DNA from: Chrysomallon squamiferum
Lineage: Eukaryota > Animalia > Mollusca
Direction of reading: 5' to 3'
Length of the DNA: 64,000 nucleotides
NCBI GenBank assembly: GCA_012295275.1
Contig: CM022671.1
Coordinates: forward strand, 6,386,001-6,450,000
Shown: in pieces, positions 1 to 64,000 of the stretch
Layout of the letters: the number at the start of each line of letters is the position of its first letter
Numbering within the stretch: the stretch's first letter is position 1
The notes under the pieces: generated by a model
Database searches by the model: none
Told to the model about the DNA's origin: nothing
The model's input: the letters and a program-made list of their open reading frames with translations, nothing else
Position numbers and translations under genes: made by a program

Positions 1-702
1 CAGAACAGTTTATACAAGTTCAGCTAAGAAACTGGTGTAAGAGAGAATCATTTCACAACTTAGATTTTACCAGTCAGTTTACCAAGAACTATAACCGAAA
101 ACATTCCGTATAACTGGACCAATTGTCTTTGCACGTAGATTTGAGATGGCCAACTGTTTATGTAGAAGTCACCAAAATAATCAAATCGAGTTTATAGTGA
201 CTTGATAAACACATTGAGGTTATTAGACATTGCTTTTAGCACAAGAAAACTAAAAATCGTAAATTTTGCTGATATTTAACATTTTAGAATCTGACGTTTT
301 GATGCAAAATTGTAATGTATTTAATATATTAGTGGGAGAAGTGATGCACAAATCCTATTTCCACCTTATTTTGGAAAAAATGTCACCAAGGTGACAAATG
401 GAGCTGAAATGTATACGTGTAGTCACCCTTCTTTTACTGTGTGCTTTACCGTCACCATCTTTTACTGTATGTCCCATGATCTTTCATACACCAGTCGTGT
501 TGCCCTGGTTCAGAAGGGGGAAAAAGGACAATGACAATCACGTCCACCGGAGAACGTCGATCCTGTTAACTGTGCACATCAGGCGAGAAAATTCCATTTC
601 AGTTTGTATATCATCACTACTCGCCGATCTATGCTTTACTTTATCAAATTTTATTACAAAATGGGATTCATTTGTTACTACTACTACTACTTCTATGAAT
701 TT

Positions 703-753
<51 letters not shown>

Positions 754-1489
754 AATAATAATAATAATAATAATTATTATTATTGTTATTATTATTATTA
801 TTTTATCAGGTGATGAAAATGTTTTAACAAACGTAAAGTGCTCACTTCAAACCAAAACACCAGCCTGGGATTGACTACGACAGAAAAATCGTTACGCAGA
901 AAGAAAACAGTGGAAGGAGAATTATCAGCCTGAATAGCAGAAATTTAGATTTAATTTTAATGTGAATAACAAAACATGATTAATTTAATGACTAACAAAC
1001 ATGATTAATTTACTGTATTCATGAGACAAACACTTATATAATTAATAGCAAAATTTGAGTAAAAACTTGAATTTGTTTATTTTTTATTTTATAAAATAAC
1101 TAAAAGCAGTACCAAATTTATGCATAAACTTGACAAATTACAGCTTAGGTCCTCAATCTGCAGAAATACAGTCTTGTTCCTAGTTATCTCCCCTCTCGAA
1201 AATAGTTCATTGCTGGTTTTATTGTCTGTCATCTTGTGGTGTTTACAGATTGTTAATGAATGTTTTTATATTTCTAACAAAATCAGCAGGACTGAATAAT
1301 AATACAAAAACAGTCATGTGTGAAAAGAAAAGACAGAAAAAAACCATTAGCACCAAATGTTGAGTTATCTGTGTTACTCCCTACATTAACAGTCTGTGAT
1401 GCTAAAAGCTAAACACTTCATGTCTGCACCATGCTTGAACTGCACATCTGTCCAGGACATAACAGATAATTAACACAACATTAATAAAC

Positions 1490-1644
1490 AAATTATGATG
1501 AAAAGATGAGATAATGATGTAAATACAAAGAGTGCATGAATCCAGTGTGTGAAATCCTGGTGAAATTTAAAATAAATAGAGTCACTTAGCTGCACTTTAG
1601 ACCATTTGTTGTTGTAAAACTGCAGAGAAAACAACAATGTAAGT
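1490..1644 (+). promoter_or_regulatory. Putative promoter and short non-coding exon 1 of copy 1
   Basis: Block conserved in all units: AGATAA (1509), TGATGTAAAT (1515), TGTGAAATCC (1548), TATA-like TTTAAAATAAATAG (1566), then ~60 nt to the donor AAT|GTAAGT at 1639. Confidence 0.6.
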
Positions 1645-1869
1645 AAAACTATTTTATATATATTAGTATTATGGTCTATTTTATTATTTATTTATTTATT
1701 GTGAAACAGAGAGCATTGATGAATTACATCTTTAATATTTTTGTTCGCTGTCTCTGCTATGTTCAGTCATTCTATCTTTAAGTAATTCAAAAGTTAATTT
1801 ATTTATTTGTCTGTTTATTCCTTTATTGATTACTGTGTAATTCATGAAATTTACGGATACAATTTATTA

Positions 1870-1927
<58 letters not shown>

Positions 1928-2274
1928 AAGATTAGTAATAATACAGATTAATTAAAATCACAAAATCACACTTACTTATTAAAAAAAAAAAAGAAAAAAA
2001 AAGAAACGTTATGGTGAAGATTTCTTTCCTTCCGATTTAGCTCCCTCTATGAAGTGCGTTATGATTTCCTCACATTTTCATATTCCATTACAGTCATCAA
2101 CTTACGATCAGGTTACGTTCCGACTAATTGGTCGTAAGTTGGATATCTATTATCTGTATGCATGTAATCACGTTATCTCAACCTTAAGTCATCCATGTTT
2201 TTTTATAGTTTTCTTTTATTATTATTATTATTATTTTTTTTTTTTGTAAACCCTTTAATTAATTTAAATCAAAG

Positions 2275-3265
2275 ATGAGAGTCGTGCTGGTTCTAGCAGC
2301 TGTCGTCTGTGTAGTTGTCACAAAGAGTGATGTTGAGCCTGCCAGAAAAGGTGATCGTTTGACTTGGCGTCGTGTATGGCTGATAGTTAAAGATGTCGTT
2401 AAGAAAACAGCCGTGGATATAGTGATTAACGCTCTTCAAAAAAGAAGTAAGAAACAAATTTTACGTAGTGAATATATACGTCAAACTACAACCAAAAGTA
2501 CTACAACTACTACAACAACAGCTTATATTACTAGACTAATATAAATAATTCGTTTTAATATTGTACACAAATTTTAAAGTTGTGGATACGATTTGCAAAT
2601 GACACCAGTAAAATGCATAATAGAAGACTAGGCACCTAAATGAGGTGTATATTAAATTACTTTTTAAAAAATAACAAATAGTATTGAAGTACTTTTTTTT
2701 ATTTTTTTATTTACAATTATTATATTTTATTATTTATTTATTTATTATTATTATATTTTATTATTTATTTATTTATTATTATTATTATTATTGTTATTTT
2801 TTTTTTTTAACTTTTTTTTGCACTGTAGATCTGGATGAAATTGATGTGGACAATGATGGTGTGATAGACAAAGACGAATTGGAGGATATTTTAAGTAGTC
2901 GACAAGCAGACGAACTTCTGGAGTTTGCTGATCGTGATGGTGAAGATTTATTATTTAATGAAATTGTAAAATATTTTATTGATTTTAGTTAGTTAGTTTG
3001 TTAATTGTTTATGGTTTTTAAATATTTGCTTCTCTATGTATACATGTGTACACTCGTACATTGATATGGATTAATTTTAAAGTGTTTTCAACATACAAAC
3101 ACACACACACGCAGATACATACATACATATATACATACATACAAACATATATATATCTGAACTTGAAAATGTTTGATGGAGAGATTTACTAATTTACTTG
3201 TAGCTGACGAGATTGTCACCAAGGAAGAACTGCAGCAAATTCTCGATGAATTCAAACATCAGTAG
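2275..3265 (+). CDS. Copy 1: secreted cationic peptide / two-EF-hand precursor, 114 aa; join(2275..2446,2829..2939,3204..3265)
   Basis: Manual splicing of two phase-1 GT-AG introns gives MRVVLVLAAVVCVVVTKSDVEPARKGDRLTWRRVWLIVKDVVKKTAVDIVINALQKR-NLDEIDVDNDGVIDKDELEDILSSRQADELLEFADRD-ADEIVTKEELQQILDEFKHQ*. A 3'UTR exon starts at 3516 with AATAAA at 3580. Confidence 0.85.
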
Positions 3266-3662
3266 ATGTAAGTTTGTAATAAAATACACGTTTAAATATT
3301 AATTAATCTTATAATTATATTAATAACTAAAAAAAGTGTTTAACTGCAAAAAAAATCTATTAAAATTAAAATGTATGTATGTATAAATATGGATTTTAAC
3401 GTCGTGTTTATAACCCATGAACCAAATATATTTATGAATTCGTGTTAAATATTTAAATGACACACAAGTAGAAATCTGAACAAAGAAAGTCAACATATTA
3501 TTTTCTTTGTTTCAGACTCACCCAAGTTTGACCAGCAAAATGTCCAAACAGAAGACGGAGATGTGAACACATTGAAAACAATAAAGATAAAACCTCTCTA
3601 AAATCAGTTTTAAGTTTTTATTTCATCTTATTTTATTTTATTTTATTTTAAATATTTATTTA

Positions 3663-3729
<67 letters not shown>

Positions 3730-4484
3730 TTATCAGTACTAATGTCGGTTAATAAAGTTAACAGCTGGTGCTTTTGTTTACAGAAGTTAATTTTCAAGTG
3801 GGGTAGTTGATAACTATTTTAAATAAATTATCAAACAAAGAAATACATAAGAAAACAAATAAACAAACAAACAAATAAATACATGAGAAAATAGATGTAT
3901 AAATAAATTAAAAGTTAAATAAATAAATAAATAACATGAAAATGAGAAGATTTTAGTAGGAATTAAGATGAATTTGATCAAACTAATCTAAAACAGTAAA
4001 CAGAACAGTTTATACAAGTTCAGCTAAGAAACTAGTGTAAGAGGGAATCATGTCACAACTTAGATTTACCAGTCTGTTTGAATCATATCAAGAACCATAA
4101 CCCATGACATTCGGTATTGTCTTTGCACGTATATTTGAGATGGCCAGCTGTTTATGTAGATGTCAAAAATAATCAAATCGAGTTTACAGTGACTTGATAA
4201 ACACACTGAGGTTGATTAGACATTTGCTTTAACGAACGAAAACTAAAAATCGTAAATTTTGCTGATACTTATAATTTTAGAATCGAACGTTTTGATACAA
4301 AATTGTAATGTTTTTAATATGTTATTGGGAAAGGTGATGCACAAATCCTATTTCCATCTTATTTGAGAAAAATTGTCACCGAGGTAACAAATGGAGCTGA
4401 AATGTGTACGTGTAGTCACCTTTCTTTCCTCTGTCTGCTTTAACATCACCATCCTTTACTGTCTTCTTTTCTTTCGTTTCAAAG

Positions 4485-4710
4485 ATGCCGGCTTTTTGTA
4501 GCATTTGTGGACGCATTTTTACAAATATAATAGACAGACACATTTGTATATTTTATATGAACTGTCGTGTGAAGAGAAGAATATGTTCCATGATCTTTCA
4601 TACACCAGTCGTGTTGCCCTGGTTCAGAAGGGGAAAAAAGGACAGTGATAATCACGTCCATTGGAGAGGGTCGATTCTGTTAACTTTGCACATCAGGCGA
4701 GAAAATTCCA
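4485..4710 (-). mobile_element. Degraded tRNA-headed SINE co-amplified with the array units (also ~465-600, ~8310-8505, ~14810-14990, ~29180-29275)
   Basis: catgatctttcatacaccagtcgtgttgccctgg...gtccattggagagggtcgattc resembles, from memory, the reverse complement of a conserved-core mollusc SINE (CACGGCCTTTGTTACACCAGTCGTGGAGCACTGG...GTCCACC...GGATCGATCC). The family assignment (Meta/MESC or V/RUDI type) was not verified by search. Confidence 0.55.
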
Positions 4711-4820
4711 TTTCAGTTTGTATACCATCACTACTCACCGATTTAATATATCAAATTATATTACAAAATGATGTTCATTTGTTACTACTAATACTACTAC
4801 TTTTATTAATTTCATAATGA

Positions 4821-4882
<62 letters not shown>

Positions 4883-5579
4883 TTATCAGGTGATGAAATT
4901 TTTTTAACAAATGTAAACTGCTCAGATCAAACCAGACTACGAGCCTGGGATTGACTACGATAGAAAAAATCGTTACGCAGAAAGAAAACGATGGAAGGAG
5001 GATTATCAACCTGAATAGCAGAAATTTAGATTTAATTTTAGTGTGAATAACAAACATGATTAATTTACTGTAATCATGTAAATTTAAATCAGCTATATTC
5101 ATGAAACAAACACTTGTGTGATTAACATAGTAAAATTTGAGTAAAAACTTGTATTTGTTTCTTTTTTATTTTATAAAATATCTAAATTTACGCATAAACT
5201 TGACAACTTACAGCTTAGATCCTCAATCTGCAGAAATAAAGTCTTGTCCCTAGTTATCTCCCCTCTCAAAAAGCGTTCATTGCTGGTTTTATTGGCTGTC
5301 ATCTTGTGGTTTTACAGATTGTTGGTGATGTCCCACTTAACACAACAAGCAGAACTGAGTGATAATGTAAAAAACAATTGTGTGTGGTGTGTGAAAAAAG
5401 AAGGAAATAAAACCCCATTAACACCACAAGTTTAACTAACTGTTACTTCCTGGATTAATATTCAGTGATGCTAAAAGATAAACACTTCATGTCTGCACCA
5501 TGCCTGAAATATAAATCTGTCCAGGACATAACAGATAATTAACACAACATTAATTAAACAAACAGTAATGATAAAATGA

Positions 5580-5684
5580 ATCCTGTGTGTGAAATCCTGG
5601 TGAAGTTTAAAATAAATAGAGTCTCTTAGCTACATTTTAAACCATTTACTGTTGTGAGACTGCAGAGAAAACAATAATGTAAGT
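5580..5684 (+). promoter_or_regulatory. Putative promoter and non-coding exon 1 of copy 2
   Basis: Same block, with the GATA/TGATGTAAAT segment deleted; donor GTAAGT at 5679. Confidence 0.55.
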
Positions 5685-6230
5685 ACAACTATTTTTATCT
5701 ATAAAACTTACTGTTATTTTATTATTTATTTATCTATTTATTCTGAAACAGAGAGCATTTATGAATTATATCTTTAATATTTGTGTTCGCTGTCTCTGCT
5801 ATGTTCAGTCATTCTATCTTTAAGTAATTCAAAAGTTTATTTATTTGTCTGTTTATTACTGTGTAATTCATGACATTTACGGATACTATTTTTATGAATA
5901 ATAATAATAATAATAATAATGAAAAATTAGTAATTATAGAGATTAATTAAAATAACAAAATCTGGCATACTTGTTAAAAAAACAACAAAAAACAAATGTT
6001 AAGGTGAAGATTTCTTTCCTTTCGAGTTAGCTCCCTCTATGAAGTGCGTTATGATTTCCTCCCATTTTCACATTCCATTACAGTCATCAACTTACGACCA
6101 GGTTACGTTCCAACTATTTAGTCGTAAGTTGGATATCTGTTATTTGTATGCATGTAATCACGTTATCTCAACCTTAAGTCATCCATGTTTTTTGTTTTTT
6201 AGTAAACCCTTTAATTGGTTTAAATCAACG

Positions 6231-6968
6231 ATGAGAGTCGTGCTGGTTCTAGCAGTTGTCGTCGCTATAGCTGTCACAAACAGTGATGCTGGTTGGAGAT
6301 TACGTCGTGCATGGCGCAGAGCCAAACCTTACGTTATTGAAGCAGCCAAGCAGATCCTCTTTAAAATTATTGGAAAAAGAAGTAATAAACAAGTTTTAAT
6401 TAGTGAATATAAACTCAGACTACAAAAATAAATACTACTACAACAACAGCTACTACTACTAGAATAATAATCAAAAAAAAAGTTGTGGATACGATTTGCA
6501 AATGACACCAGTAAAACGCACAATCGAAGACTAGGCACCTACATCACGTGCATATTAAATTACATTTTAAAAAGATAACAAAAAGCATCGCAGTATTTAT
6601 TTATTTATTTACTTAATTATGTATTTATTTATTATTATTATTTTTTTATTTTTTATTTTATAATTATTATTATTATTTTTTTGCTTTGTAGGTGTGAATG
6701 AAATTGATGCGAACAATGACGGTGTGATAGACAAAGACGAAATCGAGGCTATTCTAAGTAGCCGAGAAGCAGACGAACTTCTGGAGTTTGTTGATCGTGA
6801 TGGTAAAGATTAATTTTTTAATAAAATTTTTAATTATTATTATTATTATTTTTTTTTAGTTAGTTAGTTTGTGTGTTTTTTTTTTTTTTTAAATATTTGT
6901 TTGTTTGTGTTTATATGTGTACATGGACATGGATTAATTTTAAAGTACTTCCAAGTACACACACACAC

Positions 6969-7010
<42 letters not shown>

Positions 7011-7139
7011 GAATTTGAAAATGTTTGGTGGATACATTTAGTAATTTCTCTAATTTTGTTTACTAATTTACGTGTAGCTGACGAGATTGTCACCAAGGAA
7101 GAACTGCAGCAAATCCTCGATGAATTAGAACATCAATAG
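6231..7139 (+). CDS. Copy 2: precursor, 107 aa; join(6231..6381,6692..6802,7078..7139); predicted mature peptide GWRLRRAWRRAKPYVIEAAKQILFKII-amide
   Basis: Signal MRVVLVLAVVVAIAVTNSDA, then peptide, GKR, and SVNEIDANNDGVIDKDEIEAILSSREADELLEFVDRDADEIVTKEELQQILDELEHQ*. Splice sites are canonical. 3'UTR exon from 7390, AATAAA at 7454. Confidence 0.92.
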
Positions 7140-9859
7140 TTGTAAGTTTGTAATAAAATACGTTCAAATATAAATTAATCTTATAATTATATTAATAACT
7201 AAGTAAACTGTTTAGCTGCAAAATATCTATTAAAAATAGACGTTTGTAAGCATATATAAATATGAATTTTAATGTCATGTTTATAACCGATGCACTAAAT
7301 ATATTTATGAATTCCTGTTAAATATTTAAATCACATTACAAACAGAAATCTGAACACAGAAAGTCAATACACTATTTTCTCTGTTTCAGACTCACCCAAG
7401 TTTGACCAGCAAAATGTCCAAACAGAAGACGGAGATGTGAACACATTGAAAACAATAAAGATGAAACCTCTCTAAAATTCAATTTTAAGCTTTTGTTTCA
7501 TCTTATTTTATTTTATTTTAAATATTTATTTAATTTATTATTATTACTATTATTATTATTATTATTATTATTATTTTATCAATACTCATGTCGGTTAATA
7601 AAGTTAACAGCTGGTGCGTTTGTGTAATAGAAATACATTTTCAAGTGGAGTAGTTGATAAATATTTTAAATAATAAACAAACAAACAAACAAATACATAA
7701 TAAATAAACACATTAAAAAAAAAAAAAAAAAAAAAAAATAAATAAATAACCAAACGAAGAAAAAGAAAGAAAGAAAGAAAGAAACCATTAAATAATAAAT
7801 ACAAAAAATAAACAAACAAACGAGGTAACATGAAGATGAAAAGATTTTGTAGAAATTAACTTAAATTCGATCAAACTAATCTGAAAAAGTATACAGAACA
7901 GTTTACACAAGTTCAGCTAAGAAACTGGTGTAAGAGAGAATCATTTCACAACTTAGTCTGTTTACCAAGAACCATAACTCATGCCATTCCGTATAATTGG
8001 ACCAATTGTCTTTGCACGTAGATTTGAGATGGCCAAAATAATCAAGTTTATAGTGACTTGATAAACACATTGAGGTTGATTAGACATTGCTTTTAGTGGA
8101 CGAAAACTAAAAATCGTAAATTTTGTTGATATTTAAATTTTAGAATCTGACGTTTTGATACAATATTTGTAATGTATTTAATATGTTATTGGGAAAAGTG
8201 ATGCACAAATCCTCTTTCCACCTTATTTTGGAAAAAACTGTCATCCTTGTTTTCTCTCTGTGCTTTAACATCACCATCTTTTACTGTCTTCTTTTCTTTC
8301 GTTTCAAAGATGCTGGCTTTTTGTAGCATTTGTGGACGCTATTTACCAATATAGTACACAGACACATTTGTAAATTTTATATAAACTGTCGTATGAAGAG
8401 GAAAGTATGTCCCATGATCTTTCATACACCAGTCGCGTTGGCCTGGTTCAGATGGGAAGAAAAGGACAATGATAATCACGTCCACTGGAGAGGGTCGATT
8501 AACTGTGCAAAAATTTCATTTCAGTTTGTATACCATGACAACTCGCCCATTCAAACTTTAATACATCAAATTTGATTACAAAATGGGTCATTTATTACTA
8601 CTACTACAATTTCTATTATTAATATTAATATTAATATTATTATTATCATCAGGTAATGAAAACAAAAATTAACATTTTTTTTTGTAAAATTCGAGGCGTT
8701 CCTGGATGTATTTTAAGAGGATTTAACTCTAGACGAACCTGCTCAGATCATACCAGAATACTAGCGTTTGTTTGACAGGTAAATTTCTGTAAGTTATATT
8801 CATAAGACAAACACTTATGTGATTAACAGATAAAATTTGAGTAAGAATTTATATTAGTTTTTTTATTTTATAAAACAACTAAACTCAACAACTTACAGCT
8901 TAGGTTCTCAATCTGCAGAAATAAACTTTTGTTCCTAGTTATCCCCCCTCTCGAGAATTGACCATTGCTGGTTTTATTGTTTGTCATCATGTGGTTATAA
9001 CAGATTGTTAATATTTTTATTTTATAAAACATACGTAAAACCAGTTCCATATTTAACCACAAACCATACTAGCTTCAGCTCATCCCCCCCGCAAAAAACA
9101 ACAAAAAAACAACAAAACAAAACAGCAACAACAAAACAACAAAAAGAGTAAAAACAAGACGAAATTCAATTCACTTTTGACAACTAGAATTAGTACCTGC
9201 ATAGCGTATTTCTCAAAACAAAGTACTCAAGTTGTAAAGAACTGAGGTGTGAAATTTGAGATCGCTGTTTTACATACGAAATATAATTCTAATTAAACTA
9301 GGAACAACAATAAAAATAATATTTAAATTTAAATTTAAGTGTGAAATTTGGGGACAATAATAACCACAACAAAATTTAAATTGTACTGCACTGAATGTGT
9401 TTTTTTTTTTGTTTTTTTTTTTTAGTCTGTTCAAACGTAAATTAATCATTAGTCATTTAAATACCTTCTTCTCCTACTTAGTTTTAAGAACGTTTGAAAA
9501 CATTTTACTCTAATTTAATACAAGAAATTATTTTACATTTCAATCTTTAATTGAGAAAGATAAAGTTTTTTAAAAAAATGATCATTTCTGGTTTTATTCT
9601 TTGACATCTTATGGCGTTTACAGATTGTTAATGTTGTTCTACTTCTAACAAAAATCAGCAGAATAATCGATAAACTGTCACGTGTGTGAACAAAAAACAA
9701 AAAACATTAGCATCACGAATCAATCTAATTGTGTTACATCCTGGATGAATAGTCAGTCATGCTAAAAGAATACAAAAATCGTGTCTGCACCGTGCCTAAA
9801 CTGCACATGTGTCCAGGACGTAACAGATAATTAACACAACATTATTTAAACAAATTATG

Positions 9860-10006
9860 ATGATAAGATGAGATAATGATGTAAATACAAAGAGTGCATT
9901 AATCCAATGTGTGAAATCCTGGTGAAGTTTAAAATAAATAGAGTCCTTTAGCTACATTTTAGACCATTTACTGTTGTAAGACTGCAGTGAAAACAACAAT
10001 GTAAGT
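9860..10006 (+). promoter_or_regulatory. Putative promoter and non-coding exon 1 of copy 3
   Basis: Same conserved block; donor GTAAGT at 10001. Confidence 0.55.
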
Positions 10007-10047
10007 ACAACTCTTTTAATATATCAAGTCTGTTATTGTTATCAGTT

Positions 10048-10086
<39 letters not shown>

Positions 10087-10164
10087 TGCTGAAATAAAGA
10101 ACATTTATGAATTATATCTTAAATATGTTTGTTTACTTCACTGTATATCTGTTATTTGTGTGTA

Positions 10165-11835
10165 TTATTGATGTTATAATATCGAAGTTTCCAGTTCTGG
10201 AATTAACACTGATCATTTTGTTAATACTGATATTAAAACCAGTATTAACAAATGTCCTCTTTTTTTTTTTGGTCCTCTATAATTTTAAAAATCAATAATT
10301 ATTTCAAGTCAGTAAATTATATCCTTATTGATAATAAAGATTTTTCAAACAAAAACAAATCGTAATTTAAAAAAAAAATCATGACCTTACTAATACAAGA
10401 GAAATAAAAGAATCTTTAGTCAAAAGCAAACTAATCAGATTATTTTTCAATTTGAAATACAGATTTTAGAAAGCAAAGGCTGTTGAGTGAATTTTCAGAA
10501 AGATCTGATCTCAACCCTGCTCCTTAAAGCATCCTTTCAGATTTTACACTTGTAGGCTTAATCGAAAGTAATGCATTACAGAGCTTGTCTAGATTTTCTA
10601 TTCTTTTTAAAGACACTTCAAAGCTGTTCAGTTCCATGCTGACATCAAAAGTTGCCGAAAGTCCTTTTCTCAGTTGAATCGTCTCTACCTTTTCTATTTC
10701 TTGTAAATATTCTGCAAGCAATGGGTTATTATTTTCCCTTTTCCCAGCTGCTGTTCCTGTTGTATCTTTAGAACAGCCAGGTTTTTGTTGCCTTACACTT
10801 TATTTTCCCAAATGTACAATGTTTTCAGAGAAAACTCTTTTAAAATGTCTGCCTGCAATTTTCATGTGAATAACTTTAGAAGGAGGTGAAGAAAGATCAT
10901 CATCCTGATTTTCCAATGTTCTAGAGTCATGAAGGTATTTAAGTAAACCTACAATTTCTGTTTGTTTTCTTGAGGAATAATAATGAATCAGGTTTTCTTT
11001 TAATTAATTTGATAGTGGGGTATTCTCCTCTGAAAGTTTTTCTTTATAATGATCTTGAAAGCGGTTAGTAGTGTTCGATCTCTTGAACACAGTCCTTTAA
11101 GAGTTATCTAAAAGGGAGGAAGCATATTTCTGACGTCTTCCAAAATTGCCCAGTCTTTTGATGTGATTGCCTAAGAGGAATGAATTACTCTCAATGCTTT
11201 GTGGATACATTGTTTCAGCTTAAGAAATCTTTCTGTCATGCGTAAAAGACTATTCCATCTTGTCTTGCAATCTAGGATTAGCTTCAGTTCTTTTCCGTTA
11301 AACTGTTGTTGTTGTTGTTTTGGGTGGGAGTTTATAAATCTTGGAGTTTCTCGAAAATTTCGACAGATTCTTCTAACTTTATTTATTATAGTATAGAAGC
11401 TATCTTGAAGTAATGAAACGCTGAGATATGTACGCAGTTCTAGAAGAAAGAAATCAAATTTTTTTACTTCATCTGCTTCGTCTTTGCTAATTACTTTAAA
11501 AGAAAATAATATCTTTACAAAATTAAAATCTGTGCCGCTTGTTGCTGGAGGCCAGACAAAAGAGTAGTATGTGTCATACAGGGTCAGGACATCACTGTAC
11601 GTGGCGCAGTTCCCAGTTGTGTTAAAACGTTTCTATTCACTTTAATACGAACTTTTTATATTCGCATAATTATAGCTTTATTGTTTAATACATAATCTTT
11701 CCTACAAGGAAAATGACTGCACTATTTGTGGTGTGTGTGTGTGTGCGTGTCTTTGTGAAATATAAGGAAATATAAGCATATTGTCTTATCTGTATTGATA
11801 CTAATTTCTTATATTTGGTATCGGTATTCACCCTA
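10165..11835 (-). mobile_element. Degraded hAT-superfamily DNA transposon inserted in intron 1 of copy 3
   Basis: The minus strand encodes ELKLILDCKTRWNSLLRMTERFLKLK (~11200-11295; hAT TRWNS motif) and ALLSIKPTSVKSER...SLNSLCFLK (hAT C-terminal dimerisation region), broken by frameshifts. One end reads TAGGGTGAATACCGATACC (11835-11817). Absent from the paralogous introns. Confidence 0.85.
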
Positions 11836-11949
11836 GTATGTATATAACACGTTATCTCAACCTTAAGTCATCCATGTTCTTTTTTTTCTTTCTATCTTTC
11901 TTTTTTTTTTTTTTTTTTTAGTAATCCGTTTAATTAATTTAAATCAAAG

Positions 11950-12782
11950 ATGAGAGTCGTGCTAGTTCTAGCAATTGTCGTCGCTGTAGCTGTCACAAAC
12001 AGTGACGCTAAATGGAGATTTCGTCGTGTATGGCAGGAAGCCAAACCTTACGTTATCAAAACAGCCATCGGTATCGCCATTGGAGCTCTTGGAAAAAGAA
12101 GTAACATATAAATTTTAAGTAGTGAATAAGTTTTAAAAAGTCAAACTACAACAACAATAACTGCTACCGCAATAACTACAACATCAACATCTGGTACCAC
12201 TACTACATCTACAACAACAACTACTACTACTAGAATAATAATAATATTCGTTTTAATTTTGTAAAACATTTGTATACAGATTTGCAAATGATACGAATAA
12301 AATGCACAATCGAACACTAGAAGACGTGTGTATTAAATTACATTAAAAAAACAAACAAATATTAAAGTATATTTTTTTCTTCTTTTGTAGGTGTGGATGA
12401 AATTGATGCGAACAATGACGGTGAGATAGACAAAGACGAAATCGAGGCTATTCTAAGTAGTCGACAAGCAGACGAACTTCTGCAGTTTGCTGATCGTGAT
12501 GGTAAAGATTTATTTTTTAATCAAATTTTTTTATTTTTGTTTTGTTTTATTTCATTTTGTTAGTTAGTAAGATGTCTGTTTAAATAATTATTTTTCTGCG
12601 TTTGTATGTATACACTCGTACATTTTTATTGTTTCGTTTTAAAGAGCTTTCAAGAACAATTTTTTTTTTTAAATTTTTTTTTTAGTTTGTTAGTTAGTTT
12701 ATTTCTTTGACTGTTTGTGTATACATGTGTAGACTCGTGCACTGATGTAGATTCACGTTGAAGTGTTTCCAAGCACACACAC

Positions 12783-12815
<33 letters not shown>

Positions 12816-12967
12816 GATACATACATACATATGGACAATAATACATACATATATGATGGATACATTTAGTAATTTCTCTAACTTTGTTTACTAATTTACG
12901 TGTAGCTGACGAGATTGTCACCAAGGAAGAACTGCAGCAAATCTTCGATGAATTCAAACATCAGTAG
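11950..12967 (+). CDS. Copy 3: precursor, 107 aa; join(11950..12100,12391..12501,12906..12967); predicted mature peptide KWRFRRVWQEAKPYVIKTAIGIAIGAL-amide
   Basis: Absent from the ORF track; read manually. MRVVLVLAIVVAVAVTNSDA / peptide / GKR / SVDEIDANNDGEIDKDEIEAILSSRQADELLQFADRDADEIVTKEELQQIFDEFKHQ*. Splice sites are canonical; the downstream 3'UTR exon region is scrambled. Confidence 0.9.
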
Positions 12968-14992
12968 TTGTAAGTTTGTAATAAAATACACGTTCAAATA
13001 TTAATTAATCACATAATTATATTAATAACTAGTTGCACTGCAGCAAATTCTCGATGAAAATTGCGTTAACATTTGTATGTTGTATATATGTTTGTATAAA
13101 TAAAATGTCGGGTTTAAACTGTTTATATTTATGAATTCGTGTTAAATATTCAAATTGCATTAGAAACCTTCACAGAAAGTCAATACATGCATTTCAGACT
13201 GTTTGATGTATGTGTCCAAACAGAAGACGGAGATGTAAACACATAAAGATTAAATGTAAAATGTTTTGTTTTATTTTATTTTATTGTTTGTTTGTTTATG
13301 TATTATTATTATGTATGTATGTATGTATGAATATAGGAATTTAATGTCGAGTAGCATAACCATGCAGTAAATATATTTATAAATTCATGAAGATAAATAT
13401 TTAAATTTGACATTAACCTGAAAAAGTAAAAACCTTTATACAACACAGAAAATCAATTCACTATTTTTTCTCTGTTTAAATCAGACTCAACCCCATTTTG
13501 ATCAGCAAAATGTCGAAAAACAGTCCGCCACACTGGATCCTGTGAACCATCAATAAAGATTTTATTCCATCCGAAATGGATGTACCTATAAACAGTTGGC
13601 TCTCTCTAAATCAATTTTTTTGAAAAATTTTTGAGATACGAGCTTGTTTGTTTTATTTTGGTGTTTTAAAAAAAAAAAAAAAAATATTTTATTCATTATT
13701 ATTTTTTTTTTATTTTATCAAAATCATCGAGGTGTCGATGTCTTGTTAATTTGTTTTGATTCCGTTCTCTTAACAGTTTTTGTTTTCATTAAATATTAAA
13801 AAATCATAACAATAAAAATCGTGAAAAACGGCGTTCGATTATGCTGAATAGATTCCTTTAATAGAACATTCAGACCTTTTCAACTGGAGTCTTTTACAAA
13901 TATCTCATATTTTAAAACAAAAAAAACAAACAAATAAATAAATAAATAAATAAATTCATGAAATAAACAACCAACCAAACATCTGTCAAAAAACAAATAA
14001 AACAAGTCTATTAAGGTCAAAAAAGTAACATTTTATTGATAATGATGAAAAAAAGATATTTTAGTATACGAAATTAACTTTAAAATTTGAAAATAATTTT
14101 AAAAACCCTTTAATCTGAAAAAACCAGAATACAGAACAGGATTATACAAGTTCAGCTAAGAAACGATGGAAGGAGGATTATCAACCTGAATAGCAGAAAT
14201 TTATTTAATTTTAGTGTGAATAATAAACATGATTAATTTACTTTAATCAATAAACCATAACTCATGAGACAAAACACTGGTGTATTTGACGAGTTATATC
14301 AATTGTTTTTGTTTTTGATTTTCAAAACACAGGTAAAACCAGTATCTTAATTTATGCATAAGCTAAACAAGTTATAGCTGAAGAAAAAAATAAAAATAAA
14401 AAAATAAAATAAAAATTATAATAATAATAAACAAAATAATAATAATTAATGAATATAAAATGAAATTCAATATTTTTAACAGCTAGAATGTGTGCCTGTC
14501 GAAAATCCTGGAAATAGTCTGTTTAAAGAAAAATTTCATGTCTTTTGCCTGAACTGCATATCTCTTCAGGACGTAACAGATAATTAACACAGCATTATTT
14601 AAAGAAATTATGATGTAAGATGAGATAATGATGTAAATACAAAGAGAGCATGAAAAATGATGCTATTTCCACCTTATTTTGGAAAAACTGTCACCGAGGT
14701 GACAAATGGAGCTGAAATGTTTATGTGTACTCACCCTTCTTTTCTCAGTCTGTTTAAAATCACCATTCTTTACTCACCACTTTCCTTTTTACCTCTGTTT
14801 CAAATATGCTGCCTTTTTGGACTTTATTTACAAATATAGTACACAGACACGTTTCTATATTTTATATAAACTGTCGTACGAAGAGGAGAGTATGTCCCAT
14901 GATCTTTCATGCACCAGTCGTGTTGCCCTGGTTCAGATGGGGGGAAATAGGACAATGATAATCACGTCCACTGGAGTGGATCGATTCTGTTA

Positions 14993-15055
<63 letters not shown>

Positions 15056-15239
15056 AGGAAGTATACCTATATTGAACATTTGGCATGTCTCAGTCTCTAA
15101 TTGTTTCAAAGGTGTTTTGCGACAATTGTGAAATTCCACCCGAATCCGTAAATGAAGATTCCGAACCTGAAACCAGAGAGGAGAGCCCCATGCGTCACAA
15201 TAATCCAACATTGGCACCACTAACGTCTCTCTAACCTCT

Positions 15240-15420
15240 CTGAAACTAGTACCAACAAATCCGGATGGTCGATGCTTCTACAGATCTGTAAATAGACAAA
15301 CACCACAACTTCAAAATACTGCCAGAGATGAGGATGGACATTCAGTTGTCTCCCGAGTTGACACAGTCAAATATGCTGCTATCAAACATGACGATCAACT
15401 TATATGACGATCTGGACAAT
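15240..15420 (+). pseudogene. OTU-like cysteine protease (deubiquitinase) fragment within a unit-specific insertion (~15060-15770)
   Basis: LKLVPTNPDGRCFYRSV matches the OTU catalytic D-G-x-C-[LF]-[FY]-R-[AS] motif. It is flanked by stops and frameshifts, and no catalytic His segment was seen. Confidence 0.5.
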
Positions 15421-15774
15421 ATAACTGACATATTGAATATGTCATTTTGAATTGATGTTTATTCCTAACTTACTTTTTATTCTATGGTGCCACAGTCTCA
15501 ATGACATGAAATATAATTAGGTTCAATATAAGAATCGACACGGTTCAAAATATGTCACGGAGGCCCTAAATTAAACTTTTGTCGATATTTTTTAATTGAT
15601 CGATAAAACATGGATAGTATAAGTTAATTTTTTTTTATTTTTATTTTTTTACTTTACAAAGGTCTTAGGGTAATTACGACTAGACTGTTCTTCATCGATT
15701 CTATCTGGTCTGAGCAATGAAGGTCAGAAGTTAGAGGGATCAATATACATACGCATCCCCTTTATTACTACTAC

Positions 15775-15841
<67 letters not shown>

Positions 15842-16594
15842 TTATCAGGTTAAGACAAATTTTTAACAAACGTAAACTGACCTTTACAATTCTTGTTACA
15901 TTCACAGCTTAAGGAGTTCCTGGATGCATTTCAAGAGGGGGTAACTCTAGAAGAACCTGCTCAGATTGTACCAAAATACGAGCCTGGGATTGACTACGAC
16001 AGAAAAAATCGTTACGCAGAAAGGAGACGATGGAAGGAGGATTATCAACCTGAATAGCAGAGATTTAGATTTAATTTAAGTGTGAATATCAAACATGATT
16101 AATCAAATGAATAATGAAACATGATTAATTTACTGTATTCATGAAACAGACACTTTCTGTTAACAGTTATATTCATGAAACAAACAGTTTGTTTGTTTTT
16201 TATTAAAAATAAATTGAAGTAAAATTTGATGCATAAATTTATTTTTGTTTTTTATCTGCATAAATAAAATCTTGTCCCTAGTTATCTCCCCTCTCGAAAA
16301 TTGATCACTGCTGGTTTTATTGCCTGTCATCTTATGGTGTTTACAGATTGTTAATGTTTTTATATTTCTAACAAAATCAGCAGGACTGAATAATAATACA
16401 AAAAACTGTCATGTGTGAAAAGAAAAGACAGATAAAAAGCCCATTAGCATCACAGGTGGAGTTATCTGCGTTACTTCCTACATTAACATTCTGTGATGCT
16501 AAAAGATAAACACTTCATGTCTGCACCATGCTTGAACTGCACATCTGTCCAGGACATAACAGATAATTAACACAACATTAATAAACAAATTATG

Positions 16595-16741
16595 ATAATA
16601 AGATGAGATAATAATGTAATTACAAGCAGTGCATGAATCCAGTGTGTGAAATCCTGGTGAAGTTTAAAATAAATAGAGTCACTTAGCTGCATTTTAGACC
16701 ATTTACTGTTGTAAGTCTGCAGAGAAAACGACAATGTAAGT
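16595..16741 (+). promoter_or_regulatory. Putative promoter and non-coding exon 1 of copy 4
   Basis: Same conserved block; donor GTAAGT at 16736. Confidence 0.55.
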
Positions 16742-17295
16742 AAAACTATTTTTTTAAATAGGTCTTTAATTCTTATTTTTTTCTCCTTTCTCTGAAATAA
16801 ATAATTTTATCTTAAATATTTTTCTTCATTGTACTTCTATTTTCAGTGAATTTTATCTCTGACAAATGTATTCCGAAGAATATTTTATTTTATTTTCATA
16901 TATATATATATATGTATGTATAGATATATAGATATATAGATATATTAAATTATTACTGAGTAATTCTTGAAATTTATAGATAGTACTAACTTTGAATAAT
17001 TATAATAAAAAATAAATAATAAAATTAGCGTTTAATTAAATTCACACGATCTGGATTATGTATTAAAATAGTGTCATTTTCATACCGAGTTAGCTCCCTT
17101 TGCAAAGCGTCCTCTGATTTCCTCCTATCTTCAATTTACGATCACGTTCCGTTCCGCTAATTCGTCGTAAGCTGAATATCTGTTATTTGTGTTTATATAA
17201 ACACGTTATCTCAACCTAAGTCATCCATATATTACTATTATTATTATTATTATTACTGTCTTTTTAGTAAACACTTTTATTGGTTTAAATCAAAG

Positions 17296-18079
17296 ATGAG
17301 ACTCGTGTTGGTTCTAGCAGTTGTCGTCGCTGTAGCTGTCACAAACAGTGATGCTTGGAGATTACGTCGTGCATGGCGCAGAGTTGTTCGTTACATTTTG
17401 AAACCACGGATCCATTACTACCCTTGGACATATATTCCTGCTGGAAAAAGAAGTATAAACAAGTTTTATATAGTGAATATAAACATCGAAAAACAACAAC
17501 AAGTACTACTGCTACTGCAACTACTACTACTTCAACATCTATTAATACAACTACAACAAACAACAAAAGTTACTGCTAGAATAATAATAAATCGTTTTAA
17601 TTTGGTATTTTTATTATTATTATTAAATGGCGTATGTATTATTATTATTATTATTATTTTTATTATTTTATTATTTTTATTATTTTTTTATTTTATTTTA
17701 CTTTATTTATTTTTAATTTTTATTATTATTATTGTTATTATTATTATTTATTATTTTTAATTTTTTTTAATTTTTTTTAGGTGTGGATGAAATTGATGTG
17801 AACAATGACGGTGTGATAGACAAAGACGAAATCGAGGCTATTCTAAGTAGTCGAGAAGCAGACGAACTTCTGCAGTTTGCTGATCGTGATGGTGAAGATT
17901 TATTATTTTATTTTCATTTTTATTTATATTTTATTTTTATTTATATTTACATACATACATATATATGATGGATACATTTTTTAAATTCTCTAATTTTGTT
18001 TTCTAATTTACGTGTAGCTGACGAGATTGTCACCAAGGAAGAATTGCAGAAAATCCTCGATGAATTAGAACATCAATAG
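17296..18079 (+). CDS. Copy 4: precursor, 109 aa; join(17296..17452,17781..17891,18018..18079); predicted mature peptide WRLRRAWRRVVRYILKPRIHYYPWTYIPA-amide
   Basis: MRLVLVLAVVVAVAVTNSDA / peptide / GKR / SVDEIDVNNDGVIDKDEIEAILSSREADELLQFADRDADEIVTKEELQKILDELEHQ*. The first coding donor is the weaker GTATAA. 3'UTR exon from 18362, AATAAA at 18426. Confidence 0.9.
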
Positions 18080-19008
18080 TTGTAAGTTTGTAATAAAATA
18101 CAAGTACAAATATTAATTAATGACATAATTATATTAATAACTAAAGAAACTGCTTAATTAAAAAACTAAATACACAAACGAAAAGAAGAAAAACAAAAAA
18201 TTAGTTTAAACTGCTTTAGATCGTTGTATGTGTACAAATATGAATTTTAATGTCGAGTTTATAACCCATGCATTAAATATATTTATGAATTCGTGTTAAA
18301 TATTTAAATGTCACACAAGTAGAAATCTGAAAACATAAAGTTAATATTTTCTTTGTTTCAGACTCACCCAAGTTTGACCAGCAAAATGTCCAGAGAGAAA
18401 ACGGAGATGTGAACACATTGAAAACAATAAAGATGAAACCTCTCTAAAATCAGTTTTAAGTTTTTATTTTGTTTTATTTTATTTATTTATTTATTTATTA
18501 TTATTATTGATGTTGTTGTTGTTGTTGTTGTTGTTATTATTATTATTATTATTAGTAGTAGTAGTAACAGTATTACTACTATTTTATCAGTACTGATATC
18601 GGTTTATATGTTAACAGTAGATAAATATCACACATGTATGTGAGTATGGCTGTTGGTGCGTTTGTGTAAGAGAAATTATATGGAATAAATGAGAAATATT
18701 TTAAATAAATAATACATAAACAAACAAACAAACAAACAAACAAACAAGGTGATATGAAAAAGGAATAGACTTGAATTTGATCAGGATCCACGCTAATCTG
18801 ATATATATCAAATTTTATTACTAAATGATTCATTTGTTATTACTGCTACTACCTCTGTTAATAGATCTTTAGTAGATATTTTTTAACTGTTCAATAAAAC
18901 TTAGAGTTTGTAAGCTAAACTTTTTTAACATGAAACAACTGCCAACTACGACTAGATTGTTCTTCTTTGATTCTGAAGGTCAGAAGTTCACGTTACGCAC
19001 ATTTTCCC

Positions 19009-19054
<46 letters not shown>

Positions 19055-19381
19055 AATTTGTCAGGTGATGACATTTTTTTTAACAATTTCATAGCTTAAT
19101 GCGTCTCTGGATGCATTTCAAGAGGAGGTAACTCTAGAAGAACCTGCTCAGATCATACCAGAATACCAGCCTGGGATTGACTACGACAGAAAAAATCGTT
19201 ACGCAGAAAGGAAACGATGGAAGGAGAATTATCAACCAGAATGGCAGAAATTTAGATTTAATTTTAGTGTGAATATCAAACATGATTAATTTACTGTAAT
19301 CAAGTAAATTTCTGTCAGTTATAATCATGAGACAAACACGTGTTTAATTAATATAGTTAAATTGGAGTACATATATATATA

Positions 19382-19416
<35 letters not shown>

Positions 19417-19769
19417 CAAACCAGTATCACATTTATACATAAACTAAGCAACTTACAGCTTAGGTCCTCAATCTGCAGAAATCAAGTCTTGTTCACAGTT
19501 ATCTCCCCTCTCAGAGAGTGATCATTGCTGGTTTTTATTGCTGATGATGTTCTGCTTCTAACGAAATCAGCAGAACTGACTAATAATGGAAAAGCTGTCG
19601 TGTGTGAAAAAGAACAAAACAATCCATTAGCATAACAAGTTGAGCTAACTGTGTCACATCCTGGATTAATATCCAGTGCTGCTAAAAGAAAAACACAATT
19701 ACGTTCACACCACGTCTGATCTGTACAGGACATAACAGATAATTAACACAATATGAATTAAAGAAATAA

Positions 19770-19919
19770 TGATGAAAAGATGAGATAATGGTGTAAATTA
19801 CAAAGAATGTGTAAATCCAAAGTGTGAAATCCTGGTGAAGTTTAAAATAAATAGAGTCGCTTAGCTGCATTTTAAACCATTTATTGTTGTAAGACGGCAG
19901 AGAAAACAACAATGTAAGT
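19770..19919 (+). promoter_or_regulatory. Putative promoter and non-coding exon 1 of copy 5
   Basis: Same conserved block; donor GTAAGT at 19914. Confidence 0.5.
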
Positions 19920-20448
19920 AAAACTGTTTTTATACTTAAAGCCTATTATTATGGTCTATTTTATTTATTTTATTATTCTGAAATAAAGAGCGTGATGGAT
20001 TTTATCTTAAATCTTTGTGTTCACTGTCACTGCCATGTTTAATCATTCTATCTTTAAGTAATTATAAATGTTTATTTATTTATTTATTTATTTATTTATT
20101 TGGTCCCATCATGATTGACGTGTAATTCATGAAATTTATTAATAATATTTATTCTGAATAATAATAATAAATAATAATAATAAAAAAGACGAGTTATTAA
20201 AAAAATCATAATAAAAAAAAAACAAAAATACCGTTAAGGTGAAGAATAATTCTTCCCGTGTAAGCTCCCTTTAAAATGCTCTTGATTTCCTCCCGTTTCA
20301 TTGTAGTCATCAACTTAAAACTAAAAAGTCGATCTGGAAAAGATGGATATCTGTTAATTTTTGTATTTGTTTTTTAAAAAAAAAAAAGTCATACAAATGT
20401 ATTTTTCTATTGTTGTTTACTGAGGTTTTGAAGAAGACATTCTTCCCG

Positions 20449-20494
<46 letters not shown>

Positions 20495-20501
20495 TTTTTT
20501 T

Positions 20502-20537
<36 letters not shown>

Positions 20538-20587
20538 CTAAACCCTTTTAGTTACAAAGTGATTTATTTTATTTATTTATTTATCAC

Positions 20588-21246
20588 TGAGACGTCGTTC
20601 TAGTTTTGTTGTCGGAGAATCAAACCAGTGATGCGTTATTAGAGTCGTGGCATCAACTCAAACCTTTCGTTATTAAAGCAGGCATCCAATACCCAGTTTC
20701 GGTTGTTGGAAAAAGAAGTAATAAACACGTTTTAAAATGTACTGAAAATAAACGACATCAAAATCAACAAAAACAAGTATTATTAATACAACAACAACTA
20801 GTATTACTACAATAATAATAATTATGTTTTAATTTTGTAAGATCTCTGCATACGATTTGAAAATGACACCAATAAAATCCACAATCGAAGATTACAGGGA
20901 CACACATGTGCATATTAAATAACATTTTAAAAAACAACATATTTATTTTTTTTTTTTTTTTTTTTAGGTATGGATGAAATTGATGTGAACAATGACGGTG
21001 TGATAGACAAAGACGAAATCGAGGCTATTCTAAGTAGTCGACAAGCAGACGAACTTCTGCAGTTTGCTGATCGTGATGGTGAAGATTTATTTTTTTGTTT
21101 TGTTTTGTTTTATTTCATTTTGTTAGTTAATAAGATGTCTGTTTAATTAATTATTTTTCTGTGTTTGTATATAACCACTCGTACATTTTTATTGTTTCAT
21201 TTTAAAGAGCTTTCAAGTACAATGTATCCACACACACACACACACA

Positions 21247-21285
<39 letters not shown>

Positions 21286-21456
21286 ATAGAGAGATAAACA
21301 CACAGAGAGAGAGCACATACACACATATTTAACTTGAAAATATTTGATGATACTGTTATAATTTCTCTAACATTGTTTATTAATTTACGTGTAGCTGATG
21401 AGATTGTCACCACGGAAGAACTACAGGAAACCCTCGATGAATTCAAACATCAATAG
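20588..21456 (+). pseudogene. Copy 5: signal-peptide region disrupted (no ATG, indels); EF-hand exons 20968..21078 and 21395..21456 intact
   Basis: ctgagacgtcgttctagttttgttgtcgg is a damaged version of atgagagtcgtgctggttctagcagttgtcg. It is followed by SDA-LLESWHQLKPFVIKAGIQYPVSVV-GKR with a donor at 20718, then SMDEIDVNNDGVIDKDE...DRD-ADEIVTTEELQETLDEFKHQ*. The damage could be an assembly error. Confidence 0.7.
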
Positions 21457-21811
21457 TTGTAAGTTTGTAATAAAATATTAATATTAATTAATCATATAAC
21501 TATATTAATAAGTAGGGAAACTGTGTACTTAAAGAAGAAAGCAGATAAAAATTGCGTTTGTTTGTATGTATGTATAACCCATGCACTAAATATATTTATG
21601 AATTCCTGTTAAATATTTAAATGACATTACAAATAGAAATCTGAACACAGAAAGTCAGTACACTATTTTCTTTGTTTCAGACTCACCCAAGTTTGACCAG
21701 CAAAATGTCCAGAGAGAAGACGGAGACGTGGATACATTGAAAACAATAAAGATGAAACCTGTTTTATTTTATTTTATTGTTTGTTTGTTTATTTAATCAT
21801 CATCATCATCA

Positions 21812-21885
<74 letters not shown>

Positions 21886-22351
21886 TTATCAAACAAACAA
21901 ATCAAACATACGAGATGACATGAAGATGAGAAGTTTTTTGTAGGAATTAACTTGAATTTGATCAAACTAATCTGAAGAAGTAAACAGAACAGTTTATACA
22001 AGTTCAGCTAAAAAAATGGTGTAAAAGAGAATCATTTCACAACTTAGATTTACCAGTCTGTTTAAATCAAATCAAGAACGGTAACCCATGCCATTCCTTC
22101 CGTGTAACTGGACGAGTTGTCTTTGCATGCAGGTTAGAGACAGCCACCTGTTTATACAGATGTCGATAAAACAGTCCGCCACAGAGACTGGATCCTGCAA
22201 ACCTTCCATATTAGACGAGTTTTATTCCATCCCAGAATCGTCTACCACGTCAAATTTGTTTGATTTAAAAATGATTGGCTGTTATTTTAGTATATAATAA
22301 CATTTTATTTGAAAAAAAAAAATTTTTTTACTATGTAAAGAGATACGGTTG

Positions 22352-22395
<44 letters not shown>

Positions 22396-23165
22396 CGGTT
22401 CAGCTCGATTGATAGAATAAGTGCTTATGGTAGATTGATTCATTTATTATTATTATTATTATTATTATTTTATCACGTGACAAATCGTCTAAACGTCATC
22501 ACAAATTTGTTTTTTTTTTTTTTTTTTTTTTTTTTTTGAAAAATAACACTTCTGTCATTTATGTCACTGTAATATTTTGTTTTCATTATTTCAGAATATT
22601 AAAAAAAAAATAAATAAAAAAAAAAAAATAAATAAAAAAAAATCGTGAAAAACGAAAACGTTCGATTATGCTGAATAGATTATTTAAGTGGAACTTTCAG
22701 ACCTATCTCCTTTCACATTCTGCCTTGTCTTTTACAAATATCTCCGTATTTATTGTTTAATTGCCATTTGAAATGAAACGGTTCTGCCCGATTCGTGAAA
22801 AATAACCCCTTAGGAACGATAACTCTGTATGGTCGTCTGCAGTCGTAAACATCAAAATAATATTCACGAATGATAACCCTTACTCAGGAATTATCTCATG
22901 TTCATCTGTCAATTAAAACATAATATTTACTTTAATAAGTCTACCTCTATTAAGGTCTTCATAAAAATAACATTTTATTGGATAGATAATGCAAATTTGA
23001 TAAAGATTTCTCTTAGTATACGTTTTTGGGTCTTAAGGTTGACTTTAAAAATAACTTAAAAATAATTAAAAAACCCCATTAAATTCCGATATACGGAAAA
23101 TAATGGTTACTGAAAACTTTGAAATTCGATATCTTTTCGATTATTATAGATATCTTCAAAACTTA

Positions 23166-23198
<33 letters not shown>

Positions 23199-24129
23199 GG
23201 GATTGGTTTTCTTTTAATTGATATAGAATACATGTTCATTTAACAATTTAAAAATTGCATTTCTGCCATCCGTTCTCTTCATACCTTCTTCATCCATCCT
23301 TCATTTTATATACCTACCCCACCTCCTACTCAGAAGCAAGTCATGCTTTTGGATGTCACTGTTTGACTTCATAATGCATGCAAAAGAGGATGACAGGGTA
23401 CACACATGTGGATATCAATTTTATTTATTTATTTATTTATTAGCTGGGGAACTCACTATATATAATCTGTCGTTCACTGCTAACTCCCTGTATAACCAGA
23501 ATAATAATACATAACCAAATTGTAATTATAAACTTGATTCACTCGGACAATAACATTTGATTGATTTTTATGTTCTGTTTGCAGTTTTCACAGTGAAACA
23601 GAGTAAACTGCCCTTGGGATCAATATATATATATATATATAAAAATAAAAAAATAAAAAAAAAATAAAAAAAAAACTGAACGGAATACAACAGTCTTAAT
23701 ATGACAAATCAATTTAAGCTCATTAATATTTCTTCCTGTGTTTCTTATTTCAGGGTCGTGCATGAACTTTGGTGTACAGGGTTATAGTTTATTTAAAAAT
23801 GTATTATTCGATTTTGTCTGAAATATCAAAATATTTCTATAATATCTGAATAAGTAATGTTTTTATATATATATAAATATACATACATACATACATACAT
23901 ATATATATATTAATGATAGAGAAGAAGAAGAAAAACAAATAGCTGGATATAAAGACGATAAATAAAATTTTAAAGCCAGTGTAAAACAAATAGCTGGATA
24001 TAAAGAACATGATAAATTTTGTTTGTCGAAAAATTTTAAAATTTACAGTTCTTTCTTTACAACAATTCAAAAAATTTTCATCTGAAAACCACTGGATGAC
24101 GTCAATTTTTGTAAAAGTTTCACGTATTT

Positions 24130-24800
24130 TTTTAAATAAGAGAATTTAATTCGTTCCGTTAAATCCACAAATTTTTTGAACAAAATATTGTATGAATAAA
24201 AATAAAAAAATATTGTATGTAAAAGAGGATGTAAAGACATAAACTGGTTTTGTAAAGTGTACAGTGTTAATGTTTCTCCATCTTTTCATAGACAGAGGTC
24301 CGCAGCTTAGAAATTTTTTAACGCCTTTGGCTGGAGTTATAAAGCTTTTACCGACTCCTTCTGCTTCAGTATGGTACATATCGTAAAAGTACCACGGTCG
24401 TATTGACTAGCCATATTGACTACACGCACACTTCGCTCGTGGGTTTTTCTATGATTTCATGCTTTAATTCAACGGACATCATCCATTTCTTCGTCTCAGC
24501 ACTGTCCTCTGCACTCACTTTCTTAGGATCCATGGAAATTTGAAAAAATGCTGTACAAAACGCGAGGACAACACAACAGATGTGCTTCCGAGGCGAGATA
24601 ACCACGTGAAGCAAACAAGTGAGACGCGTGACGCTGGGCGGATGTTGTGTTGTTCGTTGCGCCAACAAAGCGGCGGCGTTTGTAAAGCTCGCTCGTAACT
24701 CGGATTTTGGCTCCCAACTCAAAGCAAAAAATCGACAGGGCGACTGCTCGTAACTCGAAAAACTCGTAAGTTGGAGCACTCGTAACTCGAGGTACCACTG
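24130..24800 (-). mobile_element. Tigger/pogo-like DNA transposon 5' fragment
   Basis: Terminus TA|CAGTGGTACCTCGAGTTACGAG at 24800 with repeated GAGTTACGAG subterminal motifs, followed by MDPKKVSAEDSAETKKWMMSVELKHEIIEK (CENP-B/Tigger N-terminal HTH start), then frameshifts. Absent from the paralogous segment near 34520. Confidence 0.85.
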
Positions 24801-25242
24801 TATAACAAAATGTTAAATGTAATATTAATCGCAGACAGAAACGTTAGTTTTGTTATTTGATCCCAAAGATAAGTTTAATTCCCAATGCAGACAGCTGTTA
24901 GGTTTTGTTCATTTTGTTTATCAGATTTTTTTATTTGTTAATTCTGTTTGATTTGTTTTTTCGTTTATTAATATGATTCGATATTTTATTTTGTTTCGTT
25001 CGTTTATTTATTATTTGTTTGTTTGTTTTGTTTATATATTTATAACATAATTTATAAATCTTTTTTTTTTCCTTTCTATTTGTTTGTTTGTTTCATTATT
25101 TAAATATAAAACAATTTTGTTGTTTTGTATTCATTTGATGTATGTTTTATAATTTTAGTTTTCCTGTCTGCATTAAATATTAACTTTCATTTGGTTATGT
25201 TTGAATTTCTGTGTCATGTTGTTTGCCAGCAACCATTATTAA

Positions 25243-25302
<60 letters not shown>

Positions 25303-25676
25303 TAAAATTAAATAAATAAATAAACAAAAATAGAAAAATGCATTTTGTATATCATGTAAATAGAATTGCCAAAAAAAAAAAAAAAATAATAATAATAATA
25401 AATAAATAAATAAAATAATAATAACGAGAAAGTTGTCCATCAAAGTTTATTGTTTTAATAATCAGTCAAGTGATTCAGTAAATAGATTGTTATTTAGATA
25501 AAACACACACACACGCAGACACACACACAAACACGTATATGTAATATTTATAAAAATTCATATATGTTATGTAGACACAGTGTAAACACACACACACACA
25601 CACACATATATGTAAGGTAGAAACAAGTATCTGTATGTGTATGTGTGTGTATGTGTGTTTCTGTGTTATGTAGACG

Positions 25677-26095
25677 GAGTACACAAATAACAGAACTTAC
25701 ACAACTAACAAGACGTACACAAATAACAAGACTTACACAAATAACAGAACTTACACAAATAACAAGACTTACACACGTTACAGAACTTAGACAAATAACA
25801 AGACTTTACACAAATAACAGAACTTACACAAATAACAAGACTTACACATGTTACAGAACTTAGACAAACAACAAGACTTACACAAATAACAGAACTTACA
25901 CAAATAACAAGACTTACACACGTTACAGAACTTAGACAAATAACAAGACTTACACATGTTACAGAACTTAGACAAACAACAAGACTTACACAAATAACAG
26001 AACTTACACAAATAACAAGACTTACACACGTTACAGAACTTAGACAAATAACAAGACTTACACAACTAACAGGACGTACACAAATAGCAAGACTC
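25677..26095. repeat. 18-bp minisatellite (acacaaataacaagactt / acacaaataacagaactt variants)
   Basis: About 23 directly visible units with higher-order alternation of variants. Confidence 0.95.
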
Positions 26096-26341
26096 ATCAG
26101 TCATTTAAACACGTTGTTATAATACTTAGTGTTAAGAACGTTTGAGATTATTTTACTCTAATTTAATATAAGAAATTATTTTATTTCGATCTTTAATTTA
26201 CAAAAGATAAAGTTTTTTAAAACGTGCTCAATGCTGGTTTTATACTTTGTCATCTTCTGGCGTTTACAGATTGTTAATGTTTTACTTCTAACAAAATCAG
26301 CAGCATTGAGTTATAATCGAAAAACTGTTACAAGTGCATAT

Positions 26342-26372
<31 letters not shown>

Positions 26373-26514
26373 TAGCATCACAAATCAAGCTATTTGTGTT
26401 ACATCCTGGATTAATTTCAGTGATGCTAAAAGATAACCATTTTACTTCCGCACCATGCCAGATCTGAACAGGATGTTACGGAAAGTTAATACGATATTAA
26501 TTAAAGAAATAATG

Positions 26515-26661
26515 ATGAAAAGATGAGATAATGCTGTAAATACAAAGAGAGTGTAAATCCTGTGTGTGAAATCCTGGTGAAGTTTAAAATAAATAGAGTC
26601 GCTTAGCTGCATTTTAAACCATTTACTGTTGTAAAACTGCAGAGAAAACAACAATGTAAGT
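26515..26661 (+). promoter_or_regulatory. Putative promoter and non-coding exon 1 of copy 6
   Basis: Same conserved block; donor GTAAGT at 26656. Confidence 0.55.
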
Positions 26662-27162
26662 AAAACTATTTATATATATAAAACTTACTATTATTTATTT
26701 ATTTATTCTGAAATAAAGACAATTTAGGAATTTTCTCTTAAATGTTTTTCTTTAGCGTTTTTTATTTTTATTATTATTTTTTTTAAACGATTACTGAATA
26801 AGTCATCAAATTTATAGGTACTACATTCTTTGAATAATAATTAACATTTTTAAACAAATTCAAAAAATTTACGATTAATTATATTCACAAAAGCTGGATT
26901 ATCTGTTAAAATGAAGACATTTCCCATCCCGAGTTAGCTCCCTTTGCAAAGCGTCCTCTGATTTCCACCCATTTTCATATTTCATTACAGTCATCGACTT
27001 ACGATCACGTTCCGTTCTCACTAATAGATCGTAACCAGATATCTATTATTTGTCTGTATATAATGACGTTATTTCAACCTTACGTCATTCGTATCTCTTT
27101 TGTTGTGTTTCTTTTTTTTTTTTCCTTTTTTCAGTGAACTCTTTAATTAATTTCAAGCAAAG

Positions 27163-27508
27163 ATGAGAGTCGTACTGGTTCTAGCAGTTGTCGTCGCTGT
27201 TGCTGTCTCAAACAGTGTTGCTTGGAGACTAGGGCGCGTACTCAAAACTGCAGTTATTAGTGGAGGTGTCCATTACCTTCTTGGAAAACGAAGTAATAAA
27301 CAGATTTTAAGTAGTGAATATAAACGTCATCTATTACTAGTACTACAACTACAGCAACAACTACTACAACTAATATAATAATAATAAATCGTTTTATTTT
27401 TTGTAAAATTTTGTAAAAGTTCTGGATTCGATTTGCAAATAACACCAGTAAAAGGCACAATCGAAGACCTCGCTCCTAAATGGCGTCTATATTAAATATT
27501 TATTATTA

Positions 27509-27580
<72 letters not shown>

Positions 27581-28089
27581 TTTATTTTATTTCATTACTA
27601 TTATTTTTTTTTTTTATTTTTTTTTTTTTTTTTTTTTTGTAGGTGTAGATGAACTTGATTTGAACAATGACGGTGTGATAGACCAAGACGAAATCGAGGC
27701 TATTCTAAGTAGTCGACAAGCAGACGAACTTCTGCAGTTTGCTGATCGTGATGGTGAAGATTTATTTATTTTTAATTTTAATTTAATTTAATTTTATTTT
27801 ATTTCATTTTAATTACTTAGTTAGTTAGTTTGTTTGTTTGTCTATTTACTTAACTGTTTGTCTGTGTATCCATGTGTACATTTGTACTTTGATATGGATT
27901 CATTTTAAAGTGTTTCCAAGTATAGCACACACACACACTCACACACACACACACACATCAGAACTCGATAATATTTGATGCATATATTTAGTAATTTCTC
28001 TGATATTGTTTACTAATTTACGAGTAGCTGATGATATTGTCACCAAGGAAGAACTGCAGCAAATTATCGATGAATTCAAACGTCACTAG
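27163..28089 (+). CDS. Copy 6: precursor, 100 aa; join(27163..27292,27643..27753,28028..28089); predicted mature peptide WRLGRVLKTAVISGGVHYLL-amide
   Basis: MRVVLVLAVVVAVAVSNSVA / peptide / GKR / SVDELDLNNDGVIDQDEIEAILSSRQADELLQFADRDADDIVTKEELQQIIDEFKRH*. Splice sites are canonical. 3'UTR exon from 28518, AATAAA at 28582. Confidence 0.9.
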
Positions 28090-29394
28090 TGGTAAGTTTG
28101 TAATAAAATACACTTTCAAATATTAATTAATCATATAATTATATTACTAAGTTGTTAAACTGCAGCAAATATCAGTAATAAAATACACGTTCAAATATTA
28201 ATTAATCATATAATTATATTAATAATTTGTTAAACTGCAGCAAACATCAGTAGTTGTAAGTTTGTAATAAAATACACGTTCAAATATTAATTAATCATAT
28301 AATTATATTAATAAGTAGGGAAACTGTTTAATTACAAAAGGTTAGTTACAGTTGCGTTTGCATGTATGTATATAAGTATGTTTAAATTTGGACTGTAATC
28401 TCAAGTTTATATCGTATACACTAAATGCGTTAGAAATAGAAATCTATACACGGAAAGTCAGTACACTATTTTTTTCATTTTCTATTTTTCATTTATTTTT
28501 TTTTGTTTTGGTTTCAGGCTCATCCAAGTTTGACCAGCAAAATGTCTAAACAGAAGTCCGAGATGTCATCACATTGAAAACAATAAAGATAAAATCTCTC
28601 TAATTCCAATTGGTTTTGTTTTTTTTCATTTTAATCTAATTTAATTTAGTTTAATTTAATTTAATTTAATGTAATTTTATAAATAAATAAATAAATAAAT
28701 AAATTTATTTATTTTTAATGTATATTTTATCGATACAATCAAATAAATAAACAAACAAACAAATGAGGTGACAAGAAAATAAGAAAAAAGGATTATTTGA
28801 CCAATGTCCACAATAATCCGAAAAAGTAAACACAACAGTTTAAAGAAGTTCAGCTAACACACTGGTATAAGAGAGAATCATTTCACAACTTAGATTTACC
28901 CGTCTGCGTACAAGAACCATAACCCATGACATTCCTTCCGCTTTTTTTTGGACCGACTGTCTTTGCACGTAGATTTCAGATGTCAGCAACATAATCAAAT
29001 CGAGTTTATAGTGACTTCATAAACACTTAAAGGTAGATTAGGGACGAAAACTAAAAATCGTAAATTTTGCTGAGATTTTAAATTTTCGAATCTGACGTTT
29101 TGATACAAAATTATAATGTGTCTAATATAATTACTGGGAAATGTGACACACAGTTCCTATTTCCATTCTATTTTGGATAAACTGGTTCAGAAAGGGGAAA
29201 AAAGGACAATAATAATCACGTCCATTGGAGAAGGTCGATTTTGCTAAATGTGCACATCAGGTGAGAAAATTCCATTTCAGTTTGTATATCATCACCACTC
29301 GCCCATTCCTACTTTAATATTTTATTACAAAATGGGATCATTTGTTATTACTACAACTACTATTTCTATTAATTTTATTATTATTATTATTATT

Positions 29395-29427
<33 letters not shown>

Positions 29428-29903
29428 GCTGCTGTTGTTATTATTTTATCAGGTGATGAAAATAAATTAACAAATATAAACTGACTTCTACAATTCATAG
29501 CTTAATGAGTTCCTGGATGCATTTCAAGAGGGGGTAACTCTGGAAGAACCTGCTCAGATTGTACCAGAATACCAGCCTGGGATTGACTACGACAGAAAAA
29601 ATCGTTACGCAGAAAGAAAACGATGGAAGGAGGATTATCAACCTGAATAGCAGAAATTTAGATTTAATTTTTGTGTGAATATCAAACATGATTAATTATA
29701 CTGTAATCAAGTAAATTTATATTAGTTTTAATCATGAGACAAAACAATGGTGTTTTAACGAGTAAAATTTGAGTAAAGATTTATTTTTGTTTTTGTTTTT
29801 TATTTTATAAAACACATGGTAAAACCAATATCATAATTTATGCATAAGCTAAAAGAATTACAGCTGAAAAAAAAAAAAAAAAAAATAATAATAATAATAA
29901 TAA

Positions 29904-29939
<36 letters not shown>

Positions 29940-30609
29940 AAAAATAATAATAATAATAAATGAATACAAAATGAAATTAACTTTAAATATTTTTAATAGC
30001 TAGAATGAGCACCTGCATAGCGCATAGCAAAACAAAGTACTCAAGTTGTAAAGATTTGAAGTGTGAAATTTGAGATCGCTGTTTTGCATACGAAATTTAA
30101 TTTTAATTAAACTAGTAACAACAATAAAAAATAGAATTTAAATTTAAAAGTAAGTGTCAAATTTGGGGATAACAGTAATAACAACAAAATTTAAATTGTA
30201 CTGGACTGAATGTTTTTTTTTTTTTTTTTAGACTGTTAAAACGTAAACTACTCATCAGTCATTTAAAACCTTGTTCTCCTACTTAGTGTTAAGAACGTTT
30301 GAAAACATTTTACTCTAATCTAATACAAATTAATATTTTACCATTCGATCTTTAATTGAGAATGATGAAGTTTGTGAAAAGTGATCATTTCTGGTTTTAT
30401 TCTGTGTCATCTTGTGGCGTTTTCAGATTATAGACGTTGTCCAGCTTCTAATATAATCATCAGAACAAAAAATAATCATTTGCCTCATTGTGTTATATCC
30501 AGGATTAATTCAGTGATGCTAAAAGATAAACATTTTACGTCCGCACCATGCCTGATCTGTACAGGGTGTTACGAAAAATTAATACGATATTAATTAAACA
30601 AATAATGAT

Positions 30610-30755
30610 GATAAGATGATATAAAAATATAATTATAAACAGTGTACGAATCCTGTGTGTGAAATCCTGGTGAAGTTTAAGATAAACAGAGTCGCTTAGA
30701 TGCATTTTAATCCATTTTTCTGTTTCACGACTGCAGAGAAAACAATAGTGTAAGT
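30610..30755 (+). promoter_or_regulatory. Putative promoter and non-coding exon 1 of copy 7 (more diverged)
   Basis: Same block with the TATA-like element altered (tttaagataaacag); donor GTAAGT at 30750. Confidence 0.45.
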
Positions 30756-31212
30756 ACAACTTTTTTAATATAAAAAGCTTATTATTAATTAATTAATTTA
30801 TTTATTTATTTATTTATTTAATTATTTAAAGTAATTCATGAAATATACGGATACTATTTATTCTGAATAATAAAAATAAAAGAGTAGTAATATTAGAGAT
30901 TAATTAAAATACCAAATCTGACTTACTTGTTAAAAAAAAAAAAAAAACCACGTAAAGATGAAGACGTTTTTCCTTCCGAGTGAAATCCCTTTATGAAGTG
31001 CACTACGACTTTCTCCAGTTTTCATATTGCATTACAGTCATCAGTTTACGATCGCGTTCCGTTCCGATTAATTGATCGTAAGTCGTATATCTATTATCCG
31101 TGTGTATATTATCACGTTATCTCAACCTTAAGTCATCCATATTTGTTTGTTCTTGCTGGCTTTTTTTTTTATTTTTTTTTTTAGTAAACGCTTTTATTGG
31201 TTTAGATCAAAG

Positions 31213-32101
31213 ATGAGAGTCGTGCTGGTTCTAGCAGTTGTCGTCGCTGTAGCTGTCACTAACAGTGATGCTTGAAGATTACGTCGCTTGTGAGTCAAAC
31301 GCACGGCTATTAAAACAGGCGCAATTCAAGCTATTGGAAAAAGAAGCACTAAACAAGTTTTAAGTAATGAATACGAGCATCAACAAGTACTGCCACTACT
31401 GCTACTACAACTACTACCACATACATATCTAGTACTACTACTACTACAACAACAAACTAGAATAAGAATAATAATTCGTTTCAATTTTGTAAAAATAAAA
31501 AAATGTGGATACGATTTGCAAATGACACCAGTACAATGCTCATTCGAAGACTAGGCACTTTTACATGACGTGTATATTAAATTACATTTTATAAAAATAA
31601 CGAACACTAAAGTAGGGATTTCATTTTATTTATAATTTCTTTTTTGTGTCTGTGTAGGTGTGAATGAAATTGATGTGAACAATGACGGTGTGGTAGACCA
31701 AGACGAAATCGAGGCTATTCTAAGTAGCCGAGAAGCAGACGAACTTCTGGAGTTTGTTGATCGTGATGGTGAAGATTTATTATTTTATTTTGTTTTTATT
31801 ATTTTGTTTTTTTTTTATTTTAATTTTAGTTAATTAGTTAGTTAGTTTGTTAGCTTGTTTGTTTATTTCTTTAAGTCTTTGTTTGTCTGTGTATGTATGT
31901 GTACACTAGTACACTCATATGGATTCATTTCAAAGTACAGTACACACACACACACACACATATATAAAATCTGAACTGGAAAATGTTTGATGGATACATT
32001 TTATAAATGCTCTCACTTTGTTTTTTAATTTACTTGTAGCTGACAAGACCGTCACCATGGAAGAATTACATCAAACTCACGATGAATTCAAACATGAGTA
32101 G
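31213..32101 (+). pseudogene. Copy 7: two in-frame TGA codons in the peptide and a GT>GC donor; exons 31213..31345, 31658..31768, 32040..32101
   Basis: MRVVLVLAVVVAVAVTNSDA*RLRRL*VKRTAIKTGAIQAIGKR, with TGA at 31273 and 31291 and donor A|gcacta at 31346. The last exon has drifted to ADKTVTMEELHQTHDEFKHE*. Confidence 0.85.
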
Positions 32102-32203
32102 ATGTAAGTTTGTAGTAAAATACATGTTCAAATATTGATTAATCACATAATTGTATTAATAACTAGTTAAACTGTTTAATTAGAAAAACAAAGAAACAAA
32201 ATC

Positions 32204-32240
<37 letters not shown>

Positions 32241-32446
32241 TGACTGCGTAAATTTGTGTTAAATATTTATAAAATAACATTATAAAATAGAAATCAGAAC
32301 ACAGAAAGTCAATACACTACTTTCTCTATTTCAGACTCGTCCGAGTTTGACCAGCACAATGTCCAAACAGAAGTCCGAAATGTGAACTCACTGACCTCAA
32401 TAAAGATGAAACCTTTAAAGTTTTTAGTTTTGTTTATTTGTTTAAT

Positions 32447-32499
<53 letters not shown>

Positions 32500-33267
32500 A
32501 ATACTTATGTCGGTTAATAAAGTTAACAGTAGATAAATATCAGACTTGTATGTGAGTACGGCTGTTGGTGAGTGGAGTAAATGATAAATATTTTAAATAA
32601 ATAAATAAATAAACAAACAAACAAATACATAACAAAATAATTACGTGAACAAATTTAAAAAAAAAGAAACTACAAATAAATAAATAACCAGATGACGAAA
32701 AAGAAAGAAAGAAAGAAAGAAACCATTAACCAAACAAACAAACAAACGAAGTGACGTGAAGATGAGAAGATTTTTGTAGGAATTAACTTGAATTAGATCA
32801 TACTAATCTGAAAAAGTAAACAGAACGGTTTAAACAAGTTCAGCTGAGAGAGAATCATTTCACAACTTAGATTTACCAGTCTGTTTAAATCATACCAAGA
32901 ACCATAACCCATGCCATTCCTTCCGTGTAATTGGACGAGTTGTCTTTGCATGCAGATTAGAGACAGCCACCTGTTTATACAGATGTCGATAAAACAGTCC
33001 GCCACAGAGACTGGATCCTGCAAACCATCCACATTAGACGAGTTTTATTCTATCCGAGAATGGATGTACCACGTCTGTCTGTCTGTCAATGCATAATGCA
33101 AACTTTAATACATTATTACAGAACGAATCGATTTCTTTTACAAAAGTTATTACAGCTTTATTAAATAATTAAATATGAGGGTTTTCTTTTTGTTTGTTTG
33201 ATAATGCTTTTTTATTTCTTTTTTCTTTTTTTAAATTACAGAATAGATACCAACTGCACAATCGGTC

Positions 33268-33305
<38 letters not shown>

Positions 33306-34982
33306 GGTGACAAATCATGCAGGTGTCGCCAGAAATTGGTTTTTGTTCTTTTTGGTTTTCACCTTCCACTTCTAACTCCCGTTCATCTCACAGCTCCTTC
33401 ACCCATCCTTTATCTTACCCAGCTACCTTCCAGTCTCTCAGGGGCGGATCAAGCTTTAACTGTCACTGGGCAGCTTTATAAAGCATGAAAAAGAGGGATG
33501 AGAGGATAGACACATGTTGATATCGGTTTAATTTATTTATTTATTTATTAGCCGTGGGGTTCCGTTCAACCGAGAAACCCCTCCCCCTCCCACGATATTC
33601 CGCCACTGTTCTACAGTGTTTAGTTCCTGTACAAGCAGCAGAATCGTGCAAAATAACATTACATATCTAAATTTTAATTATAAATGTGATTCACTCGGAC
33701 AACAACATTTGACTGGTTTTTATCTTCTGTTTGCATTTTTCACAGTGAAACAGAGTAATCTGCCCTTGGGATAGTAAAATAACAATAATCATAACATAAC
33801 AAAACAAAACAAACAAACTAACACCCCCCCCAAAAAAAAAACACAAAAAAAAACACGAGATAACGGAATACAACAGTTTTAAATACAGGAGAAATCAATT
33901 TCTGTTCATTAGTATTTCATTCTGTGTTTCTGATTTCAGGGTCATGTGTGGACTTTGGTGTACATAACAAATATACTTAAAATATATTATTATTATTATT
34001 ATCATCATTATTTGTGTGTGTGTCTCTTTGTTTTTTCTTCTTTCATTTTTCTTTCTTTCTTTTATTTATTTATTTATTTATTTATATAGCTAAGCTTAAC
34101 TTTTCTAAATTTTAAATTTTAAATTTTAGTTAATTAATTTATTTATTAGTTTATTTACCATTCCATCTATAATAACTTAATAAATAATGTTTTATATTTA
34201 AAAAAAAAAAATAATAATAATAATAATAAAAAAGCACACAAAAAAAATTAATGATAAAAAAAAAAGAAGAAAAAAAAGAATCTGATATAAACAAAATAAA
34301 TAAAATAACAAAACCAGTTTAACTACTGCACTAAAGTTACTTATTTATAAAAGAACATCCTCTTCATTTTGTTTGTCGATATTAATTTGAAAATTTACAC
34401 GACTCTGGATTTACAACAATTCTCAAAGGAATTTTACATTTGAGTCGACAATTTCCCTGCACGCCAGATGACGTCAGTACACCGACGTAAAAGATTACAC
34501 TGCGCATGTTCAGCGAAAAGATTTATAAAAATAACAAAATGTCAGATGTAATATTAGCAGCAGACAGAAACGTTAGTTTTGTCATTTGATCGGAAAGATC
34601 ACTTTAATTCCCAATACAGACAGCTGTTAGGTTTGTTTGTTTTGTTTATCAGATTTTTTTATGATTTAGTTTTATTTGTTTTGTTTCTTCATTTATCAGT
34701 TTGATTCAACTATTTGGTTTTTAGTTTTATTTTGTTCGTTTATTGATTTATTGATTTATTTATAAAGGAATTTATAACTTTAAAAAAAATTTATCTTTTT
34801 TTTTCCTTGCTGTTTCTTCGTTTAGTTCATTTTTTTTTTTTTAAATGTAAAATCATTTTTCTTGTTTGTATTCATTTGAGATATTTAAAATGTTTTAGTT
34901 TTCCTGCAGTAAATATTAGGTTTCAGTTGGTTATGTTTGTATTTCTATGTCACTGTTTTTCCAGCAACCATTATTTTAAATA

Positions 34983-35016
<34 letters not shown>

Positions 35017-35685
35017 GCTAGCTAGCTAGCTAGCTATCTATCTATCTATAAAAATGAAGAAGTAAGAAAAGAGTATAATAAATGAAAATACATTTTATAT
35101 ATCATGTAAATAGAATGGCGAAAAAATAAAAAATAAAAAATAATAATAATAATAATCATAATAATAATAATAAATTAATAAATAAATAAATAAACAAATA
35201 AATAATAATTAAATAAACAAACAAACAAACATTATAAATAAATAAATAATGTTTGATTTAATAATACAAACATACATATAAAATCTACGTATATCGATCG
35301 ATCGATCTTTCTGTCGATCTATTAAACAGAAATCTATTTCCAAGACACATTATACATTCTCTGTTATTAAATTACTGTTCGAATACATTCTGTTATTAGA
35401 TAACTGTGCAGTTTACTATAGAGCAATTATCCAGTGCTGTTTTAATAAAACGATCAACTGATTTCCCATCATTTACAAACATGGCTGAAACTGTCAGCGG
35501 AATGGAAGCAATTTTTTTTGGCATACACACATTTGTACTTCCTCTTTCTGCGTAGAAGTTGTTTAAATAAAAGAAATCAGTTGCTGATCAATATGTGTTA
35601 CAGCGGACTGTAAAATTACAAAAAAAAAATTGTATCAGGAGAAAGTCGTCCATCAAAGTTTTTTGTTTAATAACCAGTCAGTGAT

Positions 35686-35970
35686 TTACACAAATACAAA
35701 GGACATACACAAATAACAGGACTTACACAAATAACAGGACGTATACAAATAACAGGATTTACACAAAAAACAGGACGTACACAAATAACAGGACTTGCAC
35801 ATATAACAGGACTTACACAAATAACAGCATGTACACAAATAACAGGACTTGCACAAATAACAGGACTTATGTACAAAATAACAGGATTTACACAAATAAC
35901 AGGACATACACAAATAACAGGACTTGCACATATAACAGGATATACACAAATTACAGGACTTACACAAATA
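35686..35970. repeat. 18-bp minisatellite (acacaaataacaggactt), paralogous to 25677-26095
   Basis: About 15 visible units, with the same left flank (ccatcaaagttt..gtttaataa..cagtca) as the 25.7 kb array. Confidence 0.95.
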
Positions 35971-37410
35971 ATATATATATATATATATAAAATAAATGTA
36001 ACTGTGTTGAAGTAACACCATTCTGTACACTGAGACATACAGAAAAACAGGTAGACAGAACTATACTTAGAACTACATTTGTATGTGTGTGTATATAAAC
36101 ATATATACATATATATATACATACATATACACACACACACACACACATATAAACAAGCACATACAACAACATACACTGCTTATATACAGATACAACATAT
36201 CAATAGAAAAACATTACACACACACTACACACACACACAAATGCATTTAGCTCTATTTATGCCACATCAAATTAAACTGTGGTAAACCGTGGTCCACAAA
36301 CCTTTGTTAGCGCTGTCCTTTTTGTCCAGTGACCATTGTTAGCATTGTCCAGATTCTCCCTTGACCTCTCATAGCAGTGTCTGTTTCGTCCACAGAGGTT
36401 TTAGGTTGATGTTTGTTAATCTAGTTAGAGAACTACTTACCATGTCCACATAAAACTCTGTCAAATACACTGGTCATTTCACCATTTTTTTGTTTTTATC
36501 ATTACAGTATTTTTTATTTCCTGTTGTCATAAAGGATAATTATAATGTTTCATTACATCAGTGCTACACAAAATAATTACTTTGTGTAATATTATATCGA
36601 TGTAACATATGATAATTATATTGTCTTGTATTCTATATAACACAAAATAATTACTTTGTGTAATATTATATCGATGTAACACATAATAATTATGTGTAGA
36701 ATTATTTCAGTTTGCATGGAAATTTTATTGGATTGGATATTAAGTACTGTATAAAAAGAATGTCTTTTAAGTTAAAATAATCTTTATTCTTCTTATTCTT
36801 TTTTTTTTTTTTTTTTGAATATGTTTGATCTATATGTATATATGTGGGCATGTGTGTATATATGTGTGTATGTGTGGTAGTATGTGTATTTATTATTTCG
36901 AGCTGTCGAGAGAATGAATATACAGTATAAACATAGAAAACTGATTAAATGATAATGAATGAACAAAGCTAATGAATGAATATTTAAACAACAAGTTTTA
37001 ACTGAAATCGGCAGGCCCCGGTATTCATGAATAAATTAGCGACTGAATAAATAAATGTTGACGAACACACAAACATGTGTTTCTCTGTTTTATGCAGCCA
37101 TGTGAGAATCTGTCTATCTATCTGATTTGCAAGTTTGTCCATCCTGGCTTAGGATTGGTATTTTACACATTCTGAGAACCATTAGAAATTACAGAGACTC
37201 TTGGATTAATCTGCATTATTTTTCTGGATTCATCCAGATCAGTGTCTTTGAAAAATAATTATCATTTTTACATCCTATCACAGATACATGTGCGTCTCAG
37301 TCGTACACTCTAACCACTAGACCACAGGCTGTCGCAGACAATGGATAAATATTTTATTTAATAATATACTCTATATAGCATCATAATTAATTATTGTTAA
37401 TGGCCGTGGT

Positions 37411-37737
<327 letters not shown>

Positions 37738-39022
37738 CGGGCTGTATATTAGACGTGATAAAGAGAAATGTGATTACATGTCTGTTTGAGCGGTTCGCTA
37801 AGTTTGATCTGACCTCGTCTTCGTCACAAATCAATACAAGCTAGTCAAGTGAACGTTGTTACAGTTGTTATATCAGGGCCACGGTGTGGCTGTTGTTGCT
37901 GCTGTTACCACTGTCTGTGCATGGAAGTATGGAATTACTTGTTTCGTATACAGGATCGATCATTAACTGGATTTTATTTGTGATGATTTGAAGTCTTAGG
38001 TGCAGAACGATCAAGTAGACGTTTTGTCGTCTGCTGCACTTTCACAAAATGGTACGTACGTCTACTGACATGACCAAAATTTGTCTTATTTTTATCTTGA
38101 ATCAAAATCATGCTTTCAAAAACTGTAAAAAAAAAAAAATAAAAAAATAATAATAATAATAATAATAATAAAGGCAATACATTTTTTCACAAACAACACA
38201 GCTGAGATAAACGAAAATTATTAACAATATAAAATAAATAATGTGTGACCAGGATAGTAATTAGCAAATATTTTGAGTTCAAGCTGGATCATGTCATGTA
38301 TAGCTTAGTACTAAATAGTCAATTACACTTAGTTACACAATGCTTTGTTAGAAGTTGTAGTAAGTAAAAGTGTACTTTGACATATGAAAAAACAACAACA
38401 ACCCAGCTAAATTTTAACTTGATAATGTGTACTTGTCCGGACGTGAGTATATATATCTATTTGTATTTATATGCAATGTGCTCATAAACTTGTGTACACA
38501 CACACACATACACACACGCATGAGTGTACACGTTTATATTATGTATACACACATATATATAAACATGCACACACATACACAGATATGCATACATGTACTA
38601 GCATATACATGTTTACTCGCATGTACATCTTTGTGTAAAATTGTGGTAGAATAACTGAAAAGGTCTATCGATCCGATTTCTTAAATCAGTTACGTGTGTA
38701 TCTTCAGTTTCACATCACTGTAAGTAAATGATTTCTGATACATTAAGAAATAATCTGTTTTATAACCACGTGTTGTGAACGATGTACTAAGTTTATTATT
38801 TAACTATACGTAACGTACAGTTATATAGTTTACTCTTTGTATCCAGCGTTCATTAATGGTTTCTGTTAAAATGTTCTATATTTAATTTATCATGTCACGC
38901 TGGGCTGGATTCAGTGATTATTATGTTCAGTACACTACCGCTACTATTTAATCAGTATTTCCAGTTCCATCCACTGGCTCTCTTCAAGTATTTCAAATAT
39001 ATTTTATGTCTGCATATAACTA

Positions 39023-39053
<31 letters not shown>

Positions 39054-39130
39054 GTGTACATGGGAAGGTGCATAGAAAAGATTCTTTATTGCTGATTTTT
39101 TTTTTTTTTTCACTACTGAATAATAATAAT

Positions 39131-39164
<34 letters not shown>

Positions 39165-39529
39165 CGACAACGACAACAACAACAGTCGTGATTTGGTATG
39201 TGTAATAAAGGATGTTTTATATCTGTCATGTTATTAATCAAATCATAAATTATACTTGATATGTAACAAATATATATATATATATTCATTTGTTATCAAA
39301 CAGTCATTCATCTGTCTTGTAATATAGTTGTGTGTGTTTCTCTCACATATTATCAGTACAAATATACCAACACGAAATAAAAAAAAGTCTTAGTATGAAA
39401 ATTTGTTGTGGCGTTAAATAAATGTTCATGTAATTGATAAATAAGTATTTTAAATTTTATTTTATTTTATTTTATTTTATTTTGTTATTTTGTTATTTAT
39501 TTATTTATTTTATTTTTTTTTATTTTTTT

Positions 39530-39564
<35 letters not shown>

Positions 39565-40204
39565 TTGTGCTATCCTTTCACATATTCTCATCAATGACAT
39601 CTAAATCTAAAAATCTATTAAAATCTATTTAGTAACATACTGTGTTGTTTACCTTCACTGCCATCAAACTAAACTCTAATATTAATCATAAACAAACAAA
39701 AACGAATTTAGTCTTTATTTATATAACTACACATCTAAATATTTATTACAGTTTATGTTTTTAATCATATATTCATATTTTCGCAATATATATTATAATA
39801 TTTATTTTCATTATTTATTTATACATGTATATATTCAAATATTTGCTCCTAAATTTAATCACACCAATAATGAGATAATCCAAAATATTTTTAATCAATC
39901 ATTATTCAGCTTCTGTTTATTTTATTTTATTTTTTTTTCAATTTTATTTTTGTTTGTTTATATTTTTTACAAAACAAAGTAAACACGTGAACTAAAAAAA
40001 ATGTTATTTATATTGATTTCACATGCAACATGTAACATGTGCTAACAACAGCTGTGACTACAACGAAGGCAACAAACGTGCTGACAAGGGCTACTCCAAC
40101 CACAACATTGGGAAATCAATTTAAACTTGAAACTGCTTATACAGAATACTGTAACTGATTGGTCACTGGAAATCTTTTATATTCTACTGTCAGACAGCAC
40201 GCAC

Positions 40205-40945
40205 CACTGATCTGTATTAGAGTGTAACTGTTAACAGCAAGATTTCTTTTACCATTTAATGATCTGTATTCTGTATTAGAGTGTAACTGTTAACAGCAAG
40301 ATTTCTTTTACATTTAATACAACACATACATCAGTATTCTGTAGTAGAGTGTAACAGTTAACAGCGAGATTTCTTTTACATTCACTATTTTACAGTTAAT
40401 ACAACACATTAATACAACACACTTCACTGTTCTGTAGTAGAGTGTAGCTGTTAACAGGGAGATTTCTTTTATGTTTAATACGCACACATCACTGTTCTGT
40501 AGTAGAATGTAACTGTTAGCAGCGAGATTTCTTTTACAATCACTATTTTACATTTAACACAACACTCACATCACTGTTCTGTAGTAGAGTGTAACTGATT
40601 ACAACAAGGTTTCTTTTACATTCACTATTTTGACATTTGGTACAACACTCATACCACTGTTCTATATTAGAGTGTAACTGTTAACAGCGAGATTTCTTTT
40701 ACATTCACTATTTTACATTTAATACAACACACATCACTGTTCTGTAGTAGAGTGTAACTGATTACAACAAGATTTCTTTTACATTCACTATTTTACATTT
40801 AATACGCACACATCACTGTTCTGTATTAGAGTGTAACCGTTAACAGCGAGATTTCTTTTACATTCACTATTTTACATTTAATACAACACACATCACTTTT
40901 ATATACTAGTGTGCAACTGATTACAACAAGATTTATTTTACATTC
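40205..40945. repeat. Minisatellite with ~60-80 bp unit (catcactgttctgtagtagagtgtaactgttaacagcgagatttcttttacattcactattttacatttaatacaacac)
   Basis: About 10 contiguous imperfect copies with no unique spacers. Confidence 0.92.
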
Positions 40946-40974
40946 ACCTTCCTATAGATAAAACAAAATATACC

Positions 40975-41260
40975 AGCACATCATAATATTTTTTTACCGA
41001 TTACAGCAAGGGATCTTTTTTTTATTATTAACCTTCTTGTAGATAGGACAACACATTCAACTACTTGATAATGCACTGTAACATACTGCAGCAAATTCGA
41101 TTTTATATTAAACATTTTATGGACGGCGTAATGCATAATACCACTTTCTGACACGACCAAACACATCACAAAGCGATAAATTAATTATGTGGTCGTTTCG
41201 AGATATAGCTCATGTCACTGAGGAGAGTGGATCCCTCGACCCTTCACTTACACACGTCGT
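40975..41260 (-). mobile_element. Degraded SINE of the same family (further remnants at ~43860-44000, ~51370-51580, ~61780-61950)
   Basis: ccgattacagcaagggatctttt...gataggacaacacat and gagatatagctca..gtcactgaggagagtggatcc resemble the recalled SINE consensus; 43930 has gagagaaaggaaacccactgcc...attagcagcaa. Not verified by search. Confidence 0.5.
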
Positions 41261-42583
41261 CGACTGTAAACATGTTTATTACTTACAGACCCATTGTGCA
41301 TTAATGTGGCTTTCTCGGAAACATTAACAAAACGTGCGTTTTCATGTGCCGTGCTTAACAAGCTCGAAGTAATTAACTAACAGAATAACTGGTTTGTTTC
41401 CCGTGGTTTAGAGAAGTCGCCTTTGTTAAATGTATAAAAGATAATCATGTCCATGACATTTAGATATTCCAGTTCAAACGTCAGTAGTTTTTTTTTTTTT
41501 CTCTCTCTCTCTCTGTTTGCCGAGTGCTTAATGTATGAACGTTATTGGACGAGGTTTAGTACATATTCGTTTTATTTTATTATTTTATCTACGTGTAGGA
41601 CTGTTTTTTTAATTTAGGTTATGTGGTTCAGGTATCAGTGGTGGAATATTAGTTTACTATTTTCATGAAATTTTGCTGGAACAGTACATGAGCTGGATTT
41701 TTCTCAAAGTTTAATTTAATGTTTTATTAACCAGGAACTTGCCCTAACCTGCTTGTGTTTTAAGATATAAAAAAAAAATGTATAAAAAAAAAAAAATGTA
41801 TGTATTATTATTATTATTATTATTTTTTATTTCTTTTGTATTTATTTATGTTAAAGTGCACCTGATGTGCAATAAATAAATGGTGTGATAAAATTTTACG
41901 AGGTATTATTTTATTGTTTTGCACACAGTCTGTTATTCACTGACCGTAACAAAGTATGTGTAAAATAATACTCTTACACAACATTTCAACAATGCCATTA
42001 ATTTTTATCCCTTCACAATTCAAGTGTAATCTTAGACCTGTATTTTTTTTACTAATAAAACTGTCAGAACTTCAAAGTCCCCATTCTGCACACGACTGTA
42101 TCACAACTACAGAAAAACGACGACGGCGACATATTTGTTAAAATGTACTCTTTTTGTTTTTATACTTTATTATTAATTAAGGTTGGACAGCAAAAACGTT
42201 TGGATGATTTCTTCGTATCATGAAGTGTGTGTCCAAGTAACTCTGCGCTCGTGAAAATAATTCAAGTTTCCACTAATTGTCCAGTTTCCATTAATTTTCA
42301 GTAATTGATATTTACTACGACAGTTTTCCGAACTGTGATTTGTGTTTAGAGTAATTTGAAAATGTTTAAAACTGTACGAATCTTACATGAGTCACGTAAT
42401 CATTAAAACAGCGTTTAAAATGACGAGTCTGACACACTGTGTCGATGACTCTTATATTTTAACTTCAAGTGAGATGAAAACAAAATGTATTTGTGCCTGA
42501 GATTGATAGACAAAGAGACAGAGACAAACAGACACACAGATAAAAAATATTATGACTGTGTATATTATGTATTGTATTCTACA

Positions 42584-42616
<33 letters not shown>

Positions 42617-42761
42617 CATAATCATAATAATAATAATAAACTCAAATATATATAGATATATAATATATATATATTTTTTCTTTCACAGCTAGAAATAAAT
42701 TTGTGATTTCTACAGTGAGTAAAAGTAATGTGTATTTTCAGAACCAGAGAGATGAGGTGAT

Positions 42762-43784
42762 ATGAGTGTGCAGCCGACGTCCATGTGGTCATGTTTCTTC
42801 TACGTCATCGCCAACATCGCTGGCCTCGTTCTGTACTGGCTGTATGAGCAGGAGCGGATAAAGAAGTCGAGACGAAGCTCGGACATCAGCAGCAGCAGCA
42901 CCGACTTCACCGACGTGGAGATGAAGAAGATCATTCGATACAAACACACGCCGTCCCTCCTCGCTTTTCTGGGAATTCAGTCGCACCACACGTTCTTCGC
43001 TTTTGACGACCACTTCAACACTTTCGACGAAGTCAGCCGAGCTTGCAAGCGAGCTGGGCTCGAGAAATGTGGTCTCATCATCGGCGTGGATTTCAGCGCG
43101 AGCAACGAGTGGCAGGGAAGGAAGACGTTTTCGGGACAGAATCTTCACAAAGTCGTAGCCGGGAGGATCTACAACCCGTACCAGAAGGTCATAGCGATTA
43201 TAGGGAAGACTCTGGAGCCCTTCGACGACGACAACTTAATCCCGGCGTTCGGCTTCGGTGACAGCTCCACTCTCGGATCTGACGTGTTTTCGTTTCTGTC
43301 AAACGGGAGAATGTGTTCTGGATTTTCCGAGGTGCTCGACCGCTACAGCGACATCGCCACCAGAGTCAAACTAGGCGGACCGACAAACTTCGCCCCCGTG
43401 ATTTACAAAGCCGTGGAAATCGTGAAACGGTTGAAGAAGTACCACATTCTGATTATCATCGCCGACGGACAAGTGAACGAAGAGCAGACGACCATCGACG
43501 CCATTGTTGAAGCGTCCAACCATCCTCTCAGTATCATCGTCGTGGGTGTTGGTGACGGACCATGGGACGTGATGGAGGATTTCGATAACTGTTTGCCGCA
43601 GAGGAAGTTCGATAACTTTCAGTTCGTTAATTTCCACGCGGTCACGTCGAAAGCGAGGAATCCACAAACAACGTTTGCTCTCCATGCCCTCATGGAGATC
43701 CCAGATCAGTACAAAACAATTAAAGCTTTAGGCTACCTCAACTATGACGACAGCGTCAGTGACAGCTTACAAAGCTTCGACTGA
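42762..43784 (+). CDS. Copine-family vWA-domain protein (RGLG-like vWA) with an N-terminal transmembrane helix; no C2 or RING domain; single coding exon
   Basis: 340-aa ORF that is GC-rich relative to its flanks. Motifs: FNTFDEVSRACKRAGLE, LIIGVDFSASNEWQG (DxSxS MIDAS), NPYQKVIAIIGKTLEPFDDDNLIPAFGFGD, GPTNFAP, ILIIIADG, PLSIIVVGVGDGPW, RKFDNFQFV, ALMEIPDQY. Hydrophobic segment at residues ~9-29. An in-frame stop lies just upstream of the ATG and a splice acceptor at 42741. Confidence 0.93.
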   Translation: MSVQPTSMWSCFFYVIANIAGLVLYWLYEQERIKKSRRSSDISSSSTDFTDVEMKKIIRYKHTPSLLAFLGIQSHHTFFAFDDHFNTFDEVSRACKRAGLEKCGLIIGVDFSASNEWQGRKTFSGQNLHKVVAGRIYNPYQKVIAIIGKTLEPFDDDNLIPAFGFGDSSTLGSDVFSFLSNGRMCSGFSEVLDRYSDIATRVKLGGPTNFAPVIYKAVEIVKRLKKYHILIIIADGQVNEEQTTIDAIVEASNHPLSIIVVGVGDGPWDVMEDFDNCLPQRKFDNFQFVNFHAVTSKARNPQTTFALHALMEIPDQYKTIKALGYLNYDDSVSDSLQSFD

Positions 43785-44848
43785 GATGAACGAGATTATT
43801 GATATACAAGTATATTTTAAACAGATTTGATTTGAAACAAAAGATACTGTTGAAATTTAAAAAAAAAAGTTTTTAATGTCTACACGTTTTACGTTGGTTA
43901 CTATGTGATTAGTTGTGTCAGGATGAAAGAGAGAAAGGAAACCCACTGCCAGCAGTACACAGCTTTTTGTATTAGCAGCAAATGTCTTGTATACACACCT
44001 AACTAACCAACACGCTTTGTCCAGTCTCATTCGAGGATGTGTATGGAAATTAGAAAACAATATAATATTGACTTCTCCATTTTGAAAACAACACTGAATC
44101 TGTATATTCACATTGTTACATTTTACAATTTTAATTTGTGACGCATCCAAAATGAGTTATGCAATTTTTTTTTTTTTCATGAAATTTAGCTTTAAAATTT
44201 TGCAAACATCTTTAATTTTCTTTTCAGTTGTTATCAAAATTAAGAAATTATTCCTACTGAAAAGAAAATTTTCCTAACAGTTCAGCATGGCTGCCATGGA
44301 GAATTGCATTCTGGGAAATTTGTCTGTGAGAATTACGTCTGAAATACAACTGCGTTAGTGAGTCATCAACAGTCACTGATATTTTTATTTTACCACAGCT
44401 TAGAAATTTAGCAGTTATATACATTTTCTCATAGTGTAAAAAACCTATTTTAATTCAAAAAAAAAAAAAGTATTTTCTTTACTGCTGATTACTTTTGCTG
44501 TTCAGAGGCTGCAGCATTGTAATTCAGTCTGACAGCTACAATTACAAATAGTTTCAGATTCAGAGAAGTCTAACACAATTTACTATGAAGTTCAGTCTTT
44601 CGTTATGACGTCTGATTTGATTCATTGTATAGCTTAATGATTCATTGTATTATAAGTAAATTCGAATTTCCGAAATTGTTTACACAAATATATTTTTGAC
44701 CTTACCAGTCTAAATAAGTCATATTTCTTTCAGTCTGTTGATCAAAATATTGATTTTTCTGTTTCATAACATAAAAGAGCTTTAACTTTCTGGTCTCAAG
44801 TAAAAGACATTTTTTTTCATGACCAACAGCTATAATACTGCTGCAGAC

Positions 44849-45262
44849 AAAACATTTACAGGCTAATTTTTCACAATGAAACCTATACAAGCTAAATTTT
44901 CACAGTGAAACATTTACAAGCTAAATTTTCACACTGAAACATTTACAGGCTAAATTTTCACAATAAGACATTTAAGGCTAATTTTTCACAATAAAACATT
45001 TACAGGCTATTTTTTCACAATAAAACATTTACAGGCTATTTTTTCACAATAAAACATTTACAGGCTATTTTTTCACAATAAAACATTTACAGGCTAATTT
45101 TTCACAATGAAACATTTACAAGCTAATTTTTCACAATGAAACATTTACAAGCTATATTTTCACACTGAAATATTTACAAGCTATATTTCCACAATGGAAC
45201 ATTTGTAGGCTAATTTTTTCACTGTGAAACATTTACAGGCAAATATTTCACAGTGAAACACA
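44849..45262. repeat. 29-bp minisatellite (aaacatttacaggctatttttcacaat)
   Basis: About 14 contiguous copies; the period of 29 is visible at 45003/45032. Confidence 0.95.
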
Positions 45263-45724
45263 TTAACTCTAGCCAGTTTAAATTGTTATTAATCATTCTA
45301 GAACCTGCTGTTAGATTTGTTTAGATTTGTTTAGGCCAGGTTTCAAAGCACCACATTAATCTTCTTCTTTTTACTAATGAAAATGTATGAAATTACAAAC
45401 TTTGTCAGATGCAGTAACCATATTTCATTATCTCACAGAGAAATATTTCTGTTATACTGTGAATAATAATAATAATAATAATAATAATCATAGCAAAGAC
45501 AATTTTAGTAATTATAATGATGATAATGATAAAAAATACAATAATAATGATGACAATTAAAAAAAATAATAACACTTAATTTAATTTTATATGTGTTATA
45601 AATGTTACTGTATTCCAGTATTTAAAATGTATTTAATTATTATTATTATTTTTCATCTGTTATTGTGTAGCTATTGAAAAACATTAGTAAAACAAGACAC
45701 AAACAAATCTTAACATATTACCAT

Positions 45725-45995
45725 TAACATATCTGGTGATATCAGTTGGAAAATAACAACATATGTGGCTATACCAGTTTGAAAAATAACAACATATGTG
45801 GCTATATCAGTTTGAAAATAACAACTTATCTGGCTATACCAGATTCAAAATAATCACATGTGGCTATATCAGATTGAAAAATAACAACTTATGTGGCTAT
45901 TTCTGATTCAAAATAATCACTTATGTGGCTATATCAGATTGAAAAATAATAACTTATGTGGCTATTTCTGATTGAAAAATAACAACTTATGTCGC
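45725..45995. repeat. ~33-35 bp minisatellite (aacttatgtggctatatcagattgaaaaataac)
   Basis: About 8 contiguous imperfect copies. Confidence 0.9.
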
Positions 45996-48900
45996 TCTGA
46001 CAGCTGCTCAGATCATTAGTCTTCTTATTTTTGCTATTTCAGCTTTTATCATTTATTTTTTACTTTTTAAACTGTTGCTTGATACTTTTGTATATTGTAA
46101 ATTTATCTACTTTTATATTTTATTTTCTTACTTTTTGCACAAATTGTATTTTACATATTAAAAATATTACCAGTAACCAACTGTTTAATATTTAAACTAA
46201 AGAAATGTTTGAACTTGTTTATATAATAATTGATTTTTGATGTTTTCAAGTGCCTTAAACAAATTTGTTTTTATTTTCGAGCTGTCAGTTTGTAGTTTTA
46301 CTCTTGTTAATATTACCTTTATAAAACATTGTAAAAATAACACTGCAGTTTGTGAAAGATGCTTATCTGTGTGTTTGTGATAAAATGTAGTGTGATGGGT
46401 TTTTTGTCTCATGTGGATGTGATATATTATACACTTCCATCTGTAATGGACAATTTGAATGTTAATGTAATGGACAATAAGAAGCCAAAAATGGATAACA
46501 ATTGGGGAAGGGGGGTAGCCAGTAGTATATGTACTCAATACTCTGTTAATGAATCTACTCAATAAGATGGGTAATAAATCTACCCAGTAATGTGGGTAAT
46601 GAATCTACACATGTAGGTGGGTTACTAAAGGTGGTTACAGTATGATGCTATGGGTTACAGGGTGTGTTGTGTTTGAGATCTAATCTGAAAAGGTTTGTTT
46701 GTTGATGTGTCACAGTTAAATCTACTTGATGTGTTATTATCAAACAAAATAGATGTGATAAAACTTCACATAAAGACTTAGAAGCTTTATTATAGGTTTG
46801 TCTACATCAACATCAACACTTTTTTTCAATAAATAATTTATTAGCTTTTATAGAAAAAAATATTCCATTTATTAAAAGTTTTATCAGTAAATGACATCAT
46901 TGTATATATGACAGCATTCTTGTTAAAATATGTAATTTAGTATTCATACCATCATATTTTAACACAAATATTAAAATTCAATACATCTTGTGAAATTAAC
47001 ATTTTATAGTCATAATGTTTATTTATTTATTTATTTATTTATTTATGTGTAAAATTTAATAATTATGGATTTTAAAGCATTCTCTGTTTATATCAAAGCC
47101 TAGGTCATTAGATTGAATTCAAAGGGCTATATATGGTTTTGTTAGTTTTTTCTTAATTAAGTATAAAATTAATGTTTGTATTATTACTATTGCAAATAAT
47201 AACAGAAAAAAAATTGAGAGATAATTCTATTAACTTCAGTAATAATTGGTAACATAAAATAAATAGTAATTAGTTTCTCTTACACTTCAAACACAAAAGT
47301 TCACTTTTTACAATCCTTTAAAACAAAATATATGTTTTGAATATTTAAATTTATTTTATTTATTTATTTATTTTGTGTGTCATTACTTACAAATAGTTTG
47401 CCATTAACTTTGAAGTATACACATACTGTAAAAACAAAAATCACCTATGCATAACAAGCATGACAAAAAATCAACATTTAACAGAATTTTCAAAATGTCT
47501 ACCATTTTATCATATTGTAAATAAACCAGCAGTTTAATATACTGTTTGCATTTTTAATGTTTCTTTTTGTTGTTTTTTTATTCCTTTTTATCACTTTTAA
47601 AACCTACTAGATTTTTTAATGTTTCTTAATTTTTAAATTTTTTTTTTTTTTTTTTTTTAAATTACTTTTAAAACTTAATGGATTTAAAAAAAGAAAGTTG
47701 AATGTTTTTTTAATTACATTAATTTTTTCTAATATTTGTGAAGTTTATGTCTTGATCTTGTTTGTTGTTTTAATTATTTCATTTCACATTTAAATTTATA
47801 TTAAACATTTATATGCTGAGTTTTTGTTTTATGTTTTTAAATGTGTTTTGATAAAAATAATTGTTTGACATTATTTATTTAAAAATTTAAATCAGTTCAA
47901 TCTTGTCTTTCAATATTATTTTAACAAAATAATTTAAAAGCACAATGTTCTTAATGAGGTTCGATTTACTTTCTTCCATTTGTTTTTGTTAAAACTTTTT
48001 AATACCTAATGAATCAAAGGTTATTTATTTACTAAAATTCTATTTGATGAATACAAAAATAAAATATAATAAAAAAAAAAAAGAAATTAATTACTATTAA
48101 ATATATTTTATTTACTATTATTTTCAATAATGACACATTGTTTGCATTTTTTTACTATAAATTTTAACAATTACAAAAAAAGGGTATTAAAATAATAACA
48201 CATCCATTTTGTTCTGTACAATGAACCATTATTTTAGAACCACAATCAAAAATCTACAAATAAATAAAAATCTGGACATAAATTTTGACAGTTCCCCAAA
48301 TCATCACAGACTGTACAATAATTACAACTAATAAAATGTTTGACAAAATAATTTGATATCAGATTCAAGAAATTAAAATTTGATTTAGAAACTCACAGTT
48401 ACTAGATGTAATTTTGACAATATGTCAATGAATATTTTTTATTTTTATTTTTTAAATAAAAACAAAATATATGAAATATTTAAGAATTACTTCATTATAT
48501 TATTTAACATTTAAGTATGTATACATTTTATGTTTATATAAAAGCATATAAATCACGGTGTATATATTTTTTTTTTTTTTTGATCTACATAAACTCATTT
48601 TTGTTACAGGCTTATCATTTTCTATGATGTTATAAATGTGTTTCAATAACACTTTAAGGATTAGGTGTCTAGACATATTTATTTTATCTCGTTATCTGAA
48701 AAGAAGCCAAAGAAAAGATGGACAAGTGAAACGTGAAATAATTCCAATCAGGCAGACCCACCACACACACTCACACACACCAAGTCACACATACATATAC
48801 ATTCACATATATACACACATATATCCGCACATACATACATGAATATGCATATACACACATATTATGAACGTTCATACGTGTGCATTCACATACATACATG

Positions 48901-49645
48901 AGACATCTTTCCCTCGGGTTCTTTTGTCAGAGGAGTAAGTTTTAGTGCGTTTGAACTATATTCTGTGTTTAATCACTCCTTTTCTGGCACATACATTAAT
49001 CTTGATCCTTCTTTCAATTCAGAACATGATTAGACGCCTGAAAATCAAATTACGCCATTGCTGCAGGTTCCACAATAATATCACGCTATCATTTTCACGG
49101 ACGCTGACCTCCGCACGTGCTGTGACGTAATTGATATTTATTCGCTTCTGTTGCAGCTTTTGTTAACTCAAATGGAACATTTATTTCTAGTGTTAATTAC
49201 GTCAGACGCGTTCCCGGTTCTAATTTACTCATACCACTTCCTTTCCTAGTTAAGTTAATGATCGATCCGTCGAAAATTCCATAGAAGAGAAAAATCGATA
49301 GATATTTGCCTGAATGATTTACTTCTAACACAGTCTTGTAAGAACTATACTTTCTTTTTCTTTTTTTTTCTTAAACTTTCCTTCCCGACGTATCAAGATT
49401 TATTACGCTGACGGTGGTGTTGGTGTGTGGGGGGAGAATCTGTGTTTTTGTTATTTCACGTAATGATTCGATCGAAATGGATTTTTACTTTAATTTAATT
49501 CTTTTTTTTTTTTTTTTTTTTTATGTTAAAGTATTTGGACAACGGCATCGGTGATTTGTATTACCAATATTAAACGTATCATTTCAATAGTGTAATTATC
49601 GGTAAATTAGAGAAAAATATAGCATAAATGAAAAATTATTATTAT

Positions 49646-49682
<37 letters not shown>

Positions 49683-50114
49683 TTAGTAGTAGTAGTTACT
49701 TTTTTTTTTTCTTTCAGAATGAATAGTATTTAAAAAAAAAAAAAAAAAAAAGAAAAAGAAAAATTAAAATTTAAATCTTGTTAGATTTACATTCAGCCTT
49801 AAAATTTTAAAGACCTGATATGTTGATTGTGGCTATTAAACCTTTTGTGCTGCGTTAAAATTGATTTTCCTCACCATGCTATCGATTTACAGTGGTGCAG
49901 ATGTTCTTAATTTGTACTAAATCATTAGTAACATGCAGAAACTTCTGAGCCTGGAGACGTTTGTTTGAAGATAGAGGATTAGCTGGTTGGAAAATAGTAC
50001 TGTGTTTTATTTATTTATTTATTTATTTATTTATTTTGCTTAAATGCAACAACTTCAAGTCTTTAGGTTGTACACGTTTAGCAGTATTTTGAGTTTTATT
50101 TATTTATTTATTTA

Positions 50115-50169
<55 letters not shown>

Positions 50170-50480
50170 TTAAGTAAAATGCTTATAAAAACGAATTTAT
50201 TATACTTAAATATATTAAAATGTACTGAAAATTGCAGCCGTTGCTCATTTTACAAACACTAAAGCAGTGCTGGTGATGAGTATAAGTTGAATTATTAACT
50301 AATCACACTAGAGTTACCTTTCTTTAAACTGTTAATATAAATAATCAAAAAAAAATAAAGAAAATCTTTTTCTTATCTTCTTTTTTAAAGATTTTTTCCA
50401 ATTTATTCTTTTGTTTCATCTTCAAAATAGAAATTGTCTGCTAATTTTTTCATTAGAAACTAATGGATTTGAAGCTAAAG

Positions 50481-50522
<42 letters not shown>

Positions 50523-51675
50523 TTTTAAGGATAAAGACAAAATATACAAAATTAAAAATGTCCATTCGCATATTCCTGCAAACGATATTTCTTTTAATTT
50601 ACTATCATTGTTGTCATCATCATCATCATTATTATTTTTAAACAAGAAAAAAAGAAATAGAAAGAAAAGCGTGCAATAAAATAATATTTTTTTATCAAAA
50701 ATAATCTTGAATTTTAAAAAAATATTATTTTGTTAACAGTGATCTGTAACCCAGGGTGAAATGCGTCCTGATAAATCAGACGAGTAAAGCAGCCCACTCA
50801 CTGAACAGACAAACGAACTGTACACACTCAGATGCGTCTGACAGAGTTCTGACAAATATCCACTTATCTGCACGCAACATCTTCATCTGAATCAATTACA
50901 TGTTTCCAGCGAGCGTTTGATAAATGGAACCTTGCGTGTGAAACAGCTCTGAGTGAGATTTGTGACGCTGGTGCTAGTCATGTGACACTGGTGCTGGTCA
51001 CGTGGCATGCTAAGTTTTGATCTGCAGCCAGCGATCTCTTTTTAATTATTATTATTAGTAGTGATAAGTAATAGATTTTTTTTTTTTTTTTTTTTTTTTT
51101 TTGTTCTTAATGAAGTTTAATAATAGAGTACAGGGAATAATTTCCTGTAATCAGGTGCTGGATCCAGCTATTTGTTTACTAAGCAAGCACATGATAGTAC
51201 ATCTTACTTTAGAAAAAAGAATTTGTTTACATGTCATAATTACAGTAATGATTTCACAAATACTTCATTACACAGAAGAATGGTAACTAGACCAACAGCA
51301 ACTTACTTTTATTTATATTTCTTTTTGCATAGTGTTTATTTAAATAATAATGAGACGAAAAAGGAAACCCAGGGCCATTATTACGTGGGCTACTCATAAA
51401 TTAGCAAAAAAAAAAGGACGACTTAATATATACCTTCCCTTTAACAGCTAAAACGTACTTTGGCCTTTGATGAAGCGTAGACTGACTGGAAGAATCAGTA
51501 AATATAAAAGTAACCACCAAGGATTGATCCAGAAACCTGTGATGTCTCAAGGTAGCAAACTAATCACAAAGTTACAGGCCATAAAAGCACTTCAAGTCTG
51601 ACAAGATACGGTTTGAAAAAAAAAAAAAAATTCTATTTAAAATTCAACTTAACCTGGATGACAAATAAAATAGTT

Positions 51676-51745
<70 letters not shown>

Positions 51746-52515
51746 ATTAATTCACCAAGTAATTTGTAACTGAATTTATTCGACACTGATACTTCATTTC
51801 TCCCGCAGGCTCATTAATATTCATGAATTAATTACCCACTTGCTCTTAAAACCCAAACCCACAGGCAGGACACCAGAGCACGATGTCTGAATAACAGAAT
51901 ATTTAACAGCTGTAGAATATCACCTGCTATCTACCACACGCAGGTAACCATAGATACGTCAATACATCTATTTAAAATTTAAATTAAAATCACGCTTTAA
52001 AATACATCGCGTGTTTAATAAACAAGTCTCCAACAGTTTTATGTAATTAAAGAAAAGATAACTCTGATAAATAATTGCACAGCAACATGCTGCGTTTTAT
52101 TCACCAATATTCTCTGCATAATATGTAATTTATTTCATGTGTCTAACTACAGAATCATACTAGTTCACCCTCAAAACTATTATATAGATCTACACAAATA
52201 TACTACACTCTTGAAAACACACACAATTACTTTCATTACTACATACCGTCAGCAACAGTTGTATCAAACAGGTATAAGCATACTAGATATTTATTACAAG
52301 TAAACGGAGGAACTTCAGTATACATTTTCTCTCTATAAATCAATTAACTATTTAGACTTTTCGTCAATGCTAAACAAATTTTTTTAAATAATGATGTTTG
52401 GGTGATGTTTAATTGTAAAATGATATTTTGTGATGTTAAAACATTATAAAAACATTTATTTCATTAACTATAAAACCACATCCATTTTAAATCAAGATTG
52501 TCATATAAATTTCTG

Positions 52516-52569
<54 letters not shown>

Positions 52570-55500
52570 CGTTGTAATAAAAATAACTGCAATAATAATA
52601 TTAATTATAATGTTAACTAACATTTTTGATAAAACTAAATAATCACGGGATGTTAGTAAATTCCTCCCTTACTACAAACACACCACTAATAATCAGTAAT
52701 GAACACATGTCCTCCCCCCTCTCTCTCTCTCTCACACACACACATACACACACAAGTTGTAACATTGCATGTTGGTTGGTTTATGCAATATTACAATGAA
52801 AACAACAAAATCAAATATAATCATTTGTGTGCGTTTTACATTTCTAAATAAAATGATGAAAACGTTCAACAAAAAGTAAACAACCATAACTACTGCTTTC
52901 AGCTGCAAACAACCACATGAGAAAATGTACTTTGAAGCCATTTTGTAGAAGCATAATTACAACAGTACAGCTGAGCGTTATATATCTGTGTTATATAGCA
53001 TGTGTGATAATGATCAAACTGTCATACAATAATGAAGAAATACATATTCTATAAGTCAAAGGTTACACTAAAAAAAAAAAAAAAAAAAAAAAAAAAATGA
53101 ATTATAATTTATCTTTATATTTAAAAAATTTTTCCGTGTTAAACTTTATAAATTTCTGTAAAGCTTTTCTTTAAAAAATTATTTTGCATTTGAGAATGTT
53201 ATGTAACAAAATGAGTTATCTTACCTTGCATCTAACTCTTTAATTAGAAGGTCAAAAGTTGAATAATATTATCTTCTTTTTTTTTTTTTTTAAATGATAG
53301 TCGAGTTTTGTTCAGGATAATCAGCTGTATGTTAATGCCATTATCGAATTTCTTAAGTAAAATGTGATTTCTGTAATTATTATTAAATTTAAAAATTCTA
53401 AAACCTCTGATTTTTTGTATGATTGGCAATTTCAATGTAATTTCTGTAAGTTTACTGGGGGGGGGGAAGAAAAAAACCCACAAAAGTAAAACTGCAACCC
53501 TAGAACCCACAAAAAGCAATAAAACCAAAACAGAAAACCCCAAAATAGCAGAACTAGACGATTAAGGTCATCAAACTGATAATCTTTTTTTAGTTTTATT
53601 TTCCATTTTTATTTTTATTTTTATATATACTCGTTTTAGTACAGAAACTAAAGCTTTAACAAAGGTAGATAACTCCCATTTCCTAGCATTCAACTAGGTT
53701 AACCGACACAACAAAGTTAATAATTTATGTTTACTGTATCTTATACTATATTGTATATTTGTGTATGTCATTTTCGTCACATACTGCCATATATATTAAA
53801 ACATCAGTATATTAAAAATAATAATAATGCACTACATTGTTATTTTTCATAATAATGGTCTCTAACATTCATCAATACTTCTATACAGTCTAAACTGTAC
53901 TTCTCAACAGCTTTTAACCTACTTCACAATATCTGCATGGCTTATATTTTGAATATTACATACAACCAAATATCCATATGTATTGTATACATGACTGTCA
54001 AATAACAAATATGTTATATACATCATAATGTCCATTTGTTCTTCTAGTCACATGTCACAAAATATACAATATTTAGTGTATTGTATAAATGACAAAATCC
54101 CAAACAATACAATATTTAATATATTTTTAAATGATACTAAATTAGCAATATTTAATGTATTGTATAAATGACAATATCCCAAACAGTACAATATTTAGCC
54201 CCAAGGCATAGATGGGGAAATAATCCACAATACAATATTTCAGCAGAAACCCAGTAAAATTAACCTATATAAAAAAATAATAATAAAAATAAAATAAAAT
54301 TCTCTAACACACCAAGGCTTATATATATATAATGTTTGTGTAATGTAAAGAATTTAATATTTGGTGAATTAACTTCATATGTATAAATTGCACACAAATA
54401 CTGTTATTATTTTTTTTTTTTTTTTTTGCCAGAAAAAGTGTTTGCTTTAATTGTTCCTACACACCATTCTTTACTAACAGTAAAGTATGTCAATACTGTA
54501 ACAAGCCAGTAAAATGCGCAGAGCTGATATTTTCTAATCTTTATATTATTCTGTAAGCCCCCCCCAAAATATAAAATATATATATGCCTTCTTTGCAATA
54601 AAATTTTAATGATGATACACATGAATTATCAAAAATTAGTCGATAACCTAATAATACAGATTATAAAATGTATTTTGAATTTTTTGAAATTATTATTTAA
54701 TTCTTGCAGACAGATAATGTGAATATTTTAAAATTTATAATCATATTCTTAGACGAAAAGAAATTTTTGTAGAGTTGGTGGTAGTTCAAGTGAATATAAA
54801 AAAGTATTTATAAATAGATTATGCAAAAAGAAAAACTTTATTGGAAAAATGATAGGCATTGGGAAAATTGAAAATTATATGCAGGTAAAATAAATTTATG
54901 ACAAGAAAGAAAAAGAAAATGATGAAAATAAACAGAATTACATATGTATAGATGACTTTCATTAATAAATATTCACAACAATTATTTTAAATAACTATTA
55001 TGCTGTGTGTACAGAAAATAGATGTTTCTGTAGTGTTTGTAAAAGAAATTTTTATGTAATAAAACATTAGTTATTTTCAATGCATATGTAACACAGATAT
55101 TTTTAATACATTTGAAACAAAACAATGTTTGAGGTAAAGTTTTCGATGCATGTAAAGAAACATAAATTGTTTATACTGTTATATTTTATTATTATTTTTA
55201 TTTTTTATATTTTGGATAAGGAATGTTACAGTCTTTATTTAAAATTTTAAACTGTCCTGCAGTATGGAACACATCTTTCTTGAAACCGTAAATAAATTAA
55301 AAATAAATTAGAAAAAGTCTTATAACAATTTATATATATATATATAAAAGAAAAAATATTTAGAGAAGTGTCATATATTATAAATAAATAAATTAAACAA
55401 ATTAATTTGTATGATATATTATTTAAAAATAAAGTCAACAAATTTAGTCAGTAAACTTTGAAACAATTTTTGGACCCAGTAAAACTGAAGAGAATTGTTA

Positions 55501-56033
55501 ATTATATTTTTGTTTTTGTTTCTGAATTTTTTTTTTTTTTTTTTTTCTTTCATACTAGTATATCAGTAAATTTATTTTAAATACAATCTGTATTTTTTTT
55601 TTAAAAATGATTTTGAAATTCATAATAAATTAAAAAAATGTGAAATTGTGATGAAGTGGAATGGAATTTTAAAACATTAACATGATTAATAAAACAATTT
55701 TAATTTCTTTATTTACTTAAATATATATATAAAAACAATTTCTTATTTATTCCATATTTTAATTTAACTATTTCAAAAAAAAAAAAAAAAAGAAAAATTG
55801 CACAGTAATTAATTTTAATCACTTTAAAAAAAACCAACAACTGATTAAAATTTCTTAAACAAAACAAAAACAAATAAACAAACAACCGTACTCTTTTCAG
55901 ACACAAATATTTCCCCAACCAAAACAAAACAAACAATAAAAAGGTTCTAAAAATAGGTTTGGTTGGATCAGTTCTGGATTTCAAACCCAAATTTCGTAAA
56001 GCTTGGTCAAAAAACAAATCACAACGTCGTGTT

Positions 56034-56280
56034 TTAGTCGGTTTTCCAGATTTTGTTGAACAGATGCATGAAGTTGTCGTAGATCATGAACGTGATGGCA
56101 ACGTCCAGACACACCCGACTCAGTCTGGGTACAGTCCCCTTGTAGAACCTGTGACAACAACAACAACAACAGTTTTAACTCATTTTGACAACCACAACCA
56201 CAACAATGACAATGTAATATTACTAAAACTGTTACAACTATTAATAAAATACTTGATACAACAACAACAACAACAACAAC

Positions 56281-56323
<43 letters not shown>

Positions 56324-56934
56324 TAATTGTAATAAAATTAACAACAATAATAAATAGTAAATAATAATAATAAGAAGAAGAAGAAGAAGATGAAATAATA
56401 AAAAAATAAAAACAAAAAAAAAAAAATTTGTAATCATCACACACACACTGACACATACTCAAACAAACAAACAAAAAAATCAATATAAAAAACAATAATT
56501 ATTTTACTTACTGATGTTGGAATTGGAAAAAAGACAACAAAAAGAGAGAAATGTTTATAAATACTCACGCTTTGGGTCCTTCGTGTTTGAAAATCTGCAC
56601 AGCACAGTGAAAAGTGTTTTTGTATTTTGATGCCTCAAGTCCCTGGAATAAAGTTTAAACATCAAATGAATCCAAAAATAATTATATTAATAATGCACTT
56701 TAATACACATGTATCTATCTATCTATCTATCTGTCTGTCTGTCTATATGTATATGTATATATACATATGTGTATGTATATATGTATGTAATCTATGTATA
56801 TGTATATGTATGTAGGTATGTTTGTGTATATATATATGTATGTATGTATGTATGTATATGTATGTATATGTATGTATATGTATATATCTATGTATGTATG
56901 TATGTGTATATGTATATATGTATGTATGTATGAA

Positions 56935-56965
<31 letters not shown>

Positions 56966-57036
56966 TTATGTATGTATGTATGTATGTATGTATGTATGTA
57001 TGTATGTATGCATGTATGAGTGTGTGTGTGTATATA

Positions 57037-57072
<36 letters not shown>

Positions 57073-59018
57073 TGTATGTATGTATGTATGTATACAGTAT
57101 GTGTAATTTGTGTGGGGAGTGTGGGTGTATGTGTCTGTTACCTATATAACACCTGAATCTACTAAATGTTGTTTGATTACTATAACTGTGAGCGTTGTTT
57201 TTATCATTCTGTAGGTAAGTAAAACACCAACGAGAATCAAACGACATCTCACCTGCATTCTCGTTTTGACAACATCTACAGGTGTGTTTCCAAATACAGA
57301 GGCAGCACCCGCTATAGCACCAAAACAACCCGTAATCAGGGTGGGCACCCGGGCGTTCTTGTCCTCCCCCCGGTACCAGTCCTTCATGGTTTCCATGACG
57401 AAGAAGCGAATCGCCTGGTTGCTTCCTTGTTTGATGATGGTTGGAGTGAGACCCTGATACACTCCTCTCATACCTGAGTGAAAAAATTTATTTTGTTAAA
57501 AAATGTCCTCATTTAATCAAAAATGTATTAAAATTGTTTATAATTTTAAATTGTTTTTAATTATTATTATTTGAATAACAATGTATTAAAATTATTTTCT
57601 TCACTAGAATAATAATCTGTTAAAATTATTGATAAATGTAGAATTTGAAGAATGAAAAAAGTATTTAATAATATATAGAAATTCATTGTTGTTAGGCATT
57701 TAAATTAATTTATCAAATTCTGCTTAATATATATAATTGTGTGTGTGTGTGTGTGTGTATTTACATTTGTTTTGTTTTTTTAAATATTCTGGATAAAAAA
57801 AAAAAAAAAACCCCCAAAACACTGAAGAAGACAATAATGCTGACTGTTATAAATACAACAAGTATTCAGACTGATATGTGTCTAGGACAAAAAAAAAAAA
57901 AAAACGTTCATTACTTCAACTGAAACATCTAGCTGAACCTTTCACCTTCACTTGAACTATGACCTTAACCTCAACCTTGACCAAGATAAATTATTACATC
58001 TCCAACATTCTTTTTTCACCTGAATTTTGGTAAAAGTTACCTTCAAGGTTAATTGTTTTTTTACCTGTTTAAATGTTTTTAATGTACCTTGATCCTTGAC
58101 AATGCACTTAATTCCGTGAGCAAAACCTCGATATTGTGGATGAGCTGATGACTGGTCATGGATGAATTTGACCTTGACTGTCTCCATTGGGGTCACGGCA
58201 AAAATAGCCTCACAAATGCCAGCACCTAAAATAAAATTAAAAAATTAAGAAAAACAGAAACATTTTGAGTTTCAATGTAATACAAAATTTCTTAGTAATA
58301 TTTTTTAGTGTTACAAAGTTTTATTTTTTGAAATAAGTTATTAGAACTTGTGAATACTTTGTAACCACTATAACTGTGTATTACATTGTAAGAACATTTA
58401 AGTTATAACTATGTTATACACAGTATAATCAATTATTTCAAGAAATTCTTTCATACATTGAATTTACAATAAAATCTTAATGAAATAACTAATGAAACAC
58501 AACATGAACTGATTTATATAATTATATAACATAATAATGATATTAACATATTAGTAGCAGAAACAAACAATAGTAATGATAAATTGTATCAAAAGTGAAT
58601 TACAAGAAATAAAAAACACTTTCTTCTTAAAATATTAGTGTGAAATGTAACCAATGGACTGATAAACATCTTTCACAAAGACATTTAAAAACAAATTAAA
58701 TAACATTAATGTGATTATAATAATGATAAATTTTACTGATGATGAAAAATACATAATAAAAAAAAAAAAATTAATAATGTAAATTTAAATTGTGACACCT
58801 CATCGATACCTTTTGACTCAACGTCATTTAAATATTTTTTTTTTAATAATAATAGCAATAACAGTAATAATTAGAAATAGAACAAGCTATGTAAAAGAGA
58901 CATGAGAGTTATGTACAGACGAGAATACAGACCTAAACCACACAACAAGCGCTGCTGTGGTTTTAAAACACCAGTCTCGTCAACTACATTCTTTTTAAAC
59001 TCCTCAAACGCGCCAAAT
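56034..59018 (-). CDS. SLC25A1: Mitochondrial tricarboxylate (citrate) carrier, 3' part; complement(join(56034..56148,56569..56642,57253..57473,58088..58225,58933..59018)); 5' exons not found in the window
   Basis: Phase-consistent GT-AG exons give [53 protein letters not shown]...[28 protein letters not shown]...[79 protein letters not shown]. Carrier signatures PxExxK and PxDxxKxR and the citrate-carrier motif [10 protein letters not shown] are present. Confidence 0.96.
56710..57095. repeat. (TATG)n/(TA)n/(TG)n compound microsatellite in an SLC25A1 intron
   Basis: Directly visible; it is the source of the many spurious MYVC ORFs. Confidence 0.95.
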
Positions 59019-61919
59019 CTGCAAGTAAAGTACACTCAGTCTGTAAGGAATATTTTTACACATTCATCAATATGACTTACCAGTCGTCTCTTCACGCAGG
59101 AAATGTCTGTGCAGACTTTTTGCACTGTGTTGAGACACACTATTGTGAAGTTTTAAAATCTTGTTACGAGAAATCTGTTTGGGGAAAAACATTTATTTCT
59201 GAGCCAACAAACCAAAATCTCGTCTCTCAGATAATTAAATTTTGTTAACTTTTGGCAAAATATTTTAATATAATATGCAGCCAATTTGTTATAATCCATT
59301 TTCGTTTTTTATTCACTGAAAATGTGTGTTGTTTTAAAAAATGCATATTGATGAATTTGGTTCTGTTTTATTCCTGTCAGGTTTTGTCAGATACAGTTTG
59401 TTGTGTGTTTTACTGAGTGCGTAACACAGCAACACACACGATATACTGACACAGTGATATCTGTGTGTACATGTTACATACCTATACTGAGTGCACTGTT
59501 TGTTAGATTCAGCTTTTCATTTATAAACACAGACAGCTCACATTTTCTACCAAAAACATATCAAAGAAAAGTAATAAGTTTTATATACCAAATGGTCACT
59601 AAACAAATAAACAAACAAATAAAAAAAAATGTATATATATATATATATATTAAAAAATAAGAATTGTCTCTTTTGTCTCCCATCATCTGGTTTATTAGAA
59701 AAACAGTCAGCTATTGAAATATCTTTATAATTTTTAAATTACATCTCTGCCTAACTGCAAGTATTTAGACTGTGGTAAAAGCTCATGGTACCAAGGAATT
59801 GTACTGGACCCATTAAAAAACAAGATATGATACAAAACACCACATCTAGAGTAACTCAGTTATTGCTGGCTCATCACACTGGTTAATTACAGTGAAGTCA
59901 TCTGTTACACTGGTCACTGTAAAAAAAAAATGGCTTCCAAATTTAGTGATATCATCTTCCCTGGCATAAGTAGGCACTATAAAGGTAAATAATTTTCAGT
60001 TTCTCTCATACTTCTCTCAAAGAACTAATTTTTTCTGTTTTATGGACTGGATGGAAAGGACTAGGTGATGCTGAAGAGGAAGATGGGGAGTTCAAGGGAA
60101 AGGTGACCACAAAAAATTTATGTGAAAAGGTTACAGGATTTTTTCTAAAGACTCAGTCTGTATTGAGTTATTGCAATGACAAATATTTTTTATAACACAT
60201 TCAGTTAATTTACAATTCATTATAAAACTTGAGTTACTTGTAACAGAAACAATACATATTATATAAACTTATGTATTTATGTACGTGACTGCAAACATAC
60301 ATAAACATATACATACACACAAACACACACACATACATACATCCATATATATGTATGTACATTTGTAAGCATGCATTACTATTTTCATAGTCATTTTGTG
60401 TTTTGTTTTTTTATGTGTACACTTTGTCACATGTGTATATATGAATATATGCATGTATGTATGAGTGTGTGCATGTTTATATATATATACACACACATAC
60501 ATATGTACATATATGTGTATATGATGCTATATGTGTCATGTGTATGTATGTGTGTATATGTATGTCTGTATGTGTGTATGTGTATAAGTATACAAGTTTT
60601 ATCGTGCTGCGGTGTTGTTAAACACACTTTCATGTTTGAAGACAGTTTTCTGACTGTCAGTGAAGATGGAGGAAGCTGTGGAAGAGAGAAATCTCTGAAC
60701 TGACAAAGTCTCCTGGGAAATCAGCCAATGTCAGACACCGTTACAAACTGCTTTATCAGGGTCTTGAACACTTAGTACTTTCCTCAAATGTGTGTGTGTG
60801 TGTGTGTGTGTGTGGTGTATGGGTATTTTAGGGTATTTATATATTTGTGTATGCATGCATGTGTATGTAGTATATGTGTGTGTCTGTGTGCTTGTATATA
60901 TGTGTGTTTGTATGTATGTGTGTATGTTTTTTATGTATGTGTGTTTGTGGTAACTGTCTTGTGGGTTTTGGGGGTTTTTTGGTTTATGTGTTTGTGTGTA
61001 GATGTCTCTGAGTATGGATGTACATGTTGTATCTGTTTGTAATTTATTAATTAATTAATTTATTAAACACAATAACCTCTCAAAGCATTGTTTACTGGAC
61101 AACATCCTCTTTTATCCCAATCTAAAACAGCTCGGATTACTCTAACAGAAAACAAACCAACAAATAATCTTCTCTAATTCACTCCATTCTCTATGAAACA
61201 TTTAATCTTTTAATCCACAGTACTCCACATTCTATAATCCTTAACTGTTTGTTTTCCTGTTAATCTACCATAATCCATGCTTGATGATCCAAGTCTTTCT
61301 GTCCATTAATGATGAAGATTTGATATTTAATACCCCATCTAATCCCTTCTCATTAATCTAAAAGCATTCAGATTATCCCAGTTTTCAATTTTCTGGTTTG
61401 CTATGTCTGGGATGTCAACACAAAAACATCAAATGATAAAACATTTGTTTTAGGTCATCTCACCTGTTTTCTTTGCCTATCAAAATATTTCACTAACAAA
61501 CAAAAACTGTGGTTATATTCAGTTAATTAGTATTTTTAAAAATATATTATAAACAATTTAAACAAACCACTCTAGAAATAAAGCATTACCTTGTTTAAAT
61601 AACATCTGTTATTGCACCAGTTCATTAAAGAGACATTGTAAACAATTTAACAGTGTTTTTAAAGTAATGGTCTGTTTAGTTATTAAAACTGTCATATAAA
61701 ACCACTTTTGTAATGAAACATGAATAAACAGTAAAACTGAATGGTTGTTTAGATTCAGTGGTTTTGTAAGACATGTAGTTTTAAAACTGAAGAAGAAACC
61801 TGCAGAACTGCAGAAAAGCACAAACATCAGCTGACAGCAAGGCATCTTTTATACATATTTTCTGAAAACCACATCACAGCTTTTAATATATCAGTGATGA
61901 GAATGGGGGAAAAAAGTAT

Positions 61920-62440
61920 TCATGAGGATTGAACCTGTTACCCTTGTCATACCACTGACAAGATTTGAACTTGTAACCTTTCTCTCATTAGACCAATGTT
62001 GTAACCACTAACAAGGTTTGAGAAACTGTAACCTTTCATTCATTAGACCAATGTTGTAACCACTAACAAGGTTTGAAACTGTAACCTTTCACTCATTAGA
62101 CCAGTGCTGTAACCACTAACAAGGTTTGAAACTGTAACCTTTCATTCATTAGCCCAGTGTTGTAACCACTAACAAGGTTTGAAACTGTAACCTTTCACTC
62201 ATTAGACCAGTGTTGTAACCACTAACAAGGTTTGAAACTGTAACCTTTCATTCATTAAACCAATGTTGTAACCACTAACAAGGTTTGAAACTGTAACCTT
62301 TCATTCATCAGACCAATGTTGTAACCAGTAACAAGGTTTGAAACTGTAACCTTTCATTCATTAGACCAGTGTTGTAACCACTAACAAGGTTTGAAAATGT
62401 AACCTTTCATTCATTAGACCACTCTACCCACTGGACTGCT
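61920..62440 (-). repeat. 53-bp minisatellite derived from a tRNA-like SINE head
   Basis: About 8 copies with period 53 (62041/62094). The minus-strand unit is TAGTGGTTACAACACTGGTCTAATGAATGAAAGGTTACAGTTTCAAACCTTGT. Confidence 0.85.
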
Positions 62441-64000
62441 GTTACTTCATCACACTAAGTAAACAGCTCTGTCTACATACAAGATTGGTGACTTTACGGC
62501 TATCCACACACACACATAAACATAATGAAGGCAATTTGAGAGAAAATAAATTCAGCAAGCAAGCTTAATGAAGTAGACGTTTTCTATTAGTGATCTGTGG
62601 TTCCACACACCAATCCGTTTTCCACTGATGACAATGTTAGTGACTTCAAACAGATGGAATTAAGAGCTGTAAATGAATGATGAATTACATCAAATAATTT
62701 TTTTTAGGTTTGGGTTTCAGCTGAAGTTAGGATTGAGGTTTCAGCTGATGTTAAGGTTGAAGTGGGCTTACATAAAAGATGGAATTCATCAAAGCTGAGA
62801 TGGAATTTTAAAAGTAAATTGACATAGTCTGTACAAACACAGAGAAAACAGTTTTCAAAATGTTGCACAAAGGTCAAGTTAAACTCAGAAACAGAAAAAT
62901 AATTTCTCAATGTTCTTGTTTTAATTTTTTTTTTTTTTTTATTATAATATTTTGTACATGTTGTATTAACAAACAGAATTTATTGTATTCTCTTTGTCTT
63001 AAGTATTGATTCATTTAAATTTATTACCGTTTAATGTCTGTGTGTGTGTATACATGTTTGTTTGTATGTATGTATGTGTATACAAACAAACACACACACC
63101 CACACACACACAAACACTCATACACACATACACAGAGAATACACATATAGTATTTAACACAAATTTGTATATAACAAAATGTAGAAAATGCAGTTTACTA
63201 GATCAAAGAGGAGACATTTCTAAAATAAAACTGTTTTACAAGGTTATACAACTTGTAAAGTTCAGAACAGTTGCCCTTAGCAACAAACTTATCTACTGAG
63301 AGACGAGTAAGCAGATTGTAAACAAGTCACTGATTGGTTAAACAAACAATGTGATACACTGACCTAGTTTCACCTTCACTAGGTCAATACACATTTAAAA
63401 GGTCAGTTTCCGTTCTCTGATTAAACCTGTTTAGTAAGACCACCACTTATTGTAATATCACGTATTCACTGTTATCTTTAAAACAATCATTTATTACTAG
63501 GTCAGTTGATAAATCATACCATCTGCACATTTGTCTACATCGTTCACTTTTAAAGTGAAAACTGCCTACTAAAACCACCTGTATAATAACAGAATCAGCA
63601 ATATCAACTAGAATAACTGTTTTCTAAGACCACCTGTGTACACAGAACGTATGATTTTGCAGTCAAGAAATAGTACAAATAACAAAACAAATGTTTAATA
63701 GTGATGATGATGATGATGATGATGATAATGATGAAAAACAAATGGATGAAAGAGAATATATCAACAGTGACATGCTGAAGTAATTTGACCTGGATATACT
63801 GTAACAACCTGAGTTTTGGAAACATTACTACTACCTCTTGGTTAAAATGTCTGATTACATTTTCTTTTCTTCTTCTTTTTTTATTATTATTATTAGCAGT
63901 AGTAGTGGTAGTAGCAGCTGTAGTAGTAGTAGTATTAGTAGATTTGTTGTTTATCTTGTAATTATTATTATTATTATTTGTTTACTTTTCATTTTTTTCT

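Follow-up and report, generated by a model that had tools for sequence, protein, structure and literature searches.

What does a gastropod gene encode that recurs in seven head-to-tail copies within the window analysed here, a stretch of 64,000 nt? The array runs on the forward strand from the ATG of copy 1 at position 2275 to the end of the copy 7 stop codon at 32101, and the gene has three exons.

Copies, exons and transcript

The seven-copy tandem layout and its coordinates, proposed in a first-pass annotation, were borne out by repeat families, splice sites and a tblastn search of the whole window with a spliced copy, which matched the seven copies and no other region. Three direct-repeat families (D8, D9, and D10) have seven members each at spacings of 3.2–6.7 kb. 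All seven proposed paralogues exist, but two of them (copies 5 and 7) are pseudogenes and five are intact (Table 1). Copy 5 is without an ATG and has a degraded hydrophobic leader core, with the frames of exons 2 and 3 still open. Copy 7 carries two in-frame TGA codons where its paralogues have Trp TGG, together with a GC donor, AGTAAA as poly(A) signal and a diverged second loop in the tail. As segments resembling the inter-copy spacers lie before copy 1, the array may extend upstream of the window.

Exon 2 measures 111 nt in every copy. Both introns are in phase 1; the first begins one base past K-R in all seven copies and the second divides the tail. The intron-1 donor is GT in six of seven copies (GC in copy 7), the exon-2 acceptor (AG) and the intron-2 donor (GT) are present in all seven, and the exon-3 acceptor AG was found by pattern in six and by eye in copy 7. 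GC content is 0.435 in the exons vs 0.214 in the introns. A poly(A) signal AATAAA stands at the equivalent place after the stop in six copies, and copy 7 has AGTAAA there. Looking for a separate 5′ UTR exon, we found an AG 28 nt before the ATG in five of six aligned copies (absent in copy 1) and a TATA-like box about 95 nt upstream. The one kappa-B-like motif in the window (0.46 expected) is not near any copy, and the upstream regions of all copies are free of it. Scanning the window with Rfam and for tRNAs gave no matches. A flanking copine-like ORF has 82% identity to the gastropod Gigantopelta aegis, which places the window in a gastropod.

The predicted splice between exons 1 and 2 was seen in one transcript of the family, a single low-depth contig from one of three RNA metatranscriptome runs, which joins 12100 to 12391 and skips 290 nt bordered by GT..AG. 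The three runs, of the same organism, contain about 0.01 of the sequence words, and mapping was confined to copy 3, from exon 1 to exon 2. The contig is 91–95% identical to copy 3 and represents a paralogue or allele instead of copy 3 itself. Its match ends at the predicted exon-2 donor, 12501, and the contig continues for 105 nt, a length equal to that of exon 3 (62 nt) and a 43-nt 3′ UTR past AATAAA together. The other two runs matched this stretch solely at a microsatellite in intron 1.

Table 1. Positions of the gene copies and associated features in the window.
Feature	Position	Strand	Exons or segments	Description
Upstream spacer segments	222–1678	+	222–434, 1442–1678	Homologous to inter-copy spacers; repeat families D19, D10
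Copy 1, intact, 114 aa	2275–3265	+	2275–2446, 2829–2939, 3204–3265	35-aa peptide, net +4, then Q-K-R
Copy 2, intact, 107 aa	6231–7139	+	6231–6381, 6692–6802, 7078–7139	27-aa peptide, net +7, G-K-R, tail net −16
Copy 2 exon 2, in-frame part	6694–6801	+		Canonical 12-residue EF-hand loop 1, exiting helix, loop 2 start
Copy 2 AATAAA poly(A) signal	7152–7157	+		13 nt past stop
Copy 3, intact, 107 aa	11950–12967	+	11950–12100, 12391–12501, 12906–12967	27-aa peptide, net +5
Copy 4, intact, 109 aa	17296–18079	+	17296–17452, 17781–17891, 18018–18079	29-aa peptide, net +8
Copy 5, pseudogene	20585–21456	+	exon-1 remnant to 20717, 20968–21078, 21395–21456	
Copy 6, intact, 100 aa	27163–28089	+	27163–27292, 27643–27753, 28028–28089	20-aa peptide, net +3
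Copy 7, pseudogene	31213–32101	+	31213–31345, 31658–31768, 32040–32101	

Leader, peptide and EF-hand tail

From the N-terminus on, the precursors consist of a hydrophobic leader, a Trp/Arg-rich peptide free of Cys, the residues (G)KR and a tail of 57 aa. The leader was called a signal peptide by eye, on its hydrophobic core and with the −3/−1 rule for signal peptide cleavage. The peptides, which have no Cys in any of the five intact copies, are 20–35 aa long with net charges of +3 to +8, and the tails carry −13 to −16. Computation confirmed the hand-counted charges of the first-pass annotation for copies 2, 3, 4, and 6 (+7, +5, +8, and +3) and gave +4 for copy 1, whose peptide holds four acidic residues. 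K-R is found in all seven copies and is preceded by Gly in six; copy 1 has Gln in this place and therefore no Gly for amidation.

Among the five intact copies, column identity is 0.594 in the peptide (81 columns), 0.747 in noncoding sequence (introns and flanks; 840 columns), 0.922 in the tail and 0.893 in the leader, and the peptide lies below noncoding sequence, tail and leader with one-sided Mann-Whitney p-values of 9e-6, 2e-15, and 1e-5, respectively. The 7 nt at the KR site are 0.943 identical between copies, and (G)KR sits exactly where the most variable segment meets the most conserved. Pooled dN/dS is 1.28 for the peptide, 0.70 for the tail and 0.86 for the leader, with peptide values of 3.6, 1.9, and 2.1 in the best-aligned pairs (copies 2 and 3, 2 and 4, and 3 and 4). 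In the peptide pS is 0.37 vs 0.10–0.12 elsewhere, a high synonymous divergence that may be due in part not to selection but to a poor alignment or to gene conversion in the flanking parts. The peptides had been called hypervariable; they are indeed the fastest-diverging segment but not wholly variable, as a W-R-x-R-R-x-W-like motif recurs at their N-terminus in the alignment of the copies. Conservation along the precursor follows the pattern of defence peptides or toxins.

A single-sequence AF2 model of the copy 2 peptide has a helix at residues 2–28 (pLDDT 82.8), while the model for copy 4, a peptide with a Pro/Tyr/Trp-rich C-terminal half, has a helix at residues 2–15 and then coil (pLDDT 63.8). 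Helical amphipathicity was not above that of 2000 shuffles, the fractions reaching the observed moment being 0.25, 0.06, 0.31, 0.05, and 0.34 for the five peptides.

Of the two EF-hand loops in the tail, whose starts are 29 residues apart, one is canonical and the other nearly so. Judged by a PROSITE-type EF-hand loop pattern, loop 1 (12 residues; ligands at 1, 3, 5, 9, and 12, Gly at 6) fits in all seven copies. The strict pattern covers loop 2 in two copies, or in all seven once position 6 is freed, this residue being Glu instead of Gly in five. In the copy 2 exon 2 segment, 23 of the 36 columns are invariant over the seven copies. The Pfam models EF-hand_5, _1, and _6 match exon 2 of copy 2 at E 7.7e-6 to 1e-4 (22.2–25.6 bits; cut-offs 25–25.9), and over the three of seven copies scanned the EF-hand matches range from 7.7e-6 to 3.2e-4 (20.6–25.6 bits), slightly under these cut-offs. 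Against the PDB, exon 2 matched only generic EF-hand proteins. Dockerin-type loop-helix repeats were rejected for the tail, with no Pfam Dockerin match at E ≤ 1 and one dockerin-bearing PDB chain at E 0.11.

Searches for relatives with exon 1 found one word-sharing candidate among annotated proteins of 36–116 aa, and none at E ≤ 0.1. The read-through ORF of copy 4 exon 2 had no candidate among annotated proteins of similar size. HMMER with exon 2 gave 740 matches at E ≤ 0.001, the best 150 of which have 3–10 matched stretches at 37–58% identity; the seven of these 150 that were inspected are multi-repeat EF-hand proteins without the precursor layout of the array. The copy 2 peptide had no sequence match in the PDB. 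Exon 1 was compared with Pfam for two of the seven copies, where copy 2 matched no family at E ≤ 1 and copy 4 only DUF6284 (E 0.2). A protein atlas placed exon 1 nearest to insect cecropin clusters (score 0.77, a weak lead only), and Cecropin membership was rejected since exon 1 of copies 2 and 4 had no match to Pfam Cecropin (PF00272). Literature searches found no gastropod family of such precursors.

Proposed processing and competing explanations

We consider the chances slightly better than even that the copies form a tandem gastropod family of small precursors, likely secreted and cut at (G)KR, which would release Cys-free cationic Trp/Arg-rich host-defence peptides; cleavage, amidation and activity we infer from the sequence. 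The 20-residue leader would direct the precursor into the secretory pathway, and its likely cleavage site follows the small residues S-D-A. A convertase of furin/PC type would then cleave after K-R, and a carboxypeptidase and an amidating enzyme would produce a C-terminal amide in the copies with Gly. The freed peptide may attack microbial membranes; until cleavage, its neutralisation, packaging or sorting is the likely task of the acidic EF-hand tail. Several observations weigh against this explanation: copy 6 has a charge of only +3, copy 1 is without Gly and has its four acidic residues, amphipathicity does not rise above that of shuffles, the upstream regions are free of kappa-B-like sites, the EF-hand scores fall slightly short of the Pfam cut-offs with Glu at position 6 of loop 2 in five copies, the high pS of the peptide may have sources other than selection, and the RNA evidence is one low-depth contig.

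The genes could also encode secreted small calcium-binding proteins that stay uncleaved at KR and act in the shell matrix, in mucus or in extracellular calcium buffering, the basic part being a variable surface-binding segment or an extension of the entering helix of EF-hand 1. It is the tail, after all, that is conserved and matches EF-hand models. About five residues lie between KR and loop 1, and the Pfam match begins at position 6–7 of the 29 in the profile, so a full entering helix would have to draw on residues before KR. Gastropods do have secreted acidic proteins with EF-hands in the shell matrix, e.g., the 134-aa Hdh-SMP5 of abalone (PMC10741955). We nevertheless hold an uncleaved protein to be unlikely. 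The invariant K-R borders exactly a segment evolving faster than introns, with Gly before it in six of seven copies, as would be expected where a conserved propiece follows a processing site, but not in a structural helix. Furthermore, a basic peptide beside so acidic a tail mirrors AMP precursors, and there was no word-sharing relative of 35–116 aa among annotated proteins.

Signal, peptide, G-K-R and carrier make up the classical prohormone plan. The layout of the array, with its frequent Gly before KR, matches that plan and could belong to precursors of amidated signalling peptides (neuropeptides, hormones or pheromones), whose EF-hand tail would serve as a carrier or sorting domain, like the neurophysin of conopressin and vasopressin precursors. 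The odds of this seem comparably low to us: signalling peptides are normally conserved and have variable spacers, whereas the array peptide is the fastest-evolving part, and the seven tandem paralogues include pseudogenes and have long, basic, Trp/Arg-rich peptides. Basic helical peptides can lyse animal cells, and the products might be cytolytic or deterrent toxins against eukaryotes (predators, competitors or parasites) instead of antimicrobials, an explanation that we rate a shade lower still. A conserved signal and pro-region with a hypervariable mature part also marks toxin families, as stated in PMC5577615, but the nearest mollusc layouts in the sources cited here are those of immune peptides, and the window offers no hint of a venom apparatus or of expression confined to a gland.

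The conserved two-loop EF-hand tail might even be a calcium-switched, built-in carrier and inhibitor that holds the basic helical peptide in the Ca-rich secretory pathway, in the manner of calmodulin-type lobes around basic amphipathic helices, and lets it go after KR cleavage. The module could have been recruited independently of mussel mytimycin or be shared with it from ancient times, and in a snail related to chemosymbiotic vent species the expanding array might police symbionts as much as kill pathogens. We regard this extended proposal as a long shot. Complex prediction for the copy 2 peptide with GKR against the tail with two Ca gave no answer (0.06 and 0.10 vs a mark of 0.34), for a tail that was split at the intron, minus the two split-codon residues, and is a poor domain model.

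Comparison with known peptide precursors

Piscidins/pleurocidins, styelins/clavanins and nematode cecropins have a signal, a linear cationic peptide and an anionic C-terminal propiece, as in the array. Their propieces are not EF-hand domains, whereas the array tail is of EF-hand type. The claim of the first-pass annotation that an EF-hand propiece is without precedent among characterised AMP families is wrong, as mussel mytimycin has one (PMC8004829, PMC3210125).

The closest likeness in gene plan is to the myticalins and modiocalins of Mytilida, which as described in PMC5577615 and PMC12294457 have a conserved signal, a hypervariable Cys-free cationic peptide, Lys-Arg and an anionic C-terminal extension, and share with the array the predicted Gly-derived amidation at the Lys-Arg site. 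According to the same sources, myticalin peptides are 23–42 aa long vs 20–35 aa in the array, signal, peptide and KR lie in one exon followed by a phase-1 intron, the genes are clustered within a few kb or in tandem, and pseudogenes arise by nonsense mutation or signal loss, all but the lengths as in the array. Synthetic myticalin peptides are active (PMC5577615, PMC12294457). In layout, charges and divergence the array precursors agree with the description of the myticalin type, with the signal peptide called by eye. The differences are that myticalins are reported from Mytilida only, while the array is from a gastropod, and that the myticalin extension is described without a defined structure (PMC8004829), while the array has its conserved 57-aa tail with two EF-hand-type loops and a second phase-1 intron. 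This second intron is extra to the myticalin plan, which as published has a separate 5′ UTR exon and keeps the first residues of the extension in the exon with KR. Compared by description only, the array peptides are Trp/Arg-rich with a helical N-terminus (modelled), and myticalins mainly Pro/Arg/Tyr-rich.

The tail has its counterpart in mytimycin, an antifungal of Mytilida with a signal, a cationic peptide, a dibasic site and an anionic EF-hand extension that is highly conserved between variants (PMC8004829, PMC3210125). An EF-hand in an anionic extension after a dibasic site is likewise found in the array genes. In these sources the mature mytimycin has 54 aa with 12 Cys and is mostly under negative selection, unlike the linear, fast-evolving array peptides with 0 Cys, and its extension is 75 aa long vs 57 aa with two loops in the array, the two being likened by description. 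At 152 aa, mytimycin precursors are longer than the annotated proteins searched with copy 4 exon 2. The role of the mytimycin extension is stated as unknown by the authors of PMC8004829.

Among molluscs, linear defence peptides without Cys are rare, and the sources cited describe them as restricted to mussels, so a gastropod family on the same gene plan would widen this picture. An EF-hand propiece has so far been described in those sources only for mytimycin, which is Cys-rich; with a second peptide class, unrelated to it, that also has an EF-hand tail, the role of the tail becomes testable, be it neutralisation, sorting or release controlled by Ca. The array peptides are ready candidates for synthesis and assay, and small three-exon genes of this type may escape automatic annotation. 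By these likenesses, the array appears as a gastropod version of a layout already known from mussel myticalins and mytimycins.

Gene array and transcript evidence

The window is AT-rich (GC 0.287) with abundant microsatellites. A small gene recurs in it seven times, head to tail, at intervals of 3.2–6.7 kb. The seven paralogues reported in the first-pass annotation were recovered in several ways. Repeat analysis of the window gave three direct-repeat families with exactly seven members each, a pattern scan and an ORF scan were concordant on the seven copies, and no eighth copy appeared on either strand when the window was searched in full by tblastn with a spliced copy. Because two segments near the start of the window match the inter-copy spacers, the array may continue upstream.

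Window positions of the gene array and of other features
Position	Strand	Feature
222–434; 1442–1678		Matches to inter-copy spacers
2275–32101	+	Array of seven gene copies
10524–11632	-	Open frames of 153, 91 and 67 aa in the longer copy 2/copy 3 spacer
12042–12100; 12391–12501		Copy 3 segments aligned to the spliced RNA contig
12178–12246		ACT-type microsatellite in intron 1 of copy 3, with many contigs from all four sequencing runs
25625–26129		18-nt minisatellite, at least 20 units (direct-repeat family D3), between copies 5 and 6
31273–31299		Copy 7 exon 1, two G-to-A changes (TGG to TGA), premature stops
35674–36015		Long open repeat frame resembling the D3 minisatellite, further downstream
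37371–37844		(GA)n/(TC)n microsatellite, ~450 nt, coinciding with a local GC and GC-skew peak at 36–38 kb
42756–43784	+	Uninterrupted single-exon 342-aa copine/vWA-type ORF (Pfam Copine, E 2e-63)
57142–57495; 57957–58244	-	Mitochondrial carrier family gene, two exons (Pfam Mito_carr, E 8e-16 and 1.5e-5)

The minus-strand frames in the spacer between copies 2 and 3 gave the impression of a transposase remnant, a reading for which Pfam offered no supporting family.

Each copy has three coding exons and two introns, both in phase 1. Exon 1 begins at the ATG and ends one base beyond the K-R codons. All seven copies have an exon 2 of 111 nt, and exon 3 measures 62 nt with the TAG stop counted in. 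Intron 1 spans 290–382 nt and intron 2 126–404 nt in the intact copies. The intron 1 donor is GT in six of the seven copies, and the exon 2 acceptor (AG) and intron 2 donor (GT) are present in all seven. An AATAAA lies 13 nt past the stop in 6/7 copies, and GC is 0.435 in exons versus 0.214 in introns. A conserved block 5′ of the ATG has a TATA-like box ~95 nt from the start (four of six aligned copies), and an AG is found 28 nt upstream of the ATG (five of six). Five of the seven copies are intact, encoding precursors of 100–114 aa. Neither the ATG nor the hydrophobic core is left in copy 5. In copy 7, in-frame TGA replaces two Trp codons of the paralogues, the intron 1 donor is GC, the poly(A) signal is altered and the second loop has diverged. 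The codons turned to TGA are both Trp codons of a conserved W-R-x-R-R-x-W motif.

A single low-depth contig of 281 nt, found in one of three RNA metatranscriptome runs (X4), shows transcription of a family member with the modelled splicing. Aligned to copy 3, the contig leaves out 290 nt bounded by GT..AG, and the resulting junction is precisely the one predicted between exon 1 and exon 2; such junctions in RNA had been proposed as a check in the first-pass annotation. The match stops at the predicted exon 2 donor; the 105 nt beyond it have the length of exon 3 (62 nt) plus 43 nt, which fits a poly(A) site shortly past the AATAAA. As there are five mismatches on each side, the contig is from a paralogue or an allele. 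In run X1, unspliced contigs span the boundary of intron 1 with exon 2, and exon 2 is covered by at least seven distinct contigs. The microsatellite in the first intron of copy 3 drew contigs with depth sums as high as 59,000, a repeat artefact rather than a sign of expression.

Precursor segments and their divergence

In the leader, M-R is followed by ~13 hydrophobic residues and then T-N-S-D-A. Signal peptide cleavage is marked by small residues at -3 and -1, and the putative site was set by eye on that basis. The peptide that follows is Cys-free and 20–35 aa long, with net charges of +4, +7, +5, +8 and +3 for copies 1, 2, 3, 4 and 6, respectively; those of copies 2, 3, 4 and 6 are the same as had been counted by hand in the first-pass annotation. 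Downstream are (G)K-R and a 57-aa tail with a net charge of -13 to -16.

The in-frame part of exon 2 matched Pfam EF-hand_5, EF-hand_1 and EF-hand_6 in the three of seven copies scanned (E 7.7e-6 to 3.2e-4; 20.6–25.6 bits, slightly below the curated cut-offs), and is also similar to PDB EF-hand proteins and atlas EF-hand clusters (0.90–0.93). Loop 1, only ~5 residues from K-R, fits a PROSITE-type loop pattern in all seven copies. Loop 2 is interrupted by the second intron and fits the strict pattern in two copies, or in all seven with position 6 freed (Glu for Gly in five copies). No Pfam family or PDB match was found for exon 1. AlphaFold2 without an alignment predicted one helix for the copy 2 peptide (residues 2–28, pLDDT 82.8); for copy 4 it gave a helix at the N terminus and, beyond it, a Pro/Tyr/Trp-rich coil of low confidence. 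Helical amphipathicity of the peptides showed no excess over shuffled controls.

Divergence was measured as mean column identity in a MAFFT alignment of the gene regions of the five intact copies, with one-sided Mann-Whitney tests against noncoding DNA. For these short and difficult to align segments, identity was 0.594 in the peptide (81 columns, p = 9e-6), 0.893 in the leader (60 columns, p = 1e-5), 0.922 in the tail (173 columns, p = 2e-15) and 0.943 in the 7-nt GKR site (7 columns), versus 0.747 in the noncoding introns and flanks (840 columns). The peptide therefore changes faster than neutral-looking DNA, and both of its flanks are held. Pairwise alignments gave the same segment order. 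Pooled dN/dS was highest in the peptide (1.28), with 0.86 in the leader and 0.70 in the tail; raised synonymous change in the peptide may be due in part to misalignment, or to gene conversion of the segments on either side.

Candidate functions and database relatives

A fast peptide between conserved flanks is a signature reported for myticalins, other AMPs and toxins (for toxins in PMC5577615). We lean slightly towards secreted precursors from which cutting at (G)KR would free host-defence peptides; up to that cut, the acidic EF-hand tail would neutralise or sort the peptide. Each biochemical step is one that we infer. An uncleaved secreted Ca-binding protein, for example of the shell matrix, would have a comparable secreted protein in Hdh-SMP5, as described in PMC10741955, but the conservation pattern opposes this reading and we consider it unlikely. 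The same pattern speaks against an amidated signalling peptide with a carrier domain, to which we assign a similarly low probability, and a cytolysin directed at eukaryotes seems slightly less probable still. In the boldest reading, which we regard as improbable, the tail would carry the basic helix as a built-in, Ca-switched module and the array would serve symbiont control in a relative of vent snails.

Searches with exon 1 gave no match at E ≤ 0.1 among proteins of 36–116 aa, and the exon 2 read-through ORF gave no candidate among proteins of 35–114 aa. An exhaustive HMMER search with exon 2 over 1.84 billion representatives gave 740 matches at E ≤ 0.001, the best 150 of which have 3–10 matched stretches each at 37–58% identity. 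The seven sequences inspected among these 150 are multi-repeat EF-hand proteins and lack the family layout. Searches of the literature gave no comparable gastropod family. Elsewhere in the window, the copine-like ORF had its best matches in Gigantopelta aegis ("RGLG2-like", the best named match, 82% identity) and an ENA protein (82%), with lower ones in Haliotis asinina (73%) and Patella caerulea (70%). These matches place the window in a gastropod, one with none of its own proteins in the database searched, which makes the lack of homologues a weaker sign of novelty.

Comparison with mussel antimicrobial peptides

The layout observed in the first-pass annotation was confirmed and its defence-peptide interpretation is plausible, but its claim that no characterised AMP family has an EF-hand propiece is contradicted by mytimycin, and uniqueness of this feature is without support. 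In the mytimycin precursor, a 23-aa signal and a 54-aa peptide with 12 Cys are followed by a dibasic site and a highly conserved anionic extension of 75 aa that contains an EF-hand (PMC8004829, PMC3210125); its function is unknown according to the authors of PMC8004829.

Myticalins, as described in PMC5577615 and PMC12294457, share with the array a conserved signal peptide, a hypervariable Cys-free cationic peptide (23–42 aa in myticalins), K-R with predicted carboxypeptidase and amidating steps, and an anionic extension. They also share the encoding of signal, peptide and KR in one exon followed by a phase 1 intron, tandem clusters within a few kb, and pseudogenes formed by nonsense mutations or signal loss. 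Synthetic myticalins have confirmed activity (PMC5577615, PMC12294457). The papers cited give both families as restricted to Mytilida. Judged by these descriptions, the gastropod array unites the plan of the myticalins with a feature like that of mytimycin, and adds a second phase 1 intron and two loops within a 57-aa tail.

Follow-up and report, generated by a model that had tools for sequence, protein, structure and literature searches.

Tandem genes of Chrysomallon squamiferum are predicted to join hypervariable cationic peptides to a shortened EF-hand tail

In Mytilida, mytimycin precursors consist of a signal peptide, a defence peptide, a dibasic site and an anionic tail with two EF-hand loops that is conserved across variants. 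The function of this EF-hand tail is stated to be unknown (PMC8004829). Myticalins and modiocalins, which are also bivalve peptides, are linear, cationic and hypervariable, and are followed by a Gly-dibasic site with predicted amidation and by an anionic C-terminal extension. The myticalin genes form a multigene family with pseudogenes in which a non-coding first exon is followed by a single coding exon that supplies signal, peptide and dibasic site; right after this site comes a phase-1 intron, and then the anionic extension (PMC5577615). The Equinin B precursor of the sea anemone Actinia equina likewise joins a signal, a cationic antimicrobial peptide and a pro-domain, and the closest protein is annotated with EF-hand sites (PMC11051070). 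Engineered fusions provide an artificial parallel, as an EF-hand protein, calmodulin, tames a helical cationic peptide until it is released by proteolysis; calmodulin fused to cecropin P1 suppresses the toxicity of the latter (PMC9475619). Processing of the secreted precursor nucleobindin-2/nesfatin also parts peptides from an EF-hand portion, and nesfatin-3, once released, differs from the precursor in how it binds metals (PMC10308643).

The window, which is the whole stretch of 64,000 nucleotides analysed here, contains seven tandem copies of a gene with a related layout between 2.3 and 32.1 kb. Five copies are intact and two are broken in exon 1. Copy g2 has three exons on the forward strand (6231-6381, 6692-6802 and 7078-7139) which were joined in silico to give a 107-aa open frame; both introns are GT-AG and in phase 1, and splicing is predicted from the sequence. 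The precursor begins with a 20-residue signal-like start, followed by a 27-residue peptide (+7), G-K-R and a 57-residue tail (-16), with 6291..7139 accounting for the mature peptide and the tail. K49-R50 (6375-6380) is followed by S, V, N, E and I and then by EF loop 1, which begins with D56 (6706). Intron 1 splits the Ser codon after K49-R50 and lies between the exon of the variable peptide and those of the tail, a position common to 7/7 copies. Upstream of the start codon, the putative leader intron has a donor-like motif in 5/6 and an AG acceptor in 5/6 aligned copies. AATAAA lies at +13 from the stop codon in 6/7 copies. The features of g2 and its paralogs are listed in the table.

Table. 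Features of copy g2 and of its paralogs (positions in the window)
Feature	Position	Strand	Remarks
Putative 5' leader intron	6124..6202	+	Predicted; implies a non-coding first exon upstream, myticalin-like
Predicted signal peptide, residues 1-20	6231..6290	+	Met-Arg, hydrophobic core, small residues at -3/-1; judged by eye
Predicted mature peptide, 27 aa, likely amidated	6291..6371	+	Charge, hydrophobic moment, AlphaFold helix
G-K-R, EF loop 1 positions -8, -7, -6	6372..6380	+	Likely amide donor and dibasic convertase site
Phase-1 intron 1, one base past the Arg codon	6382..6691	+	GT..AG
EF1 short entering helix, positions -5 to -1	6692..6705	+	Ser/Asn -5, Glu -2, hydrophobic -4/-1
EF loop 1, canonical	6706..6741	+	D1, N/D3, D5, G6, I8, D9, E12
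Inter-loop 17 residues: EF1 exit helix, Ser-Ser, EF2 entering helix	6742..6792	+	
EF loop 2, split at loop position 4 by phase-1 intron 6803-7077	6793..7103	+	
EF2 exit helix and stop codon	7104..7139	+	AATAAA 13 bases past stop
Paralog g1, intact, 114 aa	2275..3265	+	Peptide region 35 aa (+4), Gln before KR
Paralog g3, intact, 107 aa	11950..12967	+	Peptide +5
Paralog g4, intact, 109 aa	17296..18079	+	Peptide +8, Pro/Tyr-rich second half, Pro at -10
Paralog g5, broken	20580..21456	+	No in-frame start, degraded signal region; tail exons open
Paralog g6, intact, 100 aa	27163..28089	+	Peptide 20 aa (+3)
Paralog g7, broken	31213..32101	+	Two TGA stops in peptide, GC donor; tail exons open

The g2 DNA that spans peptide, G-K-R and donor is identical, with no other letters, in contigs of runs X1 (6247-6588) and X3 (6237-6588), which represent the DNA of two studies, one of them possibly the source of the window itself. 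Contigs of X1, X2, X3 and X6 that match 6150-7250 and 31150-31800 with differing letters or with other joins in the peptide region were also found. They suggest further paralogs or alleles, and some of them are other copies in the window. A search of Rfam gave no matches.

The copies differ mainly in the peptide. Exon-1 products are 50-68% identical to that of g2, mostly by way of the signal, and exon-2 products are 78-89% identical; tails differ at 4-10% of bases between copies. The array is thus a tandem multigene family with a hypervariable peptide between conserved flanks. In broken copy g7 the TGA codons at 31273-31293 and 31346 both fall where g2 and g4 have Trp, and the GC donor is weak. 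A DNA contig of run X6 carries the same letters over this stretch, which makes an assembly error unlikely. In g4 (17296-17451) the first half of the peptide shares the Arg/Trp-rich sequence of g2 and the second half is unrelated and rich in Pro, Tyr and Trp, a pattern that suggests a swap or a frame change inside the peptide exon. The duplicated units are 3.3-6.6 kb long (window 1-33000) and include long non-coding flanks that are about 70-85% identical. Partial matches of the flank type occur near 9.2-10.1, 14.2-15.0 and 29.2-30.8 kb.

A signal-like start, a peptide, KR and an anionic tail occur in order in 5/5 intact copies, with Gly before KR in 4/5. The predicted peptides of these copies have 20-35 residues, a charge of +3 to +8, no Cys and a Trp near the start, as is common in helical antimicrobial peptides. 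The g2 peptide carries Trp at positions 2 and 8 and is predicted to form an amphipathic helix with a hydrophobic moment of 0.80; AlphaFold modelled the 30-residue peptide-GKR piece as a helix from residue 2 to 28 with a mean pLDDT of 83. It has no match in Pfam. Between g2 and g3, the sole pair that can be aligned without gaps in this region, pN is 0.35 and pS is 0.12. The peptide exon therefore appears, from these comparisons, to diversify while the tail stays nearly constant. Probably the products are membrane-active host-defence peptides under diversifying selection. A signalling, pheromonal or gamete-surface role is highly improbable, as each precursor holds a single cationic, amphipathic peptide of 20-35 residues and the copies share no conserved C-terminal motif, even though G-K-R is a neuropeptide processing signal too and one neuropeptide precursor of a snail, HCS2, reportedly contains an EF-hand region. 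HCS2 differs from the present genes, as does nucleobindin-2, in yielding signalling peptides and in having no hypervariable cationic cargo.

The loops of the tail were compared with 1110 EF loops from the best 150 of 1545 proteins found by a profile search, a background biased toward multi-EF proteins that were picked by this same profile, many of them bacterial-type by look and not calmodulins. Pfam EF-hand models match exon 2 with E values of 7.7e-6 to 1e-4, slightly under the curated cut-offs (EF1 scores 25.6 bits with the exon alone, against a cut-off of 25.9). In 5/5 intact copies EF1 has ligands at loop positions 1, 3, 5, 9 and 12, Gly at position 6 and a hydrophobic residue at position 8. 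EF2 has D1, D3, D5, T9 and E12, and position 6 is Glu or Asp, not Gly; Glu is found at this position in 5/1110 background loops and any residue other than Gly in 56/1110. Some Modiolus and Perna mytimycin tails likewise have no Gly6 in loop 2 (PMC8004829). The two loops of the present tail start 29 residues apart, a spacing of 29 or less being seen in 426/972 successive pairs of background loops. The tails of the intact copies have charges of -13 to -16 and consist of one EF pair with no Met and 1-3 aromatic residues. Position -4 is Val in 4/5 intact copies, compared with Phe in 741/1110 and Val in 21/1110 background loops. The intron between 6802 and 7078 interrupts loop 2 at position 4 in phase 1. 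Calmodulin genes have a phase-1 intron at the same position, and the match would point to an exon pair of the calmodulin family, cut short at helix E, as the origin of the tail; exon 2 (111 bases) would then be a shortened form of the calmodulin-family exon.

The loops could in principle be a functionless relic of such a donor exon pair, with any acidic string able to serve as well. This explanation is very unlikely. The tail is under only mildly purifying selection (mean pN/pS 0.72 over 10 non-independent pairs), g5 and g7 retain all ten ligand positions despite being broken, EF2 has lost Gly6 and a different residue stands at -4, where Phe is usual, all of which a relic would explain. Young duplication or gene conversion may also account for part of the constancy of the tail. 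Against a relic, the changes seen among the intact copies, at 19/57 positions of the tail, are mostly conservative and in no case remove a ligand oxygen; EF1 Gly6 and Ile8 are invariant, and the tail of broken g7 is the most divergent.

An earlier note on this DNA, made from the sequence alone, had remarked that only five residues separate KR from loop position 1, so that K and R sit at -7 and -6. This spacing is the same in 7/7 copies. A dibasic pair at -7/-6 is not rare in itself (44/1110 background loops). Mytimycins have 13-21 residues between the cut and loop 1, which makes the five-residue gap distinctive. The note had also placed the cut inside the entering helix of EF1. By counting on a calmodulin template this is correct, but as a mechanism it is disfavoured by the residue at -8, which is Gly in 6/7 copies (Gln in g1), and by the intron at the cut. 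Position -10 is Pro in g4, and the residues upstream of the cut are all encoded on the hypervariable exon. Only -4 (96%) and -1 (95%) are near-invariantly hydrophobic among the 1110 background loops, compared with 59% at -8 and 57% at -5. A full entering helix would have hydrophobic residues at -8, -5, -4 and -1, and the present copies have them at -4 and -1 only; 204/1110 background loops have a hydrophobic residue at neither -8 nor -5, and Gly or Pro occurs somewhere between -9 and -5 in 453/1110. After cleavage, -4 and -1 would both stay on the tail. The proposal that cleavage truncates helix E and so releases the peptide is poorly supported.

Just past the cut, the five intact copies have Ser or Asn at -5 with Glu at -2, and a combination of S, T, N or D at -5 with E at -2 is found in 18/1110 background loops. 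A start of the S/T/N/D type followed by Glu is the capping-box pattern of a helix N-cap. The pattern here fits a helix cap that begins just past the cut.

In its strongest form the idea of a built-in antidote holds that a Ca2+-loaded, calmodulin-like lobe grips the peptide specifically. The outer part of helix E would be prolonged or supplied by the peptide end and G-K-R, so that cleavage would destabilise the lobe and let the peptide go. The peptide could then fill the groove left by the missing helix-E turns. The constant position of KR at -7/-6 speaks for this model, as do a hydrophobic residue at -9 in 7/7 copies compared with 24% of background loops and the five-residue gap set against the 13-21 residues of mytimycins (six rows, counted by eye). 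Cleavage also alters the metal binding of the nucleobindin-2 EF-hand fragment (PMC10308643). Several observations oppose it. Gly stands at -8 in 6/7 copies and Pro at -10 in g4, and the residues upstream of KR come from the hypervariable exon. A calmodulin lobe has a hydrophobic pocket lined with Met and Phe, and calmodulin has two lobes; here there is one EF pair with no Met and 1-3 aromatic residues per tail. Spacing motifs of calmodulin targets are no commoner in the peptides than in shuffles, 33/35 tests giving p >0.15 and the two lowest p values being 0.04 and 0.05, uncorrected. The hydrophobic residue that ends the peptide is already usual for amidated peptides, and convertases bind extended substrates. 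This model is unlikely. Equally unlikely is a related reading in which the tail would be a natural calmodulin tag, a folded, promiscuous, Ca2+-loaded antidote whose helix-E gap is filled by the peptide helix and which is disarmed by a single convertase cut.

Structure prediction of a complex was used to ask whether the two parts might bind. The two exon pieces of the tail, two Ca2+ ions and the 30-residue peptide-GKR gave a score of 0.39, compared with 0.08 for the best of three controls, with the caveats that peptides lie outside the calibration, that the score may owe something to solved complexes of calmodulin with peptides and that the interface is not given. Individual runs scored 0.05, 0.39 and 0.40, with shared contacts of at least 40% and a partner pLDDT of at least 62. 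The mark set for such predictions was reached by 51/78 solved and 2/108 mismatched pairs; at scores of 0.60 or less it was reached by only 5/78 solved pairs, and all four mismatches that passed fall there. The result is weak evidence that makes binding slightly more likely, and it is equally compatible with pocket binding and with helix completion. It slightly favours the suggestion in the earlier note that the tail could hold its RRAWRR-type peptide; the single lobe, the lack of Met, Val at -4 and Glu in place of Gly6 in loop 2 speak against a calmodulin-type pocket.

The broader suggestion that the tail is a chaperone or antidote is plausible in a weaker form that needs no calmodulin-type pocket, which is doubtful. 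Peptides of +3 to +8 are opposed by tails of -13 to -16, and there are precedents. Nematode cecropin P4 is inhibited by its own acidic pro-region, which acts on other peptides as well (PMC2834666), and the fusion of calmodulin to cecropin P1 is a second example (PMC9475619). Our preferred reading, to which we give about even odds, is that the tail masks the peptide until the cut and that Ca2+ is a structural ion loaded throughout, not a switch. Under this reading the precursor would very probably be secreted, cleaved at KR, trimmed and amidated at Gly. EF1 would likely be Ca2+-bound from the ER onward, with EF2 weakly bound or unbound. The tethered tail would, on balance, hold the peptide by charge and through a shallow aliphatic groove that the one-turn helix E does not cover, and would do so without sequence specificity; a tail with two ions bound would still carry about -12 and could wrap the cationic helix. 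A convertase would cut the exposed KR and leave the EF1 loop and the -4/-1 anchors intact. Release would then come from loss of the tether, dilution and competition from anionic membranes. Because an acidic mask needs no EF-hand, the masking model explains retention of the loops incompletely.

Free Ca2+ is about 0.4 mM in the ER, about 0.1 mM in granules and 10 mM in seawater. By calculation, a site with a Kd of 10 uM or less would be more than 90% occupied at all stages from the ER to seawater, and a change of state is expected only for a weak site near 0.1-1 mM, for which EF2 is a possible candidate. With Ca2+ high at every stage of secretion, gating of convertase access by Ca2+, which the earlier note had offered as an alternative, is unlikely. 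Its other alternative, that the freed tail chelates the Ca2+ of seawater, fails on stoichiometry, as 100 uM tail would bind at most 2% of 10 mM Ca2+. This is just 0.3% of Ca2+ plus Mg2+, and the tail would already be loaded. The marine setting that the note had assumed is probably right, the host likely being a neomphaline vent snail.

An alternative is that the tail is mainly a sorting or packaging module, or a second secreted product. The acidic Ca2+-binding piece would aggregate the precursor into granules or act alone once released, and masking would be incidental. In favour of this role, oxygen-bearing side chains are retained at all ten ligand positions in 5/5 intact copies. AlphaFold modelled exon 2 alone as one helix (residues 14-35) between the loops, which would favour intermolecular pairing, but the model has low confidence and concerns a 36-aa fragment (pLDDT 69, pTM 0.29). 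EF-hand tails also stand behind unrelated cargoes, namely disulfide-bonded mytimycins, Equinin B and, reportedly, HCS2 neuropeptides, and some mytimycin peptides are listed as near-neutral, so that little charge masking would be needed (PMC8004829). Here, in contrast, a strongly cationic cargo is paired with a strongly anionic tail. We consider a purely sorting or independent role quite unlikely and retain masking by the tail as the preferred reading.

The locus resembles the described systems in parts but coincides with none of them. Mytimycin cargoes contain 10-14 Cys whereas the five predicted mature peptides here are Cys-free and so lack the Cys-rich character of that family, and the mytimycin loops are spaced 34-35 residues apart compared with 29 here. 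The excerpts on myticalins make no mention of an EF-hand, and myticalin peptides are mostly rich in Pro and Arg (PMC5577615). Protein searches returned no myticalin sequence, and the signal consensus published for myticalins looks unlike the present signal by eye. Equinin B differs in being a cnidarian precursor of about 147 aa, with two exons in the relative (PMC11051070). In the calmodulin fusions a whole two-lobe calmodulin is placed N-terminally in an artificial, cytosolic protein, whereas the present pair is shortened, Met-free and C-terminal.

Homologs were sought in several ways. The exon-2 frame gave no homolog among 14 candidates in longer proteins, and the exon-1 alignment gave none among 7997 candidates in proteins of at least 101 aa. 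HMMER returned 1545 matches from 1.84 billion representatives; the best 150 all have at least four EF stretches, and a two-EF relative would be hidden behind them. Sequence searches of the Atlas and the PDB found generic EF-hand proteins only. Such blank searches support novelty only weakly. The part of the literature that was searched describes no gastropod precursor in which a linear, probably amidated peptide is attached to a shortened EF pair, and the excerpts of PMC11871041, PMC3390580 and PMC7142155 hold nothing on this family. The layout is therefore known in kind from myticalins, mytimycins and Equinin B, and this combination is apparently undescribed.

The array offers a simple experimental panel, in which five linear, synthesisable peptides share one 57-residue Cys-free tail. 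With such a panel, masking by charge alone could be told apart from binding by a fold that depends on Ca2+. The family is also an apparently undescribed source of candidate salt-adapted antimicrobial peptides, from a lineage with members that depend on bacterial symbionts, provided that the host is placed correctly; two Peltospiridae snails carry endosymbionts (PMC7895826). If the tail were a natural calmodulin tag, the peptides might be of use in policing the snail's bacterial partners. Together with mytimycins and Equinin B, this would make EF-hand pro-domains a repeatedly evolved means of self-protection for the defence peptides of marine invertebrates.

Other features of the window were noted. 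A vWA protein of the copine/RGLG type (Pfam Copine, E 2e-63) is encoded by a long single open frame at 42765-43781. Among the best 120 of 4030 matches, the best named one is from Gigantopelta aegis (82%), followed among named gastropods by Haliotis (73%) and Patella (70%), which points to a neomphaline vent snail as the likely host. At 57145-58244 on the reverse strand lie exons of a gene for a mitochondrial carrier (Pfam Mito_carr), which by eye resembles a citrate carrier. Minisatellite-like arrays were found at 25680-26094, 35683-35971, 40180-41072, 44849-45260 and 61951-62432, the first two of which are related to each other.
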